From the IMG/VR virus record IMGVR_UViG_3300020147_000001, positions 2,724 to 66,723 of that record: a stretch of 64,000 nt of DNA, one strand, 5' to 3'. Below are positions 1 through 64,000 of the stretch, piece after piece. The position numbers were made by a program, and so were the translations under genes. The notes under the pieces were generated by a model. It worked only from the letters and a program-made list of their open reading frames with translations, had not been told where the DNA came from and did no database searches. This DNA is from a virus. The number at the start of each line of letters is the position of its first letter. Within the stretch, counting starts at the first letter, position 1.

Positions 1-36
1 TCTGCCGAATGCGGCTGCAATGGGGAGGGCTGAGCC

Positions 37-306
37 ATGGCCTACACGGTGGAACACACCGATACGTTCGGCGGCGAAGCTAACTACAGCTGGGTGCGCC
101 GCTACCAGCTGCCCGACAACCTATCGAAGCTGCAACGCGTGCGGAGAGCAAAGGCGCTGTGCGGTCTCGCCGGTGTGCGCTGCGAGGTCTCAGATTTCGG
201 AGATGAGCTGCACATTAGGCCGCAGGGTTTGGCGCAGATCGTCTTCGTGTCCTGGACCGAGCAAGAAGAAAGCTGCGTGATGCAGCGCGAAAGGGCTGAG
301 CCATGA
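37..306 (+). CDS. small early phage protein, unknown function
   Basis: 89-aa ORF preceded by the AGGGCTGAGCCATG junction motif; its stop overlaps the next ATG (ATGA). Confidence 0.75.
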   Translation: MAYTVEHTDTFGGEANYSWVRRYQLPDNLSKLQRVRRAKALCGLAGVRCEVSDFGDELHIRPQGLAQIVFVSWTEQEESCVMQRERAEP

Positions 307-488
307 CGCGACTCATCAACGCCAAGCTACGTTTGCAGCGTGCTCGCGAGGCATGCCCGCATTGGGATCAGGAGTCGGATGGCGGCACCGATTGCGACAT
401 GAACACTCGCGATTGCTGCATCGAAGTCTATGAAGCGCGCGCCGCGCTATGGCGTGCCAAGCAGTCCGCGCACAAAGGGGAGCGCTGA
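303..488 (+). CDS. small Cys-rich early protein
   Basis: 61-aa ORF, junction motif at start. Confidence 0.65.
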   Translation: MTRLINAKLRLQRAREACPHWDQESDGGTDCDMNTRDCCIEVYEARAALWRAKQSAHKGER

Positions 489-491
489 GCC

Positions 492-644
492 ATGTTCAAA
501 GCCAACACTGAAGAGACAGCGCGCGAGCTGGCGCGCGAGCACAACCTATCGCACGGGTTCAGCGTGTTTGATGGCAAGTGGTACGTGGGCACAACAGAAC
601 AGCTCGCGGCAATCGGCTGCATTCTATCCAAGCAGGAGGGCTGA
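492..644 (+). CDS. 50-aa early protein (MFKANTEETARELAREHNLSHGFSVFDGKWYVG...), not in the ORF track
   Basis: Translated by hand; exactly fills the gap between two junction motifs. Confidence 0.7.
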   Translation: MFKANTEETARELAREHNLSHGFSVFDGKWYVGTTEQLAAIGCILSKQEG

Positions 645-647
645 GCC

Positions 648-947
648 ATGGCTCTCAATGCAGGATGCCTGTTGCTCAAGCTCAACGGTGAGGACGTGCT
701 TGCTCTCGACATCATCAAGAGCAACGCCCTATTCGCCGCAGACCGCAACGCTAAAGACTTCAAGACCGCTCGCGAGCAGGTAGCGAGCTACCGCAACAAT
801 GCAGTAGCCACGCTCGTAGGCTGCGGCGTGAGCGCGCAGCTTGCCACCGCACTAGTCAAAGCCAACTGGGCGCAATGCGTGCGACACGAACGACTTAAGC
901 GCCGAGTGGCAAGCGCGCACGTGGGGAGGGCTGAGCCATGCGCGTGA
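648..947 (+). CDS. hypothetical early protein
   Basis: 99-aa ORF with junction motif at start. Confidence 0.7.
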   Translation: MALNAGCLLLKLNGEDVLALDIIKSNALFAADRNAKDFKTAREQVASYRNNAVATLVGCGVSAQLATALVKANWAQCVRHERLKRRVASAHVGRAEPCA

Positions 948-1129
948 ACAGCTTCAACAGCAAAGCAATCATCGAAGCGCAAAAGGCATACGCCTCCTGC
1001 AAGTGCGCGGCTTGCGAAGGTCCGTTCGGGGAAGCGGCCGCTGGCGCTTGCGATGCCATGCGCAAGCTTCTAGCCGAGATCGAGCGCGGCGAGGATATGT
1101 ACCTTGCTGCACATGGGGTGAAGCCGTGA
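938..1129 (+). CDS. small CxxC-containing early protein
   Basis: 63-aa ORF with junction motif at start. Confidence 0.6.
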   Translation: MRVNSFNSKAIIEAQKAYASCKCAACEGPFGEAAAGACDAMRKLLAEIERGEDMYLAAHGVKP

Positions 1130-1393
1130 GCAAACCTATCTACTGCGAAGTGTGTGGCGATCTCAAAGGCAAGCGTGCGTGCTCCTACGGCTCAGCCGCC
1201 GACTACATGGGCGAGCCGCTCCACAACATGAGCACCGTACGCCTCGATTCGCTGTATGCGGGTGCATGGGACGCCAACAATCCCGATCGCAAGGTCCTGC
1301 TGCACGAACGCAGGCGGCGTCAGCAACGCGACGCACTTCGCGCAAAGTCTGACTTTGGCTTTGGATACGCCAAGGATCCGCACACGCTACCGC

Positions 1394-1450
1394 GCTGAAC
1401 CGTTGGGAGTGGCTGCAGCTCATGGCTGCAGCCTATCCGAGCGATTCAGC
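1394..1450 (+). promoter_or_regulatory. long imperfect intergenic hairpin (possible RNase III-type processing site), copy 1
   Basis: gctgaa/ttcagc outer stem and ggctgcagc/gctgcagcc inner stem; homologous to 2772-2824. Confidence 0.55.
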
Positions 1451-1469
1451 TCACAACAAAGGACACGCT

Positions 1470-1694
1470 ATGTCACGCAAGCTTCCAAACGCTATCCGCA
1501 CAGACAGAGACGAGCGAACCGGACGCCTGGACAAGCGCCTGCCTCGCGGTTTCCACCTCGCCTACTTCAAGAATCAATCCTATTTCGTGCGCAACGGGTA
1601 CGAGCTGCAGGAATGCCCGTACGAGCACAACGCCCACGTTGACAACTGCATGCGCTGCGCTCCGCTTTGGGGCGTGATTGCGGTGCAGTCATGA
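1470..1694 (+). CDS. hypothetical protein with CxxC
   Basis: ATG directly after the AAAGGACACGCT leader motif. Confidence 0.65.
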   Translation: MSRKLPNAIRTDRDERTGRLDKRLPRGFHLAYFKNQSYFVRNGYELQECPYEHNAHVDNCMRCAPLWGVIAVQS

Positions 1695-2454
1695 CCCCAG
1701 CACAAGAGCAAGCGGCAAGCGCCGCACGTCGTGCGTGCATTGAATGGCTCAAGAGCTACCCCGGTCCGACTCCGCCATCACAAGCGGCCGACGCCGCATG
1801 GCGCAAATGGTCCCAAGACCTACCCTATGCCCACGAAATAAAAAACGCATTCCTCGCCGCATGGCGCGCGCAGTGGGAGATCCGGTGAACCAATCGGACA
1901 AGCTAGACGCGATCGGCGGGCTTCTCTCAGAGAACGGCTGCGATTGCGACTGCGATCACTCCCAAGATGAGCACGATGCAGACTGCGCGCGGTGCCTCGC
2001 ATGCAGAATCACAATGGTAATCCTTGACCTCGACTACAGAGGAGGCCCGCTACCGTGAGCCTATCTCTCGACTCGAAAACGCTCGCGCCTCTGTTCAATC
2101 GCCTGGCCTGGCGCCTCTGTTCTAACCGCCACCTGGACGCCTCGGTCTACCTGCAGCACCGTGTGCAGCGCGTATGCGCTCACGAGTACGGCCCTACCCT
2201 CAACCTCGTGCGCGGGTGCTTCGCCTATTGCGAGCTATGCGGGCACGAAACAGAAATCAGCTACTGAAAGGATACGCCAGATGAAAACGTACATCGTCTA
2301 CGTAGACGGACTCGAAGTCCGCAAGATCAAAGCAGGAAACCACAACGCGGCCGAGAAGAAGGCTCAAAAGCTCTACCCCGCTCTACCCCGCCATCGCGTT
2401 TCAGTCGCATACACCGAAGTTTGACACCACACGCTCGCATAAAAGGACACGCTA

Positions 2455-2775
2455 ATGCCTAAGACCGCCGACCAACACGCAGCGAACGAGCTGGAGCTCT
2501 ACCTTGAGAATGACGAACCACTTTACCGCGACACGCAAGCCTGTTACGCGAACCTGCTACGCAAGCAAAAGCGCGGGACCTACGACAGCGCGCGCGCCGT
2601 TGCCGCTTTTGAACACGTGGTTTACACAGCTGCAAAAAAATACGTCCGCGAGTTTGGCGGGAACGTCGCCAGCACATTCGACAAGCCCACACGCACAGCT
2701 GTTGCCATCTCACTGCGCGACAGCTTCGAGGCGCAGGTGAAGAATGGCGAGCTGTCACACCTGCTCGACGGCTGA
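2455..2775 (+). CDS. conserved-looking phage early protein
   Basis: 106 aa (ELELYLENDEPLY...AAKKYVREFG); AAAGGACACGCTA leader. Confidence 0.75.
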   Translation: MPKTADQHAANELELYLENDEPLYRDTQACYANLLRKQKRGTYDSARAVAAFEHVVYTAAKKYVREFGGNVASTFDKPTRTAVAISLRDSFEAQVKNGELSHLLDG

Positions 2776-2824
2776 ACATTGGGAGCGGGGCGCGACGGAA
2801 GCGCGCCCCCATCCGAGCATTCAG
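2772..2824 (+). promoter_or_regulatory. long imperfect intergenic hairpin, copy 2
   Basis: ctgaa..ttgggag[ggggcgcg/cgcgcccc]atccgagc.ttcag; same frame as copy 1. Confidence 0.55.
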
Positions 2825-2850
2825 ACCACACAACGAAAGGACACGCTAAA

Positions 2851-3150
2851 ATGCCTACATTTCACCGCGTTGCACAATGCACAAACCCGTTTCACCTATG
2901 GGCGGACAGGCGATCGCAGCCACGCGGCGCGCGACGCCTCGCCCTACTCCACCTCGCAGCCGTTGGCATGGGCGAGCTGGACAACATGGTCACGGGCTCG
3001 CAAAACAGCGCGCTGTCTGAAGACATAACCAGCTTCTATGATTTTTGCGCCGACAAGGACATCAGCACACGTTTCGTGCACATACGCATGCACGCCGCCG
3101 CGTACATCGAAGACACCCTAGAGATTCTCGTGCGCGAGGCGTCGTTATGA
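2851..3150 (+). CDS. hypothetical early protein
   Basis: ATG after the leader motif at 2836-2848. Confidence 0.65.
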   Translation: MPTFHRVAQCTNPFHLWADRRSQPRGARRLALLHLAAVGMGELDNMVTGSQNSALSEDITSFYDFCADKDISTRFVHIRMHAAAYIEDTLEILVREASL

Positions 3151-3694
3151 GCAAGAAACGCCCCCTAGCCCTACGCACAACCACAAGCGACATTTGCGCG
3201 ATCGTGGTGAAGCGTACGAACGACCGCAACGGCAACAGCATCTACACCGCCACGTGCGGAAGCGAAAAGCGCGTGCACAAGTACGATCCCGCGCTCACAC
3301 GCGAACAGAACATCGAGGCGGCTGCCGATCTGTGCCTCACAACGTCTGACCTTGACGGCAACACGCGCGCGCTACTGCGAGGCGCCTACCTGGACAACTC
3401 CACCTTTGTGTTTGTGAGGCTCGACCAATGAACAGCCCATTCGAAACCCTGCACAAATCGATCGCTGTCCCGCAGCTCGTAACACAATACGCACACCTCA
3501 CTTGCGCGGCCCGCGGTTTAGAAGATCTGCGCATCCTGTGCCTTGCAGCGGATCGCTCCGACGCAATGATCACCCACATGACAATGGTACACGAGCGTCT
3601 AACGGGCAGCGCGCGGCTGTCCTGGCACGACCACCTGAACAACGCCAAGCAATACCTGCGCGACCACCTATAGAAACCGAAAACGCTTTCCTGT

Positions 3695-3727
3695 TTGACA
3701 CGTGAACAATCCCTGTTATTTGTTCAC
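3695..3727 (+). promoter_or_regulatory. putative sigma70-type promoter overlapped by an inverted repeat
   Basis: TTGACA at 3695-3700; gtgaacaa...ttgttcac inverted repeat at 3702-3727; -10 box weak. Confidence 0.45.
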
Positions 3728-4048
3728 TTCACGAAAAGGGCACGCATCATGAGCACCGGATTTCCCAAGGTCTACAAGGCACGCGATAGCCAAGCATTCG
3801 AGGCACTCTACGCACGCAGCGCCAGCGCTCGGTCTGAAGTGCTGAAAGCCGAGGGATCGCAATCCATCCGAGACTTCACCGAACACATGGAAAACGCAAT
3901 CAGCGACCTAGAGCTCAGCCTTGCGCACGCTCGCGAGGCACTGGCCATCGCCAAAGATTGAGGCCCGGGTTCCCATATCCGCGGTGACCCGAACACGTGC
4001 CGCGGCACGGTTGCGCAACTCGAACACTCTACACGAAAGGACACGCTC

Positions 4049-4468
4049 ATGACTGACACGCTTTTGACTGTTCTCAAGATGGCCCGCGGCCGCATCGACA
4101 CGCCCGAGAAATGGGCAAAGGGCGCGTTTGCGCTGGACGCTGAAGGCAATGCCATCAATCCGCGTTACGAAGGCGCTGTCTGCCTTTGTGCAGAAGGCGC
4201 TATCCGCTGGGCACTGTGGGAGTTCAAACAGGAAGAGCCCAATGAATACGGGGAGCACAACCTAACCGGCCATGACGCGTACGAGATCAAGCGCTTGGCC
4301 TATAACGCTGTTTGGAAAGCAGCGCATGAGGCCGGGGTGCCGGGGGTAGACGCCCCCTCGGAGGATTTCGACTACCCATCCAACTTCAACGACCTCGACA
4401 CCACAACACACGAACACGTGCTGGCGGCATTCGATGGCGCCATTGCTGCCGTCGAATCACAGCTGTAA
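4049..4468 (+). CDS. DUF6197-like phage protein
   Basis: WAKGAF..D..G, CAEGAI and FND....THEHVLAAFDGAI pattern; leader motif upstream. Confidence 0.65.
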   Translation: MTDTLLTVLKMARGRIDTPEKWAKGAFALDAEGNAINPRYEGAVCLCAEGAIRWALWEFKQEEPNEYGEHNLTGHDAYEIKRLAYNAVWKAAHEAGVPGVDAPSEDFDYPSNFNDLDTTTHEHVLAAFDGAIAAVESQL

Positions 4469-4496
4469 CCAAAAACGCCTACATCGAAAGCAGACC

Positions 4497-4925
4497 ATGA
4501 CCGCAATCCACACCAGTCCCAAGTTCAAGCCCGGTTCCATCGGCGCCACTGTCCAAAGGCTCGGCGAAGCCAACCCCGGCATGAAAGCCGACGCCATGTA
4601 CCAAGCGGTACTCGCGGCTGGCCACAAGTGCGCGAAGAGCACCGTCTTACAGCTGCGGTCCGTGCTCGGCTACGTGGACAGCGCACGCAGCGCTGCGCAG
4701 ACGGCCGCTGTTGCCGCCAAGAAAGCCAAGCGCCGCACAAAGAAAGGCGTCAAGCGCGGCCCGTACAAAACCAGCAAGGCCAAGGCAGCGGAGCCGGCCA
4801 CCAATGGCCACACGACCGAGCCAGCGCTCCCAGGTGACTCCGGACGCGAGTTCCGTGCGCTGGTGTCGCGCATCGGCACGGACGCCGCTGACCGGATGCT
4901 CGCCGCCGTAAAGCAGGGGCGCTGA
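4497..4925 (+). CDS. basic, Lys-rich putative DNA-binding protein
   Basis: KKAKRRTKKGVKRGPYK stretch; ATG at 4497. Confidence 0.55.
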   Translation: MTAIHTSPKFKPGSIGATVQRLGEANPGMKADAMYQAVLAAGHKCAKSTVLQLRSVLGYVDSARSAAQTAAVAAKKAKRRTKKGVKRGPYKTSKAKAAEPATNGHTTEPALPGDSGREFRALVSRIGTDAADRMLAAVKQGR

Positions 4926-5054
4926 CCATGGCGGTGCGCTGCAAGCCGGACTGCGACGAGTGCTGTTGCAAGCCTTGCGCTTTGTGCATAGAGCGCGAGC
5001 GGGAAGGCTACAGCGAAGACGAGATCACCGAAGTGATCCCCGACATGGAAGCGC

Positions 5055-5453
5055 ATGTCCGGGAGCTGGACGCGGCCTATGCAAGCTCCGAAGAATAACC
5101 CCGTGTTCTGGCGCAGCCGCGCCGACCTCATTCGCGAGCTCGCGGACGCAGGGCTGTCTACGAAGGCCATCCGCGAGCGCTGCGTGGCTGAAGGCTACGA
5201 AGCACCAAAGCGCGAGGCGATCTACCGCGCGAAGACCTACGAAGCGCAGGGTCGGCCGCTCGCATCGCGCCCGAGCTATTACCACCTGTGGAAGTTCTTC
5301 TTGGAAGAGTACGACCGCGCCTACCGCGCGGGCCGGCTCATCGCCATCACGCAAGAAATGAAGCGCCTGATCGACGTAGCTGAAAGCTGCGTCACCCAGG
5401 ACCAAACACGCGAACCCATCACAGACCGACGAAAACGAAAGGCCAAACGCTAA
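5055..5453 (+). CDS. hypothetical protein, possibly with an HTH
   Basis: 132-aa ORF in the early gene run. Confidence 0.55.
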   Translation: MSGSWTRPMQAPKNNPVFWRSRADLIRELADAGLSTKAIRERCVAEGYEAPKREAIYRAKTYEAQGRPLASRPSYYHLWKFFLEEYDRAYRAGRLIAITQEMKRLIDVAESCVTQDQTREPITDRRKRKAKR

Positions 5454-5662
5454 TGCACTACCTCACCGCGCTCGTATTCTGTTTCATCTTCAACGCCCTT
5501 TTTTGTGGCGGCTGCGCGCCAGCAAGCCCCGTTCAAGCGCAACCGACCGAATACGGCGGCCGATGCATGGGCATCCGGCCACTCTGCGGTCCAGGTCTGC
5601 ACCCCGAGTGCATTTGCTACGACGCGTTCGGAAACAACTGCACGTGGCAATGCGTGCACTGA
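5453..5662 (+). CDS. small Cys-rich secreted or lipoprotein-like protein
   Basis: Hydrophobic N-terminus ending ..CGGC; several Cys in the mature part. Confidence 0.55.
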   Translation: MHYLTALVFCFIFNALFCGGCAPASPVQAQPTEYGGRCMGIRPLCGPGLHPECICYDAFGNNCTWQCVH

Positions 5663-6917
5663 GCTAACACCCCAACCCACCCACGCAAAGGAAGCCGACC
5701 ATGATGACACCAGAGGAACTCGCCAAGGCCGCGTCTAACCACGCGCTGCAGACCGCGCTCTTGGATGCGTACATCGAAGACGAATGCGGAGACATCGACA
5801 CGGAGCTGGACCGCGTGGTCGACATGCTTCGCCGCGACTCGGCGCATGAGCTTCTGTGCGGACGCGATGCCGAGAGGCGCTTGATCGACAACATCATTGC
5901 GCGCCTAGAGCGGCACGAACATCGCTGACAATCACCCCTGAAAGGACGCGCTACATGAACAACAACAACAAGCTGTGCTTGACCCTGATCGTCATAGAAT
6001 TGATGACGCTCGGGTATTTGATCTACGACGAAATGGTCGCAAACCCTCAACGGCGAGCTTCGGGCGAATCACTCGAGCGTGGCAGAGCCAACTTAGGCCG
6101 GTACATCCAGGACCGGACCACGCGCTAGGAAAGTACGTAGGGGCCGCGTGCACCATGCGCGCGGCCCCCGTCCATCAGGAACGACCAGATAGGAGCTGAG
6201 AATAGCACGTGGCCATCGAGACGATCGAAAACCCTAAGACATCTTTCGTCTACAAGTGGCATTGCGCCTATACGCCTTGCAGCGCCTATCTGCGCGGCAC
6301 CATCGGTGACGCGGTTGCGCGTGGCCTGGACTCCATCTCCTTCGACTGCCCGCACTGCGCGCGGCGCACCATCGTTCCCTTGAGGCCCGAGCAGTGACCA
6401 AGCGCAAACCTCACCCGCTGGAAGGCACGCTTGAACGCTCGCGTGTAGCGCTCGATGAGGGCGCGCTAGTCCACAACGCGATCTACGTCATCCGGAACGC
6501 GTGGGGTCGCATCGGGCTCGCGCGGCGCGAGGCAGAGGCACTCGTTGCGGCCTACTTCAAAGCAAAGTCCGCGCTCTACGAAGCGCAGATCGAGGCACAG
6601 CGGTCGGCCGATGATGCAGCCGCACAGCGTGCCCTCGTTGAACTCTTGACTAACGAGTTGGACCAAAAACAGAAGGGACACAGCTAACATGACTACACCG
6701 AAACCGCTTTACGAACGCGCCCGCGAAGCGGGCGCTGAAGCCCGCGCTAAGCAGCTAAGCGAACTGTCAACCGCAGTTTTCACGCACGAGCAGGCCTTGA
6801 ACGGGTTCGTTCTCTTCATGTGCAAAGAGCAACCGGGCACCGAAGCCGCTTGGCGTCAGTTCGCTGTCGCCTTCGACCCACGAAACAAGCGCTGGGCGGA
6901 AGGGAACGACGACTGAC

Positions 6918-7124
6918 ATGAAGGTTCTCGAAGAGCCCACGTACAAAGGCCCGCGCTCATACACGTTTCGCTGCAAAAACACGCGCTGCGGAGCCAAGCT
7001 CCAAGCCACCGAAGACGAGGGCAAGATTCACTACGACCAGCGCGACGGTGACAGTTACGAGTTCCATTGCGTGTGCTGCGGACACGCCAACTACATCGAC
7101 GTGCATTGCTTCGACGGGCGCTAA
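6918..7124 (+). CDS. small Zn-ribbon protein
   Basis: CxxxxC and CxxC pairs; similar layout to ORF 6209-6397. Confidence 0.6.
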   Translation: MKVLEEPTYKGPRSYTFRCKNTRCGAKLQATEDEGKIHYDQRDGDSYEFHCVCCGHANYIDVHCFDGR

Positions 7125-7334
7125 CATGCGGAAACTCACGCTTCAGAGCACCTGCCTCGTGACCGAGGACGGACCGCACGACGTGATTGCTCGGCCCGGC
7201 GCGCGCAACATGTACGGCTGCCTTCCGTGCCCCCGCTGCGGCGCGGGATACCGCGCCGCCTTCAAGCGCAAAGGTGTTTGGAAAATCCTGTGCGACGAGT
7301 GCGGGCATGAGCAGAAGGCTGTGCTCGGCAACGG

Positions 7335-8660
7335 CTACGCCGGATAGAGCGCGATCAACCGATCGGCTTCGCGCTTGCCGCTCGCGTATGCACCGGGCAC
7401 TTGCGCGAAGCCGGTATCGAGCGTCGCCTCGCCTGCAAAGCAGAGTTTGTTGCTCGCCACCGGCGCACGCAGGAGCGCGCGATCACCGAGCTTCGTCTGC
7501 ATGTTGCACGTGGAGTACGCGCCGCGCGCGTACGGGTCTTGGCCCCAGCGCGTAACCTTCACGCTGATCGGATCGGGTGCGGCGGCGCTGACCGTCGCGC
7601 GCAAGCGCACCATGGCCTCGGCGGCAATCTGCGCGTCGGTCCAGCCCTCGCGCTCGAGCGCAGCATCACCCACCAACCAGCCCATCAGCACGGGCTTGCC
7701 GGTGACGTGCTGCATGTTGAGGAACGTGCTGAACGCGCCGCGCACGGGGCTCGACGTGCCAAGCACAGCCCGGTCAGCAGGCCAAAACTGCGTGCCCGCT
7801 GGGAACTCCAAAAAGCACTTGTTCAGAAGGCCCGAGCCGAGGCGTGAGATCGCGCCAGCTTTGGCCGTGGGCAGCGCAGGCGTGAACAGGATGGTGTTTG
7901 CTTTGAGCACGCCGATCGGCACCGTCACGATCACGTGTGCGGCCGTGTGGACGGCCGCGCTTGTGGCGACAAGGGCCTGCGCTCCTGAGTAGTCGATGCT
8001 CGACACTGGCTCGCTGAGCCGAATGTCGAGGCCCGCCGCGAGCTGCGTTGCGACCTGGCTGAAGCCTCCGGGGAATGCCGTGTTGTCGCCTTCGGAAGAC
8101 GACATAAACGCGTCCCACGCCTGTGCGTCGCCGTAGTTTGGCACCAGCTCGAGCGCGGCCTCAGCGGGGATTTTACTCGCGGTGTTGGCGAACTCGGTGT
8201 CGAGCGCGGCCGTTGTGAAGTTGGCAATGAGCCCTGACGAGTAGCTGCCGAACCCACCTGTCGCAGCGTGGATGTCCACCACCGTCTGCATCGAGCGCCG
8301 GCCGTGAAACACCGAGTTCCACGACACAGCATCCACAAGCCGGTACTTCAGATCGTTCCAGATCGCCTGTGTGATCACAGTCGGCAGACCGTTCGTCCGG
8401 AAGTAGGTCATCTTGCGGAAGTCGCTGTTGACCGTGGCGAGGCTCATGCCCGCGACGAGCGACTCGAAGTCGGTCTGATTGCCGTGGATCCACGTCGCAC
8501 CGAGCTCGACCGTCGTGCCGCTCGGGTTCGTGCTCGTGTGCACGCGTCCGCCGATGCGATCGCGCGCCTCGAGCACCACCACCTCGAAGCCCGCCGCCTT
8601 GAGCCGCTGCGCCGCCGCGAGGCCTGCAATGCCAGCACCTACCACAATCACTTTCACCAC
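7335..8660 (-). CDS. FAD-dependent amine oxidase (monoamine/polyamine oxidase family)
   Basis: [14 protein letters not shown] dinucleotide fold, [47 protein letters not shown]; GTG start with GAGGT SD. Confidence 0.9.
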
Positions 8661-9235
8661 TGGCCTACCTCGAAGTGCATAGCGTCTCGCTGCTTTGGCG
8701 ACCAATCGATGCCACATACGATTCCTGCTTCCCACGTTTCCCCGTTGGGGTCGGTGACAGGCACGCGTACCTCGCGCGCCAACTCGATCACGCGATGCAG
8801 ACTGCCCGGGTGGCCCTTCGGCACGCCGGGCTGACCTTGCTTGTTGCCAGCAGCGCTGTGGTTCAGGTCCATCGCGATGCCGCGCGAGTGACGCGACAGG
8901 AAGCTATTCCAGTCGCGCGTAGGGTTCGTGGTCTTCGGCAGGTTCTTCGCCATGCGCATAAGACGCGGCACAAAAGACCCGCCGAACTCCTTCACCTCGC
9001 CGCACGCCTCTTTGTCCCAGCTGCGAAACCAAGCCTGGAACACCGGAGCCGCGCGCTTGTGCACGCGCACGCCGCGCAGAATGCCAGTGGGGATCGGTAG
9101 CTTGAGCGTGACCAGATTCTCGCTCTCCCACTTGAGCGGAACCTTGACCCTGCCGTCTTGATCGCACGTGTAGGTGAGATCGAAGCTCGACCACAACCGT
9201 ACTTTACTCAGCTGTTTGCACCGAAGAACGGGCAT
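8654..9235 (-). CDS. M15-family Zn peptidase, probable endolysin
   Basis: [12 protein letters not shown] (SxHxxGxAxD) and DAMHFE motifs; ATG at 9235 with GGAGG SD. Confidence 0.85.
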
Positions 9236-9625
9236 GACTCCTCCCGGTTCCAACGCGACAGCTCCACCGTGCACAGCACACACTGAGGCTTCGCGAGCCT
9301 GCGATATCCCTGATCGCCCGGCTTCCACGAGCTGTACTGATTCCAGACGTGCTGGACATGCCGTGGGGCGATCGGGGCCGGCGGCGGGACGGTGGCGACA
9401 ACAGAGCTGGAAGGCCCGGCTGCCTTCCGCCAATGGCGTACCGCATGCCAGAGACGTACAGCAGCCGGGACCAAGCGCAGCGCACGGTGCCAACTACTCA
9501 GCCGCACGCATTATATGTAGCACAGATCACAAACGGAATGCATTTGCGTCACGCACGTATTGCGTTGTTTTTAGCGGCATTGTGAGTGTTTTGCGCTGTG
9601 CGCCCTACTTAATCGAAGGCTGGTT

Positions 9626-10387
9626 TCAGGTCCCGTACAGAAGCTGCGGAAGCAGCTCGACGAACTCTGTTCTGAAGCGAAACACGTAGGCGATGCCGTA
9701 GCCATCGGCGTGCGCTTGGTTGTACTGGCACGGAACGAAGCCGGCTTTGTTGTTGTCGTCTTCGTCTTGCCCGAGCCAGATCGGATCGCCGTTCTTGTTC
9801 AGCTTCATACCGGCCCACACGTCATAGACGCCGTCGCGCAGGTGATGGCACCAATGGATCAAGCTGTCGTCCTCGAAGAACTTGTGCTTGCGCTTTTTCG
9901 CTGCGCCGACAAACGTCGGCACGAGCCGGCACACGCCCACGCTTTCAAGATAGGGCTTCAGTCCCGGCATCCACGGCGCATTGCGCGCGTCGTATCCGAA
10001 GTCGTAGCCGATGTCGCGCAGCGCGCGCGTACACAGCGCGCGCGAGCTCTGCCGCATCATGCTTCGGTAGTCCGCACTGTCCGGCCAATCGCGCCAGCCT
10101 GGGATGTAGATTGAGCGCGTGACGACGTAGTCCTGCCCCATCCAGCGCGCGGCAACGAACGGCTCCTTGCCGATGCCAGTGCCGATCACTTTACCGTGCT
10201 CCGCCAAGCTGAGCAGCGAGCCATTCGCCGATCTCTTTCTCTTCTCGCGTTGGCTCATGCCGCGCTGCGCGCTTTCCCGCAGCCGCAGCTCCGGGTTCGC
10301 TTCGCGCATTTGCTCCCGCACGAGGTCGAGCAGCGTTTGCCGCGGCTTTCGTTTTCCCCACCGGCTCGAACGCTTCGAGTTCCACAT
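9626..10387 (-). CDS. hypothetical protein
   Basis: 253-aa ORF with a GAGGAG SD. Confidence 0.65.
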   Translation of the reverse strand: MWNSKRSSRWGKRKPRQTLLDLVREQMREANPELRLRESAQRGMSQREKRKRSANGSLLSLAEHGKVIGTGIGKEPFVAARWMGQDYVVTRSIYIPGWRDWPDSADYRSMMRQSSRALCTRALRDIGYDFGYDARNAPWMPGLKPYLESVGVCRLVPTFVGAAKKRKHKFFEDDSLIHWCHHLRDGVYDVWAGMKLNKNGDPIWLGQDEDDNNKAGFVPCQYNQAHADGYGIAYVFRFRTEFVELLPQLLYGT

Positions 10388-10546
10388 GCCGCTCCTCTTC
10401 CCTCTTCACCATCAGCACATCGAAGATAGTCATCTGGCCGCGCGCTTCCAGCACTGTTTGCTGCTCGCGTTCTGACAGCTTGGGCTCAGAAAGCGTTTTT
10501 GTCTTCTTCGTTTTTGGTTTGTACTGGTACGGCTTTTTGGGGCGAC

Positions 10547-10795
10547 TCATGACGCCCTCGCCGTGAGATCGAGCGGGCACTTCATGCAAGGCAGCACCTG
10601 CCAGTCCTCGCCGCTGCCCTTGATGTCTCGGTCGTTTGCGGGATCGAGCAAGCGAAAGACCTGGCTGAGCTTCGCGCGTGGTGCAAAACGGCGCACAAGC
10701 TGCTGCAAAAGCAGCGCACCACACCGCTCGCACTCGAGCTGCATCGCGGGTTCGTGGGGACGCACGGTGATCGTCCCGATGCTGTGCCGGCTCAT
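10547..10795 (-). CDS. Zn-finger protein
   Basis: CERC...CMKC; ATG overlaps the initiator stop. Confidence 0.55.
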   Translation of the reverse strand: MSRHSIGTITVRPHEPAMQLECERCGALLLQQLVRRFAPRAKLSQVFRLLDPANDRDIKGSGEDWQVLPCMKCPLDLTARAS

Positions 10796-11817
10796 GTGCC
10801 CACCGCCTCGAGCTCGGGTGCTTGCGCCATACGCTTGCGCAAGTTCGAGGAGATCAAGCGGCTCATCACGGCCGGGTCTGGTTCGTCGAGACACTCACGG
10901 ATGGCGCCGTTGATCTCAGCCTGCTGGATGCGCTCGGCCTCGCGTTGCCACGCGGGCGGCTCCCATTGCTGGCGCGGAGCGCTCGCCTGTGGCTTCGGAG
11001 CACTGGGGGCGGCGCCAAGGAACTCCGGAGGGTTTGCCGCGGCCCACACGAGCGGATAGGCCCGCTGTGCGGCCCGTTCGCTGCCTAGCAGCCCGTCGCA
11101 TACCCGCTTGGCCAACGTGATCGCATCCGAACGCCAGTCTTCCTGTGAGCTAGCCAACAAACACCACTCAGCGAGCCGGCGCGCGGAGTTGCGGTCTGGC
11201 TTGGGCGTGAAGCCTGCGACCTGCTTTCCCTTGTCGCGCATGTAGTCGCAGATGCGCTCTGTGAGCTGACGGAGCTGGGCTTCTGGCGTGGGGCCTGGCT
11301 TGGGCAAGTCAGGCGGAGGCTCCGGAAGGGGAGGACGAAACGAGACCGGCTCTTCGGGTTTCGTCTCTGCCCTCTCGGGCTGATCACCCTCGGGGGGGGT
11401 CGCGCGCACGCGCGTCTCCCTCTCTTCTCTTTCTAATTTAATCTGATCTGTCGGATCGACATCGAGTGTTTCCGATGGTTTAGCTTGAGTTGGGAATGCC
11501 GAAGTGCCGACTTCGGTATTCCGATCGCAGTCCGATCGGATCTCAGTCGAGATCCGAACTTCGGATCCGAGGTCGATCAGGAACCCTTCGGCGAACAGTT
11601 TGTCGATCGCGCGCTGTGCGTTAACCCGGTCGCCTTTCTTAGGCGCGTCGAGATCGCGCACGATGTGCGCGCGTCGGATGTTCAGCACACCGCCATCAGA
11701 CTGACGCCATAGCTCTCCCATGATCAGACGTGGGTAGAGATCCAGATCGCGCCAAGCCAAAGGCATAACCGCATGCGCTGGCTTAAACGGATACCCCACC
11801 TTATTGCGTAGGCTCAT
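10792..11817 (-). CDS. putative phage replication initiator / replisome organizer
   Basis: N-terminal wHTH-like segment, charged EREERETRVRA linker, internal short DNA repeats, position downstream of the XRE gene. Confidence 0.6.
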   Translation of the reverse strand: MSLRNKVGYPFKPAHAVMPLAWRDLDLYPRLIMGELWRQSDGGVLNIRRAHIVRDLDAPKKGDRVNAQRAIDKLFAEGFLIDLGSEVRISTEIRSDCDRNTEVGTSAFPTQAKPSETLDVDPTDQIKLEREERETRVRATPPEGDQPERAETKPEEPVSFRPPLPEPPPDLPKPGPTPEAQLRQLTERICDYMRDKGKQVAGFTPKPDRNSARRLAEWCLLASSQEDWRSDAITLAKRVCDGLLGSERAAQRAYPLVWAAANPPEFLGAAPSAPKPQASAPRQQWEPPAWQREAERIQQAEINGAIRECLDEPDPAVMSRLISSNLRKRMAQAPELEAVGT

Positions 11818-12327
11818 TGCGCACCGCCAAGCCGCGCGCTTGCATGTAGGGAAACTCCGGTGTACGACACCCTTGAAGAAAGCATTTCAGTCTCCATATT
11901 GGGCGCTGAGCCGGGACAAGCCGACGCCCTGTTTGTTGTGACGGATTGAGAAAGCACAGACGGCTGTGGGCCGTCTGTGACTTGGTTGCTGGAACCCAGC
12001 GGCTGAACAACTGTTTTGCTCGCTGACACATCGTGGGTAAGTGGCTTGTCGGGGTGCTGCCTGACAAGCCACGCGTTCTTTCGACGAAGACAAAAAGTCA
12101 TTCAATCCTCCTATTGCGTGGGTGGGTTGGTGAGACAGACCGCAAAAACGACACCGCCGCCGTCAGCTGCACAGGCTCTAGTAGGGGTACTCAGAGCGCA
12201 GAAGACGGCGGCGTAGTCGTAACCGAGAGCAAACAGCGCGCGGGGGACTCCGCGACAGGGCTGAGAGCGCTCAGCGCAAATTGCAGGGGGATGCAAGTTG
12301 CGGTCAGTGCCTCGGCCCCGAATGACT

Positions 12328-12639
12328 TCATGCGGTCCTCTTAGGACGGTCCCAGCTGTCAGCCGGCACGAAGCATAGCGCCTCGAACGCCTTTCGTAGA
12401 GGCATTCCTGGCGTCTGCAGACCATTAAGCACACGTGACACACTTGCCTGCGAGTGGTTGAGCCGCACCGACAAGTCATCCAAACTTCGGATGCCGAAGA
12501 GCCGCATGTAGGACAACACGGCCACAACGGGGTCGAGTGTAGGTGCGACTTCCTTGAACACCGTTCGGCCGGTCGCGCAGTCGCGACACACCTTGTCCAC
12601 GTAAGGCTTGTATTTGTGCTGGATCAGTACCCTCGTCAT
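12328..12639 (-). CDS. XRE/Cro-like HTH regulator with an N-terminal CxxC
   Basis: SLDDLSVRLNHSQASVSRVLNGLQTP HTH signature. Confidence 0.7.
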   Translation of the reverse strand: MTRVLIQHKYKPYVDKVCRDCATGRTVFKEVAPTLDPVVAVLSYMRLFGIRSLDDLSVRLNHSQASVSRVLNGLQTPGMPLRKAFEALCFVPADSWDRPKRTA

Positions 12640-12719
12640 GCCTGGACACGTAACATTTCATCCCCAACGATGCAAGGGGGCCCTTGGCGTTTTCGGAGTG
12701 AATGTGCGCCGTGTCGGAT

Positions 12720-12780
12720 ATCGATATTTGAAATAAAATAACGATCGAACGTTGACACGATCGATATTTGACGCCATGTT
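12720..12780 (+). promoter_or_regulatory. divergent control region: promoter with two 12-bp direct repeats
   Basis: ATCGATATTTGA at 12720-12731 and 12760-12771; TTGACA(12752)-N17-CATGTT(12775). Confidence 0.6.
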
Positions 12781-12786
12781 TCGTTC

Positions 12787-13107
12787 ATGACCGGGACGAA
12801 AACTGATCTTCAGACGAAGTGGAGCGAGACGCGGCGCGTTGTGGGCACGCTCTTGATGAAGCGGTCCAACACGCTGCGCCCCATGTTGGCGCTGGGGCGC
12901 CACAACCGCGCGGCTGTGGCGCAGCGCGGGATACAGCCGATCTACGCGCATCCTTTGGAGCGCTCGCAGTTCGAGGCATCGATGCGAGCGGTCGCGTTTT
13001 TCGATGCGCTCGAGGCGCTTCGGCACGCGGCTGTGGCTTTGGGCGAGTCGATCGATACCGTCGAGGTGTTGGTCAACGAGGAGGACGATGTTGACCAGAA
13101 CGCCTGA
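12787..13107 (+). CDS. hypothetical protein
   Basis: First ORF after the promoter. Confidence 0.55.
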   Translation: MTGTKTDLQTKWSETRRVVGTLLMKRSNTLRPMLALGRHNRAAVAQRGIQPIYAHPLERSQFEASMRAVAFFDALEALRHAAVALGESIDTVEVLVNEEDDVDQNA

Positions 13108-13392
13108 TGACGACGTGTCCGACTTCTACGCCGGCTTTGAAGGCTGGCTGAAATGGGCGGGCATTGAGCAACTCGAAAAGGCCTACGAGGCCATCGGCGT
13201 TGCCATCGCGATGGCTACCGACGAGGCCAAGCGCGCTGCCAAGGCGAAGGAGCTCGAGGCCAAACAAGGCGAGGCGCTCATGAAGCGGCTCGGCATCAGC
13301 CAGCCCACCAAAGCGCGCAAAACGCGCAAGGATAAGGGCCTCAAACGCGTCGTGATTCCTGTTCCAGAACCCCTACCCGACCAGGTGACCGA

Positions 13393-14655
13393 ATGACCGC
13401 CCTCGCCCGCACCGAAGCCGCCGCAGTCGTTGTGCACCAGCCCACCCACGCCGAGACGTGGAACAACGAGCGGCGCTCCATGATCCGCCGCGTGTATGCG
13501 CCCAAGGCGACCGACGATGAGTTTCGCGCGTTTGAAGCGGCGTGCGCGCGCACCAACCTCTCGCCCGAGACGCGTCAGATCTTCGCGATCGCGCGTTGGG
13601 ACAGCATGAAGGGCGCCGAGGTCACCTCGATCCAAGTCAGCATCGACGGCCTTCGCCTGATCGCTGAGCGTACCGGACGCTACGCCGGCCAAACACCGAC
13701 GCAATGGTGCGGCAAGGATGGCAAGTGGGTGGATATCTGGCTCGAAGACGCGCCGCCGTTCGCGGCACGCGTAGGCGTGCTCAAGGTTGGCTTCGCCGAG
13801 CCGCTCTATCGTGTCGCGAAATACAGCGCGTTCGTGCAGCTCAAGCAAAACAAGCAGCCGACAGCCATGTGGTTCAAGATGGCCGACCACATGCTCGCGA
13901 AGTGCGCCGAAGCGCTCGCGCTGCGCGCGGCCTTCCCACAAGAGTGCTCCGGCCTCTTCACGATCGAGGAGATGGGCCAGGCCGAGAACGACCGCCAGCC
14001 GCCGCCGCCGCAAGTTCAGGCAACCGTGGTCGAACCGGAAGTCAAACAGCTCGCCCAGAGCAACCAGCCCCCCGACATGCTCGCGCCGCAGCACGAAAAG
14101 CCTGCGCCGGCGATCTTCTCGAAGAAGCACCCGCGCTACCGCGAGGATGAGCGCGGCAAGCCCTGCGCGCTCGTCTCCGAGCTCAGCGACGAGGAGCTCT
14201 ACAAGTGGGGCCGCGGGCTCAGCATCATGCTCGAGGGCTACACGGCCAAGGGCGACGAGAAGAACGTTGCTATCTACACCCGCGAACTCGGGTGGGTGAA
14301 GGACTACGCCGCCACGCGCGGCATCACCGATTTTTCCGAGAGGAAAGAGGATCGCAACGCGCAGCTGCAGGCAGCGATCGGCCCGAAGCCTGAACCGAAG
14401 CCTGAGCCCGAGAACGTCGGCAAGTACGAGTACAGCGACGAGATGTACCTGTGCGTAGATCCGAAGACCAATGCAGACGATCTCGATATCCGCACGTGGA
14501 CCAACATCGAGAGCCTCGTGGAGTATGAGATCTGGCTGCAGAAGTTCTTCATCGAGCCCACGCAAACCACGCGGATTGCGCTTGTGCAGGCGCGCACCAA
14601 GCAGCTCGTCGACGAAGAAGCGAAGCTCGCCGAGCAAGCGCTCAGCGTGCAGTAA
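13393..14655 (+). CDS. bet: Bet/RecT-family single-strand annealing recombinase
   Basis: QVSIDGLRLIAERTGRYAG and MLAKCAEALALRAAFP motifs. Confidence 0.9.
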   Translation: MTALARTEAAAVVVHQPTHAETWNNERRSMIRRVYAPKATDDEFRAFEAACARTNLSPETRQIFAIARWDSMKGAEVTSIQVSIDGLRLIAERTGRYAGQTPTQWCGKDGKWVDIWLEDAPPFAARVGVLKVGFAEPLYRVAKYSAFVQLKQNKQPTAMWFKMADHMLAKCAEALALRAAFPQECSGLFTIEEMGQAENDRQPPPPQVQATVVEPEVKQLAQSNQPPDMLAPQHEKPAPAIFSKKHPRYREDERGKPCALVSELSDEELYKWGRGLSIMLEGYTAKGDEKNVAIYTRELGWVKDYAATRGITDFSERKEDRNAQLQAAIGPKPEPKPEPENVGKYEYSDEMYLCVDPKTNADDLDIRTWTNIESLVEYEIWLQKFFIEPTQTTRIALVQARTKQLVDEEAKLAEQALSVQ

Positions 14656-14661
14656 CCACCT

Positions 14662-14737
14662 ACGTCAGTAGCTCAGTTGGTAGAGCACCGGATTCCAAAT
14701 CCGGCGGCCGGCGGTTCGAGTCCGCCCTGACGTGCCA
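14662..14737 (+). tRNA. tRNA-Trp (CCA)
   Basis: Full cloverleaf: acgtcag/ctgacgt acceptor stem, ccgga-TTCCAAA-tccgg anticodon arm, GGTTCGAGTCC T arm, encoded CCA. Confidence 0.95.
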
Positions 14738-14775
14738 CCCGTTGTGAAACCCCTACCACAAAGGACACGCTAGAC

Positions 14776-15402
14776 ATGACCACGCAAGCCATGAACAACG
14801 CTCCCGCTCCTGCCCCCGCACTGAAGCCCAAGCGCACGCTCGCTGCGATCATCGACGACTACATCAACGAGCTGAACGCGAGTGAGGGCGAGGTGACGCT
14901 CGAGCTCGACGAGCTCGACGGCGAGATCGACGAAAAGGCCCTCGCCTACCAGTACGCCGCCAAGAAGATCAAGGCGGCGATCAAGGGCCAGGAAGCCCAG
15001 GCCGACTACTTCAAGAAGCAGGCGAAGAAGCACGCCGACCGCGCCGATTCCCTCAACAGGGGCTACGAGCGCATGCGGGAGCGCCTCGCCGAGGGCATGC
15101 GGGTCTCGCGCAAGACGGAGATCCCCACCGTGGTTGGCAAGATCTACTTCCAGGACTTCCCGACTGTGCGGCTCCCGCCCGACTGGGCCAGAGAGGCTTA
15201 CGAAGCCCGCGACGACTACCAGCGCTATGTAAACAAGAAGGTTGTGTTCGAGCCCAAGAAGACCGTCATGCTCGACGACTTCAAAAAGCACCTCGCCGAC
15301 TTCAGGACAGCGCTGCCCGAGGACCAGGCGTGGGCCGCGGCCATCGAGCAAATGCCAGAAGGCTTCAGCGTCGATCGAAACACCAAGCTCTGCGGACTCT
15401 GA
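14776..15402 (+). CDS. Siphovirus Gp157-family protein
   Basis: LDELDGEIDEKALAY plus coiled coil; typical position next to the recombinase. Confidence 0.7.
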   Translation: MTTQAMNNAPAPAPALKPKRTLAAIIDDYINELNASEGEVTLELDELDGEIDEKALAYQYAAKKIKAAIKGQEAQADYFKKQAKKHADRADSLNRGYERMRERLAEGMRVSRKTEIPTVVGKIYFQDFPTVRLPPDWAREAYEARDDYQRYVNKKVVFEPKKTVMLDDFKKHLADFRTALPEDQAWAAAIEQMPEGFSVDRNTKLCGL

Positions 15403-15759
15403 GTGCTTGTGCGCGTCGTCGCACCCTACTTCGTAGCCGGTTTTGTGATCGAGGCCGGCTACGTCGTAGAGGCCGCGCCCATCATTCGCTACATGCAGTG
15501 GCGGAAGTGGACGGCTGAGCGCGCTCGCGCGTACATTGCGAAGCGCGGCTGGCGCGCAACGATCGTGAAAGGACACGCCCCATGTCCGTAGACAAAAACG
15601 ACTTCGACGAGCAGCTCGAACTCGCTGCGATTCGCGAAATGCGCAAGCACGACGACCACGGGCCGATCCAAGAGATCGTGCTGGGCGTTCTGCTGCTGGT
15701 GATATCGATATGTGTCGCCGTGATGTCGAGCTAACACCCACGCTTGGAGACAGACCTGC

Positions 15760-16488
15760 ATGGAAAAGAAAAACGGGATCGCAACGCTTGGAGAGCTGCA
15801 CAACAACCGCGACAAGGTGTCTGGGCTCGTCGACCTGCACACGACCAGGTCACAGCTCGAACGCTGGAAGCAGCAGGCGTCCGACGAGAAGAACGCCAAG
15901 GCTGAGCTTGGAGAGGTCCTCGGCAAGATCAACCGCATGGTGGGCGGCAACGGCTGGAAGGACCCCAACGAGGTCATCGCCGCGGTTGCGGAGAGGCTCA
16001 AGAGCGCACCGGAGATGGAGACGCGAGTCATCATGGCTGGGCGCGTGGAGCAGGAGCTGAAGGCCAACCTGGAGCTCGAACGCAAGCGCCTGACAGACGC
16101 GCAGGAACAAGCGCGCACTGCGCTCACTAAGCTCCATGCGGAGCAGATCGACCACAACAAGCTCAAGGAGCGGTTCCAGGCGCAGCAGGAAGAGCTCAAC
16201 CGCATGGGCTCCATGCAAGTCGCTGCGCCCAAGGACATGACCGACGAAGAGCGCGAGGCGCTCCTGAACGTGATCCAGATGAATCGCGAGGATCACGAAA
16301 AGACGCTGCGCGAGACGATGCAAGCTGCGGCCAACGCAGCTGACGAAGTGCGCAAGGCCGAGCTGCCGATGATGGCCGGCAGTCGCTCGATCAACTACTT
16401 CAACCGCGGTCTGCTGCTTGGCGCTGCCGCAGTTGAAACTGCGGTCGCCCGCGTAATCCAAGGGATCAAGCCCTCGGAGCCGGGATGA
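15760..16488 (+). CDS. coiled-coil hypothetical protein
   Basis: 242-aa E/K/Q-rich ORF. Confidence 0.7.
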   Translation: MEKKNGIATLGELHNNRDKVSGLVDLHTTRSQLERWKQQASDEKNAKAELGEVLGKINRMVGGNGWKDPNEVIAAVAERLKSAPEMETRVIMAGRVEQELKANLELERKRLTDAQEQARTALTKLHAEQIDHNKLKERFQAQQEELNRMGSMQVAAPKDMTDEEREALLNVIQMNREDHEKTLRETMQAAANAADEVRKAELPMMAGSRSINYFNRGLLLGAAAVETAVARVIQGIKPSEPG

Positions 16489-16836
16489 CGCCGTCGCACG
16501 AATTGCCGTACGCACCTAACCTCCGGATGCGTCACTCACGCTGCGGAACCTGCGGGCACTTCTACGCGTCCGAGCTACCGGAGGCAGGGCTAGACTTATG
16601 GTGTCCACGATGTGCTTACAAGGCAGTCGAGGAGCTGACCCAGAAGCTGGCGGCGGCGGGCGATGCGCTGCGTGTGGCGGAGCAGCGCATCAAGCAACCG
16701 GCTGCGCCTGGAGTAAAGCGACGCTCGTCTGCGGGCCGTGCGCGCGCTCGTTCTGGGCGTGGGTGAGAAACCATACTCGGGCGCGCAAGGGCCGCCCGAG
16801 TTTCTACGATGCAGCCCTGAAGAAAGATGGTGACTA

Positions 16837-17274
16837 ATGGCTGAGGGACTCAATCGCGTCATATTGATCGGCAACCTCGGGCAAGACCCTGAGCTCCGGT
16901 TCACACAGAGCAACCAGGGCGTGCTGTCGATCCGCATGGCGACGACCGAAAGCTACTTCGACAAGGAGTCGAAGGAGAAAAAGGAGACCACCGAGTGGCA
17001 TTCGGTGATCGTGTGGGGAAAGCGCGGTGAAGCGCTGAACAAGATCCTGTCGAAAGGCAGCCGCGTTGCGATCGAGGGCAAGCTCAAGACGCGCAGCTGG
17101 GACGACAAGAACGGCGGAGGCAAACGCTACGCCACAGAGATCGTCGCGCAGAACGTCATCCTGCTTGGCGGTCGCGGCGAAGGTCGCAGCGCTGGGAGTG
17201 AAGAACCCGCGGGCGGATCCCCGCATGACGGGTACGCCGGCGACGCGCCGGTCGACGACGACATTCCGTTTTGA
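16837..17274 (+). CDS. ssb: single-stranded DNA-binding protein
   Basis: LNRVILIGNLGQDPELR, TEWH, C-terminal DDDIPF. Confidence 0.97.
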   Translation: MAEGLNRVILIGNLGQDPELRFTQSNQGVLSIRMATTESYFDKESKEKKETTEWHSVIVWGKRGEALNKILSKGSRVAIEGKLKTRSWDDKNGGGKRYATEIVAQNVILLGGRGEGRSAGSEEPAGGSPHDGYAGDAPVDDDIPF

Positions 17275-17283
17275 GAAAGCGAT

Positions 17284-17311
17284 TTGACTTTCTCGAACAC
17301 GACCCTATCTT
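17284..17311 (+). promoter_or_regulatory. putative promoter for terD
   Basis: TTGACT-N16-TATCTT. Confidence 0.45.
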
Positions 17312-17355
17312 AGCTTCGCTTTTGGACACGCAACCTACTACCGGGATTGAAACAC

Positions 17356-17925
17356 ATGACTGATTTTCAGATTGTCGAAAAGGGCGAGACGCTCGAGATC
17401 AAAAACAAGCAGGGCAAGTCGATCGCTGAGGTGTACATCGGCGCTGGGTGGGACTTCACCGGCCAACCTGTGGATCTGGATCTCGTGGCCGCTTGTCTCG
17501 ACAAGCACGGTAAGCTCACCAAGCAGACGCGCTTGGTGTACTTCGGCGACCGCAATGAGCCAGGCATCCAGCTGTCGGAAGACAACCGCTCCGGAAAGGG
17601 CGATGGAGACGACGAAAGCCTCGTGCTCAAGCTTGCTGATGTCGAAGCTGACGTGCACACGATTGCCTTTGGCATCGTGGCCTACGCTGGCGCCGATCTC
17701 TCCAGCGCGGCGAACGTTCACTTCCGCGTAGTGGAAGGCCTCCGGGAGAGCGGCGATCAGCTGCTCGACGTGCCCGTGACCAAGGCGACTGCCGGCCAAA
17801 CCGTGCTGCACGCCGGCAACCTGGTTCGCGGCGAGAACGGCTGGAGCGTTGAAAACGTCAGCCGTTTTGAGGCGGCTGGCAACGGCAGCGACGCCATCAA
17901 CGGCTTCGCGAAGCTCTTCCGCTAA
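17356..17925 (+). CDS. terD: TerD-family stress protein
   Basis: GAGWD...DLDL and SEDNRSGKGDGDDE Ca-binding motif. Confidence 0.9.
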   Translation: MTDFQIVEKGETLEIKNKQGKSIAEVYIGAGWDFTGQPVDLDLVAACLDKHGKLTKQTRLVYFGDRNEPGIQLSEDNRSGKGDGDDESLVLKLADVEADVHTIAFGIVAYAGADLSSAANVHFRVVEGLRESGDQLLDVPVTKATAGQTVLHAGNLVRGENGWSVENVSRFEAAGNGSDAINGFAKLFR

Positions 17926-17949
17926 ACCAACAGATCACACGTAAGAACA

Positions 17950-17990
17950 GGCCCCGGTGTTGGGAACGCAGCACCGGGGCCGCTTTTTGT
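17950..17990 (+). terminator. intrinsic terminator between terD and terC
   Basis: 13-bp stem ggccccggtgttg/cagcaccggggcc followed by a T tract. Confidence 0.75.
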
Positions 17991-18017
17991 CCGGCACCTC
18001 TACCCCAAGGACCGCCA

Positions 18018-18569
18018 ATGTTTGAACTACTGCAACTGATCTGGATCGTGCTCGTGGACGCGGCTCTAAGTCTCGACAACGCCCTATTGATCTCCACCGT
18101 CGCGAACGACGTGAAGGAAGAAGACCGCGACAAGGTGAAGCTGTACGGCATCGCCGGCGCTGTGATCGCGCGGCTCGTGCTCGCATTCTTCGCTGGGTTT
18201 CTGCTCAAGTTCACGGCGTTCACGCTCGTCGGCGGCGCCTATCTCGTGTGGGTCGCCTGGAACATGTGGCGCAAGCACGACAGAAAGCAGGAGCTCGGCG
18301 GCGCCGGGTTCTTCGGCCCGATCGCGCAAGTGATCATCGCCGATGTGATGATGAGCGGAGACAACGTGCTCGCGATCGCGCACACCGCGCGCGGCAACGG
18401 CTGGCTCATGGTGTTTGGGATCGTGCTGTCGATCGCGCTGATGTTCGTCGCGACGAAGTGGATCAGCCTCGCGCTCGAGAAGTGGCCGCGACTCTTCTAC
18501 GGCGCATGCGGCATCGTCGCCGCGACCGGCCTGCACATGGTCTGGGCTGGCGCGTTCACGCGCGTCTAA
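18018..18569 (+). CDS. terC: TerC/YjbE-family membrane protein
   Basis: Duplicated DxxLSxDN motifs (DAALSLDNA, DVMMSGDNVLAI); multiple TM helices. Confidence 0.9.
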   Translation: MFELLQLIWIVLVDAALSLDNALLISTVANDVKEEDRDKVKLYGIAGAVIARLVLAFFAGFLLKFTAFTLVGGAYLVWVAWNMWRKHDRKQELGGAGFFGPIAQVIIADVMMSGDNVLAIAHTARGNGWLMVFGIVLSIALMFVATKWISLALEKWPRLFYGACGIVAATGLHMVWAGAFTRV

Positions 18570-19146
18570 CCAAGCGTGATGCCGCTCAGCTGGATCGCTT
18601 CGAGCAGCACACGCGCAGACACTTCGGCGCTGCCCGTCGAGGTTCGCCAGAGCGCGACCTGCTCCGCAGACCACGTCAGGTGGCTGTGGAGCAGCAGCGC
18701 GCAGCGCAGCAGGTTGCGGTGACGCACTGCCCGCGGACCGCGCGGATCAACATACGTGATCGCGTCGCCAGTCCAATCGCCGGGGTCAAGCGATCGTACA
18801 TCTGACTCCATGGCCCCACCCTAGCACAGGGCTCAGACGCCGCCAGGGAGCTTGTGACGCTGTAACGGCTTGTTATCGACAGGGGTATCCCTGACGTGGG
18901 TCACCGCCATCAGCTGTGCTTGGGCGCGTCCTGTTTTGGGCACGGGGAGCAGCGCTGCCTTGGTCTCGGTGGCATTGCGCGCGCCTTCGAGTGCGGCGCC
19001 GCGCACAGCGACGCCGATCCAGTGACGGAGCTCGTCCATCACCTCCGGCGTCATCCGTGCGCGCGCGTTCTCGGCAAAGAGCGTGGCCGCGTGCACGGTG
19101 AGGCTGTCTGCAATGCCTTGCAGCCGCTCGCTCAGCTCTTCGCTGC

Positions 19147-19428
19147 TCATCTACGCCTCCGTCTTACTGTTACGGCTCCGACATGATCCTCGACTCGGTT
19201 GAGCCGGAGCTCGATCTCGTGCAGGCGTTCAACCTCGTGGGGATCGCCGCGCTCGAGCGTGTTGATGCGGTCGCGCAGCGCGGACACTTCGTCCGAGAGT
19301 CGTACGAGGTGCGTAAGCTGATTGGCTTGCCGCTCCTCAATGACGACGAACCGTGTCCACACCGCCGCCGCAGCCCCGAGCACAGCCAGCCCAACCGAGG
19401 CGTACTGAGCCAAGGGGCTGTCGGCCAT
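19147..19428 (-). CDS. membrane-anchored coiled-coil protein
   Basis: N-terminal TM helix followed by a coiled coil. Confidence 0.55.
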   Translation of the reverse strand: MADSPLAQYASVGLAVLGAAAAVWTRFVVIEERQANQLTHLVRLSDEVSALRDRINTLERGDPHEVERLHEIELRLNRVEDHVGAVTVRRRRR

Positions 19429-19435
19429 GGTTCAC

Positions 19436-19708
19436 CTACTTCGCTACCGGACCCTCCGACTTGGGCTCAGCCGCAGCCTTCAGCTGCGCTCCGACCACAT
19501 CCTTGATGCTGAAGTCACCAAAGAGTGCGCCGGTGCGGGCGTAGCCGATCGCCAGCGTACCCACGGCCAAAAGCACCTTGGACACCATCGGCGACAAGAT
19601 ACCCAGCGCGGGGATTCCAGCCAGGGTTAGGGCATCGTCAAACTCGCTCACCGCGATCAGCGTGGCGCCGATCGCATAGAACGCAGCGCGCAAAGCCTCG
19701 GGAGACAT
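19436..19708 (-). CDS. putative holin
   Basis: 90 aa with 2-3 hydrophobic segments and a charged C-terminus, at the end of the virion operon. Confidence 0.45.
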   Translation of the reverse strand: MSPEALRAAFYAIGATLIAVSEFDDALTLAGIPALGILSPMVSKVLLAVGTLAIGYARTGALFGDFSIKDVVGAQLKAAAEPKSEGPVAK

Positions 19709-19876
19709 CGTCCTACTGCTACTACTTCTACTGCCGGAGCTTGCGAGGTTGCCGAAACCGCTCGGGCACCCTCGCCGCTCTTGGCGGCAATGAAGATATT
19801 ATGCCGCAGCTCAGAGCGGCACGCTAGAGCGACAAACGGATCGCTCGGTGTGACACCTACAGCTGACAATCCAAGA

Positions 19877-22450
19877 TCAACGCACGTGTCTACGTGATGT
19901 GCCAGCAGCCACCGACACGCGCCCGCGCGTACCATCTCCGCCTGCGCCACCCGACACGGGAGTCGTGCCGCCGCTCATGGTCGCACCCAAGCTAGTGCTC
20001 GTGTCCATCTCACCAGTGAGCGCAATCTGCGCGCTAACCGACAGGTTCCCTGTGAAGGTGCTGGCCGAGCTGGCCGATCCAAAGAGCCGGCCAGTCAGCG
20101 CAGCGACGAGCGCGCTTGTTGTGGTCGCGTCGCCCTCGAAGCGTCGAAGGATATCGAGCGTGGCCGATTGGAATGCGCTCTGCGATCCCATGTCTCCGAA
20201 GAGCGTGCTCGTGATGCCGGTCAACTCGCTGCCCGTCGTGGCCTCGCCTGAGAGCAGCGCGATCAGCGTGCCCTGCAGCTGCGAGCTCGAGGTTGCTGTA
20301 CCTGAAAAGGTGCGCTCAACATCGAGCACCGGCGGCGGGAACCCGGACTCGGTGACAGCCAAGCCAGAGAAAACGCCTGTCACGCCGAGGTTGCCGCTCA
20401 GCGCCGACTGTGAGGTGAGCGCGGGGCCAGTGAGCGCATGCGCCAGGGCAAGCGCCGCCGCGGGGATCTCCGAGGCGCTGGCGAGCGCGTTGGCAGTCAG
20501 CGGCACCGAGGCGAGCATGGCTCCGGTAAACTCGCTGCTCGACGCCATGGGCGGCGCCGTGAGCGGCTGCGCTTGGATCAGCGCGCCAGTGAGCCCCGAG
20601 CTCGACGCGAACCCGCTCGAGGCCATCGGCTTGAGCGTGGTGAGCAGTGCCGCTGGGAACTCTGACTCGGTCTCGAGCGGCGTGCCTGCAGCCGCGTAGA
20701 CCTGCGTCAGCGTCGCACTGGGGAAGCCGGTGTTCGAGGCCGCTGTGCCCGCGAGCGCAAAGGTCTGGTTCAGCACTGCAGCGGGGAACCCGGAGCTTGA
20801 AGCCAAGGCGCCGGCAAGCGGGTAGCTCTGCACGAGCGCCGCAGCCGGAAAGCCCGTGCTCGAGGCGAGTGTGCCGGCGAGCGCGGTGAAGGCTTCGCCT
20901 GGAGACTCGTGTTGCGCCTCAAGAGACCCGTTGTCCGTGAGTAGCGGACGACCCTTCCCCGAGCTGTCAACGAGCACGCCATCCCAAGCGAGTTGCCACC
21001 ACATCCAGACCTGTGAATCGTTGTGGTGGGGAGTGTAGTACGTCGCCTCACTCGCGATGTCAGACGCGCTCAGCGCTGCGCCTGCCCAGCCTTTGGCATG
21101 CGCGTACTCCGCGAGCGCACCGTTACTAGCGACGAAGTTGAAGAACGACACGTTGCCGGTGATCGCAGCAGATGCTGATGCCACCAGTGACCCATCGATG
21201 TATGCGCGCGCCGTTGTCCCGTCGTAGGTAAGTGCCGCGTGGTGCCAATCGCCGTCGTTGGTCGCGATGTAGTTGATGGGGAAGCCCGACCCGCCTGAGT
21301 CCGCAGCGTAAACCACATAGCGAACCACGCCGCTTGTCTGCTGTACGCCAAGGCCAACGTTGTCGCCAGACGCCGAGTACATGCCGAACACGGAGAAGAT
21401 CCCGTCCGTTGAGAACGACACTGGCTTTAGCCACACCATGACGGTCCATGGCGACGCCATCGAAAAGCCGGCGCTCGCGCGCGCGAGCGCCGAAGGGCCG
21501 CCTGCGTAGCCAATCCGCCTACCCCATCGAGGCCTGATCCAAGCTGTGAGACCTGTGCTCGATGCTGCCGTGCCAGCGACTTGGCGCGGCATCGCGCCGA
21601 CGAGTCCGCTGCTCGTGGTCGCCGTGCCCGCAATGTGCGCGCGCAGCTGTCCAGTGAGCCCGCTCGAAGTGACCGCCGTCGTGCCTACGATCGGCTTGGT
21701 GACGCGCAGCAGCGCGCTCGCGCTTACGAAGCCAGAGCTCGACGCTGCCGTGCCCGACATTGCGACGGTGGGGGTCTCAGGCTGCGGCGGATTATCCGCA
21801 GTGCTCCAGCTGACAGCCGGGGTTCCGCCGCTCTCGGCGCCGTTGTTGCCGTTGCCACTGGAGTCGGTGGCGTTTGCGTCAAGCCGCCAGAACGTGACCA
21901 AGCCGCTTGTGACTTGCGGCACGCGGTAGGCCGCCATGGTAGCGATTTCGCCATCGCTCAGCGCGCGGTTGAACAGCGCCGCGTCGGCAAACTTGCCGTT
22001 GTGGGCACCGATGATGAACTGGGTTGCCGTCGTGCTCGTGGTGCGCGTGGTTGCGGACGATTGCTCACCAATGTACACGCCATCGATGTACGCCCGCTTC
22101 ATTCCCGTTGTGGCGTTGTAGACGAGCGCTACGTGGTACCACGTAGATGTGTTGCCGTAGCAAGTGCTGTAGGTGGCTTCGTCGCGCGCATAAGGCCACG
22201 CAGCCTGACGCGTCCAGTCGAGGCTGGTGCCTACAGCGCCGTCGTCACGCCCGATGTAACTGCCGGTGACGTCGGACTGCGCAATGTAGGAGATGATGAT
22301 CGAGTGATAGTTGGTGGTGGTCAGGCCGTGTTTGACGCGGCACATGATCGTGTGCGAAGCGCGCAGGTTGACGCTGGTGAGGCTGTCGCCGACAAACTCG
22401 CCGGCTGGAATGCCGTCTTCGTCGGTCGTTGTTGTTGAGATCAGCGCCAT
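19877..22450 (-). CDS. tail fibre / receptor-binding protein with two LamG-like domains and S/T/A/G repeats
   Basis: WYHVALVYN...AYIDG and WHHAALTYDG...AYIDG; repeated xAGTxxSSSGF units. Confidence 0.8.
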   Translation of the reverse strand: MALISTTTTDEDGIPAGEFVGDSLTSVNLRASHTIMCRVKHGLTTTNYHSIIISYIAQSDVTGSYIGRDDGAVGTSLDWTRQAAWPYARDEATYSTCYGNTSTWYHVALVYNATTGMKRAYIDGVYIGEQSSATTRTTSTTATQFIIGAHNGKFADAALFNRALSDGEIATMAAYRVPQVTSGLVTFWRLDANATDSSGNGNNGAESGGTPAVSWSTADNPPQPETPTVAMSGTAASSSGFVSASALLRVTKPIVGTTAVTSSGLTGQLRAHIAGTATTSSGLVGAMPRQVAGTAASSTGLTAWIRPRWGRRIGYAGGPSALARASAGFSMASPWTVMVWLKPVSFSTDGIFSVFGMYSASGDNVGLGVQQTSGVVRYVVYAADSGGSGFPINYIATNDGDWHHAALTYDGTTARAYIDGSLVASASAAITGNVSFFNFVASNGALAEYAHAKGWAGAALSASDIASEATYYTPHHNDSQVWMWWQLAWDGVLVDSSGKGRPLLTDNGSLEAQHESPGEAFTALAGTLASSTGFPAAALVQSYPLAGALASSSGFPAAVLNQTFALAGTAASNTGFPSATLTQVYAAAGTPLETESEFPAALLTTLKPMASSGFASSSGLTGALIQAQPLTAPPMASSSEFTGAMLASVPLTANALASASEIPAAALALAHALTGPALTSQSALSGNLGVTGVFSGLAVTESGFPPPVLDVERTFSGTATSSSQLQGTLIALLSGEATTGSELTGITSTLFGDMGSQSAFQSATLDILRRFEGDATTTSALVAALTGRLFGSASSASTFTGNLSVSAQIALTGEMDTSTSLGATMSGGTTPVSGGAGGDGTRGRVSVAAGTSRRHVR

Positions 22451-22483
22451 CGTTCAACCTGCGGCCTGCACCGTTACCCGCCG

Positions 22484-22900
22484 TCACACGCTTGAGAAGT
22501 TGTGCACGAGCGCGCCGGCAGCGAAGCTTGCCGTGTTGCCCGCGTTGATCACCTGCGACGCGCTCAGCGAGCTCGCGCCGATGAAGTTCGCTGCCGCGGT
22601 GTTCGAAACGTGGTTCCAGATCCCGAAGTGCGTGATCGTGCCCCAGTTGCTCGGGGTCGCGGTCGGGAACGTCACGGTGCCGCTGTTGCTCGTGACCGAG
22701 GGGTTCGCCGCAGTCGGCGCTCCAAAGGTCACAGCCTGGCGCGCATAAGCGTTGCCGCTCACCTCGCCGGCGGACTGTCCGTCGACACCAGGATCAGCCG
22801 TGTGCAGGCTGACGTACACAGTCGTCGGCGATGTGTACGTGACGTTACGGAGAACTGCGTTTACGATGTTCTGTCGAAGAGTTTGTCCAAAACCAGCCAT
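22484..22900 (-). CDS. small virion / tail-fibre-associated protein
   Basis: VYVSLHTADPG..EVSGNAYARQAVTF..WGTITHFGIW pattern, common in phage tail modules. Confidence 0.8.
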   Translation of the reverse strand: MAGFGQTLRQNIVNAVLRNVTYTSPTTVYVSLHTADPGVDGQSAGEVSGNAYARQAVTFGAPTAANPSVTSNSGTVTFPTATPSNWGTITHFGIWNHVSNTAAANFIGASSLSASQVINAGNTASFAAGALVHNFSSV

Positions 22901-22940
22901 TTCCTCGTGTCTTTTCTCATCCCGGAGAAAAGTGGTTTGC

Positions 22941-23285
22941 TCACCAAAGATCGCGGTTTGCCGTGATCGTGAGCGTCATGGGCTCGAACCGCAGCGTTTC
23001 GGTCCAAACGTCGTACGACTTCCCTGTCACGTTGACGCTGCGAGCGACTTCGCGCGGACCGCCAAACGCGTTGGCGTTCCACGCCGACACGCGATTGCCG
23101 AGCTGACTGTCCATGAGCGAGACGCCCGTGAAGACCACCGGAACGAGGTTGACGAACTCGAGCCCGTCGTCGTCAACCTGAGCCCACTCGTCGGCGATCG
23201 AGCCAGACGCTGTGGCTGCGATGTTTACGTGTCCGAGCTCGGGTGGCTTGTCAGGTTTTTGGAAGTAGAGGGTTGCTGCGGCCAT
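22941..23285 (-). CDS. putative virion protein
   Basis: ORF in the structural operon. Confidence 0.6.
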   Translation of the reverse strand: MAAATLYFQKPDKPPELGHVNIAATASGSIADEWAQVDDDGLEFVNLVPVVFTGVSLMDSQLGNRVSAWNANAFGGPREVARSVNVTGKSYDVWTETLRFEPMTLTITANRDLW

Positions 23286-23573
23286 TTAGAGATTGCTCCG
23301 GTAGCGCGTGAGCACACCGTCATCTGTGCCAGCACGGATGACGCGAAAGTTGGGATCAGACGTGTCGTTGACCCACCAGTCGTAGGTTTCCTGCGCCTTC
23401 ATTGGGAAGCTGTAGACTGCAGAGGCTGCTGAGTCCGTGTCCCCGCCGAAGTGGATCCAGCAGTCGACGCTGGACACGAACGTTACCCAGCATCCACCGA
23501 AGGGAATGGTGGCGGAGCCGAGCACCGCCGCAAGCGTCGAGCTCGACGTGATATCGGTCTTGTAGACCGCCAT
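23286..23573 (-). CDS. putative virion protein
   Basis: ORF in the structural operon; start uncertain (23573 or 23636). Confidence 0.6.
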   Translation of the reverse strand: MAVYKTDITSSSTLAAVLGSATIPFGGCWVTFVSSVDCWIHFGGDTDSAASAVYSFPMKAQETYDWWVNDTSDPNFRVIRAGTDDGVLTRYRSNL

Positions 23574-23678
23574 CGGATGGCCCGAGCCGGCTGCATGCGG
23601 TGGGCGTTTTGCGATTGCTTGAGCTTGTCCGAGCACTTCAGCGAGTCGTTTCTCATCCCGGAGAAACTAGGCCGTACC

Positions 23679-24095
23679 TCACACGCTCCACGAGCCGATC
23701 ACCACACGCACATCGACGGCGCCGCCGCCCGAGTCGTAGTCAAAGACGGGGCGGACCCACTTCGGGAACCTGGTGAACGCAAGGGTCACTTCGTGCGTTC
23801 CAACTTCAGGGCTGGCATATGCCAGAACACCTGTCGCGGCAGTGTAGGTGATCTCAGTCGGCGCGACCGTGATGATCTCACCAGTGTTGAGCGTCGGCAA
23901 GATCGAGCTCGGATCGAGCGCGCTTGCGTCATCGTTCGTGCCGGTAAGCCGCAGCGCAGCCACGAGCGTCGCTGCATCCACCGATGCTGTCACCGTCAGC
24001 GTGAGCGACTGACAGTTAGATACCTGGACGGTTTGACCTGACACGTTCGCGGTGGACGCGACCAGGACGGTTTGACTCTTCAGAATATCGGTCAC
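23679..24095 (-). CDS. putative beta-rich virion protein
   Basis: 138-aa ORF coupled to the upstream gene. Confidence 0.65.
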   Translation of the reverse strand: MTDILKSQTVLVASTANVSGQTVQVSNCQSLTLTVTASVDAATLVAALRLTGTNDDASALDPSSILPTLNTGEIITVAPTEITYTAATGVLAYASPEVGTHEVTLAFTRFPKWVRPVFDYDSGGGAVDVRVVIGSWSV

Positions 24096-26839
24096 GCGAT
24101 CTCTCCGCGGATGGTGGGGAACACATTGCGTGCAAACTGCGGATCTGTGCGATAGAGACGCTCAGTCACCGCAGCGCGTCGGTCGTCCGTGCCGGCCTGC
24201 GAGTAGTCGTCGGCGTACGGCTGGAACGCGTCGGGGTTCGCCAGCATGGCGTCCGTCGTCTCGCGCCCGAGGAACTCGCCGGGAGACAGCGCGCTCGTTG
24301 ATCCGTCAGGGACACCCGACTGTTCCGCTGCAGCTTCCGGCGGCGGAGGCTCGCGCATCATGTCGCCAAAGCTCGCAGTAAGTGAGCCAACAGGCTTCTG
24401 ACCGAACCGCGAAAGCCGATCCATCATTGCGCCCGTCTCGCTGCTCAGCCATTTTGCTTGCAACGCATGTCGCCGTGGCAGCGCCCAACCCGCTGCCGCC
24501 GCGCCTGCGCCGAGCGCTAAGCCCATCGGAAGATTCAGTGCGCCGGCGAGGTGTGCCGCTGTACCGCCGCCGCCAAGCACGCTTGCTGCGCCGCCCAACA
24601 TGCGCGGCGTGGAGCCGCTGGCTGCACGTGCGCCTTCCTGCGCGATCGTGTTGAGTAGGCCCTCTTGCGTGTTCGCTTGGTCCCACTGCTGCGTAAGCTC
24701 GGCGGGATGCGCGTAGGGGATCTGCGGCTGCGCTTGCGGGAAGCCCTCGCGCGCAGCGTTCATGAGCGAGCCGTACTGCGCGCGCAAGCGGTTGTTCTGC
24801 GCGTCGAAGTTGCGCTCGTCGATGGCCTCTCCGACGAAGTTCTTCTCGTCGAGGAACTCTTGCACGCCCATGCCGTGCACCTGCGTCTGCATCGGCTGGT
24901 TTGGACTCGGCACGCCACGCACGAACTGCTCGGGCGGTGCAGCTGGCGGCTGCGCTTGCGCCGCGAGTGCGCCTACCGGATCGGGCGGAGGCGGTGCAAC
25001 AGGAGGAGTAGTCGCCTGTGCGCCCGGCGCCCCGGAGGGGCCCGCCGGCATGGCTTCCGGTTGGGGCTGGTAGCGCGCCGAGGGGCGCACAGGCGTCACA
25101 TGCTGCGGCGCGAGCTCGGGCACCTGCGGCTCTTGGTAGCGCGCGCTCGGGCGCGGCGGAGGTGGCCCGCCCATGTTGCGCTCCATGCCGGCCGTATGCC
25201 CCCTCTCCATGAGCTCAGCCGGGTCGATCTCCCCGCGCTCGAGCATGCTGGCGATCATGTCGTCTTCCATGAGCGCAGCCATGTCGTCCGGCGGCGCTTG
25301 CGCGGCGAGCGCGCCCACAGGATCGGGTGGGAGGTCTTGCGGGGGCACATAGCCTTCGCCGATCGGCGGGTTGATGTGCCGCGGCGCACGCGCACTTGGA
25401 CGCGGCGGCGGAGCTGGCGGCGGGGGCTGGTAACGCGCTGACGGCGGCACAGCGGTCACTGCGCTGTCCGGAAGGATGCGCGTGCCGTCTGCGTCGAACT
25501 CCGGAAGCGGAGGCGGTGCGGCGCGCTGTGTGGGCGGCGCAGCGGCTGGTAGCGGCGGCGGCCCTGCGGGCAGCGGAGGCGGAGGCAGCGGAGGTGGCGC
25601 CGCTTCGGGCACTGCGTCGAGCTCCATGGTGTCACTGGGCTGCGCTGAGACCCGTCGTTCCATGTCGTTGTAACGTTGCGCGGAAGCGTCTACAGCCTGG
25701 TTGTGATCGGAGATGCGAGGCGCGGTGCCAGGCTTCACGCCGTGAGTCGGGTGGTTGCGGATGCCCTGCGCGACCAGGTCCGGATCGACTTCGGCACCGA
25801 GCGCAGCGAGTGCACCGATCGCACCTTCTTTGTCGTTGCGCGCGGAGTCGGCAGCCTTGCGCGCGCGCAGGTTCATCTGCTGGACGCTCGGGGCGTCTCG
25901 CCAGCGCTCGCCGCCCTGCGCGGCAAGCATCTCCACTTCAGCCAAAATCTCCGCAGCCTTCTCCGGGCCGAGCTGTGAGATATTCACTGGATCAAGACCA
26001 GCGCTCTTGAGCCGTTGCGCGACATACTCCTCGTGTCGCAGCTGCATCGCCTCGGGCCGCGTCTGCCGGTAGTGCGAGCGCGCGCCCACGCCGCCGAGCA
26101 CAGCGCCCGGCGCAGAGAGTGCTACGTCGAGCCCGATCTCCCCTTTGGTCGTTTGACCGAGCGCGTCGGACACGCTCAGATCAAGATCGTCGCCGTAGCG
26201 ACGCGCGGCTGTGTCAACAGCGCCGAGCCCAGTCTGCATGGCCACGTCGCCCGCAACGCGGCCGAGTGTGCTGAGCTTCGTTGCCGCGGGGATGAGCCGC
26301 GTGACCTGCGCGACCTTGTTGAGCGGGTTGATCGGCAGAAGCGTGGCTCCCACGTCGCCTGCCGCGAAGGGCATGGGATGAGCGCGCTCGGCTTCGATGC
26401 TCCACTCGCGCACGCCCGGAACGCGACGCTCGAGGCCCGCGGCGGTACCGTGCACAGCGCCCGCGGCCGTGGAGTTCAACTGGCCGGGAATGTCGCCCCA
26501 CTCCTCGGGGCCAACCGTGCTTAGCGCGCTCGCTGCGCCCGTGGGGTCGCCGCCAGACATAAGGCCGCGCATCCAGTCGGTGCCAGCTGGCGCCTCGGGC
26601 GTCGTCCCACGCACCTCAGACATGCTGAGCGTGCGGCCGAGCGGCGCTTGCTCCGAGTCGAAGCTCTCGGCGGAAGTCGGCCCTTTGATCACCTCGGGCG
26701 TGCCGACGTGCATCGGGTCGCTTGCCTCCTCGGGGAGCTCGTGGCCTCCGGACAGCTCGCGGTAGGCCGCGTAGGCCTCTTCCTCGGGGATGTCGTAGGT
26801 GTCCGAGCCGATCGTGAACGTGCGAACGCGGCCGGGCAT
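24092..26839 (-). CDS. putative internal virion / ejection protein with a Pro-rich central region
   Basis: 915 aa, Ala/Gly-rich; podovirus ejection-gene position. Confidence 0.6.
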   Translation of the reverse strand: MPGRVRTFTIGSDTYDIPEEEAYAAYRELSGGHELPEEASDPMHVGTPEVIKGPTSAESFDSEQAPLGRTLSMSEVRGTTPEAPAGTDWMRGLMSGGDPTGAASALSTVGPEEWGDIPGQLNSTAAGAVHGTAAGLERRVPGVREWSIEAERAHPMPFAAGDVGATLLPINPLNKVAQVTRLIPAATKLSTLGRVAGDVAMQTGLGAVDTAARRYGDDLDLSVSDALGQTTKGEIGLDVALSAPGAVLGGVGARSHYRQTRPEAMQLRHEEYVAQRLKSAGLDPVNISQLGPEKAAEILAEVEMLAAQGGERWRDAPSVQQMNLRARKAADSARNDKEGAIGALAALGAEVDPDLVAQGIRNHPTHGVKPGTAPRISDHNQAVDASAQRYNDMERRVSAQPSDTMELDAVPEAAPPPLPPPPLPAGPPPLPAAAPPTQRAAPPPLPEFDADGTRILPDSAVTAVPPSARYQPPPPAPPPRPSARAPRHINPPIGEGYVPPQDLPPDPVGALAAQAPPDDMAALMEDDMIASMLERGEIDPAELMERGHTAGMERNMGGPPPPRPSARYQEPQVPELAPQHVTPVRPSARYQPQPEAMPAGPSGAPGAQATTPPVAPPPPDPVGALAAQAQPPAAPPEQFVRGVPSPNQPMQTQVHGMGVQEFLDEKNFVGEAIDERNFDAQNNRLRAQYGSLMNAAREGFPQAQPQIPYAHPAELTQQWDQANTQEGLLNTIAQEGARAASGSTPRMLGGAASVLGGGGTAAHLAGALNLPMGLALGAGAAAAGWALPRRHALQAKWLSSETGAMMDRLSRFGQKPVGSLTASFGDMMREPPPPEAAAEQSGVPDGSTSALSPGEFLGRETTDAMLANPDAFQPYADDYSQAGTDDRRAAVTERLYRTDPQFARNVFPTIRGEIA

Positions 26840-28764
26840 TACTGTTGTCTCCGATACTTGTTCCAGCGCTTTTTGGCCGCCTCTTGCTCAGGCGTGAGCG
26901 GAGGCAGACCCGGCGTCTTGCCAAGCGTGAGCGAATCCGGCTGCGCGGCGAGACCTGGCTCGACGAGCTCCTCAGGAGGCAGGTCGTAGCCACCTGCCCC
27001 CGCGCCAGCACCTTCGACGACTTCCTCGCCGTCCTCGTTGAGTACGACGGTCTGGCCTGCTCCGAGCGTCGGGTCGATCGCCGCCGATGGCTGCGTGCCT
27101 TGGTAGGCGGAGATCCAGCGCTTCGGATCTCTGACGCCGCCGCTGGCAAGCGTTCGGCCCGCGAGCTCGGGGTTTGTCACCGCGAGTCCGCCGCCGATGT
27201 CTGTCTGCAGAAGACCACGAACCTTCCTGAGCGTGGCTTCGATCTCAGGAAGCGTGGCGTACTTCGAGGTTGCGTTCGCGATCTCAGCCGCGATTTCTTC
27301 GCGCGCGTTACCGCTTGCGCCGGTATCGATGCGGTAGAGCGTCGTGCCCAAGCGCTGCAGAAGCTGCTGGTTCATGATCGCTTCGTTCTGGAAGTCTTGG
27401 TGCTCGCCGCCGGCGAGCACGCCCACCCAGCCGCGCGCGCTTTGATCCAGGGGGAACTTGGTGATGTCTTGCAGTGCGGCCTCAGCGCCGAGGCCCGCCG
27501 GCATACGCTTTTCGCTCTTGGCTTTGGCGATTACGTCATCGAGCTCGTCGAGAATCTTGGCCGCGGCGCGGGTCTTCTCGGTGTCGTTCGAGTACTTCGT
27601 GACCTGTGCGGTCTCGGCGTTCGTCGCCTTCTCGGCAGCCGCTGCCTTGGCCGCTGCTGCGCGCTCTGCACGCGCGCGCTTCGCTTCGTCGAGCGTTTCG
27701 CGCTGCATCTTGTCAGCTGCGATCTGATCGGGCGTCTGCGGACGCGTCGCAAGGTGTGGGGCCTGCGCTGCAGCGACTGCGTCTGCAACCTGCGCTTTGT
27801 CGCCGGACACCGTGTCGATGTTCTCGTGAGTCTCTTTGATGCGGCCGCGCGTGGTGCCCGCCGCTTTGTGCTCAGAGAGCCTCTCTTGACCGGCCACGTT
27901 CTCGTCCGAGACTTCGTAGCGCTTCCGGAACGTCGGCATGACGAGGTTGAAACCCTTCTCGTCGAGACCGCCGAGGTACTCGAGCTCCTCCGGAGTCGCA
28001 CCCATCCGGCTGAGCTGATCGAGGACACCCTTCCTGTTTTGCACCGTCTGCGCTGCCGCCGCAGCGTCCTTGCCGGACAAGCGCTCCTGAGTCTGGTGGC
28101 GCGCGCCGAGGTTGCCCTGCGCGACCTTGATGCGCTCCATCGCCAACATCTGGCTCACGGGGTCGTTGCCCGCGCCGCTGGTCAGAAGCTTCGCGCGGCC
28201 GTCGCGCCATGCGCGCTTGTCGTTGTCGACCTGTGCGAGCATGCCGGGGATCGACTTGCCTTTGTTGAACGCCACGTCAGCCAAGAGCGCCCAGCCGTTG
28301 ATCGACGGCTCGTTTTTGCCGTACTCGTCGAGCGCGCGCTGGCGCTGCTCTTCACCCTTGCGCATGAGCGCGTCGAATGGGTCTTGCTCGGGCGGCGGGG
28401 CCGGCGTGCTCGTTGCCGCAGCCGTGGGCGCCGCTGTCGGCGGCGGAGCTGGTTTGCCCGCTGCCGCGAGCGCGGCGGCAGCTACAGGCTCCGGGCCGGG
28501 TGCCGGCGGTTCCAAGTCGGGCGCGTAGAACGCGCTGAGCTGGGGGTCGGGCCGCAGCGACATGGCGTCAACGGGGTCGCGTCCCGACAGAATGTCCGCG
28601 CCCTCGGGGCCGCCCACGTCGAGCTCGGGCGTGAACGCCTCGGCCCCGGTCGAAGGATTGGCGCTTGCGGCGAGCGCGGCGAGTGCCGCGGTGCGCTTGC
28701 GCTCTTCTTCTTCGGGGTCGTAGTCGAGCAGTGATGATGTGAGCTGATATGGATCCATGATCAC
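26839..28764 (-). CDS. putative internal virion / ejection protein
   Basis: 641-aa helical Ala-rich ORF; synteny. Confidence 0.6.
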   Translation of the reverse strand: MIMDPYQLTSSLLDYDPEEEERKRTAALAALAASANPSTGAEAFTPELDVGGPEGADILSGRDPVDAMSLRPDPQLSAFYAPDLEPPAPGPEPVAAAALAAAGKPAPPPTAAPTAAATSTPAPPPEQDPFDALMRKGEEQRQRALDEYGKNEPSINGWALLADVAFNKGKSIPGMLAQVDNDKRAWRDGRAKLLTSGAGNDPVSQMLAMERIKVAQGNLGARHQTQERLSGKDAAAAAQTVQNRKGVLDQLSRMGATPEELEYLGGLDEKGFNLVMPTFRKRYEVSDENVAGQERLSEHKAAGTTRGRIKETHENIDTVSGDKAQVADAVAAAQAPHLATRPQTPDQIAADKMQRETLDEAKRARAERAAAAKAAAAEKATNAETAQVTKYSNDTEKTRAAAKILDELDDVIAKAKSEKRMPAGLGAEAALQDITKFPLDQSARGWVGVLAGGEHQDFQNEAIMNQQLLQRLGTTLYRIDTGASGNAREEIAAEIANATSKYATLPEIEATLRKVRGLLQTDIGGGLAVTNPELAGRTLASGGVRDPKRWISAYQGTQPSAAIDPTLGAGQTVVLNEDGEEVVEGAGAGAGGYDLPPEELVEPGLAAQPDSLTLGKTPGLPPLTPEQEAAKKRWNKYRRQQ

Positions 28765-30824
28765 CCTCGCCCCAAGCGCGCTCGCGCGTCGGCGCGCTGC
28801 TGGTCGTAGTCAGGCTTGCTTGCTCCGAGGCCTGAAAACAGGCCGTAGTCTGACGAGCCGATGATCGGCAGGCCCAAAAAGCCCTTCTTGCCGGCGGCCT
28901 CGGCTGCGTCGATCGACGTGAGCGCCGTCTGGAGTGCAGCCTTGTCGGACGCGTGCTGGCCTGCGATCGCCATGTCGTTGGCGATGAGCCCATTGGCGGT
29001 CCACTGGTTGTTGGCGATGTTCTGGCCGATGACGCCGCTGTCGAAGTTGCGGCTGTCGGTGTTGATGCCGATCTGCTGGCCTTGCACGCCGAGCCGCCGG
29101 TCGAGCTGCGTCTGCTCGCCTTGCCACTGCCGCTGGCTCGCGAGGTCCCAGCCCTGCACCACGTCGCGGTCGCGCACGTAGTTGTTGTTCGCGACGCTCG
29201 TTTCGCCCTGGAAGATGTTCGAGGCGTTGTTGCTGTTCTGCGCGCTCGCGTTGAGCCCGAGCCCGGTGAAGTCCGTCGCGCGACCCCAAAGCGCGTCGCG
29301 CTCAGCCTGGTTGAACTCTGCGTTGAACATATCCACGCCGAGCGAGCCTTCGCGGTTGAAGCGCGACATATCGTCCGCCGCCATGCCGCGGTTGAACGCT
29401 TGCTGCTGCATGGTGTTCGCCTGATTGCCGTAGGCGATGCCGCTCTGCAGACGCGTTTGCTGGTTGTTCGCGCTCGCGTTGTCCTGCGCCACGCCACGCT
29501 TGTATTCCTGATCGAACGAGCTCTGCTGCGCGGTCTCGGCGCCCTGCTGGTACAGGCCGAGCGCCTGCAGCTGCCTGTTCGCGTTGCCCGTCGCGAGCGC
29601 GTTGCCCGCGTCGTTCAGGGTCGTCGCAAGCGAGCCCTTCAGCTTGAGCATGTCGCCCGCACGCTGCACGGCGCCGGCGCTTGCCGCGAGGTCGCTGAGC
29701 ACGCGCTTTTGCGAGATGTCAGCGTTCGCGAGTGCACCCGAGGTGAGCTCCGCGCCGCCACCGGCCATGCCGCGTCGGCGAAGATTGCTCATCTTCGCTT
29801 GCGCCACGCCGCGCATCTCGGACTCCCAGCGCTGCCGGGCTTGCTCGTAGAGGAAGTTTTCTTGGTCGGTGACTGCAGGGTTGCTGAGCTCGCTCGCCTG
29901 ATCGAGCGCTTGCATGGCCGACGCGTAGGCCTTGGGGTCGGCTTCGCCTACTTCGACATCCTTCGAGCCCTGGCTTACCCCGTAGAGATCCTCGAGGCCC
30001 TGGTCGCGCATGGCGACGTACCTCGGGTCTGCATACGCGCCGGCGGCTGCTGACTGGTAGTCGAGCGCGCCGTTCATGCCGCCGCCGAGAAACCCGAGCG
30101 CTTCGTTCTGCGCTGCGAGCGCGGCAGGATCTGCGATGGCAGCCTGCGAAACGAGATCGCCGTCCCACGAGACGCCGCTCTCCAAAGGAGAGCTGAGCTG
30201 CCCGTAGACGCCGCCGAGGTTGTTGATGAGCCCGCTGTTGAACTGACTCAGCCCGGTCAGCTCGTCGCGGTACGTGCCGAGCGCTGCGTTCGAGGCGCTG
30301 TTCGCGGTGTCACGCGACTGACCAAGGGCTGCGGCGAGCGCAGCCGAGCGATCTACGTAGGCTTGGTTGTTGGGGTCTTGGGCGTCGATGAGTCCGCCCA
30401 TTTGATCCACGGCGCGCTGGTTATCCGCGCGCGTGCGCTCCCCGAGCTGCTCCATGCGGATCAGCTCTTCGCGGTTTTTTTGCGAGGCGTCTTCGACGCG
30501 TTGGCCGGCGCGGCTGATCGCGTTGATCTCGGGGCTCACGTACGCGGAATCGCCGCCGTTCTTCGCATACCAAAGCTGCGGCGCTTGCACGCCTTGCGGG
30601 TTCGCCTCTTGCGACGCGATGCCCTTGGCGACCATCGCGTCCTGCTGCTCCGGCGTCATCTGGCTGAAGAGCCACGAGCTGAAGTCGTCAGGTTCGCCGT
30701 AGGTCGCGCGTTGGTTCGACGGCCCTTGCGGGATCTCGACGATCGTATCTCCGACCGGACGCCATGTACCCGAGTACTCGTCGTAGTAGTAATCGTCCGT
30801 GTTGAATGGGACTGCTTCGGGCAT
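28761..30824 (-). CDS. putative internal virion / ejection protein
   Basis: 687-aa A/Q/N/G-rich ORF; synteny. Confidence 0.6.
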   Translation of the reverse strand: MPEAVPFNTDDYYYDEYSGTWRPVGDTIVEIPQGPSNQRATYGEPDDFSSWLFSQMTPEQQDAMVAKGIASQEANPQGVQAPQLWYAKNGGDSAYVSPEINAISRAGQRVEDASQKNREELIRMEQLGERTRADNQRAVDQMGGLIDAQDPNNQAYVDRSAALAAALGQSRDTANSASNAALGTYRDELTGLSQFNSGLINNLGGVYGQLSSPLESGVSWDGDLVSQAAIADPAALAAQNEALGFLGGGMNGALDYQSAAAGAYADPRYVAMRDQGLEDLYGVSQGSKDVEVGEADPKAYASAMQALDQASELSNPAVTDQENFLYEQARQRWESEMRGVAQAKMSNLRRRGMAGGGAELTSGALANADISQKRVLSDLAASAGAVQRAGDMLKLKGSLATTLNDAGNALATGNANRQLQALGLYQQGAETAQQSSFDQEYKRGVAQDNASANNQQTRLQSGIAYGNQANTMQQQAFNRGMAADDMSRFNREGSLGVDMFNAEFNQAERDALWGRATDFTGLGLNASAQNSNNASNIFQGETSVANNNYVRDRDVVQGWDLASQRQWQGEQTQLDRRLGVQGQQIGINTDSRNFDSGVIGQNIANNQWTANGLIANDMAIAGQHASDKAALQTALTSIDAAEAAGKKGFLGLPIIGSSDYGLFSGLGASKPDYDQQRADARARLGRG

Positions 30825-31177
30825 TAACCGATCACCAAAAGCCGGATGGTTGTGTAGCGAACGCCCGCAACGAGCGCGCTGAGCTTGAGCGTCACCACGC
30901 CCTTGTCGAACGTCATGCCACTCAGCGGCGAAGTCGAAACGGTTCCGTCGACCGTCTCGCTGTACACGTTGACAACGCCGACAGGTCGCGTCGGCGAGCT
31001 GAACACGATGCCGCCGTCCGAGTAGAACTGGTTGGAGATCGTAACGAGGCGCATCTTCGGGATTGACTGCAAGACGCCCGCGAGGTCGCGCAGGTTTTCG
31101 CCTACGTTGCGCGCTTCAGCTTTGTCGTCTGAGGCCCACACGCGCTGACGCAGAGGCCGCTTTTGCCCGGCGGTCAT
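30824..31177 (-). CDS. small tail-associated protein
   Basis: ATG overlaps the nozzle stop; synteny. Confidence 0.6.
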   Translation of the reverse strand: MTAGQKRPLRQRVWASDDKAEARNVGENLRDLAGVLQSIPKMRLVTISNQFYSDGGIVFSSPTRPVGVVNVYSETVDGTVSTSPLSGMTFDKGVVTLKLSALVAGVRYTTIRLLVIG

Positions 31178-33852
31178 CGCTTGATCCTTTGCGGGGTAAC
31201 GTCCTCGTAGCTGATCGAAAACCCCTCGAGTTTCGGAGGCTGCAGGGTTGTGGCGTCGGGTGACCCGCTGATCACGAGCTCGGGCGCGATGCTGTTTGCC
31301 ATGGCAGGCCACGCGCGCGGAATCGTGAAGCCGACTCGGCTCATCTCCATCTGGTTGCCAGTGGGGCTGCTCGTGGGAATGACCCGTGTGCCAGCGCTGA
31401 TCGCCTGCGAGCGCAGCTCACAGGTGTAATTGGTCTCTTGCCAAGGCGCCGAGAACGAGAGGTTGATGTCGCGCCAGTGCTTCAGCGAGTAGGAACCGTT
31501 CACGCCGTAGAAGGGCTGAAAGCGCGCGGTCAGGCCTTCATAAGCGCCGAAATTGGCGATCTGATCGGCGATGAGGTCGCGTCTACCAGCGTACAGCATG
31601 AACATGCGCTGCAGTGACTGGTTGTACGTCGCAAGCGACGGCACCTCGCCTGGATGGTAGCTCGGTACGCGCACCATCCACGTGTCGGTCTTGACGTTGT
31701 AGACCCAGATCTTCCCGAAGACAGTTCCGGAGTTGTGCCGATACCGGATCCAGATCTCCTCGTTGGCGTTGTCGACGGCCATCCACGGCCACGTCGTGCT
31801 GATGCCGTTTGGACTGATGTCGCTGGACCAACTCTTGTTGGGCAACATGAACTGCGCATCGGAGTCGGGCCATCCCGTAGGATTGATGCGCCCGTCCGAA
31901 AGCTGGCGAACCGTACCTTCGCTGCTGATCGCAACGACGCCGCGGTTTGTGAGCGCGTACACGCTGTCGCGAAACACCACCGCGCAGTCGGGGTTCGTGA
32001 TGATGAGACTGGGGTCTACCGGGTCGATCACCCAGTCATATTCTTCGCCCACCGAGCCGCCGGCGCCGCTCAACCGGAAGAGCCCATCGCTGCAGAAAAA
32101 CCAGAGGCAGTCACGCGTCGCGATGATCTTGTAGATCTCACCCTGGCCGCAGAACGCGTAGTTCGAGGGCGGGCAGTTTTCCGGCTCGTTGTTCTCGCTC
32201 CACGCAAACCCGTTCTTCTGCTGGCTGCCTTCTTCGGTGTGAGCCGTTGCGTTGAGCTCCGGCAGGTACGGCGAGAAGTTTTGCCCGTTCGTCGCGCGCA
32301 GCGTGATCGGGCTGTTCGTGCGCATGCGGATCACAAGGCCGCCCGTGGGCACGAAGTTGGGATAGACGCCTGCAGGGTTTTCGGTCGTGATCGGCTCGAG
32401 GCCTACAGCCGCAACGTCGAGCTGCGTGTTGAGGTTCGAGGTGTTGCCGAAAAAGAGCTGCGAAACAAACGACTGCGGAGACTCTGTGGCAGACACGTTG
32501 AGCCCGTTGAGCTCGATCCGGTCGAGGACATCCACGCGCACGTTGCCGCTGTATGAGCTGTTGACAGCGCCCGTGATCGTAGTCGCTCCCACCGACACAA
32601 CGGTGTTGTTGGGCGTCACGAGCAAGCCGCTGTCGACGCGATAGACGTTGAAGGTCTGTCCAACAACAACGCCGTACGTGTTCGGGAGCCCCGTGACCGT
32701 AGGGCTACCGCTCGTCGCTGTTTGCCCAGTGGTCGTGTAGCGAATGCCGATGCCCTGGGTCAGCACGTAATAGCCCGCTGTGGCGAAAGGCATGAATCCC
32801 CAGTAGTAGGGGTTCAGAAGCGTGAACGTCGCCGGATCCCAACGGTTGGCATAGAAGGCGTGACCTCGAAAGGTCGCGCATGTTTTCGCTGGTGTTGGCG
32901 GGAGCGGGAGCGCTGACGCGCCCCCGACTGAGACGTTTGTCAGAAGCGCTTCACCGAGCGTCGCCGGCAGCGTGGTGTCTGACGAGAGGTTGAAATACGT
33001 TGCCCAGTTCGCCGCCCAGCGAACCGTTTTCGAGAGGTAGAAGCTGCTGCCGGTGCTGATCGGAAGGTATTTGTTGGAGACGCTGTCGTACCCAACGCTC
33101 TGCGCGCGCGTGCGATAGATATCGAGGTGGTGGCTGTAGTAACCGCTGCTTAGTGTGAGGTCGGCCTTTGTGATCCACTGCGAATGGACCTGCGGCAATG
33201 TCGTGCTGAGGTTTGCGTAGTCGTACGGAACAGCCGGAGGGCTGACGAGCTCATACCCATCCCTGTGCACCATGCGCAGAACGGACGTGGCCGAGAAGTG
33301 CTGGTTGGGGCCGAGGTACGCGGGGTCATCTGCCAAGCCGCTGAACGCGTTGCGGTCGTACAGGATCGTCTGGTAAACGCCGCAGTTTCGCGGTCCTTCC
33401 AGGCCGTTCATGATGCCATCGGCGTCTTCGAACACGTCGAACGCAAAGGACCGCACAGCGCCCGTGATGATCACGCGGTTGCGCGCGAACACGATGCCCG
33501 TGCGCGCGTCGTTCGTGATGTAGCTGTTCCACGGTGCGGGAATATCCCGCTTGAGCGTGATGTACCCGCTGAAGGATGTGGAGCATGTAACGCAGAGCTG
33601 CCACGTGCCGAGCGCGGTGTGCTCTACAAGGAAGATCGTGTACGGGCCTTCCGAGAGGGCGTAGATGCCGCCCACGAGGTTGCCGTTGAGGAAGTCGGTG
33701 TTCGCCAGCTCGAACTTTCGTACCGGCTCCAAGACGCCAAACGAGCGAATCGCACCGTTGATCGCGTAGGAGAACGCGCCCGGAGGGAACTGCCCGACCT
33801 TGTTCGGCTCGGTGATAAGGCCTTGCGGCTTCACCGCGATTTGATCGCTCAC
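31174..33852 (-). CDS. putative tail nozzle / tail tubular protein B-like
   Basis: 892 aa, beta-propeller-like (FRGHAFYAN, FAWSENNEPE, WVYNVKTDTW); follows the adaptor gene. Confidence 0.7.
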   Translation of the reverse strand: MSDQIAVKPQGLITEPNKVGQFPPGAFSYAINGAIRSFGVLEPVRKFELANTDFLNGNLVGGIYALSEGPYTIFLVEHTALGTWQLCVTCSTSFSGYITLKRDIPAPWNSYITNDARTGIVFARNRVIITGAVRSFAFDVFEDADGIMNGLEGPRNCGVYQTILYDRNAFSGLADDPAYLGPNQHFSATSVLRMVHRDGYELVSPPAVPYDYANLSTTLPQVHSQWITKADLTLSSGYYSHHLDIYRTRAQSVGYDSVSNKYLPISTGSSFYLSKTVRWAANWATYFNLSSDTTLPATLGEALLTNVSVGGASALPLPPTPAKTCATFRGHAFYANRWDPATFTLLNPYYWGFMPFATAGYYVLTQGIGIRYTTTGQTATSGSPTVTGLPNTYGVVVGQTFNVYRVDSGLLVTPNNTVVSVGATTITGAVNSSYSGNVRVDVLDRIELNGLNVSATESPQSFVSQLFFGNTSNLNTQLDVAAVGLEPITTENPAGVYPNFVPTGGLVIRMRTNSPITLRATNGQNFSPYLPELNATAHTEEGSQQKNGFAWSENNEPENCPPSNYAFCGQGEIYKIIATRDCLWFFCSDGLFRLSGAGGSVGEEYDWVIDPVDPSLIITNPDCAVVFRDSVYALTNRGVVAISSEGTVRQLSDGRINPTGWPDSDAQFMLPNKSWSSDISPNGISTTWPWMAVDNANEEIWIRYRHNSGTVFGKIWVYNVKTDTWMVRVPSYHPGEVPSLATYNQSLQRMFMLYAGRRDLIADQIANFGAYEGLTARFQPFYGVNGSYSLKHWRDINLSFSAPWQETNYTCELRSQAISAGTRVIPTSSPTGNQMEMSRVGFTIPRAWPAMANSIAPELVISGSPDATTLQPPKLEGFSISYEDVTPQRIKR

Positions 33853-34823
33853 CGGCCGATCCTCCAGCGTCGGAGTTCGGTCAGCGGCGCGCGGATCTTC
33901 CGCGGCTCTTCGCGCGTGCGGTTCGAGTACAGATTGTCGAAGCGTGCGAGGTCAGCTGTAACATCGCCGGCGAAGTTCGCAGCCTTTTGCTGGTAGCCGC
34001 GCTGAACCAATACCTTCGTGCTTGCAACGTCCACCACGCAGCGGTGGAAGTCCTCGGGCAGCATCGGCCAGTCGCTCTGACCGTACGCACGAACCCAGTC
34101 GCCTACCTGCACATCACGCAGCGTCGCAGCGCTGGTCACGGCCACCGTAAAGACGTTGCCGGAAATCGTGGCAATGCCGTTGCTCAGCGAGTGGTCGAAC
34201 CAGCCGCTCGGCTTCACCACGTCGAAGTTGACAGTGCCGGTCATCGCCACGGGCGATGCCAGCGACATGTCGAACGGAACAGCGGTCACCGTGATCGTAC
34301 GGTTGGCCACGTCCACCGAGCTCACCAAGCCGCGCGACGTTCCTGACACGTTGTTCTGACTCGGCATGAGCCGAGGCGGGCGCCGGTAGTAGGTGACGCG
34401 CAGCACGTAGCTGCTGTTGTCCGGCGTCGGCAAAAGAACGATGTCGTTGCCACGAAGAACGTATGCCTGCGGCTGCCCGAGCCCGTTGTAAGACGACTCG
34501 AAGAGATCGGCGTGTCCTTCATCAACCTTGTTCAGTCGAGCAAAGTTGATGTTGCTCACGTCAGAGATGGTTCCGAATCCAATCTCCAGCTTTCCGAGCA
34601 CCGTCATGTGTCGCTGGAGCCGATAGGTGGACTGGTTCGTCGCTACGCCGATGTACGTTTGCTGTTGCCAGGTTCCGTTGCGAAACCCGACGATCATGTC
34701 CTGAAACTTTGTGGTCAAAGCATCGGAGAGCTCGCGCAGGAGCACGGAGTCGGGGTAGTCGACCGCCGTGTTTTCAAGCAGCGTGTTCAGACGCAGCTGC
34801 TCCAGCATCTCCGTTGTGTTCAC
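33849..34823 (-). CDS. putative head-tail adaptor
   Basis: GQPQAYVLRGNDIVLLPTPD..LRVTYYRRP pattern of phage adaptors. Confidence 0.7.
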   Translation of the reverse strand: MNTTEMLEQLRLNTLLENTAVDYPDSVLLRELSDALTTKFQDMIVGFRNGTWQQQTYIGVATNQSTYRLQRHMTVLGKLEIGFGTISDVSNINFARLNKVDEGHADLFESSYNGLGQPQAYVLRGNDIVLLPTPDNSSYVLRVTYYRRPPRLMPSQNNVSGTSRGLVSSVDVANRTITVTAVPFDMSLASPVAMTGTVNFDVVKPSGWFDHSLSNGIATISGNVFTVAVTSAATLRDVQVGDWVRAYGQSDWPMLPEDFHRCVVDVASTKVLVQRGYQQKAANFAGDVTADLARFDNLYSNRTREEPRKIRAPLTELRRWRIGR

Positions 34824-35281
34824 GCGAGGAAGCTCCCGGAGAAGCGTCCGAGCGGATCTTCTTCTTCACGCACAGAGGGGCCGGTGCCCCAGGGATCGAG
34901 CTTGTGTAGCTGCTCTTGCGGCTGCAGCGCCGCCGGGCTGATGTCTCCACCTGCCCAGTCAGGATTTTCAACCGCTTCGGCAAGCGACGAGCTGCTGGAA
35001 CCGATGTTCTTGGTGCTGGGCGACTGCTTCAAGTACGCCTGAAGCAGGTTGCCAATGTTGTTGTTGCGTCCCGCTTCGGCTTGGCGCTCGATGTCTCCGA
35101 GGCCGGCCCTGTAGTCTTCCGCCATGCCGGCGTAGGGCGAGCCGCCGAGCTCGTTTGCGCGTGTGCGCAAGATGTTCTGCGTGGCGTTGCGACCCGATTG
35201 AACAATCGCGTCCTGCTTCGCCTGCTGCGACTGCTGCTCGCTCAGCGCGGCAGCGAGCACAGCCAAAATCGGAAATGCCAT
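34820..35281 (-). CDS. putative small internal virion protein
   Basis: Hydrophobic N-terminus with a Gln-rich helix. Confidence 0.5.
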   Translation of the reverse strand: MAFPILAVLAAALSEQQSQQAKQDAIVQSGRNATQNILRTRANELGGSPYAGMAEDYRAGLGDIERQAEAGRNNNIGNLLQAYLKQSPSTKNIGSSSSSLAEAVENPDWAGGDISPAALQPQEQLHKLDPWGTGPSVREEEDPLGRFSGSFLA

Positions 35282-36390
35282 CAGCGGCCTCCAAACCAGC
35301 TACCGGCCATGCCGGCGAGCTTCTTGAGCCAATCGCTGTCGAGCTTGCTCGACGAACCCTTGCCGCCACCGCCGCCGTTAGCGGCAGACGACCCGGAAGG
35401 TTTTTTGTCGCCTTCGTTGCCGGCGATCGGAACCGCGCCGTCTGGCACGTCGTAGTAGTTGGCGTCGTCTTGCGCGCGCTTTTTGTTGTCTGCGTCGATG
35501 GCCTTTTTGGCCACGCCACGCGAGTAGTAGTTGCCCTCGGTGTCGTACTGACCGCCTTGACGCTCGGCGAGCTGCTGCGCTTGGGTTACGCGATCCTTTT
35601 TCAGGTCGTCGTAGCCCTGCATGCCTTGGAAGCTGGCGATGTTCTCGGTGTCGAAGCCGGCCTTCAGCCGCGCCGCTTCCGAGTTGCTCTTTGCCTCGTT
35701 CAGGCGGGCTTGCTGCTCGGACGTGTAACCGCCCGCCCAGTGCCGCTGCGGAATGGGCTTGTCCTTTTCCTTTTCTTCCTCGGCCGCAGGCTGCGCGCCG
35801 CTGCCGCCGCCGAGCGCACCGCCAAGCGCGTTGCCGATGCCGCTCATGCCTCCGCCGCCGAGCATTGAGCCTAGGCCGCTCAAGCCTCCGCCGCCGAACA
35901 GCGAACCGAGGCTGCTCAGTCCGCCGCCGCCAGCGGCCATCGAGCTCAGCCCAGACAGCGGGCTTGAACCTCCGCCGCTGCTGCCGCCGCCCGCCCAGTT
36001 CGCGAAGATGCCGCCTGGTTGATAGGCTTCCCAGGTGGATCCCGAGTGCGTGGGCAGGTTGCGGTTTTGCGCCGTGAACTGGTTTTGGACCGAGCCCGTG
36101 AGCTGCGCGCCGGGCTGCATGAATGCGCTGCCCCAGGCGAGCATCGCGTTTTTGGCAGCGGTGTTGCCGGAAGATTGGTTGGTGACTGTCTTGGACCCGC
36201 CAGACTGCGCGCTCGGGTTGGCCGACGGCATGTAGCTCGCGCCGTTCTTCACCATGAGCGTCTTGGCGAGCTCGCCCGGCTTATAGGTCGTCGGCTTGTA
36301 GCCAATCGCCGTGTTCGCCGTGTTGTTCTTGGCCGCGAGCGCGTTGATCGCTGCAGCAGCCTTCGGGTCTGTCATTCCATAGCCGGCCAT
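35281..36390 (-). CDS. Gly/Ser-rich low-complexity protein
   Basis: GGGGLSSLGS-like repeats; coupled ORF. Confidence 0.65.
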   Translation of the reverse strand: MAGYGMTDPKAAAAINALAAKNNTANTAIGYKPTTYKPGELAKTLMVKNGASYMPSANPSAQSGGSKTVTNQSSGNTAAKNAMLAWGSAFMQPGAQLTGSVQNQFTAQNRNLPTHSGSTWEAYQPGGIFANWAGGGSSGGGSSPLSGLSSMAAGGGGLSSLGSLFGGGGLSGLGSMLGGGGMSGIGNALGGALGGGSGAQPAAEEEKEKDKPIPQRHWAGGYTSEQQARLNEAKSNSEAARLKAGFDTENIASFQGMQGYDDLKKDRVTQAQQLAERQGGQYDTEGNYYSRGVAKKAIDADNKKRAQDDANYYDVPDGAVPIAGNEGDKKPSGSSAANGGGGGKGSSSKLDSDWLKKLAGMAGSWFGGR

Positions 36391-36399
36391 GACGACTCC

Positions 36400-37302
36400 T
36401 TAGGCAAGCCAGTTGCCCTGGTTTTGCGTGTCGATCTCATCCCGCGTCGGAGGACGCGGCGCGATCACAGGCTGATGCGTTTGCGTGGGGCGGCCGACAG
36501 CGACGGGCGCGGTCGGGCGTGGTGCGGGTGCAGCCTTTGGCTGCGAAACCGGATAGACCCTGCCGCTTTGGTCGTAGGCAAAATCGCCTTTGCCGTAGCT
36601 GCCATCGTTGTTCAGCGTGCCGGCGTGGTAGGCGGCCTCTTCCGAGCTCGAGTACTGCCCTGGCCCCTTGGGCGCTCCGCCGTACTGCTGCGCGGCGCGC
36701 TCGTATTGGATTCGCTGAACGTCTTGCTGCGTGAGCGGCTTGGACGCTGCGGCTTGCGGCGCTGCCGCCCGCGGCTGCGCTTGTGCAGGCGCCGCCCTCG
36801 GCGGCGCGGACGCCGGCGCGAGCTGCTGTTGCTGTTGCGGCGGTGCTCCACCCGAAAGAGCAGCGCTCGAAAAGCCCGAGGGCATGCGCAGATTCGGCGC
36901 GGGTGCTGCACCAGCAGCGCTGGGCGCGCGCGACATCAACGGGAGATTCCAGCTCGGTGCAGAACCGAGCGTGGAGCTCTGTCCTGCGCCGCCAAGGATC
37001 CCGCCTGAGGGGCGGTTCGGTAGCGAGAACGAGGGAAAGCCTGAGCTCGCGCCTGCAGTTTTCGGCGCGGGGTAGAGCGTGTTGCCGGTCGCGCCCTTGA
37101 GCGACGACAGCGACGGCAGTGAGGGAAAGCTAGACGTGCCCGAGCCGAGCGATTTCAGCGAAGGAAAGCTCGAGCTTGCGCCGGCGGAGCCGGAGCTCCA
37201 GCTGGGCATGGGCAGCTTCCAGCTGCTCGTTGACGCAGCGCGCGGGGTGCTCGAGCTGCCGCCGAGCGCACCAAAGCCACTCGTTGGATAGCGAAACGTC
37301 AC
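36400..37302 (-). CDS. Ser/Pro/Ala-rich disordered protein
   Basis: SSFPSL repeats; coupled ORF. Confidence 0.6.
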   Translation of the reverse strand: MTFRYPTSGFGALGGSSSTPRAASTSSWKLPMPSWSSGSAGASSSFPSLKSLGSGTSSFPSLPSLSSLKGATGNTLYPAPKTAGASSGFPSFSLPNRPSGGILGGAGQSSTLGSAPSWNLPLMSRAPSAAGAAPAPNLRMPSGFSSAALSGGAPPQQQQQLAPASAPPRAAPAQAQPRAAAPQAAASKPLTQQDVQRIQYERAAQQYGGAPKGPGQYSSSEEAAYHAGTLNNDGSYGKGDFAYDQSGRVYPVSQPKAAPAPRPTAPVAVGRPTQTHQPVIAPRPPTRDEIDTQNQGNWLA

Positions 37303-37823
37303 GGCGCCGGGTCCTTTTTGGCGGGCGCCTTAGAGCGCTGCGCGGGCTTGGATTGGCGTCCGCCAGCCCAACCGGCGGCCCACCAGGCGCCCTGCTTGGC
37401 AGCGGCTTCTTTGGGTTTGTCGGGCGGCGTGTTGGGGTTTGGCTCCGTGGGAGCCGCGCCCTGTCCCTGATTCCAGGGGAGACGCGATGCAAAGCCGTGC
37501 GGCATCTGCATGCGCTCTTTGAGCTTGTCGCGGAAGTCTGTGCCGCGCTGGCCGAAGCCGCCTTTGAGATCGCCCTCGAACAGCTTTCCAAGACCGCCAT
37601 AGAACGCGTCCATGCCGGTACGGAAGTCGGTGCGGCGCTGGTCCTGTGCAGAGCGAAACTGCTGGAGCCAAGGCGGCACGTTGCTTGGTGCAGCGGGCGT
37701 GTTCGGAGCAGCGGGCGCAGGCTGCGGCGTCGGAGTCGGCGCGGGATCCGGCCGCGCGATGGGCGCTTGCTCGCCGGCCTCCAGCATGCCGTCGCCGTTC
37801 AAGTCGTCGTCGTGAAGAGCCAT
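37299..37823 (-). CDS. hypothetical Pro-rich protein
   Basis: GAGGTG SD; first gene after the capsid terminator. Confidence 0.6.
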   Translation of the reverse strand: MALHDDDLNGDGMLEAGEQAPIARPDPAPTPTPQPAPAAPNTPAAPSNVPPWLQQFRSAQDQRRTDFRTGMDAFYGGLGKLFEGDLKGGFGQRGTDFRDKLKERMQMPHGFASRLPWNQGQGAAPTEPNPNTPPDKPKEAAAKQGAWWAAGWAGGRQSKPAQRSKAPAKKDPAP

Positions 37824-37835
37824 GCGGTCACCTCG

Positions 37836-37883
37836 AAAAACAACCAGGCGCGCGCGGTGCAGACCGTGACCGCGCGCACCTGG
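37836..37883 (-). terminator. intrinsic terminator after the capsid gene
   Basis: ccaggtgcgcgcggt/accgcgcgcgcctgg stem followed by TTGTTTTT on the minus strand. Confidence 0.7.
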
Positions 37884-37895
37884 ATGAGCTTTGAA

Positions 37896-39218
37896 TTACG
37901 AGGCGAGAGCGACGCCGCCGTTGGCGGTGTTGTTCTGAATTCCCGTGATCAAGAAATTCCGATACGGCATCTCGAACACAGGAGCCTGGTTCGAGAAGAT
38001 GCGCAGCGACGCACCAGCGTTGCTCGGCATGTGCTGGAAGAATGCTTCCGCACCTCCGCCGATCGGACGCATGGTGAGGTCGGTGCTTCCGACGCGCCGG
38101 AAGTTGTCACCCGAGATGAAGAAGGCCTGGCCTTGCTTCGCGTACTGATAGACGACGACTTCCACCTGTCCGGCGGCAGTCTCGTAGATCAGCTGCGATG
38201 CACCCTGCCTCTTCACCTTGTCGGTGTTCCCGGTGTAGCGCTGCAGCGCGTTCGCCTCTTCAGCCATGTCGGCGAAGGTCGGCGCGCACACGAAGAGCTT
38301 GCCGCCGTTTTTCACGCCGTTGATGCTGACGGCTGCGGCCATCGCCATGATCTTCGCGCGGGACATTGCGCCGCCGGCGGAGAACGTCATGCAGCGCCAA
38401 GGCGCCACGGAGCTGGCGTCGATCCCGAAGATCGTGCCGGTGTTGTTGTAGATCGCCTCGAGGCCGAAGGCGCTCTTGGTGCGCCAGCCGAACGGCACGA
38501 TGCGGTCGTTGGCCGCGACGGTTGCAGCCGAAGACGCTTTGTACAAAGTTAGACGCGTCTGCGTGGTGCTCGGGCGTGACCGCACGATGACTTCCGTCTC
38601 ACGCACGGTAGTGCCGTCCGCTTGATAGACATCCACGCGCATGCCGGTGTTACCCGCGCCGCCGCTGGCTGCGATGATCCACAGGCCGGGGATCCACGAC
38701 GCTTCGGTGAGGTATACGACCTGCACCGCGCCAAGGTTCGCGCCGGAGACCGACCCGCCCACGACACCGATGTTCGAAGCGACAGCAGCCGAGGTGCCAG
38801 GCCCGTAGGCCAGCGCCAGCTCGCGGTACATCGCGGCGCCTTGCAGCATCGCCTGCACCGTCTGATCGAGCGCGGTCTTGTACGCGCCGCCCGAGGAACC
38901 GTTGCCGGTGCCATTGAGCGACTTGTAGATGGTGTCGTACGACACCACCGACTGCAGCATGATCGTCGCGCCGTCCAAGTTCGCGTTCAACACGGTGGAG
39001 TCCACCGGGGCGTTGAGCGCGAATGCACTGTTGTCGACGTTCGCGGTCTGACCGAGCTCGAGGCCGGTCAGAACGGGGAAGTTGTAGCCGAGACCGGGGC
39101 GGTTCTCGGAGGGAATGAAGTCACCAAAATCTGCGAGGGTGTGTTCGTCTGGCAGCGGGTCGATCCATCGACCATAGCGCTGCTTGAACATGCCCTGAAC
39201 TGAGGCAAACGATGCCAT
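37896..39218 (-). CDS. major capsid protein
   Basis: 440 aa, after portal and scaffold, followed by a terminator. Confidence 0.8.
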   Translation of the reverse strand: MASFASVQGMFKQRYGRWIDPLPDEHTLADFGDFIPSENRPGLGYNFPVLTGLELGQTANVDNSAFALNAPVDSTVLNANLDGATIMLQSVVSYDTIYKSLNGTGNGSSGGAYKTALDQTVQAMLQGAAMYRELALAYGPGTSAAVASNIGVVGGSVSGANLGAVQVVYLTEASWIPGLWIIAASGGAGNTGMRVDVYQADGTTVRETEVIVRSRPSTTQTRLTLYKASSAATVAANDRIVPFGWRTKSAFGLEAIYNNTGTIFGIDASSVAPWRCMTFSAGGAMSRAKIMAMAAAVSINGVKNGGKLFVCAPTFADMAEEANALQRYTGNTDKVKRQGASQLIYETAAGQVEVVVYQYAKQGQAFFISGDNFRRVGSTDLTMRPIGGGAEAFFQHMPSNAGASLRIFSNQAPVFEMPYRNFLITGIQNNTANGGVALAS

Positions 39219-39604
39219 TACACGAACTCCAAAACGTTAGGGGTGAGCCCTTCGCTTCGGCGTGCCGTGCGTACTGCGTTTGACTGAGTGCCGCTCTTGG
39301 CTGCGGAGTCCTACTTGGAGTCGGGCCGGTGGTTTTCCGTCGCCCTTGTCACTTCGGTTGCTGCGCGTACTTCCTAGAGGGGGTCAGCGACTACAGAGCA
39401 GGGTTCCTACGCAAGGATGTGAGACCTGATCTCGGTGATTTGCTTGGGTGCGACGGCCAGGGAAGGATAAGAAACCTGACCGTCGCTACCTCGAAGCCCG
39501 CGCCGGGATGAGCCGCGGAGAGCGTCTACTCCAGCCGTCATTTTTGTATGCTGGGGCACGTATGTCAACTGTAAGTTGATACAATTACATTTGTATACAC
39601 GTCG

Positions 39605-40891
39605 TTATTGACCTGGGCGTCGCGCGACAGATGTGGGGAAATCGCCGATGCGCGCGCGCTGCGGACGCGGCGGTTGCACGCCGCTCGAGCTTCCGGGGAG
39701 TTGGCTCACGGGCGGAAGCTGAGGGCGGCGGCCTGCCCATTGTCCGCCTTGTGGGTTGCCGGCTGGCACGCGCGGCTGACCTTGGGGCGCTGCGGGCTGC
39801 GCTGCAGCTTGCGGCGGCGCGTAGCCCGAGCGCTGCAGGTGAGCGTCGACCGACTGCATGGCGGCGAGCATGACGCGCTCGACGAACTCGCTTGTGAGGT
39901 CTTGGCCTTGGATCGAGGGCAGCATGTTGTTGAAGTGCCGCTCGAACTCTGCTTGCGCGAAGGGCGTGTTCACGAAGCCAAGCTTCGATGCGACCTTGGG
40001 CGCGATGTGCGTGAGCTGCTGGATGTAGATCTGCTGGACCTGCTCGTTGGTCGGGCCCTGCTGCTCCGTTTGCCGCGGCGCGGTCTGCGCGCGGAGGTTC
40101 CGGTTTTCGATCTCCAGGCGCTGCAGCGCTGCGCGTTGCGCGCGCAAGGCTTGGTGCACTTGGCGCTGCTCGGGCGTCATGCGGCGCTCGGCGTCGAGCT
40201 GCGTGCCGTAGATGATCGCGGCCTTGCTGAAGCCATCGAACTTGCCGAGGAACACCATGGCGTCCAAAAACTTCTGGCCGTCGTCCATGTCCGTGAGCAA
40301 GCGCTGCAAGCCTGCTTCGCGCGCTTGCAGCGAGTCGCGGTACTGGTAGAGCTCGCGCAGTTTGTTCGAGTAGTCAGCGTGGAGCTGGTAGCCCTTCACC
40401 GCTTCCGAAACGGGGATGCGGTAGGCTTTGCCGTCGACGCGCGCGGTGACGAACTTGTCGTTGAACTCGTCCGGAAGGTCGTCGGCCTCGAGCCACTTTT
40501 GGCGCTGATCGAGATAGCCGCGGACCTCCTCCATGTTGAGCACCTGCGCTTGCAGGGGCTGCTCGATGGGCTGGCCTTGCTCATCGTACTGCTGGCCTTC
40601 GACCGCGAGCGCTTGCGCTTGAGCGTCCTGGCCCTCGAACGGCGCGAACGGATCGGGCGCGTCGTAGCCGCGGTCGAGCACCTCAGCGTTCTGAACGTCG
40701 ATGCTTTGGCCGGGGATGCCATCGGCGCCGTGCACGGGCTGCTGCGACAGCTGCGGCATGATGCCGGCGCTGAACGCGTTGAACTCGCCCACACGGGCGC
40801 GTTGCTGAGAAGGGGCGAAGGTCGTTTGACCGCCCTGCGCGGGCGCTGCGGGAGCCGCTGCGGGGGCTCCTCCGGTTACTACATCAGCCAT
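39605..40891 (-). CDS. capsid scaffolding protein
   Basis: VDGKAYRIPVSEAVKGYQLHADYSNK scaffold motif; acidic N-terminus. Confidence 0.8.
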   Translation of the reverse strand: MADVVTGGAPAAAPAAPAQGGQTTFAPSQQRARVGEFNAFSAGIMPQLSQQPVHGADGIPGQSIDVQNAEVLDRGYDAPDPFAPFEGQDAQAQALAVEGQQYDEQGQPIEQPLQAQVLNMEEVRGYLDQRQKWLEADDLPDEFNDKFVTARVDGKAYRIPVSEAVKGYQLHADYSNKLRELYQYRDSLQAREAGLQRLLTDMDDGQKFLDAMVFLGKFDGFSKAAIIYGTQLDAERRMTPEQRQVHQALRAQRAALQRLEIENRNLRAQTAPRQTEQQGPTNEQVQQIYIQQLTHIAPKVASKLGFVNTPFAQAEFERHFNNMLPSIQGQDLTSEFVERVMLAAMQSVDAHLQRSGYAPPQAAAQPAAPQGQPRVPAGNPQGGQWAGRRPQLPPVSQLPGSSSGVQPPRPQRARIGDFPTSVARRPGQ

Positions 40892-40928
40892 CAGTCAGTC
40901 TGTCTTTCCCATCCCGGGGAGAAGTCGT

Positions 40929-43223
40929 TTAGACGGGCGCCCCAGCTGGAGGCGTGCTCGGCTCAGGCAGCGGCGTGCCCGTCGCGTGGACCTGTCCACC
41001 CTGTCCGCCTTGCGCCTGGGCCTGGTCGCTCGGCATGGCTTGCGGGACCGCCGGCGGGGCCTGCTGGCCTGCAACCGGCTGGCCCCCACCACCTGCGGGG
41101 CCGCCGCCTGGAGTGGCACCTGGGCCACCAGGCGGCATGAGACTCGGGTTGTTGGGCCCGGTCGCGAGCTGGCCCGTCGCCATCATGAACTCGAACATCA
41201 TGTTGCCGCGCGGCGCCATCGGGTTCGGGTAGATCGGCGGTGGCGGCGGCAGTCCCACAAACCCGGCACTCACCGGATTCATCTGCAGGTACTGCTGCAT
41301 GTGGTCCTTCATATGCAGTCGGATCCTTTGGATCGCCTGCATGTCCGGCTTTTCCGACGCCATCAGCTGCTCAAGCATGCTGAAGTGCATCGGGTAGTGC
41401 TTGAACGGGTCGTCCGCCTCGTTCACGTAGATCGGCGCTTCGCCCGTCACAAGGAGCTCGTTTTCCTTGCGGATGAGCTGCTCGCAGCTGTTTTCGGTCT
41501 TGAGCCAGCGCGTCGTATTGCCCGTGACCACCATCTCGTAGGCGGCAGCTCGATCCTCCGGCGGCATCTCACGCAGCGCGGTGATGAGCTGCAAGCGGCC
41601 CGCGGTGGACTGCATGAGCGGCGAGACCTGTTCGATCTCGATGCGCTGGATTCCGCTGAGGTCTTCCTTGGTGAACTCTGCGACGTACGAGCGCTGCTCG
41701 ATGCCGGCGATGTCGACGAGGAACGGCGTTTCGCCGTAGCGTGTGATGAGGTCTAATAGGATCTGCGCGCCTTCGATGCGGAACTTGCGCGCGGCGTCTT
41801 GGCGGAACGACTGGTAGCGAATGGCGATGCTGTCGAGCAGCGCATTCATCTCCCCCGATCGGACGTTTGGATCTGGGTCGCCGCGACTCGCAGCGTTCTG
41901 ACCCGATACTGTGTCCAGCATCTTGTGCAGATAGCTTTTGAGGTCCGGGAGCGTTGCTGGAACAGCAGCAAGCTGCACTGCCCGCGGCATCTGAGCATTC
42001 GGAGGAACATAGAACGCAGTACCTTGCGCAATCGCATCGATTGTTACCTCTGTGCCCTTCTCGATCGCGATGCTCTGCCGACCAAAGGTCGCGTAGTTCT
42101 GCATCTCGTCGCTGTTCACCTGGTTCAGCGCTTGCTGAATCGCGATGAGGTCCCACGCGTCGGCGTAGCCGAAAGTGCTTTCGATAAACTTGCCGCTCTG
42201 AATGACAGCGATCGGCAAGCCGCGCTTACGCGGGCTCGGGCCGTCCCAGAGGATGATGTCGTTGACCAGCATCACGTAGCGGCCTTCGGGCACCGCGGCG
42301 CAGCGCCGGTGGTAGAAGTGCTTGACGGTGAGCTGGTCTTTCGAGGTGTAGTACATCTCCTCGAGACGAAAGAGCGTGCCGAAGTCGTACTGGTCGAAGT
42401 CAGTGCGCGCAGCCAAGAGCTGCTCTTTGTGCTGCGGGAAGTTGGCGATCAGGTTCCAGCGGTTATCGAGCTCGCGTACAAGGCGCCACTGGTGCTCGCC
42501 GGAGATGCGCGTTTCTTGAACGAGCGTCCACGGGTAGACGAGCGACACGATGGGCTCGCCGCTTTTTTCGATCGTGTAGTGCTCGGTCGGCGTGCCGTCC
42601 TCGAGCGTCACCGGGCGCGGCACTTTCATGTCGTCGCCGCCCAAAAAATCCCAGCGGTAGTGCGTACCGGCGAGCCCAAACACGCCGTCGCCCTCGGCTG
42701 CTTCCATGTCGAGGGGCGCGGAGTAGCGCTTGTACAGCGCGTTGATGATCTTGTCGGTGAGCAGCGACTTCGCGATGGAGCGGTGGTCGCTGTTGTTCAC
42801 GAGCGCACGAAACGCCGCTGGTTCTCCGAGAGCCAGCGACGTTTGGTGCCGGATGTACGGGCGAATGAGATTGAGATGGAAGCGAATCAGCTCCAGCTCA
42901 TTGCCCGTAAATCCGATGCTTTGTGTAGCAAAGTCCCGAAGGTCATCAGGTGTCAAGCCATGGTGTGCGGCATAGGCCACCACCCACATGGGGAGCACGC
43001 CGCGGTTACGCGCGCTCTCGAAGTAGTTGTGCTCCTTGGCGCAGATCTCCGAGATGAAGTCGGGACCCGTCTTGCGCGCCCAATACACGGTCGCCGGGTC
43101 GATCTCCGGCTCGTCGACGGCCGCGAGCGGGTCGTCTTCAACAGCGAGTGGATCGGCAAGCGGATCGGCGAACGGTTCTGAGAAGGCGTCGAGTGGTTGT
43201 TCTTCTACTTCTTGCGGGAGCAC
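40929..43223 (-). CDS. portal protein
   Basis: 764 aa; NLIRPYI and LDTVSGQNAASRG..SG motifs; Pro/Gln tail; synteny. Confidence 0.85.
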   Translation of the reverse strand: MLPQEVEEQPLDAFSEPFADPLADPLAVEDDPLAAVDEPEIDPATVYWARKTGPDFISEICAKEHNYFESARNRGVLPMWVVAYAAHHGLTPDDLRDFATQSIGFTGNELELIRFHLNLIRPYIRHQTSLALGEPAAFRALVNNSDHRSIAKSLLTDKIINALYKRYSAPLDMEAAEGDGVFGLAGTHYRWDFLGGDDMKVPRPVTLEDGTPTEHYTIEKSGEPIVSLVYPWTLVQETRISGEHQWRLVRELDNRWNLIANFPQHKEQLLAARTDFDQYDFGTLFRLEEMYYTSKDQLTVKHFYHRRCAAVPEGRYVMLVNDIILWDGPSPRKRGLPIAVIQSGKFIESTFGYADAWDLIAIQQALNQVNSDEMQNYATFGRQSIAIEKGTEVTIDAIAQGTAFYVPPNAQMPRAVQLAAVPATLPDLKSYLHKMLDTVSGQNAASRGDPDPNVRSGEMNALLDSIAIRYQSFRQDAARKFRIEGAQILLDLITRYGETPFLVDIAGIEQRSYVAEFTKEDLSGIQRIEIEQVSPLMQSTAGRLQLITALREMPPEDRAAAYEMVVTGNTTRWLKTENSCEQLIRKENELLVTGEAPIYVNEADDPFKHYPMHFSMLEQLMASEKPDMQAIQRIRLHMKDHMQQYLQMNPVSAGFVGLPPPPPIYPNPMAPRGNMMFEFMMATGQLATGPNNPSLMPPGGPGATPGGGPAGGGGQPVAGQQAPPAVPQAMPSDQAQAQGGQGGQVHATGTPLPEPSTPPAGAPV

Positions 43224-43255
43224 CTCAGGAGGCCTTGCTCATCCCGGAGCAGGTT

Positions 43256-43795
43256 TCAGCAGAGTGAGAGCGTCACGTACCGCGGGTGTTCCATGCCGCG
43301 CTTGCCTGCAGCGTCTGGCTGCAAGATGGACCAGGGCGCCGCGAGCTTGCCCAGCTCTTCTAGGAACGAGGCGCGGTCGAGCTCGGAGTGCCAGCCGCGC
43401 TCGGACTCGGTCCAGTGGTCTTTGGCGCAGATCGGCCCGTAGACCTTCATGTCGCCCGCGAGCTCTTCGACGGGTGTGTGGACCGTGATGCGCGCGCCGT
43501 CCGGTGCCTCGCGGTACGTCTGTGCGTCTTTCATGCGCTTACGGCCGTAGCTCTTGCGCACGACCACGTAGACCACGGTGCCCTTGTTGAAGCCGTCTGT
43601 ATTCAGACGGTCGGTGAGGCACTCGTTCAAAAGCTCTTCCGCAAGGTCTGGGAACTTCTGGCGCAGCAGATGGGCTGCTGCGTCGATCTCTTCGTGCGGC
43701 GGCGCCAAAAAGCGCGTGTTGTAAGTGATCTCGATCTTCTTCTCGGTCGGCTTGGGGGCGTCTTTGGCCTCCGAGCGCTCTTTTTCCAAAGGCAT
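43256..43795 (-). CDS. hypothetical late protein
   Basis: ATG at 43795 downstream of a late hairpin motif. Confidence 0.65.
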   Translation of the reverse strand: MPLEKERSEAKDAPKPTEKKIEITYNTRFLAPPHEEIDAAAHLLRQKFPDLAEELLNECLTDRLNTDGFNKGTVVYVVVRKSYGRKRMKDAQTYREAPDGARITVHTPVEELAGDMKVYGPICAKDHWTESERGWHSELDRASFLEELGKLAAPWSILQPDAAGKRGMEHPRYVTLSLC

Positions 43796-43828
43796 CTTGG
43801 TCTGTCTCTTTCCCATCCCGGGCAAAGC

Positions 43829-44407
43829 TCAAAAGTCGACGAGATCGTGCGCGTTGTCGTCAGCGATCACCGCGACGCGCTCGACGTTGCTGCGCAGCAC
43901 TCCGTCTACAGCCTTTGCTTGGCCGCCGTCCGGGCCAGCCATCCGCGCAATCTTCGCGGGGTCAATGCCGTCGAACATGCTGAAGTCAGGCTTCTCGATC
44001 AGCTTGCCGTCGAGCAAGATCGGCTCGCCCTTCTCCGCAAGCTCGATGAGGTCCTTGCCCGACAGGAAGGGATCGTGTGCCGGCGGTTCAGCTGTCTTGA
44101 GGTCGCCGATGCGCGCGCTGTGCTCGCGCTTGACTGCGAACGCGCTCGGGTTCGTGCAGAGGTGCTGGATGTGGTCGAAGTCGACCACCCAGCAACCTCC
44201 CGGGTTCTCCCCTTGAGGTTCCGAACCGCGGACAGCACGGCTGCTTGCGAGCACGTAGACGCCCATGCGCAATGGGTCGATGTAGTCCCAGCGGCGATTG
44301 CCGAGCTCAACCGATGCGGGATCGAGCCCGAAGGGGTTCGCTTTCAGCAGCTCACGGCGGCTGTCGATGAACTTCTGGCCGATAGCGCGTAGCTCGTCGT
44401 CGGTCAC
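43829..44407 (-). CDS. hypothetical late protein
   Basis: 192-aa coupled ORF. Confidence 0.65.
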   Translation of the reverse strand: MTDDELRAIGQKFIDSRRELLKANPFGLDPASVELGNRRWDYIDPLRMGVYVLASSRAVRGSEPQGENPGGCWVVDFDHIQHLCTNPSAFAVKREHSARIGDLKTAEPPAHDPFLSGKDLIELAEKGEPILLDGKLIEKPDFSMFDGIDPAKIARMAGPDGGQAKAVDGVLRSNVERVAVIADDNAHDLVDF

Positions 44408-44748
44408 TCGGTCTCCTTGAGGAGCTCATCGAGGTCGACTTCTTCGATCTTCTCGGGCAGCGCGGGGATCTTGGGCTTGTCAGCTCTCACCCGCTTCGGC
44501 GCAAAATACGACAGCGCTTCCTCGCGCGACTTCACCACGATGGTGCCGTCCGGGTAGGTGATGACGGCATCGCCTGCGCGCACGTTGGTGAGCTGCTTTT
44601 CGAGGCCCGTCATCGTCACGCCGACAACCAGTGTGTCTTCGTGATGGCTTGCCGGGGCGACGGCGATATGGGGGGTCTTGGTTGGGCTCTCGTAGAAGAC
44701 GAGATCGACTTCTGCGGGCGGGGGAACAATCTCTACGTACTTGGCCAC
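44404..44748 (-). CDS. hypothetical late protein
   Basis: 114-aa ORF downstream of a late hairpin motif. Confidence 0.6.
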   Translation of the reverse strand: MAKYVEIVPPPAEVDLVFYESPTKTPHIAVAPASHHEDTLVVGVTMTGLEKQLTNVRAGDAVITYPDGTIVVKSREEALSYFAPKRVRADKPKIPALPEKIEEVDLDELLKETE

Positions 44749-44792
44749 CAGGTTTGCATCGTTCTCATCCCGGAGAATCTAGCTTTGGTGTT

Positions 44793-44869
44793 TGGCTGTG
44801 GAGGCTGGATTCGAACCAGCGGACTCCGACTTAACAGGCCGGCGCTCGTACCGCACGAGCAACTCCACA
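44793..44869 (-). tRNA. tRNA-Asn (GUU)
   Basis: tgtggag/ctccaca acceptor stem, ccggc-CTGTTAA-gtcgg anticodon arm, GGTTCGAATCC T arm, G73-CCA; D-loop atypical. Confidence 0.85.
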
Positions 44870-44877
44870 ATGCGGGT

Positions 44878-45084
44878 TCACTTCGCGACGAGTGCGCGCA
44901 CAGCCGCGTCCTTGCTCTCCAAGAGCTTCCGGAGCGCCACCGTGCGCTCGGGATTTCGGGGCAACTGCATGATGTGCTCGTGCGCGATCGTGAAGAACGG
45001 CGCCGAGACGCTTTGCAGGTGGGCGGGCAAGTGCCCGTACTCGAAGAACTGCAAGATGTGTTCGGTCTGGGGCTGGTCGCTCAT
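44878..45084 (-). CDS. small helical-hairpin phage protein (possibly Acb2/Tad1-like fold)
   Basis: FEYGHLP..LQ.VS..F...LPRNPERTVALRKLLESKDAAVRA. Confidence 0.7.
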   Translation of the reverse strand: MSDQPQTEHILQFFEYGHLPAHLQSVSAPFFTIAHEHIMQLPRNPERTVALRKLLESKDAAVRALVAK

Positions 45085-45643
45085 TCGGAGGTCTCAGGTG
45101 TGGGGTCGGGAAGCGCTTTGTAGGCCTGCTCTACGGCCATCAGGGCCGAACAGAGGCGCTCGGCTGGCCACTCGGGTTGGACCAAGGCCACGGCGACTGC
45201 CGTGTCGATGCCCGCGTGCTCAGGCCGGGCAAGCGTGATGCGGATGCCGTAGCCGTGCGGGTAGTGGGCGAAGGTCCAACGCGCTTGGGCTGGGTCCATA
45301 AAATCCTACGGCAAGATACATGACCCGGGCTACTTGCGCATCTGGCCGCCGTACGCCAGCGACAGCTTCGTCGTCTCTTTGATGCAGTCGTTGACCCGGT
45401 GGGTCGTCTCGACGAACGCCCGCTCATGCTTGGACACCTCACCCCGGAGCTCGTCCCGGTCGCGCAGGGTCTCCGCCCGGAGCTTCGAAAGCTCGTCCCG
45501 GATGTTGGCGAGCTCGGCGAGCGCGCGCTTGCCGGCGAGCGCCTCTTCGATCTCAGGGGTCGGCCACAAGGCCCGGATGAGATACACGAGAACCGTGGAT
45601 ATGCCGCCAAGGGCTGCGACCCACACCAAAGCTTCTGAAAACG

Positions 45644-47470
45644 TCACCGTCTGCCTCCGTTGAACATGCGCAACCTGCCCCGCTGGCCGATGCCATGGGC
45701 GGCCTTTTGGGCCTCCTCCAGCGCCAGCTCATGGGCAGGCTTCGGGACCCAGGGCAGCCGGTCGATGACCGTCGCGCCCTCGGGAAAACTCACCATGATG
45801 TGCACCGGCGGGTGCGGCCGTGCGTTGGTCGACAGCTCGACGCGTCGCACCATGTAGACAAGCGCCGCCAGTGCGTCGAAGTGGCCGTACACCTTGTGCT
45901 CGGCGAGCTTGCCGCGTTTGTCGCGCTTGCCCGCGGCCACGTGATCGATCACCGGGCCCGCGTCGGGCGCGAACCACATTCGGCCTTCGGCGACCCAATT
46001 GCGCAGATTGCGCAGCATCGTCACGAGCTCTTCTTTGCTCGTCGCCAGAAACTCGAGGCCGTAGTGGTCGTCGATGTCGCGGATGAGCTGCTTGTCCACG
46101 TCGGAGACGCGTGCGTGCGGGTTCACGTGGAACCCTTGCCGGTCGTAGTAGGGGACTATGGCTCCCGGGATGGGCTGGGTGATGAACTGCCCCGGGAAGC
46201 GCTCTTGCGTTGGCCGCTCGCGCTCGGCCGTCTGCGCCATCTTGAAGAGCTCGGGCGCTAGGCTCTCGTACTTGTCCCCGCGTAGAAGATCTCGCCATCC
46301 GAGATGTACGCCATCGTGCTGTAACGGAATGCGCCGCATACGCACATCCGGCCAACGGCCCCAAAGCACGTACTCTCGTGCTGCGCAGACCGCGCTGACC
46401 TCCATGCTACCGGCGTTACTCTTGGCCCAGCTGTCGAGGATGAGGAGTCTGTCGGTGTCGAAGTCATACTCGCCCCAGACGAGGGCGAAGAGGTGGGTTT
46501 GGCCGGGGTCGGCGGCGGTGAAGCCGTAGGCGTATTTGGGTCTTTCGAAGCGGCGGACATGCTGTTCTTTGTTGAACTCGGGGACCGCTTTGAGCGTGGG
46601 GTCGCCGGCGATGACGTTGAAGTATTCGCGCTCGCAGTTCGGATCGCCACGGCCGCCCGCCATGCTGATCCAGTGGTCTTTTTCACGCCGCGTGAGCCGC
46701 GTGTTGTCCTCGATCGTCACCTCGCTGAATGCCCCGCGCCGCTTGGCGTCGGGCATGATCTTCAGCTCCCAGTCGGTATCGATGTCCTCGGGCGCCGAGG
46801 TCTCGATCACCATGCGCGCCCACGGGCGGCCCTGGTACTGGTGGATCAGAACGTTGCGAACCGTGTACTCGAGGTTCTCGATGAACGCGGCTTCCGAGAT
46901 GAAGTCAAAATCGTTGGCTTGGCCCCGTAAAGCATCCGGGTTTTTGTCGATGCCAGAGAGGGCCAATCGCATGCCGCCGGTTGGCCCGTCCTTGGGCCAG
47001 TACAGACCAGCCGGCAGCACGCCGCGCTTGCCGTGGTAGACGGGCGAGCAGCTGTCAGGCGCCGTGCGGAAGCACTCGGGCATGACCGAACCGACGATCT
47101 CGTCGATGTTTTTCTGGAAGGCGCTGGTGAGGCGCATGACGGCGGGGCGCTTGTACTTCGCGTAGAAGTCGACCCCGAGCATGTGCGCGAGCCAAAGGAT
47201 CAGCGACGTTTTGCCGAAGCGCTTGCCGCCGGCGATCGCGTAAATCAGCGGAATGGAGCCGATCTCATCGGCCTGTTCCAGCGGGTCGAGCTGCTTCCAG
47301 GCGTAAACCGCGTCGCATAGGCGGACCTGGCCCTCGTGCATGAGAATGCGGAGGTCGCCGGTCTCCCAGGCGAGCGTCATGAGCTCGTCGTCGGACAGCC
47401 CGACGAGGTCTTCCTGCTGGAGCAGCTTCTGGTAGACGAGCTCGTCGTCTAGGCCGTCGTCAGGTTCCAA
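45644..47470 (-). CDS. terL: terminase large subunit
   Basis: Walker A GGKRFGKT, Walker B FISEAAF, ETS coupling motif, nuclease AADPG and HFDALAALVY. Confidence 0.9.
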   Translation of the reverse strand: MEPDDGLDDELVYQKLLQQEDLVGLSDDELMTLAWETGDLRILMHEGQVRLCDAVYAWKQLDPLEQADEIGSIPLIYAIAGGKRFGKTSLILWLAHMLGVDFYAKYKRPAVMRLTSAFQKNIDEIVGSVMPECFRTAPDSCSPVYHGKRGVLPAGLYWPKDGPTGGMRLALSGIDKNPDALRGQANDFDFISEAAFIENLEYTVRNVLIHQYQGRPWARMVIETSAPEDIDTDWELKIMPDAKRRGAFSEVTIEDNTRLTRREKDHWISMAGGRGDPNCEREYFNVIAGDPTLKAVPEFNKEQHVRRFERPKYAYGFTAADPGQTHLFALVWGEYDFDTDRLLILDSWAKSNAGSMEVSAVCAAREYVLWGRWPDVRMRRIPLQHDGVHLGWRDLLRGDKYESLAPELFKMAQTAERERPTQERFPGQFITQPIPGAIVPYYDRQGFHVNPHARVSDVDKQLIRDIDDHYGLEFLATSKEELVTMLRNLRNWVAEGRMWFAPDAGPVIDHVAAGKRDKRGKLAEHKVYGHFDALAALVYMVRRVELSTNARPHPPVHIMVSFPEGATVIDRLPWVPKPAHELALEEAQKAAHGIGQRGRLRMFNGGRR

Positions 47471-47816
47471 CCTCCGTCACAATCTCATCCCGGAGCTTGT
47501 GTGGTTGGTTGTGTCGCGTCGCGATGGTGTGACGCGCAGTCTGCAAAAGCGCTGCCAAGGTGCGGCTGCACTCGGCGTAGAACGCGTTGCGCGGTCGCGC
47601 GTAGCTCACCGTCGCGCTCAGGTCCACGTCCGCTTCGACCTGGATAAGTCGAAGCTTGAGCTCGTGGTTGCCCTTGCCCGGCACCGCGACAAAGCTCCAC
47701 GGAAACCTGTGGCCGCGGTCATCAAACACCTGGTTGGCAATCCCGACCGCGGTCGGCTGAGTCAGTGCGATCATGTTACGCAATCCTTGTAGCACGGGGT
47801 TGATACTACGGGACAT
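47460..47816 (-). CDS. hypothetical protein upstream of terL
   Basis: 118-aa coupled ORF; no clear TerS motif. Confidence 0.55.
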   Translation of the reverse strand: MSRSINPVLQGLRNMIALTQPTAVGIANQVFDDRGHRFPWSFVAVPGKGNHELKLRLIQVEADVDLSATVSYARPRNAFYAECSRTLAALLQTARHTIATRHNQPHKLRDEIVTEVGT

Positions 47817-48664
47817 CAGGCGCGGATCCGCACGCCCATTTCTGGATCAAGAAGCGGTCGCGCGCGCTCCGGTGCGTAGACCGGCTCTAATTCGCCGTCC
47901 GGGTGCTTTCGCTCCAGAAACCGGATAGGCCGTGAGGTCATCCAAGCCGTGAGGGCGCGCGCGTGGGCGCGCTGCTTTTCCTCGTCGACGAGCTCGCAAA
48001 CAAGCCCGTTCGCGCTCTTGGCCATGTAGCAGGCGAAGAGAAACCACCAGCTGTGCAGCATAAACAGCTGACCCAGGCTGCAGCCCACCGTGCTCGGCAG
48101 CGTAAGCGCGCAGGCGCCAAAGTAGGAGCCGAGGAAGGCTAAGCGCCAGACGCCATTGTCCAAGCCGAACACCGAAACGCTTTCGGTCTTCGCCGGGGGC
48201 TCGGGCTTGTCGGTGCTGTAGGCCATGGCCGCAGATGTCAGGTGTCATGTCACTCTCGAAAGTGCAACCACATCTCGATCAGCATCGAGACCCCGAGCGC
48301 GCCGCAAAGCGACAGCCCGACCACGTAGGCGATTTCGATGGGTGGCACGTTGCCGAAGTACAAAATGGGAACTTCCATGGCGATGCCTACGCCTGCGGCG
48401 CGTGCATAGGTTCCGAGATCTAGCTCATCGTCGGCGGTTCGAAGCCACGCCTTGAGGCTCGCCAGTACACCACGAGCGAAGTGCATACAACTGTGGCCCA
48501 GAATAGCACGAGGTGCCCAAGCACGATGCACACGTACTCGGCCGACGTTCTGGCCCAGATGAGTCCGTTGGACATGCCGGGCAGCAGCCAGCAGTACCAG
48601 ATGTCAGCTGAGCCGATGAGCGCGACCTTCAATCCGATGATCAACGCCATTTTCACACTTAACC

Positions 48665-49582
48665 TCACCTGTAGTTCCGGATCACAAGCTCGTGGCGCAC
48701 GCCGCGCCCGAGGTCGTTGGCGGCGATCATCTGGGTCGTCGAGACCTCGGTCAAGTTGTACGCCGGGCTGTCGAAAAGATCGCGCACGAGCTCGGTGTCC
48801 ACGTGCGTCAGCATGAAGCGGCAACCCGCCTCGTGAACCTGCCGTATGCATAGTTCCAGCGTCATGAGGTGCGTCGTCGACCAGCGGTTTTTGTCGTAGG
48901 CGGTGAAGCTGTCTTGCTCGTCGTTGAGGTAGGGCGGGTCACAGAAGAAGAACGCGTTTTCCGGATCGATGATGTCGAGCGAGTGTTTGACCTGCTCGTC
49001 GATGAATGCGTCAAACGGCAAGCTCGTGCGCGTGCAGCGCCCGAGCACTTCGGCGGCATTTTGCAACTCGCCGTGGAGCGCGAGCGGTGTCGGACGCCAT
49101 TTCGCGTTCGGGTTCGGGCTGACGTTGAAGTCGCCCTCGGCGTTCACGCGATACAGGCCGTTGTAGCCGCACTTGTTGAGGTAGATGAAGAGCGCTGCGT
49201 GCGTGACACCCAAGCACATGTCAGTCGCCAAGCGCTGATCGCGGACCAAAAGCCGAAGCGCGTTGAAGGTTGCGCGTGCTTCGCGGTAGGCCGTCGCGCT
49301 GTGCCGCGACGCGAGTCGGCAAGCAAGCTCGGCGACGGCGCCCGGGCAGTACGCGACTGCGCGGTAGCACTGGATGAGGTCCACGTTCGCGTCGTTGATG
49401 TTCCAGCGAAAGAGCGTCCGCAGGTCCCTGCGCCAGTGCTCGGCGATGTGAAACAGCATCGCGCCGCCGCCGACAAACGGCTCTGCGTAGTGGTGGATGT
49501 CTTCAGGCTTCGGCAGGAGAGGGGCAAGTTGGGGCAAAAGCTTGCCCTTGCCCCCTACCCATTTCAGGATCGGAGTCGCCAT
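48665..49582 (-). CDS. dam: Dam-family N6-adenine DNA methyltransferase
   Basis: LKWVGGK, EPFVGGGA, YLNKCGYNGLYRVN, DPPY. Confidence 0.95.
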   Translation of the reverse strand: MATPILKWVGGKGKLLPQLAPLLPKPEDIHHYAEPFVGGGAMLFHIAEHWRRDLRTLFRWNINDANVDLIQCYRAVAYCPGAVAELACRLASRHSATAYREARATFNALRLLVRDQRLATDMCLGVTHAALFIYLNKCGYNGLYRVNAEGDFNVSPNPNAKWRPTPLALHGELQNAAEVLGRCTRTSLPFDAFIDEQVKHSLDIIDPENAFFFCDPPYLNDEQDSFTAYDKNRWSTTHLMTLELCIRQVHEAGCRFMLTHVDTELVRDLFDSPAYNLTEVSTTQMIAANDLGRGVRHELVIRNYR

Positions 49583-49894
49583 CGGATGGGGTGGTCCTTT
49601 GGGTTAGTTGGAAGGCTCGAAGTCTTCCCCGTTCGAGCCGAGACGGGTGGTAGGCGGTGACTTCCGAAAACTACCGCTCGGGGCCGCAGCCGAAGTCTTG
49701 TTAGGGGGCGCCGCCCATGCGGCGCATGTCGGCACAGGCGGATTCAGAAAGCGCACGTTGCAAGCGCTTGATGAGCTTTTCGGTCTTGGACGGTGTCAGC
49801 TCGACAAACCGCCCGTTCGATTCGATGACAATGCGCGGTTGTGCATCGGGATTGCGCGGCAAAGTCCACGCGACTAGGGGTGTTTTGACCATGT

Positions 49895-50545
49895 TCAGTC
49901 GGCAGCTCTGCGGCGCCGGTCGATGTCAGCTTGCGCGGCATCAGACGTGACTTCAAGCGCGCGCTTGGTCACCTGCGCGGGCGTGCTCTTCAGCGCCAAA
50001 GTGTTGATCGCAAACACCGGGTCGCACGCACAGTCCATCACTTCCTGCAACGTAAACCCGTTCCGCGTCAGCAGTGCGCCCGTGTACATCCCTAGCGCCG
50101 TAGCCGTCGCGGTGTTGTCCTGGTACCGGACCGCAATCAAATCCGCGAGCTCGCGATCTTCAAGCTGCAAATGCACTTCATATCCCGGCTGCGACGTGAC
50201 AAACTTGCGTAACGTGGCAGCGTTGCCAGTGTGAACGTAGTCGACCAGAGCCCGCGTAGCGCTCTCTTCTCGAAGTTTTTTCCGGTCAGCGAGGAGACCT
50301 GTGACGCAGGTCACCAATGTCTCGGCGACAGCGCGCGCACGCTCGCGTAAGCTTTCCAGGGTGGGTTTGGGGAGCCGCGGAAGTGCCTCTCCGCTCTCTC
50401 CGGTTTCGACGTTCACGACCCTCACCGGCATGCCGATTTGCTTCGCCAAAAACGCAGCAATGCCCTCGGCGTCTTTGGCCATGTCGGCCTCGTAGTTGGG
50501 TGCGTCTTCGATCTTGAAGCCGTCGTCTTTTTTGTCGTCAGTCAT
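49895..50545 (-). CDS. hypothetical protein
   Basis: ATG at 50545 (MTDDKK) with an AAAGGA leader. Confidence 0.6.
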   Translation of the reverse strand: MTDDKKDDGFKIEDAPNYEADMAKDAEGIAAFLAKQIGMPVRVVNVETGESGEALPRLPKPTLESLRERARAVAETLVTCVTGLLADRKKLREESATRALVDYVHTGNAATLRKFVTSQPGYEVHLQLEDRELADLIAVRYQDNTATATALGMYTGALLTRNGFTLQEVMDCACDPVFAINTLALKSTPAQVTKRALEVTSDAAQADIDRRRRAAD

Positions 50546-51074
50546 GGTCTGTCTCGGTCCTTTGCGTGGGGTTTTGGGCCGTAACTTTGAAGTCGCGCAC
50601 GGCGGCGATGTCTGCGCGAAGCTGCTGCGCACTACGAGCCTCCCGATTCTTCTCCAGCACCGTCGCGCATCCATCTGCCCCGAAGAGCAACGCGTCCACC
50701 TTGTGCTCGCGCTCGCGGAAGCACTTCAGCTCGGCAACGTCGTCCTTTAGGTTCGACTCACCGCATTGCCAGTCGACACACGCCGCTTTCAGCTCAGCGT
50801 TCTCATCGCGCAGCTTCTCGGCGTGGGCGGTTTGCTTGCCGATGATGTCGCGGAGCGTCCCGATGGTCAGCGCGCGGTTGGCGAGCTCCGCCTGCAGGCG
50901 CTCGACCTCGGCCTGCGTGTTCACGAGCAGACCCCGGAGTTCCGCGGCTGCCGGCATGTTGTGCCCAGATTCCGCAGGCTTCAGCGCGCGCACTGCTTCG
51001 ACGAGGGCTCCCTGGTTGTCGAGCACACCCTTGAAAAACGCTCGAAGCTCGGTTTCGGTGATGATGTCGCTCAT
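50538..51074 (-). CDS. coiled-coil hypothetical protein
   Basis: 178-aa ORF. Confidence 0.6.
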   Translation of the reverse strand: MSDIITETELRAFFKGVLDNQGALVEAVRALKPAESGHNMPAAAELRGLLVNTQAEVERLQAELANRALTIGTLRDIIGKQTAHAEKLRDENAELKAACVDWQCGESNLKDDVAELKCFREREHKVDALLFGADGCATVLEKNREARSAQQLRADIAAVRDFKVTAQNPTQRTETDHD

Positions 51075-52435
51075 GGTTTTGGCAGCTCTTTGTCGTCGGT
51101 TTTCGCTTCAACTTCGCCGTCGTTTTCGTGGCAATCGCACGCGCAACAGTGCTCGATCACATGCGGCTGACGCGACGCCAACCACGTGTCCAAACCCTTG
51201 TCGTACAGGCACCAGAGAAACCAAAGCAGCACTAGCACCGCCAAGAAGTCCTTTGATGCAAAATCCCAGAACGTCATTCCAGCTCCTTCGCGGCGATTAG
51301 GGGGCTTCAATGCTCCAAGCGCTCCGGCTCGTCGCTCTCTTCTTCCGGCCCCCTCGCGGCCCCCTCGGTGCCCCCTCGGGCTACCCTCTGCATGCTCTTG
51401 TTGATGTCCTTCTGAAACTCCGCCGCGCCGCGCTGAAGGAGTAGGGCGGCCGGAATCACCAAGTCATCCGGCCCTACAATCCGGTACCCCTGCGCATCCC
51501 GAATCGAACCATCCGGGCCCACCACGGGCTTCTTGGCGCGTTTTCGCGTCAGCAGCAGGTACAAAATCACGATGCCCACACCCCAGCCCACGAATGATTC
51601 CATCCTTGACACCTACCCTTCCCTCGCAAAGGCTGGCGCCAGCGGAGCGCCGCGCCAGTCATGATTGGTTACGCGTAGTTAGCGATCGAAGCTCGAATCG
51701 GTTTCACCCGGCCTTGGCGTCCTCAGCCGCTAAAGCTCGCTGTCGCCACGCCTCGGCTTGGGAGCGCCACAGGTCACAGTCGTCTGAGATTCGTTTGTGG
51801 TTGGCTGCAACCTGCCTCAGCGCCTCGACTTCATCGGCCAGCACTCGCAGGGCCTCTCGCTCATCCGGTCGAGCGATACGGGCTCTGATGCTCCTGGCAA
51901 ACGCCAATGCCTCGTCGACGGTCATTGGTCACTCTCTCCCAACCTTGGTCGGGGGTCAGCAGGGCATTTCCCGCGCTCATCGTCGACGTACTGCTTGCAG
52001 GCTCTGCAGCGCTTGAGCAGCGGGCCGAGTAAGAATAGCGGTGGCGGATCGTCCATCGGGTGCGGCACGTCATGCTCGCCTGGCCAAACGCTGCTCATGT
52101 GCCCTCGGGCTTGGGATGCTCGCTCAACCAGCGCTGATAGTTTGCCCATGCCGAGGGGAACCCTGGCTCGCGCAACACGTGCGCCAGTGCCTGCTCCCGC
52201 CCCTCGAACCACGCCAGCCTGGCCTTGAGCTCCTCGGTCTCGTCGACGATCGAGCAGGCGAAGCCGCAGTTCGAGCACAGCCCCTTGCCGGCCTTGAGCA
52301 CGTCTCGCTCGGCACAGAGGTCGATGGATGCTTCGACGTGCTCATCGCGGTCCTTGCGCAGCTCCGCGTTCTCCGCGCGCAGGCGCTGCACCTCGGCTGC
52401 CCATTCCTGAATCGTCAGTCCCCGTAGCGTGCTCA

Positions 52436-52783
52436 TCACGCGTACCTGATGTTCGGGTTGCGGTTGAAGCGGTCGGGACGCTTGAAGCCGCGGGCTTCTT
52501 GCTCGCGCCACCACACCTCGTCGGGGACCTCGTCAGCGAAGTCCTTGCTGGTGGGCTCGAGCTGCTTGGGCGGCTCGATAAAGTACTCGTACATGGCACG
52601 TGCGCGGCCCGGGTTGGGCCGCTGCCGGCGCCGGATGAGGCGCTCCTCGCGGAGCTTGTACGTGAGGATGTAGACGCCCGTCACGCCGACGCCGGCGGCC
52701 TCGGCGATCTCCGGACAGGTGAGGGGAGTGGGGGACGAACGGATCACTTCCAGGACCCGATGCTTGACGGTCTGCTCATTCAT
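52436..52783 (-). CDS. winged-HTH DNA-binding protein
   Basis: PLTCPEIAEAAGV..YKLREERLIRR; AAAGGACACGC leader. Confidence 0.7.
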   Translation of the reverse strand: MNEQTVKHRVLEVIRSSPTPLTCPEIAEAAGVGVTGVYILTYKLREERLIRRRQRPNPGRARAMYEYFIEPPKQLEPTSKDFADEVPDEVWWREQEARGFKRPDRFNRNPNIRYA

Positions 52784-52830
52784 CTTCGCGTGTCCTTTCT
52801 CGTGGTTACAGGTCGAAACTCGAAACAGCT

Positions 52831-53472
52831 TCAATCGAAAAAGCCGCCGCTCCCGCCGCTTCCGCCACCTGAGTCACTGCTGAAGTCACTGCTGGAGTCG
52901 CTGCCGCCCGAGCCCCAGTCACCGCTGGCACCGGCGCCGCCGAACTTGCCACCGCTGCCTGAAAAGTCAGTGCTGGTGGGAGCCGCTGGCGCGGCTGAAG
53001 GGCCGATGTGGAACACGTTCTGCGGCGACGAGCCGTCGCTGAACACGGCGTGCTTGCGGTTGTCGAGCTCCGGAATGTCCAGCGGGATGTGGGTGGTGGT
53101 GCCGGTCGGGTCGTCGATGCCGGGCATGTAGATGAGTGTGCGGCCCACGTCGTCCGACTTCACGAACGTGGCTTTGGATGGGTACGGCACGTCGATGACG
53201 TGCACGCGCCGGCGCTGTTCAGCGTCGACGAGCGTACGCAGGAGATCCGAATACTCGGCGCGCAGCGCGGTCAACTGGCTCTTCAGAAAGAAGCATCGCC
53301 CGAACTGCAGCCAGTGCGTCTCGATCATCGTCTCCCAGACGCGCATGCCGCGGCTGTAGCGATCCCTGAGCACCGAGCTCTCGTTGCGAAGCATCACCTC
53401 GTACTCCGGGCCGACACCGATCTGCTGGCCCCAGAACAGGGGGCACAGGCGTTGCTTGGTACGTTGAAACAT
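52831..53472 (-). CDS. hypothetical protein with a Gly/Ser tail
   Basis: C-terminal FSGSGGKFGGAGASGDW. Confidence 0.55.
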   Translation of the reverse strand: MFQRTKQRLCPLFWGQQIGVGPEYEVMLRNESSVLRDRYSRGMRVWETMIETHWLQFGRCFFLKSQLTALRAEYSDLLRTLVDAEQRRRVHVIDVPYPSKATFVKSDDVGRTLIYMPGIDDPTGTTTHIPLDIPELDNRKHAVFSDGSSPQNVFHIGPSAAPAAPTSTDFSGSGGKFGGAGASGDWGSGGSDSSSDFSSDSGGGSGGSGGFFD

Positions 53473-55031
53473 GGAAGTCCTTGCGTGGATGTAGGGGTAG
53501 AAACTCGAAACTACATCAAGCAGCTTTTCAGCGCGGCCACGGTCACAGCGATGACCGTGGCCCAAAAGAAAAGGACGACGCCAAGCGCGTCCCAGCCCTT
53601 GAAAGGCCCGCGTTCGATACGATCGTCGTCGTCGTTCACGCGCTCTCCAGTGGAGGAATAGGTTTGAGATGCCATGCCCTGCAGATGTCGCAGCGCTTGC
53701 ACTCGAAGTTGTTTTCGCCAAGCTCAGCAGCGAGCTTTTGGCGGTTCTCGGAGAAGAGCGCGTCATACGCGGTCGCGTAGCGAAGCTCTTGGCACGGGGT
53801 TTGTTGGTCGCGAGTTGACATAACAAAGATTATCGGCTGAACGGTGGCGGGTTGTCGTGCTCGAATCGGTACACGTCGTTCCGAGCGTGGATGGCCTCGT
53901 CGGTCGTGCTGGCTGACAGCATCGCGTCCAAGTGCGGCCACACCTCCATCAGCCACAGCGCGATGTCGAGTGCTACGGCCTGCTCTGTCGTCCAGGTGTC
54001 GTTTGCACGCCGCAACGTACCAACCACCCTCTTCGCTTCGTCGAGCGTCATCGGCCCATCACCATGAAGGCTCCGAACACCAACGCGATGAGGCAGGTCC
54101 ACATAAGCAGCCTGTCGTCCGACGCATTCTGTGCGCGGCGCGCGTCCATCTCCGCGTTCCAGCGCTCGGCGGTCCACCCCTCAGCCTTGAGAGCTGCCCA
54201 CTGCTCGGTCGTCGGCACATCACCACGCTTCATGTTGTCTTCGATGCTCATGTTCCCTCCGGTTTCGGGTTCTCGGCTAGCCAGTCAGCCAAGCGAAGCG
54301 CTGGGCCGTGGTCGGCGTAGCAGCCAATCGTCAACACCTCGCGCGCGCCCTCCTCGAACTTCGCGTACCACTCCAGCTTGGCCTCTCGCTGGGTCGCGCC
54401 TTCTTGGAGCTGCCGCATGACGTCAACGCAGGCGTCGTTGCTCTCGCGCAGCTCGGCGTTCTGCGCCGTGAGCTCGACGACCGCAGCCGCGCTCTTCTGC
54501 AGCTCTTCGCCAAGCAATGCATTTGCCGTGCGCAGGTCAGCCAGCTCCTTCTTCATCCTGAGCATGTGCGGCAGCCCCATCAACCGTTGGTTCTCCGCGC
54601 GCAGGCGATGCACCTCGGCATCGGCTTTGGCGAGCAAGGTCTTTATATACTCCACTGAGCGCTCGAGGCTCATCGGCGACCCCTTGCCTGCTCCGCCTTC
54701 TCGGTCGCGCGCAGCTCTTCCCACTCGCGCCTGAGCTCGTAGTTCTGCGCGTGCTTTTGCACTTCCTCTTCGGAAAGCGAAACGCCGAACTTGGTCTTGA
54801 GCCACAGCGTGAACCGATTAGCCATTCAGTCCTCCTCTTCGTGTTTGGAGAAGTCAACGCCTTCTGCTTTTGCAAACGCGCAAATCATCAGCGTGAGCGC
54901 CACGATCCCTTCAAGCAGGCCGACCGCCACCCAGTCGCGCACGCCGGCGATGCCCATCATGTTGCAAATGAGACCGCAGCACACAACGCCTTGGAGCCAG
55001 AGCGCGCCCTGCACCGCTGCCCGCCACAGGT

Positions 55032-55406
55032 TCATGAACGCACACTTTCTTTCAGTTCGCCCAACGCGAGCAGCTCAGCCACTTTGTCGAGGTCGTTGTG
55101 CGGGCCCAGCACGAGCTGGCCCTTGTAGGTGAAGTGCTCGCGGCACTCGTGTTCTTCGAAAGCCAAAAACGCTTTGAACGCACACTGCACGAGCTCACTC
55201 GCGGTCATGTGCGGAGAAAGCAGATGTTTGCCGCCCTTCATGATGCGCGATCCGCGCAGCGGAGGCGGAAACGGAATCGTCGCGATCACCTGCAAGTACC
55301 AGTGCGTTGTGCCCGGCGCATCGCTCACGGGAGCGCAGATGAGCTCGTAGCCGTGCTTGTACTTGATGTTCGCGAGCACGCTCGCGATCTCACCGACGCT
55401 CATCAT
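55032..55406 (-). CDS. conserved-looking phage protein of unknown function
   Basis: LSPHMTASELVQCAFKA...EEHECREHFTYKG...GPH. Confidence 0.7.
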   Translation of the reverse strand: MMSVGEIASVLANIKYKHGYELICAPVSDAPGTTHWYLQVIATIPFPPPLRGSRIMKGGKHLLSPHMTASELVQCAFKAFLAFEEHECREHFTYKGQLVLGPHNDLDKVAELLALGELKESVRS

Positions 55407-56970
55407 GGGATCACCAAAAACCGACGCATGTTGGAGCCCTTCTGCGCGGCCTCCTCGTCAAGGTACACTGACCCACTCACCCACTTGGCCCCAGGGACCA
55501 CGGGGTGATCGGGGTCGACGAGCACCCACTCGACCGAGTGCATCGGAGATGACCTTGCAAGCACGACAGGCTGGCACACATACCCAGAATCACGGGTCTT
55601 CGTCAGGAACGTGTGCCAGCGCTTGGCCTCGAGCCTGTCGCAAAACACAGCAACCTGCTCCACATAACCCTTCTTCTGAAGAGCGTCTGGCTTGTAGAAC
55701 GCGTAGTACCGCGGCTCTTCCTTGCCCCCAAGCTCGCACACCTCGCACTTGGGGATCTGAAAGAGCACGGTCATGAGCCGCTTGCACTTCGGGCAAGAAG
55801 TCATCGCAAACGCCCTTCCCGCTGCATGACAGCATAACGCGCGCGCAGCGGCGCAGGCTGGAGATCCGCCAGCGCAAGACCAAACTGCTTGGCCATGGCC
55901 ACGACAACATCCATGGACCCCTGCATCCGAAACAGTGAATCGAGGAGTGTCGTAGCAAGGTCTTTGCCACGGCCATCTCTGATGAGCGCCTGGCTGGCCT
56001 CGACGCTCACGTGATGCGCAACAGCAAACGCGTCCAAGACGCGCTCGCGAAACGCGTCTTCCAGCGCGCGCTTGGTTTCGGTCACAACATCGAAATCTTT
56101 TTGGTCAAGCATCGGTCCGTCTCCTTCTGTCGCTGTAGCCATCGACGCAGCAAGGTCGCCGCTTCGACTCGGATGGGCTTGCCGCCGATGGCGCGCATGT
56201 AGGTTGCGTATCCGATGCCCGAATGCAGCCAGGGCTTCGAATAGTAGAGCTCGGACGGCATCGCCTCGATCTCATCAGGGGTCAGCACCTCCCAGGCCTT
56301 GGCCGGCTTCACAAAACGCCTCCGAGCCGCCCGAGCATCGCGAAAAAGCCGACAATGCCTGCGACGAACGCAAACCAGGCTTTGCCCGCCTGCGATGTGT
56401 CAGAAAACTTCGACACGTCGTGCACGCCCCATCCGATAACGACAAGCGAAAGCAAAAGCACTCCCATCTCTAGGTTCATGTGTCCTCGTCTTCCTCGTCT
56501 TCCTCGTCAAACAATCGACACACCCTACGCAGCTCGTGCACGAACATCCACTCGGCACCCGCAAACATCGCGGCATACACGAACCCACCAACTTCATTGG
56601 CGATGAGTGGCCCGGCCATCCCTACCGCAATCCAAAACGCTGTTTTCACGGGCGCGACCCTTTCTCTAAACAACCGTGGTGCACGAAGCCGTCATCCCGG
56701 ACCGCGCCTCGTGCACCACGCCCTACAACCCTACTCTTCGGCCTTGGGGGGTTTGACCGGCATAGGGTCGAGCTGAATATCCTGCGCCTCCGACATGCGT
56801 TTGATCTGCTCCAGCGCCTTGTGCATACGCTGCGTCGCAAGCGAAATCAAAAGCGCGTAGTCCTCTGCGCTCGCGTTCACAAGGCAGCCTGCGCCCTCAA
56901 AGAGCTGTCGTATCTTCTTGTCTCGAAAGTCAGCCACGTTCGCCCCTCTTTCCCGTTGCTCGTGTTCTAG

Positions 56971-57339
56971 CTAACGATGCATCCACGCACGCGCCGCGTC
57001 GTGACGCTCGTCCCAGGCGCGTTGTTCCTGCAAGTCCTCTTTGCTGCGCGCGCCCTGCAAAGGCTCTCGGTGGTAGGAGTTGCGCCATTGCGCCGCGCGG
57101 TCGTACGAGCCTTGTCGCTCACGCAGGTGGTCGTACTCCATGTCGTCGCCGCCACGACGGTAGAACGACTCGTCGTAAGGGCCTCTGCTGCCACCCCTGC
57201 CAAAGCCGCTCGCCCAATCGCGAGCGCCAGCAAACCCAGCGCCGCCTCCAAAAGCAGAGTAAGCCACAAACGCCAACGCGATGATCACCACAACGGCAAT
57301 CATGCGAAGCACTCCGCCGAGCTTCGACTTCTCTTCCAT
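56971..57339 (-). CDS. membrane-anchored hypothetical protein
   Basis: N-terminal TM helix; AAAGGACACGCTC leader. Confidence 0.65.
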   Translation of the reverse strand: MEEKSKLGGVLRMIAVVVIIALAFVAYSAFGGGAGFAGARDWASGFGRGGSRGPYDESFYRRGGDDMEYDHLRERQGSYDRAAQWRNSYHREPLQGARSKEDLQEQRAWDERHDAARAWMHR

Positions 57340-57551
57340 GAGCGTGTCCTTTCGACAGAACCGCGGATCAGAAAGAAGCCGACCGACTCACTCGATGACG
57401 GTACAGCTCGCCCCCATTGGACGGGTTGCCCGACCCGATCGGCTTCTGTCTGACTCGCGGTCTAACGCCCCGCCCCGTGGTTTAGCGTGTCGGGGGCAAA
57501 GCTAGTTCAGGCTTTCTATCACAGGCCGATCGGCTGTCCAGTCGAGAAAGC

Positions 57552-57648
57552 AAAAATGTGTTCGTGTCTCCAGGTCTAGCTGTTTGAGCATCTTGCTCCG
57601 GAAGGACACGCTAAGTCTAACGACCGGGATGCCCGAGACACGAACACG
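57552..57648 (-). ncRNA. predicted ~97-nt small RNA antisense to the repeated leader motifs
   Basis: 14-bp terminal stem (57557-57570/57635-57648) followed by U5; promoter placed immediately upstream. Confidence 0.55.
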
Positions 57649-57654
57649 TCGGGA

Positions 57655-57683
57655 AACCTACCACCTACGTTGTGATCTCGCCA
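57655..57683 (-). promoter_or_regulatory. putative extended -10 promoter for the sRNA
   Basis: TGGCGA-N17-TAGGTT with TGn; predicted start about 57648-57649. Confidence 0.45.
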
Positions 57684-57704
57684 CGATTTCGTGCGCATAG
57701 CAGT

Positions 57705-57733
57705 TTGCAAAAGCGGTTACGTCAGTGCATGGT
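57705..57733 (+). promoter_or_regulatory. putative promoter for the ro60 operon
   Basis: TTGCAA-N17-CATGGT. Confidence 0.35.
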
Positions 57734-57775
57734 GGCCGACGTGACGCATTTGCAATTCGGCAGGTGGTCACGTGT

Positions 57776-57856
57776 GCTCCGCGGCAGCGCCTCATGAGTG
57801 CATCACACGATCACACGTTTTAGGTCCTACTTGAACGTGTAACGCTGCCGCGGGGC
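57776..57856 (+). ncRNA. structured 5' leader (or additional small RNA) upstream of ro60
   Basis: gctccgcggcagcg/cgctgccgcggggc 14-bp stem enclosing an acacgtt/aacgtgt hairpin. Confidence 0.45.
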
Positions 57857-57878
57857 GCTGCTTCTTCACTGTACCGCC

Positions 57879-59576
57879 ATGGACAAGACCCTGTTCAACA
57901 CGCGCACGGGCCACGCGCCCGTTGCCGACACCAAGAACCTCGCCGGCGGCAAAGCTTACTCGCGCGACCCACGCGAAGCGCTCGCGCAGCTCGCGGTCAC
58001 AGGCTGCTTCGGCGACACGTACTACGCCTCCGCGCACGAACAGCTCGACGAGATCAAGGCCGTGCTCGCGCTGTGCTCTCCTGACTTCGTCGCCAAGTGC
58101 GCGATCTACGCGCGCGAGCGCGCCAACATGAAGGACATGCCCGCGTTCTTGCTGGCGCACCTTACGGCGCGCTGCGGCGCAGAAGCTGTCGCACAAGCCA
58201 TAGCGTTCCCGGCACTACGCGCCTTCCACGCAGCGTTTCCGCGCGTCATCGACAACGGCACCATGCTGCGGAAGTTCGTGCAGGTGGTGCGCTCGGGCGC
58301 GGTCGGTCGCAAGAGCTTCGGCACAAGCGTCCGCAATCGGATCCGCACATGGTTGCTCGCCCAGTCAGACTGGCGGCTCTTCAAAGACTCGGTCGGTGAC
58401 CAGCCGTCGCTCGCGGACGTGATCAAGATGGTGCGCCCGAACCCTGTACGCGGCTCCTCGCGCTGGGCGCTGCACGAGTACATCCTTGGCAAGAAGCTCA
58501 CCGAGGAGCACAACCTCGTGCTTCCACGCAGCGTGCTGGAGTACGAATGCTTCAAGCAGTTACAGCTGCAGGGCAAGGCCGAAGTCTTGGCTGTTCCCGA
58601 TGTCGACTTCCGCATGCTCGACAGCCTGAAGCTGAGCGACGCGCAGTGGAAGGAGGTCTTTCGCCGCGCGCCGTGGTCCATGACACGACAGAACCTCCTC
58701 ACCGCAGAACGACACGGCGTGCTCAAAGACCCGGAGATGGTCAACATCATCGCCGAGCGGCTGCGTAGCCCGACACTCGTGCGTAAGTCGCGTGACTTTC
58801 CCTACACGCTCCTGAGCGCATTCATCGCTGCGCGCGACGCGGGCTTGCCGAATGCGATCACCAACGCCCTGCAAGACGCGATGGAGATCGCGACCGAGAA
58901 GGTGCCAACGTTCGGCGCCGGCACAGTGATCTGCGTCGACGTGTCCAGCTCCATGCAGATGACGCCCGTGACCGGCGGACGCGGCAAACCAACCAAGGTG
59001 AGCTGCGTCGAGGCGGCGGCGCTCATCGCGGCTACGCTCGTCCGCAAGAACCCAGACGCGCTGCTCCTGCCATTCAGCGACCGACTGAACCTGGAGTACA
59101 AGGTCAACTCGCGCGACTCGGTCATGACGATCGCGCAGCAAATCTGCGCCCTGCCCTCAGGCGGGACGGACTGCTCGCTGCCGCTGTGGCACCTCAACGG
59201 ACGCAACGCGCGCCACTGGGCAGCTGTAGGGATCCGTCAGATTGTGATGATCAGCGACAATGAGTCCTGGTCGCAGCCGGCGAAATTCGCGAGCTACGGC
59301 ACCCATGAATTCTACCGCCGACAAGGAACGCCCTTGGCGGAAGCGTGGGCAGAAACCAAAAAACGCAACCGCGACGCCAAGCTCATCTGCATCGACCTGC
59401 AGCCCGCGATCACGACGCAGGTCAAAACGGCAAGCGATCAGCTCAACGTCGGTGGCTTCACCGACGACGTTTGGCGCGTCGTACAAAGCTTTATCGAGAG
59501 AGGGTCGACTTCGTGGGTCGATGAGATCGAACGTATCGATCTGCACGCGCTTGACGCGCCCGCGCACGAAGCCTAA
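57879..59576 (+). CDS. rsr: Ro60/Rsr RNA-binding protein (TROVE + vWA)
   Basis: NLAGGKAY, LAQLAVTGCFGDTYYAS, YARERANMKDMP; vWA MIDAS DVSSSM, GGTDCSLP, ISDNESW, LICIDL, VGGFTD. Confidence 0.95.
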   Translation: MDKTLFNTRTGHAPVADTKNLAGGKAYSRDPREALAQLAVTGCFGDTYYASAHEQLDEIKAVLALCSPDFVAKCAIYARERANMKDMPAFLLAHLTARCGAEAVAQAIAFPALRAFHAAFPRVIDNGTMLRKFVQVVRSGAVGRKSFGTSVRNRIRTWLLAQSDWRLFKDSVGDQPSLADVIKMVRPNPVRGSSRWALHEYILGKKLTEEHNLVLPRSVLEYECFKQLQLQGKAEVLAVPDVDFRMLDSLKLSDAQWKEVFRRAPWSMTRQNLLTAERHGVLKDPEMVNIIAERLRSPTLVRKSRDFPYTLLSAFIAARDAGLPNAITNALQDAMEIATEKVPTFGAGTVICVDVSSSMQMTPVTGGRGKPTKVSCVEAAALIAATLVRKNPDALLLPFSDRLNLEYKVNSRDSVMTIAQQICALPSGGTDCSLPLWHLNGRNARHWAAVGIRQIVMISDNESWSQPAKFASYGTHEFYRRQGTPLAEAWAETKKRNRDAKLICIDLQPAITTQVKTASDQLNVGGFTDDVWRVVQSFIERGSTSWVDEIERIDLHALDAPAHEA

Positions 59577-59584
59577 AAAAGAAC

Positions 59585-59657
59585 CGTGTCTGAATGCAGT
59601 GCGGGATTACATCGGATTTGAACCCAAAAGGATCTCGCGCGCTCCCGGTCGGGCACG
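59585..59657 (+). ncRNA. Y RNA-like unit 1 (minimal, no tRNA body)
   Basis: Terminal stem cgtgtctga/tcgggcacg; shared GAATGCAG, TTACATC and CCGGT motifs. Confidence 0.7.
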
Positions 59658-59665
59658 CAATTTTT

Positions 59666-59811
59666 GAGCTCGAATGCAGAAGGCATTACATCTTCGCCAA
59701 AGATCGGTCTTCGCAAGAAGAACGCGGGTTCGAATCCCGCCGTGCTCCGTAGGGGCGCGTGGGCGAGCGGCCAAAGCCACGAAAACGATGTCTTCGACTC
59801 CGGTTGAGCTC
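59666..59811 (+). ncRNA. Y RNA-like (YrlA-type) unit 2, with a permuted class II tRNA body
   Basis: gagctcga/ttgagctc stem; long variable arm, GGTTCGAATCC T arm, looped acceptor stem, GAGCGGCCAAAG D arm. Confidence 0.8.
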
Positions 59812-59821
59812 GCTACTTTCA

Positions 59822-59959
59822 TGCTGCTGAATGCAGAGGGGCATTACATCGAATTGTAATCGAGAGGTCGTCGGTTCGAGTCCGACCGGCTCCCGCGAGG
59901 GAGCCGTAGCTCAGGTGGTAGAGCGCTAAAGTATGTCCTTCGATCACCGGTCAGTGGCG
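59822..59959 (+). ncRNA. Y RNA-like (YrlA-type) unit 3, with a permuted tRNA-Thr(UGU)-like body
   Basis: tgctgctga/tcagtggcg stem; ATTGTAA loop, T arm, acceptor stem closed by GCGA, TAGCTCAGGTGGTAGAGC D arm. Confidence 0.85.
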
Positions 59960-60015
59960 CTAACGTTTTCACGTCCGTTCGGCAGTTGAAACCTCGTGCT
60001 TCATGTCACACCCCC

Positions 60016-60065
60016 GTCGTGCGGAGCTGTCTGCAGACCACCCTTTGTGGGCAGCTCCGCGCGAC
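60016..60065 (+). other. 22-bp RNA hairpin inside the Y RNA array
   Basis: Uninterrupted pairing including several G-U pairs on the + strand. Confidence 0.65.
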
Positions 60066-60079
60066 ACCCTTCCGAGTTT

Positions 60080-60222
60080 GGTCACGAATGCAGCAAGGAT
60101 TACATCGCTTTGGGAGCCGGATGTCGTGGGTTCGAATCCCACACCCCTGGCCTACACCTGACAGGGGTTAGCTCAGCCTGGATAGAGCGCCGTAACGTAT
60201 CTTTGCGATTCCGGTCGTGACC
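60080..60222 (+). ncRNA. Y RNA-like (YrlA-type) unit 4, with a permuted tRNA-Pro(UGG)-like body
   Basis: ggtcacga/tcgtgacc stem; TTTGGGA loop, T arm, acccctg/caggggt acceptor stem, TAGCTCAGCCTGGATAGAGC D arm. Confidence 0.85.
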
Positions 60223-60235
60223 GTTGTTTTTGTAG

Positions 60236-60700
60236 ATGAAGGCGTCTTTTGTAACCGGCAGCCGTTGGTGGCCCCTCACCGCACCTGACCGTCACCCGAT
60301 CCACGACGCATTGCTTGGCACCGAGCTCCTCATCGTGGGCGACTGCCGCACTGGCGTCGATGCGATCGCGCTCGACTGGGCGCTCGCGAACGACTGCATC
60401 GTGCGCGTGTACTGCGCGTCCCTGGCGCGCTTCGAAGCGTTGCGCGTGACCCCCGGCATACACGTCGAGCTCACTGTGGCGCTTGAGCTTGCGCGCGCGT
60501 GGGACACGCGAAAGGGCAAAGTCGCGGGCCCCATCCGCAACCGCCGCATGGCGCACGAGGCCAAGCGCGTGGAAGCTGAAACAGGGTGCAAGGTGGACTG
60601 CTACGCGTTTCCGCTTTCGGGCTCACGCGGAACACATGACTGCATCCGTGCCATGCGCGAGGCCGGATTCACCCCCAACGTTTACAAACACGGAGACTGA
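60236..60700 (+). CDS. SLOG-superfamily (DUF2493/YspA-like) protein
   Basis: VTGSR, GDCRTGVDAIA, AGPIRNRRM, AFP..GSRGT motifs. Confidence 0.85.
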   Translation: MKASFVTGSRWWPLTAPDRHPIHDALLGTELLIVGDCRTGVDAIALDWALANDCIVRVYCASLARFEALRVTPGIHVELTVALELARAWDTRKGKVAGPIRNRRMAHEAKRVEAETGCKVDCYAFPLSGSRGTHDCIRAMREAGFTPNVYKHGD

Positions 60701-60702
60701 CC

Positions 60703-60960
60703 ATGCCGAAAGGGCACACCAAGTACACCAAATACGAATCCGAGCTGCTCAAGGCCAACAAGCAGCTGCGCAAGGCGCTTGCGCGCATGGAACGCGCCGC
60801 CACCGAGCTCGAGGCACGCCCCGACCCCGTTGTCACCCCGAAACCGGTGAAGAAGGCTCAAGCTCCGGGTCGTCAGCTTCGCCTTCCGGGTACTGTCGGT
60901 AGCCGCAAGGCGGCCAAAGCCCCTGCGAAGCCTCGGAAATCGCGCGCACAGCGTAGTTGA
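60703..60960 (+). CDS. small basic protein
   Basis: GGAG SD; Lys/Arg-rich. Confidence 0.6.
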   Translation: MPKGHTKYTKYESELLKANKQLRKALARMERAATELEARPDPVVTPKPVKKAQAPGRQLRLPGTVGSRKAAKAPAKPRKSRAQRS

Positions 60961-61101
60961 CCGCATCGTCACGGTTTTGCCCGCTGTAGACGATGTGCCC
61001 GCCGGGAAGAAGCTCTACTTCGCCGTCTACGACGGCGCACAGCCACTTCTTCTCGACGGGGTCTCGTACGAGCACGATCGCGAAGCGATCAAAGGCCGCG
61101 T

Positions 61102-61782
61102 CTAGGGCTTCCGACATGCGCTACAGGGTACCGCGTAGCCAGCTTCATTGGGGAGCTCGATGAGATGCGACACAGGGTAGTCCATCGCCACGAGGTGGTT
61201 GTACTTCGTGACCGACATGGTCTCACAACGCTCGCAGTACGCGGGGGCTTCGGGTGCCCGGTAGTTTGGTGTCGGAGCGCCCAGGGCCGCGTGCGCGCGC
61301 GCAACGGCTTCAGGGCTGATAGGGACATGCCATGGCTCGGGTGACTCAGCTTGCCTGGTCGCCCCACGCATCACGTCGGGCGTGATCGACAAGGCGCCGG
61401 CGAAGAACCCGCAAGCGTTGCCTGTGCCGATGAGCACGGGGGCCCCCATGCGCGACACGACCCGCCGGGTGAGATCGAGACCCTCGATGATGATCGCGTC
61501 GGCGCCGTAGGGCGCGGTCGCTTGCGGGAAGTGGATGGCTTGCTCGTTCAGCCAGAGCTCTCTGCAGATGTCGTAGACAAAAGCGCATTCCACGCGCTGG
61601 TAGTTTGCGTCGGCGACTTCCTCGTGCGGCCCACATGACAGGCCGACGTAGGTGCGCACGCGGTCCACAACAGGACCTGCGGGGGTGGGCTGGGTTTTGT
61701 CGAGCTTCAGGCCGACGCGGTTCGCGAACGCTTGGAGCTCGTCGAGGAGCTTATTGAACGCTTGGAGGTCTGCTTGGTCCAT
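61102..61782 (-). CDS. hypothetical protein with a tail-protein-like domain and a C-terminal Zn finger
   Basis: YQRV..AF, IHFPQATAPYG, FFAGAL; CERC...CSAC. Confidence 0.6.
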   Translation of the reverse strand: MDQADLQAFNKLLDELQAFANRVGLKLDKTQPTPAGPVVDRVRTYVGLSCGPHEEVADANYQRVECAFVYDICRELWLNEQAIHFPQATAPYGADAIIIEGLDLTRRVVSRMGAPVLIGTGNACGFFAGALSITPDVMRGATRQAESPEPWHVPISPEAVARAHAALGAPTPNYRAPEAPAYCERCETMSVTKYNHLVAMDYPVSHLIELPNEAGYAVPCSACRKP

Positions 61783-62871
61783 AGTGCCCTTTCAAGGAGG
61801 TGTGACCGCGAATGCGATGCCTAGGGCAATGAGAATGCCCAAAATCCCCGCCAGTACAATCGCAGCACGCTCACCGTTTTGCATAGACCCCGATGTAGGC
61901 AAGAATGCCTTCCATAAGGCCGATGAGATGGTTGAACTGCGCGTGCTTGGCTGCGCTCGCTGCGCGGTAGGCGTGGCCGTCGTCGTTCTTCACGTCGAGC
62001 GCATCGATCACCGCGACGCAGCGCTGCTTGTACTCCTGCAAGCCATCTTCGAGCGCCTTCGCGTGCGTGTAGCTGATGGGCAGCTTGAACGCGTAGCGCG
62101 TGTAGTTCGCGCCGTCCTGCGTCACCGACTCCACATTGACCGGCTCGGCGTCATGCCAACTCACATGGACTTTGCGGGACCCGGACTCGGTGGGTCGCTC
62201 GGCTTCGTCGGGCATGGGGGCTCCTTGGGGTGCAGGGGCTTCGTTTTGGCGGAACGACTTTTTGCGAAGTCGTCCATGACTTCTTGTCTGCGTTTTTCGT
62301 CTTCGGTCATGAACTTTGGCGCGCATTCACCGCAAGGGCCATCTTGCCACTGGACCGTCTTGGTGGGCGACGGGCAACGGCACTGTGCGATAACGCGCCC
62401 ACACGGGCGACACTTGATGACGTAGTGCATCACGATGCCTCGTACCCTCCGCCCTCGCGAGAGATGATCTTCTGCGCTTTGCGCTGCGCCGCACGCTGCT
62501 GTGCTTGGTGCACGCGGCGCTGGTGCCGATTCATCTTCCGCAGCGCGTTGATCGGCGCGAGCGGACTGTCTTTGTTGTTGTGGCACTGCGGGCACATCGC
62601 CGGCGGCACCGGGTTTGTGTCTTTGAAGCCGCAGTCCGCGCACACGCGCAACGGCTTCAGCATGTTCTTCGGCGCATAAGCCTTGGAATCATTGTAGTGC
62701 ATCACTCGTCCTTTTTCGGATCGACCCACTCACCCGTGGTGAGGTGGTCGATCAGCGGCTGCTGCAGCGGCTCGGGAAGGAGCGAGACGTGGAACACGAG
62801 GCCTTCAGCCATGGCCTTCAGTTTGGCGTCGAGCAGCTCCGCGTACACCCCCTTGGGCTTTTCGTCTTCCA

Positions 62872-63330
62872 TCATCTCCCCGAGCAGCAAGCGTTTTGGA
62901 TCGCCGCACCGGCGATAAACATCGTGATGCCCCAAAAGAGCGGGCTCTTGTACCAGCGACGTTCGCCGGCGAGCTCGGCGCGCGCCGCCCGCGCATCCGC
63001 AGCTGACAGCTCTACTTGTTCCTGCAAGTGAGCATTGGAAGACTGCAAACTAGACACGGCCGAGCGGAGCGAGGCCGTTTCTTTTTCGCGATGCGTATCG
63101 AGCATCCGGAACTTGTTCACCTGCAGCTCGAGCTCCGGGTAGACGCGCAGCTTGTAGAGCAGCTCGGGGACAGCCTCTTCCGAAAACCAGGTGCCCTTGC
63201 GCCCTTCCCACTTCACGCCCACGACGCACGTGTCGTCCGGCGTCGCGAGCTCGAGCTTCGGGCAGGCGCGCGCGTGCGTCGGCAGAAGGCTAAAAACCAA
63301 GGCTAGTGAAAGCAGCAGAGACTTCGTCAT
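62872..63330 (-). CDS. putative spanin-like protein
   Basis: Signal peptide followed by Cys, coiled coil, C-terminal TM helix. Confidence 0.45.
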   Translation of the reverse strand: MTKSLLLSLALVFSLLPTHARACPKLELATPDDTCVVGVKWEGRKGTWFSEEAVPELLYKLRVYPELELQVNKFRMLDTHREKETASLRSAVSSLQSSNAHLQEQVELSAADARAARAELAGERRWYKSPLFWGITMFIAGAAIQNACCSGR

Positions 63331-63637
63331 CCGTCATGGTCCTCAGCTTGTCGAGCGCCGCTCGCGACCCGAGCTCGACCGCGCGCTCTTGCGACGCACG
63401 AATGTCTTTTTGGAAGAGGTCGATCACGTCAGCATGCGCGTTGGCGTTCTGCATGAGCTCGGCGACGAGGGCGCCGTCACGCGCGATCCGCTCGCGGAGC
63501 TTTTGCACTTCGATGGCGTTCTGGAGCGTGGCCACCTCGTTTCGCTTCGAGCGCCAGATGTAGAACGCGCCGATGAGCGTGCCGATCCCAAGAAACCAGC
63601 CCCAGGGCAGCTTCCAAAGCCAGTAGAGGAACTTCAT
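63290..63637 (-). CDS. putative i-spanin-like membrane protein
   Basis: N-terminal TM helix with a coiled coil; overlaps the downstream gene. Confidence 0.45.
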   Translation of the reverse strand: MKFLYWLWKLPWGWFLGIGTLIGAFYIWRSKRNEVATLQNAIEVQKLRERIARDGALVAELMQNANAHADVIDLFQKDIRASQERAVELGSRAALDKLRTMTDDEVSAAFTSLGF

Positions 63638-64000
63638 GAGGCGAAGATCTTACTGCACCAAACGCAAAACCAGCGGTTTTCGCGCAGGGTCTTCATGGGT
63701 TTGCCACACACGCGACAAGTAGGTGCTTCAGTCATGGGTAGTACCTGTAGGGGTGGTACGACAGCCAGTGAGCCCATCTGTAGGCTGCGAACTCAAACAG
63801 AGCTGCAAACACCGGCACGCCAACGAACAGCCCGAGTATCCACCAAAGAAGATTGCCGATGGCGCCCGACTTGGGCTTGTCGTCCTTCTTCGGCGGACAG
63901 GGTGGATTGACTACCTGGTACGATACGCGGTTGCCCACGACGCATCGTACCAGGCGGCTGGCCTTTTTGCTTTCTAGGCAGCCTAGATGTTGCCCGTCCA

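Follow-up and report, generated by a model that had tools for sequence, protein, structure and literature searches.

The window analyzed here (64,000 nucleotides, one strand) covers most of the 66.7-kb genome of an uncultured soil phage, an SU10/GP4-like podophage. The genome has a GC content of 62%, encodes an SSB, and also contains other start-associated repeats. Eight short hairpins with AT-rich stems lie on its minus strand. Seven of them precede genes for a gp80-like fibre, a 116-aa protein, the scaffold, the portal, a 179-aa protein, a 114-aa protein, and the large terminase (TerL). Distances below run from the end of the loop to the start codon.

22911..22932, minus strand: hairpin H1, CUUUUCUC-CGGGAU-GAGAAAAG; −8.2 kcal/mol, z −2.26
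22484-22900, minus strand: gp80-like fibre gene, with its ATG start 18 nt past the H1 loop end; Pfam Gp80, E 3.5e-36
23648..23667, minus strand: hairpin H2, GUUUCUC-CGGGAU-GAGAAAC; 18 nt to the GTG of the 116-aa gene (23286-23636)
40904..40924, minus strand: hairpin H3, CUUCUCCC-CGGGAU-GGGAAAG, with one bulge; 19 nt to the scaffold ATG (39605-40891)
43233..43253, minus strand: hairpin H4, CCUGCUC-CGGGAU-GAGCAAGG, with one bulge; 17 nt to the portal GTG (40929-43223)
43808..43827, minus strand: hairpin H5, CUUUGCC-CGGGAU-GGGAAAG, with one G.G mismatch; 19 nt to the ATG of the 179-aa gene
44762..44777, minus strand: hairpin H6, UUCUC-CGGGAU-GAGAA; 18 nt to the GTG of the 114-aa gene (44404-44748)
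44793-44869, minus strand: tRNA-Asn(GTT), with H6 directly 3' of it
47478..47501, minus strand: hairpin H7, CACAAGCUC-CGGGAU-GAGAUUGUG, with one G.A mismatch; 16 nt to the TTG of the large terminase gene (45644-47470)
56675..56720, minus strand: hairpin H8, about 19 bp with a CGGGAU loop and GUC/GAC at the top of the stem, then GGUUGUUU

An initial annotation had described hairpins with an invariant loop upstream of minus-strand starts, and this description holds. All eight are present as described, reading stem-C-CGGGAT-G-stem on the minus strand; the C-CGGGAU-G apex is identical in every one, and seven lie 16 to 19 nt ahead of a minus-strand start codon. For H8, the assignment of the downstream start (56700) is uncertain. 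Perfect stem lengths from H1 to H8 are 8, 7, 4, 5, 2, 5, 3, and 3 bp, and most stems extend beyond a single mismatch or bulge. The portal stop codon lies 12 nt ahead of the H3 loop, and H7 overlaps the final codons of a mechanical 118-aa ORF.

The motif's enrichment over shuffled sequence, counted on both strands, is clear for its closed form but not for the bare hexamer. The hexamer, with 40 copies against 27.9 ± 5.3 in shuffled sequence (1 of 100 shuffles reached 40), is barely enriched and falls on both strands (22 minus, 18 plus). The closed form CCGGGATG occurs 12 times against 1.99 ± 1.24, a count reached in none of 100 shuffles; its eight minus-strand copies are the eight hairpins themselves, and in its four plus-strand copies no stem exceeds 2 bp. 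The exact 12-mer CTCCGGGATGAG is found five times, on the minus strand only. Folded singly, seven of the eight hairpins are weak (−5.6 to −8.2 kcal/mol, z +0.7 to −2.3); only H8, which looks like a terminator, is strong (−32.4 kcal/mol, z −4.3). Rfam covariance models (E up to 1) gave no match at the hairpins or in the capsid-gene leader; they recovered only a pair of tRNAs, two YrlA hits below threshold, and two hits at chance level.

The genes behind the hairpins are unusual in their starts. None of these seven genes is preceded by a suitably spaced GGAG, GAGG, or AGGA, whereas one lies ahead of 14 of the other 24 late genes (Fisher p 0.0087), and GUG or UUG is frequently the start codon of the hairpin genes.

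Conservation and covariation of the hairpin

We compared five related genomes: this phage (G000) and four metagenomic relatives, whose protein identity to G000 is 66-75% for TerL, 78-80% for the portal, and 84-90% for the capsid protein. Together they hold 23 distinct copies of the hairpin, all with C-CGGGAU-G, plus three loop variants (CGGGAA, CGGGA, and CGGGAUA) that all retain CUCCGGGA, which is complementary to UCCCGGAG. All 26 begin the loop with C. Every copy is oriented as its gene, at a loop-to-start distance of about 13-20 nt (15-21 nt from motif to start codon), and information content is limited to the 16 nt that surround the loop, the pattern that a pairing core with its stem would give. 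By a mechanical ORF rule, an ORF ends 8-25 nt ahead of the loop in 18 of the 23 copies. In G000, G002, and G003, the CCA end of tRNA-Asn is followed by a hairpin within 5-15 nt (15 nt for H6); a hairpin in this position would work without a translated gene upstream and would sit near a processed 5' end.

Orthologous junctions carry the hairpin in the four relatives, ahead of TerL, the ~190-aa gene, the portal, the scaffold, and the gp80-like fibre. The 179-aa gene downstream of H5 is kept in all relatives, and H8 is unique to G000 among the five genomes. A more distant complete relative, G056 (TerL identity 46%), has no hairpins; its genome is much smaller and many genes are absent from it.

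The stems covary, as had been claimed. The covariation score is 0.379 versus 0.145 in shuffles (none of 500 as high) and falls to 0.06-0.19 with slid partners. Paired cells make up 75.8%, compared with 60.2 ± 2.3 in shuffles (again 0/500 as high), and double changes occur in eight of the nine stem pairs. The hairpin is a real, selected element. Its earlier description as a coordinated late-gene element is borne out by its strand specificity, its place before virion genes, its invariant apex and covarying stems, and its conservation at orthologous junctions in four relatives.

A complementary sequence in the capsid-gene leader

The major capsid gene and its long leader lie downstream of the scaffold gene, with the following features.

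39219..39604, minus strand: leader of the major capsid gene, 386 nt
39540..39568, minus strand: sigma-70-like promoter match, TTGACA-17-AAAAAT, 10/12, a consensus match only
39498..39518, minus strand: anti-loop hairpin in the leader, GCUCAUCCCGG closed by CCGCG and CGCGG
37896..39218, minus strand: major capsid protein gene
37836..37883, minus strand: terminator-like hairpin 3' of the capsid gene, CCAGGUGCGCGCGGU...ACCGCGCGCGCCUGG, then UUGUUUUU, read from sequence

In all five genomes the capsid-gene leader contains CAUCCCGG, which is the hairpin core in reverse complement, within a match of at least 10 nt in each, 292-316 nt ahead of the capsid start codon. In G000, the anti-loop holds CUCAUCCCGG, the reverse complement of CCGGGAUGAG. 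Although the 3' ~210 nt of the leader are highly conserved across the five genomes, its 5' part is variable apart from this anti-motif, and CAUCCCGG is the sole 8-nt invariant block within a 60-nt window around it. The chance of finding the 8-mer in a 386-nt leader is ~0.011 (2113 of 200,000 shuffles), and the expected number of copies of the 10-mer is 0.0007. The initial annotation did not include this complementary copy, which shifts the most likely mechanism. Along with the Shine-Dalgarno deficit of the hairpin genes and the adjacency to tRNA-Asn, it is what is new here.

Local folding places the anti-motif in a loop of 11-15 nt in four of the five genomes, closed by stems that vary in sequence (CCGCG/CGCGG, GCCGCG/CGCGGC, and GCCUACG/CGUAGGC); in G004 a local stem partly closes it. 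Note that the leader hairpins show no stability beyond that of shuffled sequence (z +0.03 to −1.4) and that RNAalifold, run on the entire leader, engages part of the anti-motif in other pairs. The sigma-70-like match would place the 5' end of the capsid-gene transcript ~15 nt ahead of the anti-loop hairpin; such matches number 3 in the region, with 3.0 expected.

Complementarity between the leader loop and the three to eight hairpins of the same genome spans 8-13 bp, with the loop placement taken from folding only. For the matches of at least 10 nt, the predicted leader-target duplex reaches −19 to −26 kcal/mol, compared with −4 to −12 for the hairpins. The leader match reaches over the 3' arm in G000 (CUCAUCCCGG) and over the 5' arm in the other genomes (CAUCCCGGAG). 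Correspondingly, the top of the 5' arm varies in targets only in G000 (3/8 versus 0/18, Fisher p 0.02), and two A-to-G changes in the G000 3' arm still pair with leader U as G.U. With only five related genomes and four distinct leader stems, this co-variation of leader and target depends on a single contrast, between G000 and the others.

The exact mirror sequence in the capsid leader suggests that these RNAs pair, probably to coordinate virion production. We propose that the hairpins act as RNA elements ahead of five to eight virion-assembly genes, within short intercistronic leaders, and that their apex, CUC-CGGGAU-GAG, is complementary to the leader of a separately transcribed capsid-gene message. 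The anti-motif, which the predicted fold displays in the loop of a hairpin close to that leader's 5' end, would form a kissing interaction of 8-13 bp with the target hairpins. Expression of the terminase, portal, scaffold, ~190-aa protein, and fibre would then follow the abundance of the capsid-gene transcript. The lack of a usable Shine-Dalgarno sequence and the frequent GUG or UUG starts point to an action on translation initiation or leader processing: for example, the hairpin might be opened by pairing, or the loop-loop helix might offer a site for RNase III. We infer the pairing of the two RNAs itself from their complementarity, and whether it would activate or repress is a guess. Overall, we judge that an RNAIII-like loop-loop link between the capsid-gene leader and the other morphogenesis messages has an even chance of being correct.

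Several observations weigh against such pairing. The leader copy may descend from an inverted hairpin unit that has since decayed and was retained for some other reason. A wobble test lends no support to a fold of the sense strand (G.U in 7 versus A.C in 15 of 207 cells), and the antisense fold is the more stable in 14 of 23 copies, against 8 for the sense fold and one tie (p 0.19). A single anti-loop would have to serve five to eight targets. Furthermore, because the target motif is not a ribosome-binding site and lies 15-21 nt from the start, an effect on translation is not obvious.

Alternative readings of the hairpin

The hairpin might instead be the operator of a phage RNA-binding protein that times or activates translation of late genes without a Shine-Dalgarno sequence, in a manner that would resemble the Com protein of Mu on mom mRNA or the coat protein on the MS2 operator. 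An invariant apex on free stems, fixed orientation, tight spacing to the start, and the missing Shine-Dalgarno sequence would all suit a protein ligand, and there is one candidate binder.

62430-62729, minus strand: gene for a 99-aa zinc-ribbon protein with an arginine-rich helix

This protein has a conserved CxxC...CPxC followed by NRxxRR...RK, and it is encoded in all four complete motif-bearing genomes and absent from the motif-less complete genome G056. The co-occurrence involves very few genomes, however, and G056 is the much smaller genome noted above; the protein has no family or PDB match, and its structural model is of low confidence (pLDDT 64.6). An operator also leaves the exact complement of the motif in the capsid-gene leader unexplained, and we regard it as unlikely, though the most probable of the alternatives.

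At the DNA level, the repeat might serve as an N4-type hairpin (cruciform) promoter, or a DNA-binding late regulator might recognize it as a 12-bp site and work in either orientation; L5 stoperators, which are roadblock-type DNA sites, offer an analogy for the latter. A double-stranded site would explain the opposite-orientation copy near the capsid promoter, and AT-rich stems in a 62% GC genome, a phage SSB, and a wobble test that does not favor sense RNA are all compatible with action as DNA. The conserved loop and upper stem over a variable lower stem in which pairing is kept also recall the N4 early promoters, where a conserved GC-rich centre is flanked by variable stem bases that need only pair (PMC4496689).

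The DNA hairpin promoter raised in the initial annotation nevertheless fares poorly. No RNA polymerase family, T7-like or otherwise, and no sigma factor was found among the ORFs scanned; a six-frame search with PF00940 was negative too, a weak result as the control was also silent. The loop has 6 nt rather than 3, and none of the positions 13-32 nt past the loop start exceeds 0.33 bit, so that no conserved start base or promoter element appears at a fixed distance. If transcription started 8-11 nt past the loop, the leaders of the GUG and UUG genes would be 5-12 nt long and would lack a Shine-Dalgarno sequence. As for a double-stranded site, it needs no covarying stems, and the leader copy differs in geometry, with its loop of 11-15 nt and a stem of its own. 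Action as DNA is thus quite improbable in our view.

We find it harder still to see the hairpins as passive intercistronic structures (mRNA stabilizers, insulators, or repeats spread by recombination) with no trans partner. Hairpins do lie directly after stop codons, and directly after a tRNA, and the genome has other start-associated repeats. Such structures, however, have no need of an invariant loop and top stem maintained over 26 copies in genomes with 20-35% protein divergence; the hairpins are also thermodynamically weak, and the complementary leader copy would go unexplained.

Least credible is the CsrA/RsmA-type site that had been suggested; the late messages would then be regulated by, or titrate, a host protein of this family. 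Although the GGA at hexaloop positions 3-5 is closed by C-G in 23/23 copies (the three variants keep CGGGA), stems are short and weak, CGGGAUG is one base from the CsrB repeat CAGGA(U/A/C)G, and the sole variable loop position also varies in CsrB (PMC7652899), loop base 1 is C in 26/26 where known sites have a conserved A. That source gives the SELEX consensus as RUACARGGAUGU, with ACA 100% conserved and the A contacted in ANGGAN loops (PMC7652899). The second loop base is invariant too, though the consensus leaves it free; there is no regular second GGA at the start region, a six-frame search of the phage gave no match to the CsrA family (PF02599), and the leader copy again has no explanation.

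Comparison with known systems

Control through the late-gene hairpins would have partial precedents. The c4 antisense RNA of phages P1 and P7 is a case of phage RNA loops pairing with sites ahead of a gene; in the TAR-TAR* kissing complex, two six-base loops pair completely; and Com of Mu, a zinc-finger protein, acts at a hairpin to turn on translation of a late gene. To our knowledge, none of these has a structural-gene leader facing the hairpins of multiple morphogenesis genes.

Like the CsrA/RsmA hairpins, the elements described here are C-G closed hexaloops with GGA at positions 3-5, on short weak stems and in many copies, and they lie ahead of starts much as the glgC CsrA hairpin lies just upstream of its ribosome site (PMC7652899). 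They differ in having C for A at loop base 1, a fixed base 2, and no second site at the start region. With N4 promoters they share a conserved GC-rich centre and stem top, stem bases that only need to pair, a small number of copies in each genome, and a single orientation with respect to the genes. The early promoters of N4, in contrast, number three, have a loop of 3 nt centred at −11 and a fixed +1, and require a T7-like virion polymerase (PMC4496689), whereas here there is a 6-nt loop before late genes, no such polymerase was found, and no downstream base is conserved.

The SAS of Cluster K mycobacteriophages is likewise a short clade-specific repeat in one orientation, set in small gaps directly before many starts. 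As described in PMC3203893, which also mentions L5 stoperators, SAS is a 13-bp asymmetric repeat with AGGAG, 3-7 bp before the starts of non-structural genes, with a suspected role in translation; the associated ESAS has conserved half-sites and a variable spacer without compensatory changes, and its authors read these as DNA sites. We rejected identity with SAS/ESAS: the core here has no AGGAG, lies 13-20 nt from the start, and precedes virion genes. The conserved centre, covarying arms, structural-gene context, and missing ribosome site all set it apart.

In Staphylococcus aureus, RNAIII's C-rich hairpin loops pair with loops rich in G, or with ribosome sites, in the rot, coa, and spa mRNAs, and loop-loop helices a few base pairs long can undergo coaxial stacking and RNase III cleavage (PMC2837412). 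The candidate regulator here is, unlike RNAIII, the leader of a phage structural-gene mRNA; its putative targets are intercistronic, are not ribosome-binding sites, and have no Shine-Dalgarno sequence, whereas RNAIII targets have strong ones. What the two would have in common is an unpaired C-rich loop (UCCC-type) facing G-rich sequences (GGGA-type), which several functionally related messages display in hairpin loops close to the 5' end.

Hairpins before late genes of a soil podophage

The source virus record is 66,723 bp long with terminal repeats; the window comprises its bases 2724-66723 and has a G+C content of 62.7%. Judging by family scans, this is a podophage of the SU10/GP4 kind, and the DNA runs containing its sequence are soil metagenomes. 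No close cultured relative was found: blastn with 7.9 kb returned only a short conserved stretch in six phage records, and portal tblastn a single match at 25% identity. As to the host, an atlas look-up gave mixed phyla, and the amine-oxidase gene had no relative among the genome contigs searched.

Genes assigned by family scans
22484-22900, minus strand, Gp80 fibre protein (E 3.5e-36)
33849-34823, minus strand, SU10 adaptor
37896-39218, minus strand, major capsid protein
39605-40891, minus strand, scaffold
40929-43223, minus strand, portal
45644-47470, minus strand, large terminase (TerL)

Portal and terminase searches retrieved four relatives of this genome (G000): G001 (63.6 kb), G002 (75.0 kb), G003 (74.5 kb) and the fragment G004, along with small fragments identical to G002. 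Our comparisons thus cover five related genomes, with identities of 66-75% in TerL and 78-80% in portal.

Other features of the window
7335-8735, minus strand, flavin amine oxidase, host-like accessory gene (E 1e-74)
16598-16837, plus strand, 79-aa cysteine-rich protein with a basic tail
17347-17925 and 18018-18569, plus strand, TerD and TerC, host-like accessory genes
57879-59576, plus strand, Ro60-like protein with TROVE and vWA domains
about 59725-59745, plus strand, tRNA-like T-arm sequence
59824-59960 and 60081-60224, plus strand, YrlA (Y-RNA-like) matches (39.5 and 49.9 bits)
62872-63330 and 63290-63637, minus strand, two overlapping conserved membrane-protein genes

Amine oxidase and TerC are common to G000, G002 and G003. 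The 79-aa protein (53-65% identity in G001-G003) has no family match, and an SSB gene usually adjoins its own. The Ro60-like protein, a PHROG 'RNA-binding protein', shows 39-48% identity in G001-G003; the two YrlA matches after its gene, near the T-arm sequence, lie below the gathering score of 69. One membrane protein has a signal-peptide-like N-terminus ending in cysteine and the other an N-terminal membrane segment and a coiled coil; on these features, judged by eye, they may be a spanin-like pair.

All eight hairpins reported in the initial annotation are present, each a minus-strand stem-C-CGGGAU-G-stem. The bare hexamer is barely enriched (40 copies versus 27.9 ± 5.3 in shuffles), occurs on both strands and says little. 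The closed form CCGGGATG is enriched (12 versus 1.99 ± 1.24; 0 of 100 shuffles reach 12); its eight minus-strand copies are exactly the eight hairpins, and the four plus-strand copies lack a stem. The 12-mer CTCCGGGATGAG is found five times, on the minus strand only. Single hairpins fold weakly (-5.6 to -8.2 kcal/mol, z +0.7 to -2.3). Only the long hairpin at 56675-56720 departs from this (-32.4 kcal/mol, z -4.3); together with the GGUUGUUU that comes next it looks like a terminator. Rfam gave no match at the hairpins. A soil metatranscriptome (X6) contains 42% of the sampled words; its contigs give patchy, thin cover that carries no information on ends, strand or level, and one (40546-41252) spans the hairpin before the scaffold gene. 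Within a 105-aa gene (45438-45503, minus strand) stands a cluster of three sequences that differ from the 12-mer at 1-2 positions and are not hairpins; they seem a by-product of coding Leu-Arg-Asp/Gly-Glu repeats.

The relatives carry the hairpin on the gene strand (five copies in G001, three in G002, four in G003, three in G004), at orthologous junctions before TerL, a ~190-aa gene, portal, scaffold and the gp80-like gene. C-CGGGAT-G is invariant in an ungapped alignment of 23 distinct copies, with flanking CT/AG in at least 90%. The covariation of the stems noted in the initial annotation was borne out: in the 9-pair helix 75.8% of cells are paired, versus 60.2 ± 2.3 in shuffles (0 of 500 as high). 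The covariation score of 0.379 compares with 0.145 in shuffles, none of the 500 reaching it, and with 0.06-0.19 when partners are slid. Two-sided changes affect eight of the nine pairs. A covariance model recovered 23/23 copies and three variants whose loops read CGGGAUA, CGGGAA and CGGGA; since all keep CGGGA, that is the fixed part.

Two relatives at 46% TerL identity, one a complete 41-kb genome, have no hairpins, and TerL-profile scans of metagenome and viral collections found only these two and the same clade. A scan with the 16-nt motif gave 62 stretches; among 50 unrelated viral records inspected, 49 held one 12-mer copy and the single record with two had them on opposite strands.

Hairpins and other repeats at gene starts

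The loop lies 13-20 nt from the start codon (15 nt at the G001 portal, whose start was re-read by eye). At 18 of the 23 sites an ORF, as defined by a mechanical rule, ends 8-25 nt before the loop. Conserved information is restricted to 16 nt, neither flank having another conserved position, and the TerL and portal junctions revealed no larger conserved structure around the hairpins. In G000, a spaced GGAG/GAGG/AGGA precedes none of seven hairpin genes, versus 14 of 24 other late genes (P = 0.0087), and five of the seven start with GTG or TTG; by eye rather than by scripted count, the sequences at the relatives' hairpin genes are similar. In G000, G002 and G003 a hairpin stands 5-15 nt past the CCA end of tRNA-Asn; therefore, the element also occurs without a translated upstream gene.

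Several simple roles were considered and dropped. An AUG in the loop makes an unlikely start codon, as its frame to the gene shifts with the 13-20 nt spacing; the UGA in the motif ends only mechanical ORFs in other frames, not an upstream gene; the loop GGGA is too far from the start for a Shine-Dalgarno sequence; and no recombinase family was found that would make the hairpins inversion sites.

Two further start-associated repeats occur in the window.

Copies of the other start-associated repeats
1458, 2442, 2836, 4036, 14760 and 15568, plus strand, AAAGGACACGCT
57352 and 52798, minus strand, AAAGGACACGCT
28, 294, 639 and 929, plus strand, GGCTGAGCC

Each of these eight AAAGGACACGCT copies is 1-4 nt away from the ATG of the early or middle gene that it precedes. 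One more, at 57602 on the plus strand, has no adjacent start, and AAAGGACACGCT was not found in the relatives. GGCTGAGCC-ATG, preceded by GGAG/GAAAG, opens four consecutive small genes and is specific to G000.

A complementary copy in the capsid-gene leader

By its sequence signals, the major capsid gene is a separate unit with a putative promoter (a sigma-70-like match, TTGACA-17-AAAAAT), a 386-nt leader and a strong terminator-like hairpin past its stop. Across the five genomes, the 5' half of the leader is poorly conserved save for one block, CATCCCGG, which is reverse-complementary to the hairpin core and, in each genome, corresponds to one of the plus-strand matches. Its distance upstream of the capsid start is 292-316 nt in 5/5. 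The chance of the 8-mer within this leader is ~0.011, and 0.0007 copies of the 10-mer are expected. A scan with a conserved part of the leader gave 48 loci, among which the four relatives already in hand were the sole genuine matches.

Local folding places this anti-motif in an 11-15 nt loop whose closing stems differ in sequence between genomes: CCGCG/CGCGG in G000 (within 39490-39526, minus strand), GCCGCG/CGCGGC in G001, and GCCUACG/CGUAGGC in both G002 and G003. The closing stem of G004 has flaws, and part of its anti-motif is shut in a small local stem. Shuffled sequence folds about as well as these leader hairpins (z +0.03 to -1.4).

Every leader is complementary to its own genome's hairpins, the proposed targets, over at least 10 nt. 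The G000 leader CUCAUCCCGG spans their loop and 3' arm, the G001-G003 leader CAUCCCGGAG their 5' arm and loop, and in G004 pairing covers 13-14 positions, one G.U included. The upper 5' arm, which is the part not covered by the G000 leader, varies only in G000 targets (3/8 versus 0/18, P = 0.02), and A-to-G changes in the 3' arm of G000 targets keep pairing with leader U as G.U. All three loop variants retain CUCCGGGA, the complement of UCCCGGAG.

High conservation in 5/5 genomes also marks the leader's 3' ~210 nt (39219-39430, minus strand). RNAalifold predicts several helices there, the last pairing the UUGGAGU ribosome site, with double changes in 17 of 68 pairs; this part may itself be a structured leader. 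Just past the capsid stop, CUCAUCCAGG (37877-37888, minus strand) is one base off CUCAUCCCGG; it is part of the terminator stem, and the resemblance is probably chance.

Proposed loop-to-loop pairing and its alternatives

We propose that two minus-strand RNAs, the capsid leader and the targets, pair loop to loop, a reading we hold to be evenly balanced between right and wrong. Wobble counts and sense-versus-antisense folding single out neither strand as folded, which weighs against RNA readings.

A phage RNA-binding protein that reads the hairpin is unlikely, although there is a candidate: a 99-aa protein (62430-62729, minus strand), basic, in which an arginine-rich helix (NRxxRR...RK) comes after a zinc ribbon (CxxC...CPxC), kept in 4/4 complete genomes and nowhere else in the viral collection searched. 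Its AlphaFold model has a pLDDT of 64.6, and for candidate protein partners neither Pfam, at E up to 1, nor the sequences in PDB gave a usable match. The DNA hairpin promoter raised in the initial annotation, or another DNA site, is less probable still: the hairpin recalls N4-like logic (PMC4496689), but scans of the phage yielded neither a polymerase nor a sigma factor, and there is no start signal near the core. A passive stem seems very improbable. Host CsrA, also suggested initially, can be given hardly any credence, because the architecture is compatible with a CsrA site but its conserved A (PMC7652899) is C in 26/26 copies.

Loop-to-loop pairing of leader and targets is the simplest account, because a loop-reading protein needs no complement of the loop elsewhere, and a double-stranded DNA site could do without covarying arms and without another hairpin of different build. 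We favor an effect on initiation or leader processing, since the hairpin genes have no ribosome site.

Phage late-gene control is usually attributed to promoters, sigma-like factors and antiterminators. More speculatively, and less likely than not, the capsid mRNA 5' leader could itself be a riboregulator that acts in trans. The CAUCCCGG loop it exposes would kiss the hairpins before the terminase, portal, scaffold and fibre genes; kissing would license translation of these Shine-Dalgarno-less genes or guide their processing; and virion-part stoichiometry would then be set via an mRNA-to-mRNA circuit instead of promoters or proteins. No such circuit is described for tailed phages in the literature searched, and a search with the motif letters returned only unrelated primer and siRNA matches.

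In this uncultured soil podophage clade, one small hairpin replaces the ribosome-binding site at five orthologous morphogenesis genes, and its mirror sequence is retained in the leader of the putatively most highly expressed late gene. If the proposal is true, a post-transcriptional circuit would make the output of terminase, portal, scaffold and fibre depend on the capsid message. The parts are short (a 12 nt core, 40-nt hairpins), so a direct test with synthetic RNAs and reporters is feasible without the host. The arrangement, inferred here from sequence and folding, would resemble that of RNAIII, which pairs with its targets loop to loop (PMC2837412).

Follow-up and report, generated by a model that had tools for sequence, protein, structure and literature searches.

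The DNA considered here, referred to as the window, is a stretch of 64,000 nucleotides that corresponds to bases 2724-66723 of an IMG/VR virus record; the record is 66,723 bp long and has direct terminal repeats. DNA matching this phage comes from soil metagenomes. The locus of interest is the gap of 539-541 nt between ro60 and a divergent gene (56971-57339, minus strand). Three structured stretches occupy the gap: (a) at 57350-57466, (b) the element that is the subject of this report, a predicted small RNA (sRNA) gene located 232 nt upstream of ro60 on the opposite strand, and (c) at 57774-57858, directly before ro60. The features of the locus are listed below in the direction of minus-strand reading.

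57879-59576, plus strand: ro60 (Pfam vWA_Ro60, E 2.9e-13; TROVE, E 3.2e-5)
57655-57663, minus strand: P1, an extended -10-like box (TGgTAGGTT) 7 nt before the stem base, read from the sequence, with GTGGTA conserved in four of four phages
57552-57647, minus strand: predicted sRNA of 96 nt, from the stem base to the U5 end, based on its fold and on syntenic homologues in the related phages G002, G003 and G004
57635-57647, minus strand: 5′ arm of the closing stem, GUGUUCGUGUCUC (13 Watson-Crick pairs)
57624-57631, minus strand: CAUCCCGG, a probably coincidental complement of the late hairpin tip, missing from the RNAs of all three relatives
57602-57615, minus strand: antisense segment CUUAGCGUGUCCUU, the complement of the RBS motif AAGGACACGCUA(AG) and of the loop of leader hairpin (d)
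57558-57570, minus strand: 3′ arm of the closing stem, GAGACACGAACAC (13 Watson-Crick pairs)
57552-57556, minus strand: U5 run, a terminator-like tail seen in the sequence
57513-57540, minus strand: P2, a promoter-like site for the downstream gene, TGGACA-N16-(TGA)TAGAAA, read from the sequence
57467-57502, minus strand: leader hairpin (d), whose loop holds GACACGCUAA (57491-57482), complementary to the sRNA
57350-57466, minus strand: long imperfect leader hairpin (a), a structure of this phage only
57340-57351, minus strand: RBS motif AAGGACACGCUC of the downstream gene, complementary to the sRNA at 11 of 12 nt
56971-57339, minus strand: downstream gene, predicted to encode a 122-aa single-pass membrane protein

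The element is free of ORFs, as the initial annotation had stated, with overlap of 57552-57683 limited to mechanical ORFs of 30-45 aa, and it is divergent from ro60, which lies on the plus strand opposite the predicted RNA on the minus strand. The closing stem, given there as 14 bp, is indeed present, while its length is 13 Watson-Crick pairs on the minus strand and 15 on the plus strand, making "14" an approximate figure. The U5 tract assigned to the minus strand was recovered as a U run at 57556-57552, and the extended -10 said to set the start at the stem base as TGgTAGGTT at 57663-57655 (minus strand), 7 nt before that base and without a -35. A simple sigma-70 consensus scan of both strands across 56900-58000 called neither P1 nor P2; P1 was missed because its -35 is absent. 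On folding, the minus strand of 57545-57660 yields -41.2 kcal/mol (z -2.80, with 1 of 200 shuffles as good) and the plus strand -42.3 kcal/mol (z -3.76, with 0 of 200 as good). In the predicted fold of the RNA, the UAGC and UU of the antisense segment are unpaired and its central GUGUCC is paired (unpaired probability 0.02-0.09). Further downstream, the apex of hairpin (a) is replaced in one natural variant, and the membrane protein matched neither a Pfam nor a PHROG family.

At gathering score, Rfam identified two tRNAs and nothing else in the whole window, and all 4227 Rfam families searched against 57250-57950 at E<=10 returned four microRNA-type chance matches alone (E 1.4-8.4). Comparison of 57300-59600 with 50,697 phage records by blastn produced no match, and a blastn comparison of the gap region with the genomes G001 and G002 gave nothing beyond chance matches of 14-19 nt. 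DNA contigs of two other runs (X4 and X6) carry an element sequence identical to that of the window. Contigs of metatranscriptome run X5, which are blind to small RNAs and to transcript starts, ends and strand, cover 57002-57257, 57866-58322 and other stretches, and none of them covers 57270-57791.

Four complete genomes were compared, namely that of the window phage (G000) and those of G002, G003 and G004. The 63.5-kb record of G002, which has terminal repeats, was found by a Ro60 protein search of IMG/VR, and G003 (75.0 kb) and G004 (74.5 kb) were found by searching for the late hairpin sequence. All three are syntenic throughout with the window phage, and identity among the four phages is 73-76% for a 608-aa protein and 39-50% for Ro60. 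Scans of IMG/VR for relatives used Ro60, both as a single protein and as an alignment, and an alignment of the 608-aa protein (4 loci); the latter alignment was also run against JGI metagenomes (3 loci), and the hairpin pattern was scanned as well (12 stretches). Together, all of these scans gave only G002, G003 and G004 plus two short fragments, L070 and L073.

The same syntenic order is found in all four phages, on the strand opposite to ro60: a GTGGTA box, 6-7 nt, the closing stem, the interior, a run of U4-U9, P2, a leader hairpin and the membrane-protein gene. TGGTA within the extended -10-like box is kept in every case, 6-7 nt before the stem base, and the final T is missing from three of the four P1 -10 hexamers. 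The closing stems comprise 13 pairs in the window phage and 14, 17 and 21 in the relatives, and their sequences all differ apart from a semi-conserved base of the form GUYCR...YGRAC. Interiors are 35-65 nt and the RNAs 80-96 nt long; the U runs are U9, U4 and U5 in the relatives and U5 in the window. Judged from these genomes, the element is conserved as anatomy, not as sequence. MAFFT alignments of the four elements were out of register at the stems, and the stems and loops were compared by script. The P2 sites of the relatives (TTGACR-N16/17-TGnTAGGTA or CATGTA) occupy the same place as the TGGACA site of the window. The downstream membrane proteins are single-pass and measure 122 aa in the window phage, 99 aa in G002, and 43 and 45 aa in G003 and G004, with a C-terminal VMHR in three of the four. 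The element is separated from ro60 by one or two small ORFs in G002, G003 and G004, where it begins 30-45 nt past an upstream ORF.

The initial placement of the RNA on the minus strand is upheld by the relatives, whose stems contain 3, 2 and 4 G·U pairs. These nine pairs fit the minus strand only and would become A·C mismatches on the plus strand; the U run and the conserved box are likewise on the minus strand. Minimum free energies are better for the minus than for the plus strand in all four RNAs (-41.3/-37.7 kcal/mol for the 96-nt element of the window, then -45.7/-36.1, -37.9/-36.0 and -45.6/-37.7 kcal/mol). The G·U pairs and the better minus-strand folds therefore identify the minus strand as that of the RNA. 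The stem and U run are not specific by themselves. A descriptor scan of the four genomes for a stem of at least 11 pairs followed by a U run returned 44 matches, four of which have TGnTA just upstream, one per genome, and each of these four is the sRNA element. When the threshold was set at 10 pairs and about 310 kb of other loci were scanned (Ro60-encoding phage loci, late-hairpin pattern loci, L070 and L073), 12 rows with TGnTA were obtained; these had only 10-11 pairs and no similarity, and were judged to be chance. None of the rows came from L070 or L073.

The main evidence for a contact of this RNA with another concerns the leader of the neighbouring gene. The pairing was first noticed in folds of G003 and G004, as a long-range helix between the interior of the element and the leader of the next gene. 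It was then scored in all four phages, with Watson-Crick pairs only, by comparing the RNA interior with the 70 nt that follow the -10 box of P2. The longest cognate runs were 10 nt in the window phage, 6 in G002, 11 in G003 and 8 in G004, and the 12 non-cognate combinations gave runs of 5-7 nt. Shuffled interiors reached the observed run in 3, 900, 3 and 39 of 2000 cases, respectively, and the 6-nt match of G002 is accordingly not significant alone. When G·U pairs were allowed and the whole leader was used, the window gave an 11-nt run that 73 of 500 shuffles reached.

On the leader side, the partner lies in every one of the four phages within the apical loop of the hairpin that comes first. 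On the RNA side, the partner in G002, G003 and G004 includes a 6-nt apical loop (GUCGCG, GUCGCA and GUGCAA, respectively). In G003, the leader segment CUGCGACAC faces GUGUCGCAG of the sRNA, and in G004, leader GUUGCAC faces GUGCAAC, so that the paired segments of these two phages are changed on both sides. The corresponding partners in the window are the RNA segment UUAGCGUGUC and GACACGCUAA, the loop of hairpin (d) at 57467-57502; the former overlaps UAGCGUGUCCUU, which pairs with the RBS motif. Partner sequences that differ from phage to phage and yet match constitute the main evidence for an RNA-RNA contact, and they suggest that the sRNA probably acts by antisense pairing with the leader of its neighbour. 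The number of independent events is small, as four genomes only are involved.

A second set of complementary sites exists in the window phage. The claim that the RNA holds a 12-nt complement of the RBS motif of early and middle genes was confirmed: UAGCGUGUCCUU, an exact 12-mer inside the RNA gene, is the complement of plus-strand 57602-57613. Allowing up to one mismatch, AAGGACACGCTA occurs nine times in the window against 0.14 expected, and 0 of 100 shuffles reach nine. The eight copies outside the element are all in sense orientation and end 0-4 nt before an ATG. One of them is the RBS of the downstream membrane-protein gene, and the others are as follows.

1459-1470, plus strand: RBS motif copy before a 74-aa ORF
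2443-2454, plus strand: RBS motif copy before a 106-aa ORF
2837-2848, plus strand: RBS motif copy before a 99-aa ORF
4037-4048, plus strand: RBS motif copy (1 mismatch) before a 139-aa ORF
5942-5953, plus strand: RBS motif copy (1 mismatch) before a 57-aa ORF
14761-14772, plus strand: RBS motif copy before a 208-aa ORF (PHROG: Mu Gam-like end protection)
52786-52797, minus strand: RBS motif copy (1 mismatch) before a 115-aa ORF

The ORFs behind these distant copies thus range from 57 to 208 aa, and apart from the one with the Mu Gam-like PHROG they are without a named function. None of this extends to the relatives. No exact copy of AAGGACACGC exists in G001 or G002, it is not among the repeated 10-mers of G002, G003 and G004, and a search for any repeated RBS-type start-site motif complementary to the relatives' own RNAs found none. 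As a matter of sequence, the anti-RBS match is far beyond chance but specific to the window phage. Since the relatives lack the RBS motif, a regulon of several genes is conceivable in the window phage only and is not the conserved function of the element. Genome-wide target searches with G·U pairs allowed gave runs of 12-16 nt, no longer than the 12-19 nt obtained from shuffled interiors. RNAduplex energies for the eight motif-bearing starts (-26.9 to -35.3 kcal/mol) are not distinct from those of 402 ORF starts (mean -26.3, sd 4.6). The genomes are G+C-rich, and genome-wide complementarity and duplex energies are not discriminating there.

The initial annotation also reported a complement of the hairpin tip that precedes late genes. 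It is present, since CAUCCCGG is the complement of plus-strand 57624-57631, but as a second target site it did not hold up. The window contains 12 occurrences of CCGGGATG where 1.99 would be expected, a count that none of 100 shuffles reached. On the minus strand, eight of them precede ORFs of 65-764 aa by 15-19 nt, and seven of these eight have 2-6 flanking pairs. Hairpins with CUCCGGGAUGAG precede late ORFs in all four phages, and in the relatives they mostly lie 9-18 nt, and up to 77 nt, before the ORF. All three relatives keep these hairpins, and CAUCCCGG is found in none of their RNAs, where not even ATCCC is present. Conservation of the late hairpin with no matching conservation of its complement suggests that the window phage carries the complement by coincidence. 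The chance of an 8-mer match in a 65-nt interior, taken from the genome's own frequency, is about 0.003-0.005. The CAUCCCGG match is probably a coincidence, and a lineage-specific gain in the window phage is possible.

Taken together, we put it at about an even chance that the element is the gene of an antisense sRNA of ~96 nt belonging to a small clade of soil phages. Its anatomy, conservation, strand and phage-specific complementarity can be read directly from the genomes; transcription of the RNA, pairing in trans and a repressive effect are what we infer from them. A host-type extended -10 promoter would start the RNA at the base of the long closing stem, and the transcript would end at the U run behind that stem. 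A 3′ end formed by a stem and a U run is typical of chaperone-dependent sRNAs. An exposed part of the interior would pair with the loop at the tip of the first hairpin in the leader of the downstream membrane-protein gene, for which P2 would be a separate promoter. The 12-14 nt involved could, in the window phage, also cover the Shine-Dalgarno sequence and spacer (AAGGACACGCUA) in front of the membrane-protein gene and seven further small genes that are probably early, and the likely effect at start sites covered in this way would be a block to ribosome binding. Among the points against this reading are a P1 that is without a -35, uncalled by the scan and short of the final T of its -10 hexamer in three of the four phages, and a GUGUCC centre that is paired in the fold. 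A more ambitious version of the mechanism, in which the ~96-nt RNA would be a master riboregulator that occludes the shared Shine-Dalgarno and spacer motif of about eight early genes and, through CAUCCCGG, kisses the late CGGGAU loops, so that one transcript times an early-to-late switch in translation, is considered quite improbable.

Several other readings must be weighed against the antisense sRNA. The element could be a large structured intrinsic terminator or insulator that ends leftward transcription before P2 and has no role in trans. A stem and U run directly before P2 in all four phages, positioned 30-45 nt past small upstream ORFs in G002, G003 and G004, would fit such a role. The window has no minus-strand ORF upstream of the element to terminate, however, and a search of the window phage for remnants of the relatives' intervening small genes found none (best E 1.0); the window element therefore cannot merely end a coding gene. 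Interiors of 35-65 nt would also be unusual for a terminator, and a consensus terminator scan (loop 3-8 nt) made no call. Nor does termination explain the phage-specific complementarity to the leader loop, the exact 12-nt anti-RBS or GTGGTA at a fixed spacing, and this reading is regarded as unlikely. A cis-acting leader or attenuator, in which RNA reading through from P1 would pair internally with the leader hairpin or the RBS and thereby set translation of the membrane protein, is a second rival. The element and its target stand in tandem on one strand, 60-260 nt apart, their complementary segments form long-range helices when folded as one transcript, and the covariation pattern is equally compatible with pairing in trans and with pairing inside a read-through transcript. 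Against such a leader stand the promoter-like P2 that lies between element and target in all four phages, and the seven distant RBS copies, which are unreachable in cis; it is held to be distinctly unlikely.

Function could also reside in the other strand or in the DNA. A plus-strand RNA serving as a decoy or sponge, with a sense RBS motif and CCGGGAUG, had been offered as an option in the initial annotation, and the 116-nt stretch does fold about equally well on both strands (-42.3 vs -41.2 kcal/mol). Against the option stand the nine G·U pairs of the relatives' stems, which it would turn into A·C mismatches, and the restriction of the U run and conserved box to the minus strand. In addition, the relatives' plus strand is here antisense to coding genes, and CCGGGAUG stands outside any late-type hairpin context, with 0 flanking pairs, making a decoy extremely improbable. 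Alternatively, the complementary segments might be DNA sites, that is, inverted operator copies flanking P2 for a phage-specific DNA-binding protein. Phage-specific operators would likewise differ between phages, and the G003 segments are in fact inverted copies over ~24 bp flanking P2. The eight other motif copies, all in sense orientation and directly before start codons, point instead to use at the RNA level, as does the location of the segments in predicted RNA hairpin loops in four of four phages; operators are thought highly improbable.

The position of the element next to ro60 had been taken as a hint of a link to the Ro60 RNP. Y RNAs of bacteria and phages are encoded near Ro60 on the same DNA strand and carry a GNCGAAN0-1G motif near the 5′ end (PMC4201824). 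They measure 80-130 nt, and their shape combines a long terminal stem with an internal loop of large size (PMC4201824). Two candidates of this kind were located in the window.

59824-59960, plus strand: YrlA-like Y RNA 1, downstream of ro60 (39.5 bits, E 5.5e-7, below the 69-bit gathering score)
60081-60224, plus strand: YrlA-like Y RNA 2, downstream of ro60 (49.9 bits, E 5.2e-10)

The T and D arms of these sequences aligned to the YrlA model, which also matches after ro60 in G003 and G004, with one G004 match at 69 bits, the gathering score. The element itself gave no match to the YrlA or Y_RNA models within 57250-57950 at E<=10 (RF02553). It resembles YrlA RNAs (RF02553) in its size (80-96 nt in the four phages), its long terminal closing stem (13-21 bp), its large interior (35-65 nt) and its site beside ro60. 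Such a Y-RNA-like partner would putatively bind the phage Ro60 through the long terminal stem, and the semi-conserved GUYCR...YGRAC at the stem base and the distance of 0.25-0.75 kb from ro60 in four of four phages speak for it. Because the four phages are syntenic throughout, adjacency to ro60 carries little weight. Unlike Y RNAs, the element is on the strand opposite to ro60 in all four phages, is without a tRNA-like T/D module, has no Rfam match and lacks GNCGAAN0-1G near its 5′ end (GUGUUCGUGUCUC), the only similar sequence being CACGAA in the 3′ arm. With YrlA-type RNAs that bear T/D arms already on the ro60 strand in the window phage, G003 and G004, the proposed link is not sustained, and the element is very unlikely to be a Y-RNA-like partner of Ro60.

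By analogy, the closest working counterpart of the antisense sRNA is the c4 RNA of phages P1 and P7, whose gene precedes that of its target on the same strand. The c4 RNA is described as a 77-nt phage RNA that blocks translation through short complementarity to a phage mRNA around the RBS; the stretches that pair presumably lie in loops, and the RNA differs between P1 and P7, which gives each phage a specificity of its own (PMC12197685, PMC8201110). The likeness is seen in the 12-nt complement of AAGGACACGCUA, which matches eight start sites 0-4 nt before the ATG. The differences are several. The element has no Rfam match, C4 included (57250-57950, E<=10), and it appears to have its own promoter-like box and U run, whereas c4 is processed from an operon transcript. 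The c4 target is the icd-ant antirepressor operon, whereas the likely target of the element is a small membrane protein of no known family, and eight start sites of the window phage share the target motif.

Type I toxin-antitoxin systems offer a further comparison, and IstR-1/TisB is an example with a non-overlapping antitoxin RNA. The element resembles these systems in that it neighbours the gene of a small single-pass hydrophobic protein, 43-45 aa long in G003 and G004, and is complementary to the leader of that gene. The proteins of these two phages could, as far as their sequences suggest, belong to a type I toxin-antitoxin system. Unlike such systems, however, the protein has 99-122 aa in G002 and the window phage, the element and gene are in tandem and not divergent or overlapping, and seven more genes carry the target motif.

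The phage RNAs OOP and sar both arise by overlapping transcription. OOP of lambda pairs with cII mRNA and sar of P22 with ant mRNA, and a table in the source lists sar as 'trans' (PMC12197685). Like these RNAs, the element would be phage-encoded and regulate genes of its own phage by base pairing; its complementarity differs in being 6-14 nt long and in being directed to non-overlapping targets.

Literature searches that did not target this clade, whose uncultured soil phages have been seen solely in metagenomes, returned no description of such an element. It probably represents a new family of phage antisense sRNAs outside Rfam. To our knowledge, few phage RNAs regulate genes of their own phage by short, non-overlapping complementarity, c4 of P1/P7 being the classic case. 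The same analysis also located a structured, conserved leader before ro60 (57774-57858) and, in the two YrlA-like RNAs, the predicted partners of Ro60. For the element, compensatory natural differences among relatives already mark the putative pairing sites. About eight start sites of the window phage have acquired the target sequence; if this is functional, it would be a rare case of a viral sRNA regulon.

The late motif is a hairpin with a UCUC/GAGA-type stem and a CGGGAU loop, and it is kept in all four phages compared. Its spacing to the ORF start is 15-19 nt in the window phage, where the ORFs so preceded include those of 608 aa and 764 aa; the relatives have 9 to 77 nt, mostly 12-18 nt, between the motif and the following ORF start. 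Every copy of the RBS motif, the repeated start-site motif of the window phage, is preceded by a C/A-rich, G-poor tract. The leaders of the ORFs at 1470 and 2851 (1425-1470 and 2800-2848, plus strand) are similar across ~35 nt upstream of this motif, with the common sequence AUCCGAGC.AUUCAG..CACA.AAC.A.

RNA features and promoter-like sites in the window

12151-12214, minus: conserved stem element (also G003 33493-33557 and G004 42903-42967, both minus)
14662-14734, plus: tRNA gene, 72.8 bits
22918-47493, minus: region of late-motif hairpins, e.g., 22918-22925, 23654-23661, 43240-43247, 44766-44773 and 47486-47493
44796-44869, minus: tRNA gene, 53.4 bits
57350-57466, minus: long imperfect hairpin in the leader of the membrane-protein gene (56971-57339)
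57513-57540, minus; 57655-57663, minus; ~57704-57733, plus: promoter-like sites
57774-57858, plus: structured leader ahead of ro60 (relatives' loci: L003 ~2906-2980, L057 ~1364-1462, L058 ~1390-1465)
59824-59960, plus: YrlA-type Y RNA-like gene 1, 39.5 bits
60081-60224, plus: YrlA-type Y RNA-like gene 2, 49.9 bits

In the element at 12151-12214, a T-run follows a long stem rich in G+C (ACGCCGCCGUC...GACGGCGGCG) whose loop contains CCCCU. The element, which recurs in two related phages (G003 and G004), is a possible terminator or possible further small RNA gene product.

Promoter-like sites of the clade are alike in having an unusual sequence in the -10 region: TGnTAGGTA/TAGGTT/TAGAAA or, ahead of ro60, CATGNN. 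In the relatives they are accompanied by TTGACA -35 boxes; a standard sigma-70 consensus scan calls none of them. The long hairpin before the membrane-protein gene is confined to the window phage among the four. In a natural variant (run X3), its apex (57383-57428) is replaced, while its stem and the sRNA gene are unaltered.

Both YrlA-type genes lie immediately 3′ of ro60 on the same strand, and were missed by the default scan because they score under the YrlA gathering score of 69 bits. Comparable matches follow ro60 in G003 and G004. No such match follows it in the third relative, G002, where the best (E 0.85) is on the opposite strand ~3 kb upstream.

On its 5′ side, ro60 is preceded in all four phages by a structured leader 20-55 nt upstream of its start. 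The closing stem (16-18 bp) varies in sequence between phages, and a YRUGAGY box inside the leader is common to all; the window phage and G002 also have a loop containing GGUCC. This leader could be an autoregulatory site or an additional Ro60-bound RNA.

Follow-up and report, generated by a model that had tools for sequence, protein, structure and literature searches.

A Ro60 gene and four Y RNA units in a phage genome

We analyzed a 64,000-nt stretch (hereafter, the window) of a 66.7-kb phage, which contains a cluster of four Y RNA units downstream of a Ro60/TROVE gene. This gene (57879–59576, plus strand) encodes a Ro60/Rsr-like protein of 565 aa, with Pfam matches to vWA_Ro60 (E = 2.9e-13) and TROVE (E = 3.2e-5) and a PHROG match to phrog_850, annotated as RNA-binding protein (E = 7.4e-24). 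It ends at 59576, 9 nt from the start of unit 1 at 59585, within the ~4 kb over which a Ro60/Rsr gene is expected at a YrlA locus. The units, all on the plus strand, occupy 59585–59665 (unit 1), 59666–59811 (unit 2), 59823–59958 (unit 3) and 60080–60222 (unit 4), and are Y RNAs of the phage that are predicted to be bound by Ro60.

The surroundings are sparse in recognizable functions. A Pfam scan of nine neighboring ORFs (60236–60700, 56977–57453, 61652–62425, 63191–63910, 61102–61782 on the minus strand, 52328–53131, 53844–54320, 55357–55776 and 56223–56606) gave no matches; among the neighbors, which for the PHROGs comparison only also included 60703–60960, the sole PHROG match besides the Ro gene was that of 60236–60700 to a ‘GTP-binding domain’. 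Neither Pfam nor PHROGs revealed an RNA-repair context in the ORFs neighboring the Ro locus. Scanning 57500–60800 yielded no promoter-like site and one terminator-like site, which is merely the T arm of unit 2 read on the minus strand. Between units 3 and 4, the MFE fold of 59959–60079 contains a long hairpin (60016–60065, plus strand; z = −4.65, with an equally good fold in none of 200 shuffles), which may not belong to the Y RNAs and to which we assign no role.

Seven soil DNA runs contain all or part of the window stretch, and two of these may be its source. The single difference from the window in four compared runs (X3, X5, X6 and the RNA run X8) is T>C at 59664, so that strain variation is uninformative on the anticodons discussed below. 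A 151-nt contig from an RNA library is identical to 59841–59991, a weak hint of transcription given that RNA libraries can contain DNA and that a contig does not reveal RNA ends.

Units 2–4 as rotated cloverleaves

All four units carry CGAATGCAG or CTGAATGCAG plus TTAC, aligned to positions 5–23 of the YrlA model, that is, a 5’ Ro motif of the GNCGAAN0-1G class and a YUAY motif preceding the tRNA-like module. As an earlier note on this DNA had pointed out, and as can be read directly from the sequence, TTACATC is followed in each unit by 2 nt and a 7-nt loop: GG and ATTTGAA in unit 1 (TTACATC at 59607–59613), TT and CGCCAAA in unit 2 (59686–59692), GA and ATTGTAA in unit 3 (59844–59850), and GC and TTTGGGA in unit 4 (60100–60106).

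Unit 1, delineated from its sequence and MFE fold (z = −2.12), is short, YrlB-like and devoid of a tRNA body: the parser detected no T arm, the D and acceptor arms are likewise absent, and the succession of T arm, acceptor stem and D arm with pairs 27–29/41–43 that defines YrlA is confined to units 2–4. Its apical hairpin (59614–59624) has a stem of only 2 bp (GG/CC), and three consecutive C residues permit a loop of 7 or 8 nt, with 8 nt in the MFE fold; a T run marks the end of the unit.

In units 2–4, the loop is followed by the 3’ stem strand, a variable region, the T arm, a loop-closed acceptor stem and the D arm, past which come nucleotide 26 and 3 more nucleotides. Unit 2, recognized from its sequence and by the parser, consists of Ro helix strands at 59666–59692 and 59783–59811; an anticodon arm comprising positions 30–31 (59693–59694), the loop (59695–59701) and positions 39–43 (59702–59706); and a body with a long variable arm (59707–59723), T arm (59724–59740), loop-closed acceptor stem (59741–59759), D arm (59762–59778) and positions 27–29 (59780–59782). 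The corresponding elements of unit 3 are the loop (59853–59859), 3’ stem strand (59860–59864), V loop (59865–59869), T arm (59870–59886), acceptor hairpin (59887–59906), D arm (59909–59924) and positions 27–29 (59926–59928); this unit was also found by blastn, which matched it to units of Xanthomonas, Caulobacter and Mycobacterium phages. Unit 4 comprises positions 30–31 (60107–60108), the loop (60109–60115), positions 39–43 (60116–60120), V loop (60121–60125), T arm (60126–60142), acceptor 3’ strand (60143–60149), acceptor loop (60150–60161), acceptor 5’ strand (60162–60168), D arm (60171–60188) and positions 27–29 (60190–60192).

The two ends of a YrlA RNA form a Ro-binding helix that carries the tRNA-like module. 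In units 2–4, the 3’ strand of the anticodon arm (39–43) is continuous and its 5’ strand split into 2–3 nt before the loop and 2–3 nt after the D arm; therefore, the anticodon stem gives off the Ro helix in a three-way junction, at 28/29 or 29/30. The composite stems fit, in agreement with the earlier note: CCG+GC/GCCGG in unit 4 forms 5 of 5 pairs, CGA+TT/GATCG in unit 2 also forms 5 of 5, one of them T–G, and CTA+GA/TCGAG in unit 3 contains one A–G mismatch. The note had placed the Ro handle at 29/30 in every unit. A branch within the anticodon stem holds up, but the exact point may differ in unit 3, where C59850 (of TTACATC) in place of A59928 gives a perfect 5-bp stem and a branch at 28/29. 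In several units, including unit 3, the TC of the Ro motif can substitute for the nucleotides after the D arm, so that a plain local hairpin is an alternative fold. Single-sequence MFE folds of units 2–4 did not recover the anticodon hairpin, and the tRNA-like fold lies above the MFE by 2.3 (unit 4), 4.9 (unit 3) and 10.1 (unit 2) kcal/mol. The loop of unit 4 has T33 and G37; that of unit 3 has T33 and A37 but A32, and that of unit 2 has G33, so these two are non-canonical. The idea that every Y RNA of the cluster displays an anticodon loop is weakened by the 2-bp stem of unit 1 and the G33 of unit 2.

When the order was restored in silico and the Ro helix removed, ARAGORN identified unit 2 as tRNA-Trp(cca) of 88 nt, and units 3 and 4 as tRNA-Thr(tgt) and tRNA-Pro(tgg) of 75 nt each, bearing out the proposal that units 2–4 are complete rotated cloverleaves; on native 59585–60222, it called no tRNA. 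Among units from this and other loci, pre-selected with a cloverleaf-like parser, ARAGORN called tRNAs in 45 of 47 rotated units (units 2–4 included) compared with 4 of 46 native ones. Units 2–4 therefore possess the four arms and 7-nt anticodon loop of a tRNA (RF00005) once the order is restored, but not a contiguous cloverleaf with free ends, the order being rotated and the acceptor stem loop-closed; with the Rfam tRNA model, which has a cut-off of 29 bits, the window units scored only 22.8, 19.5 and 18.1. The nearest real tRNAs were tRNA-Ser for the body of unit 2 and tRNA-Pro for unit 4; the class-II body of unit 2 does not fit a Trp anticodon.

The Rfam YrlA model (RF02553) matched unit 4 (49.9 bits, E = 5.2e-10; the hairpin aligned as an insertion of 15 nt) and unit 3 (39.5 bits, E = 5.5e-7), both under the gathering cut-off of 69 bits, and matched neither unit 1 nor, up to E = 10, unit 2. 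The shortfall accompanies this insertion and the greater length of the loops; one YrlA member from bacteria with an equal insertion scores 85.3 bits all the same. The YrlA consensus has no anticodon arm, the Rfam alignment accommodating the hairpin as a 14–15-nt insertion rather than as the norm, and the top Rfam member (L085, 92.5 bits) lacks a 7-nt-loop arm. Wang 2018 likewise describes S. Typhimurium YrlA as being without the anticodon loop, so the assertion that YrlAs are generally described without this arm was borne out.

The anticodon arm across Ro-linked Y RNAs

We collected units located next to phage and bacterial Ro genes automatically from 161 sources (816,565 bases), skipping 42 T arms that parsed as ordinary tRNAs. 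The resulting 137 units (78 unique) gave, upon removal of 2 normal-order units, 67 clusters at 90% identity; the strict rule also lost a few true units (for example, those at L001 1314 and L077 876). Of the 67 clusters, 41 combine a composite stem paired at 5/5 positions and a loop of 7 nt, compared with a shuffle mean of 3.3 and with at least 41 in none of 300 shuffles, which excludes chance as the origin of the feature. Homologous loops are not random in length or sequence: other loop lengths with a 5/5 stem occur in 3–14 of the 67 clusters, and the 46 clusters with at least 4 of 5 pairs show a tRNA-like signature, with Y32 in 39, T33 in 38, R37 in 44 and A38 in 38. In 23 of the 41 clusters, the nucleotides after the D arm are required to reach 5 bp. 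The anticodon arm thus turns out to be common in Ro-linked Y RNAs of this kind, across phage and bacterial Ro loci, and the reading of the hairpin as an anticodon-arm mimic is supported. The arm is nevertheless dispensable for YrlA, because 21 of the 67 clusters lack a 7-nt-loop arm at 4 or more of 5 pairs, as do L085 and S. Typhimurium YrlA.

In a set curated by hand beforehand, 39 of 68 units had a 5/5 stem and 7-nt loop, after 13 units had been dropped (2 lay inside a Ro coding sequence, 4 were ordinary tRNAs, 3 lacked a Ro motif, 2 were T arms belonging to the preceding unit and 2 were normal-order units). A first filter for ordinary tRNAs misflagged 30 units, because pairing between the Ro 5’ strand and the 3’ strand of the acceptor is frequent, and was abandoned. 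A duplex-energy filter for the Ro helix failed to distinguish real units from shuffles, and the units of the window failed it too.

Covariation was assessed in a structure-blind MAFFT alignment (A2), the rows of which were chosen for pairing, making the values partly circular for the two anticodon-stem helices: local pairs were paired in 90.6% of cases, compared with 34–44% in slid controls, and the junction pairs 27–43 and 28–42 in 86.7%, with 12 and 24 double changes, respectively. The loci of the other units encode Ro proteins with only 21–45% identity to that of the window.

The hairpin itself is not new. Section 6 and the legends of Fig. 1–2 in Chen et al. 2014 label it V, for variable arm, and it does lie immediately 5’ of the T arm region; on this labelling, any likeness to an anticodon loop would be incidental. 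We consider this interpretation very improbable. A distinct variable loop of 4–5 nt, often AGGTC, separates the 3’ strand of the hairpin from the T arm, and unit 2 has a 17-nt variable arm of its own in addition to the hairpin; moreover, the hairpin 3’ strand ends in 2–3 nt that base-pair with those following the D arm, like 27–29/41–43 of a tRNA, the loop follows the pattern Y32-U33-NNN-R37, and ARAGORN places the anticodon at the hairpin in 45 of the 47 rotated units. We found no anticodon-arm reading of YrlA in the literature searched; Fig. S1 of Chen et al. 2014, which gives the structures of all predicted YrlAs, may already draw the hairpin. Taken together, we are highly confident that units 2–4 are Y RNAs of the YrlA kind containing a whole rotated cloverleaf, including the anticodon arm.

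Rapid turnover of the triplet

The triplets at positions 34–36 look like real anticodons. The commonest in the 46 clusters are GTT (10), TGT (6), TGG (4) and TTG (3), and A34 occurs in only 3. In 11 disjoint pairs of closely related units, positions 34–36 differ at 13 of 33 sites, compared with 5 of 44 other loop sites (Fisher P = 0.006) and 112 of 983 sites in the rest of the units (Fisher P = 5e-5), such that the triplet differs about 3.5 times as often as other sites between close relatives. In one example, CTGCTAA in L056 corresponds to GTTCCAA in L059, with 3 differences in 92 nt elsewhere. Homologous loops therefore keep U33 (38 of 46) and R37 (44 of 46) while the anticodon varies fastest, the pattern for which the earlier note had proposed to look. 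Measured in this way, against other sites of the units, such fast change is as compatible with relaxed constraint as with an arms race. Separately, distinct anticodons within one locus, seen at the loci inspected, were set aside as a signal because, by our estimate, they are expected from the anticodon frequencies.

Normal-order forms and ties to real tRNAs

Some large phages carry unrotated forms, in which the Ro-binding helix is inserted in the anticodon stem of a tRNA of normal order. At one such locus (L011), the Rfam tRNA model scored 47.0 bits at 4207–4327 and 45.9 bits at 4486–4606, with a 62–63-nt insertion in the anticodon arm, and the MFE fold comprises the acceptor stem, a Ro hairpin, a 5-bp/7-nt hairpin, the T arm and a CCA tail; the form at 4207–4330 ends in a discriminator plus CCA. 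Together with the YrlA form, these provide a natural pair of circular permutations of a single RNA design. Units of this design appear in deposited phage records under the names tRNA-Thr or tRNA-Gln, and phage tRNAs are overcounted as a result.

The hairpin, V loop and T arm of unit 4 (60106–60140) match contigs from other organisms of the soil, X8 record 18 and X5 record 13 each differing at 3 of 35 nt, and the flanks of these contigs, where the match ends loosely at 60106, read as a D arm. The closeness of parts of units 3 and 4 to tRNA-like contigs from other organisms would fit a recent derivation, in which tRNA genes that stood in tandem or were rearranged gave rise to YrlA and the anticodon arm is a vestige, decaying and without a role of its own. 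The absence of the arm from 21 of 67 clusters and from well-studied YrlAs, the fast triplet change, and the statement in the methods of Chen et al. 2014 that tandem tRNAs mimic the YrlA pattern point in the same direction. We nonetheless find such an origin as a mere left-over quite unlikely. Decay would be expected at every loop position and in loop length, whereas the loop stays at 7 nt, positions 32, 33, 37 and 38 are conserved and only 34–36 vary; stem pairing persists through many compensatory changes among loci as divergent as their Ro proteins indicate; and A is avoided at position 34, as in working tRNAs.

Possible functions of the tRNA-like module

What the tRNA-like domain does in bacterial Y RNAs has been an open question since 2014, and the abstract of Wang 2018 terms the partner of this domain in YrlA an unknown factor. 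If many YrlAs bear a true anticodon-arm mimic with a fast-changing triplet in a conserved frame, the partner is probably an anticodon-reading protein, and the search for it narrows to nucleases, synthetases and modification enzymes. Tentatively, and at a little short of even chances, we propose that the units are Ro-tethered, anticodon-specific tRNA mimics serving as bait or competitors for tRNA-targeting host factors. Such a mimic would present a real-looking anticodon loop to anticodon-reading proteins, the likeliest of which may be host nucleases or modifiers that target tRNA and would be baited, competed for or reported on; several units per phage could cover several anticodons. A related proposal, in Hughes 2020 (PMC7790460), holds that YrlA’s tRNA-like domain could act as a competitive inhibitor of an anticodon nuclease. 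The targets given for the PARIS nuclease AriB in PMC12409363 are tRNA-Lys(UUU) and tRNA-Thr(UGU) as well as tRNA-Asn(GUU), a set that includes the two commonest triplets here, GUU and UGU; this overlap is a coincidence of lists, not a test. Mimicry would, on the other hand, be a weak defense insofar as a stoichiometric decoy confronts a catalytic nuclease, and it has to be reconciled with YrlAs that lack the arm (21 of 67 clusters, L085 and S. Typhimurium) and with the failure of single-sequence folding to find it in units 2–4.

The main rival to mimicry is that the unit is a tRNA, split or permuted, that can come to be charged. In this scheme, RNase P would cut at the 5’ acceptor strand, the 3’ side would be trimmed and receive CCA, the Ro helix and the tRNA core would hold the two pieces together, and an anticodon-reading synthetase would aminoacylate the product, resulting in a role in translation, charged-tRNA mimicry or mere protection from exonucleases. 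Opening of the acceptor stem and CCA addition, for which the earlier note had proposed to look, are in fact already known: M. smegmatis YrlA, as reported in Chen et al. 2014, is cut by RNase P in vitro and exists in vivo as two halves that Rsr binds, a CCA tail being present on one of them. Across the units, the acceptor helices have 7–8 bp, 11 of 68 units (chance would give about 1) encode CCA at 74–76, immediately behind the acceptor 3’ strand, and the normal-order forms with discriminator and CCA, such as that at L011, agree with this scheme. Most of the triplets also belong to tRNAs with anticodon-reading synthetases.

Several features of the window and of the family speak against chargeability, and we judge it unlikely. 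No window unit encodes CCA (unit 4 has G-CCT), and the 8-bp acceptor helices of units 2 and 3, closed by 3- and 4-nt loops, would probably be poor RNase P substrates. The phage has no match to a CCA-adding enzyme or to RtcB, although host enzymes could serve, and we found no support for cleavage and ligation into a normal tRNA. A helix at 28–30 should clash with the ribosomal decoding sites. Furthermore, body and anticodon are often discordant: with the arm removed and the body assigned to the nearest real tRNA, the isotypes agree in 7 of 44 cases compared with 3.2 expected (P = 0.036), unit 2 combines a class-II body with a CCA anticodon, and the GCT (Ser) triplet sits on class-I bodies. The earlier note had offered decoys, donors for tRNA repair or permuted pre-tRNAs as possible roles; both the decoy and the acceptor-opening ideas are worth testing because of the fast anticodon turnover and the encoded CCA in 11 of 68 units.

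The mimicry proposal can be extended, in a form that we consider speculative and rather unlikely, to Ro60 systems of phages and bacteria in general, which would deploy tRNA mimics with an exchangeable anticodon in two circular permutations, the YrlA form, whose Ro helix contains both ends, and a tRNA of normal order that accommodates the Ro helix at 28–30 of its anticodon stem, and with the triplet under diversifying selection. Each mimic might bait, block or report on one anticodon-specific host factor, candidates being defense nucleases of the PARIS, PrrC or colicin-E5 kind, and arrays of units might offer a phage a panel of specificities. An anticodon-arm mimic in Ro-linked RNAs would tie Ro60 and Y RNAs to the current view that phages and bacterial immunity contend over tRNA.

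Comparison with known systems

In the red alga Cyanidioschyzon merolae, which has circularly permuted tRNA genes, and in two-piece permuted tmRNA, the 3’ half precedes the 5’ half, a short linker joins the acceptor ends, and the transcripts mature into normal or working two-piece molecules. The units of the window likewise have the 3’ half first and linked acceptor ends, but they are interrupted within the anticodon stem, and the predicted protein-binding helix fills this gap.

The tRNA-Lys, tRNA-Thr and tRNA-Asn of phage T5 counter PARIS AriB, an instance of phage tRNAs defeating a tRNA-targeting defense, as outlined in PMC12409363 and PMC11464382. There too, a phage supplies an RNA with a particular anticodon loop amid a conflict over tRNA; the T5 molecules, however, are described as ordinary working tRNAs that replace cleaved host tRNAs, whereas the window units, predicted to be Ro-bound and acceptor-closed, are unlikely to decode. 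Thermus phage phiLo resembles our phage in having a Ro60 gene with Y-like RNAs alongside, the adjacent Yrl1 and Yrl2, which bind Ro60 and host PNPase; it differs in that these are described as stem-bulge-stem Y RNAs, and the words ‘anticodon’, ‘tRNA-like’ and ‘YrlA’ are absent from the main text (PMC12135203). Yrn1 of D. radiodurans, a Ro-bound Y RNA, is drawn in Chen et al. 2014 with a potential 5-bp anticodon arm, but with a 6-nt loop and with the arm between T-like and D-like elements in another orientation; it was judged there to be of independent origin.

The closest relatives of units 2–4 are the YrlA RNAs (RF02553) described in S. Typhimurium and M. smegmatis (Chen et al. 2014, Wang 2018). 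The consensus model of this family lacks an anticodon arm, which is formed here by the 14–15-nt insertion, and the phage units fall under its cut-off (49.9 and 39.5 vs 69 bits) or, in the case of unit 2, go unmatched. They nevertheless share with YrlA the location beside Ro60/Rsr, the occurrence of several Y RNAs per locus, the CGAAUGC-type Ro motif and the YUAY motif, the pairing of 27–29 with 41–43, and the order in which T arm, acceptor stem (closed by a loop) and D arm follow one another. YrlA RNAs are also bound by Ro60/Rsr and carry the tRNA modifications psi55 and D. Judging from a primer printed in Chen et al. 2014, in which the loop reads CTTCTAA, M. smegmatis YrlA apparently has an equal type of loop.

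Anticodon arms in the Y RNA units of the window

The source record (66,723 bp) of the 64-kb window has direct terminal repeats, and a plus-strand ORF at 57879-59576 encodes a Ro60/Rsr-like protein (Pfam vWA_Ro60, E 2.9e-13; TROVE, E 3.2e-5; PHROGs phrog_850, RNA-binding protein, E 7.4e-24). Nine bases past its stop codon starts the first of four Y RNA units, U1 (59585-59665), U2 (59666-59811), U3 (59823-59958) and U4 (60080-60222), each beginning with CGAATGCAG or CTGAATGCAG and then TTACATC and ending with the complementary 3' strand. Rfam at its own thresholds made no call across this stretch, and ARAGORN found no tRNA there in the native sequence; the window has two ordinary tRNA genes, for tRNA-Trp(cca) at 14662 and tRNA-Asn(gtt) at 44793. 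With relaxed thresholds, the Rfam YrlA model matched U4 at 49.9 bits (E 5.2e-10) and U3 at 39.5 bits (E 5.5e-7), neither reaching the 69-bit cut-off, and its alignment of the two units contains a 15-nt insertion precisely at the hairpin that the earlier note had read as an anticodon arm.

Direct reading confirmed that observation, and all the sequence statements behind it were correct. In U4, GC, the loop TTTGGGA and GCCGG combine with the CCG past the D arm into a stem with 5/5 pairs; in U2, TT, CGCCAAA and GATCG combine with CGA, again with 5/5 pairs, one of them T-G, and the unit has its own 17-nt variable arm apart from the hairpin. In U3, GA, ATTGTAA and TCGAG with CTA leave one A-G mismatch, and the stem reaches 5/5 when C59850 of the Ro motif replaces A59928. 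The proposed insertion of the Ro helix at tRNA position 29/30 in each of U2-U4 holds for the stems as first drawn, but the perfect U3 stem places the branch point at 28/29. U1 has no tRNA body, and its hairpin is just GG/CC with a 7- or 8-nt loop.

The proposal that U2-U4 are circularly permuted tRNAs was supported by reordering them in silico, with the Ro helix omitted, from the 5' acceptor strand to position 28 or 29 and then from the remaining anticodon arm to the 3' acceptor strand: ARAGORN called the rotated units tRNA-Trp(cca) (U2, 88 nt), tRNA-Thr(tgt) (U3, 75 nt) and tRNA-Pro(tgg) (U4, 75 nt). Single-unit thermodynamic folding of U2-U4 did not recover the anticodon hairpins: relative to the MFE, the tRNA-like fold costs 2.3 kcal/mol in U4, 4.9 in U3 and 10.1 in U2, a gap that is ordinary for tRNA-like RNAs, with U2 the weakest case.

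Other features of the stretch were recorded alongside the units. A long, almost perfect hairpin without a Ro motif lies between U3 and U4 (60016-60065; z -4.65 for the fold of 59959-60079). T runs lie at most a few bases beyond the basal helix in U1 (59660-59665), U3 (59966-59969) and U4 (60227-60231), as if each of these units might have a separate 3' end; a simple terminator scan did not score these runs. One 151-nt contig from a soil metatranscriptome run is identical to 59841-59991, covering most of U3 and 33 nt past it, a match that reveals neither strand nor ends and does not establish transcription.

Relatives of the units in phages and bacteria

A blastn search of the Y RNA region against GenBank phages returned 17 records, every one matching via U3, among them Xanthomonas phages, the Caulobacter phages CcrColossus and CcrPW and a Mycobacterium prophage. 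A Ro/TROVE gene adjoins similar unit arrays in 2 of the 3 records inspected (CcrColossus and the Mycobacterium prophage), and the genes next to the array in the Xanthomonas phage record are annotated as hypothetical proteins only; several units there have loops such as CTTGTAA, CTGTTAA, ATCTCAA and ATCTGGA. Queries of IMG/VR by the Ro protein and by two Ro alignments yielded overlapping sets of 10, 68 and 48 loci, and bacterial genome contigs added 4. The Rfam YrlA model gave matches at E <= 1e-5 in 19/151 genomes sampled from one phylum, 2 of them above the cut-off, and many of the weak matches were tandem tRNAs.

In three deposited phage records, depositors' tRNA-Thr/tRNA-Gln annotations cover parts of Y RNA units (L001, 1490-1557; L002, 1465-1543; L003, 1150-1217), namely the Ro 5' strand, hairpin, T arm and 3' acceptor strand; the window has similar sub-threshold Rfam tRNA matches. 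The IMG/VR phage with the best Ro match of the first search (L006; 42% identity over the best segment) encodes a short Y RNA (2373-2451) with the anticodon-like hairpin CGA CTCGTAA TCG plus another small hairpin, without T, D or acceptor arm.

The anticodon arm is conserved in most clusters of the family

We located units by features independent of the hairpin (T arm, loop-closed acceptor helix right after it, U8 and D arm, upstream YUAY) and scored a 5-bp stem formed by the 2-3 nt preceding the loop and the 2-3 nt following the D arm, for loop lengths of 3-11 and variable-loop lengths of 3-6. Across 161 sources (816,565 bases), with 42 T arms parsing as ordinary tRNAs left out, the automated run gave 137 units, 78 of them unique, and, after removal of 2 normal-order units, 67 clusters (90% identity). 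Fully paired stems closing a 7-nt loop were present in 41/67 clusters, compared with 3-14 for all other loop lengths and a mean of 3.3 in shuffles (0/300 reached 41); the count was 39/68 in an earlier run from which 13 units had been excluded by hand. Such an arm was missing from 21/67 clusters, a group that includes U2 solely since its long variable arm exceeded the scanned range.

Of the 41 perfect stems, 23 have at most 3 bp from local pairing alone and so need the post-D-arm nucleotides. When 46 units were aligned by MAFFT blind to structure, pairing was 90.6% at the two local pairs and 86.7% at the junction, where pair 27-43 had 12 double changes and pair 28-42 had 24, against 34-44% for slid controls. 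This count is partly circular because its rows were chosen for pairing, a bias from which the loop-length test is free. The published label of the hairpin as a variable arm (Chen et al. 2014) is contradicted by its pairing with post-D-arm nucleotides and by the distinct variable loop or arm that exists besides it.

Loop composition, counted in the 46 clusters with at least 4/5 pairs, follows the Y32-U33-NNN-R37 frame of genuine anticodon loops: C (31) or T (8) at position 32, T at 33 (38), A (35) or G (9) at 37, and A at 38 (38). A vestigial arm is unlikely, because the frame is kept and the stems are compensatory. The structural interpretation is supported and applies across a wide family. 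Loops with C32-G33 recur, as CGCCAAA in U2 (59695-59701) and CGGCTAA in three normal-order units (L011, L014 and L015, near 4290); G33 occurs in 0/46 units of the composition table.

The anticodon triplet changes fast within a conserved loop

The triplets at 34-36 look like real anticodons: A34 occurs in just 3/46 clusters, GTT (10), TGT (6), TGG (4) and TTG (3) lead, and 27/46 end in T. Across 11 disjoint unit pairs at least 75% identical elsewhere, positions 34-36 differed at 13/33 sites, compared with 5/44 for the remaining four loop positions (Fisher P 0.006) and 112/983 for the rest of the unit (Fisher P 5e-5); all 16 pairs with at least 80% identity, which are non-independent, gave 22/48 versus 156/1466. 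For instance, the loops CTGCTAA (L056) and GTTCCAA (L059) belong to units with 3/92 other differences, and two orthologous units shared by L041, L044 and L046 each have a different triplet in each locus. Homologs vary the anticodon while mostly keeping U33 and R37, a pattern the earlier note had suggested looking for. Diversifying selection and relaxed constraint could both produce the fast triplet and are not separable without a neutral reference rate.

When unit bodies were compared with 143 real tRNAs with the anticodon arm removed, the isotype of the nearest tRNA equaled that of the anticodon in 7/44 units versus 3.2 expected (P 0.036), so that body and anticodon agree no more than weakly. 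The U4 body is nearest to tRNA-Pro and contains C1-G72, a pair typical of tRNA-Pro in bacteria, whereas the U2 body is nearest to tRNA-Ser and its loop reads CCA with G33.

A normal-order counterpart, and the proposed mimic and split-tRNA roles

Large low-GC phages encode an unrotated design beside Ro genes (L008-L015; also L066, 1880-2015), with the order 5' acceptor strand, D arm, positions 27-29, loop-closed Ro-type helix, remaining anticodon arm, V loop, T arm and 3' acceptor strand, and in some units a discriminator and CCA at the end. Two L011 units (4207-4327 and 4486-4606) scored 47.0 and 45.9 bits against the Rfam tRNA model, which treats 62-63 nt of the anticodon arm as an insertion; ARAGORN did not call these units. 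In the MFE fold of L011 4207-4330 all five helices form, among them the 5-bp hairpin that closes a 7-nt loop. The anticodon-arm YrlA units and these tRNAs with a Ro helix in the anticodon stem share a design and are therefore circular permutations of each other. Separately, other soil organisms have contigs that match U4 60106-60140; X8 record 18 and X5 record 13, from two soil runs, each differ from it at 3 of 35 nt, and in two such contigs the flank reads as a D arm.

The main rival to a role as a tRNA mimic is that the acceptor loop opens, yielding a split, chargeable tRNA. In a hand-curated set, 11/68 units encode CCA at 74-76, immediately 3' of the 3' acceptor strand and within the acceptor loop, where ~1 was expected, and this enrichment favors opening, as does the M. 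smegmatis YrlA. The window's own units do not favor it: they encode no CCA and all 11 lie elsewhere, tight loops close the 8-bp helices of U2 and U3, and searches of the phage for a CCA-adding enzyme and RtcB found no match.

The sequence patterns would best fit an RNA that baits, competes for or senses anticodon-specific factors, because the loop frame is kept, the triplet is fast, several triplets occur per locus and there is a bias to triplets of real tRNAs. Ro60 would bind the terminal helix; in a three-way junction, both anticodon-stem halves could stack along the uninterrupted 39-43 strand and leave the Ro helix protruding, so that the module would present a tRNA elbow and a realistic anticodon loop to anticodon-reading proteins.

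Comparison with known YrlA RNAs and anticodon nucleases

YrlA adjoins Ro60 in >250 bacteria and phages according to the main text of Chen et al. 2014 (PMC4201824), which takes YUAY as the start of the V loop, uses 'anticodon' 3 times and lists a methods primer that includes the loop CTTCTAA. The S. Typhimurium YrlA is described in the text of Wang et al. 2018 (bioRxiv 312249) as having no anticodon loop, and the word 'anticodon' is absent from the main text of the phiLo Ro60 paper (PMC12135203). Our literature searches returned no paper interpreting the YrlA hairpin as an anticodon arm, although supplements (Chen Fig. S1) may draw it. In a bacterial locus (L086), an ordinary tRNA-Pro(tgg) (1680-1754) lies 40 nt past an above-threshold YrlA with a CTTCTAA hairpin.

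Competitive inhibition of an anticodon nuclease has been suggested for the YrlA tRNA-like domain in the text of Hughes et al. 2020 (PMC7790460). The targets named for the PARIS nuclease AriB (PMC12409363) include the GUU and UGU anticodons, the two commonest triplets here, which is a coincidence of lists and not a test. In the Rfam model, the bacterial L086 member (85.3 bits, above threshold) has GCG-CTTCTAA-CGC as a 14-nt insertion, and the best Rfam YrlA member, L085 (92.5 bits), lacks one.
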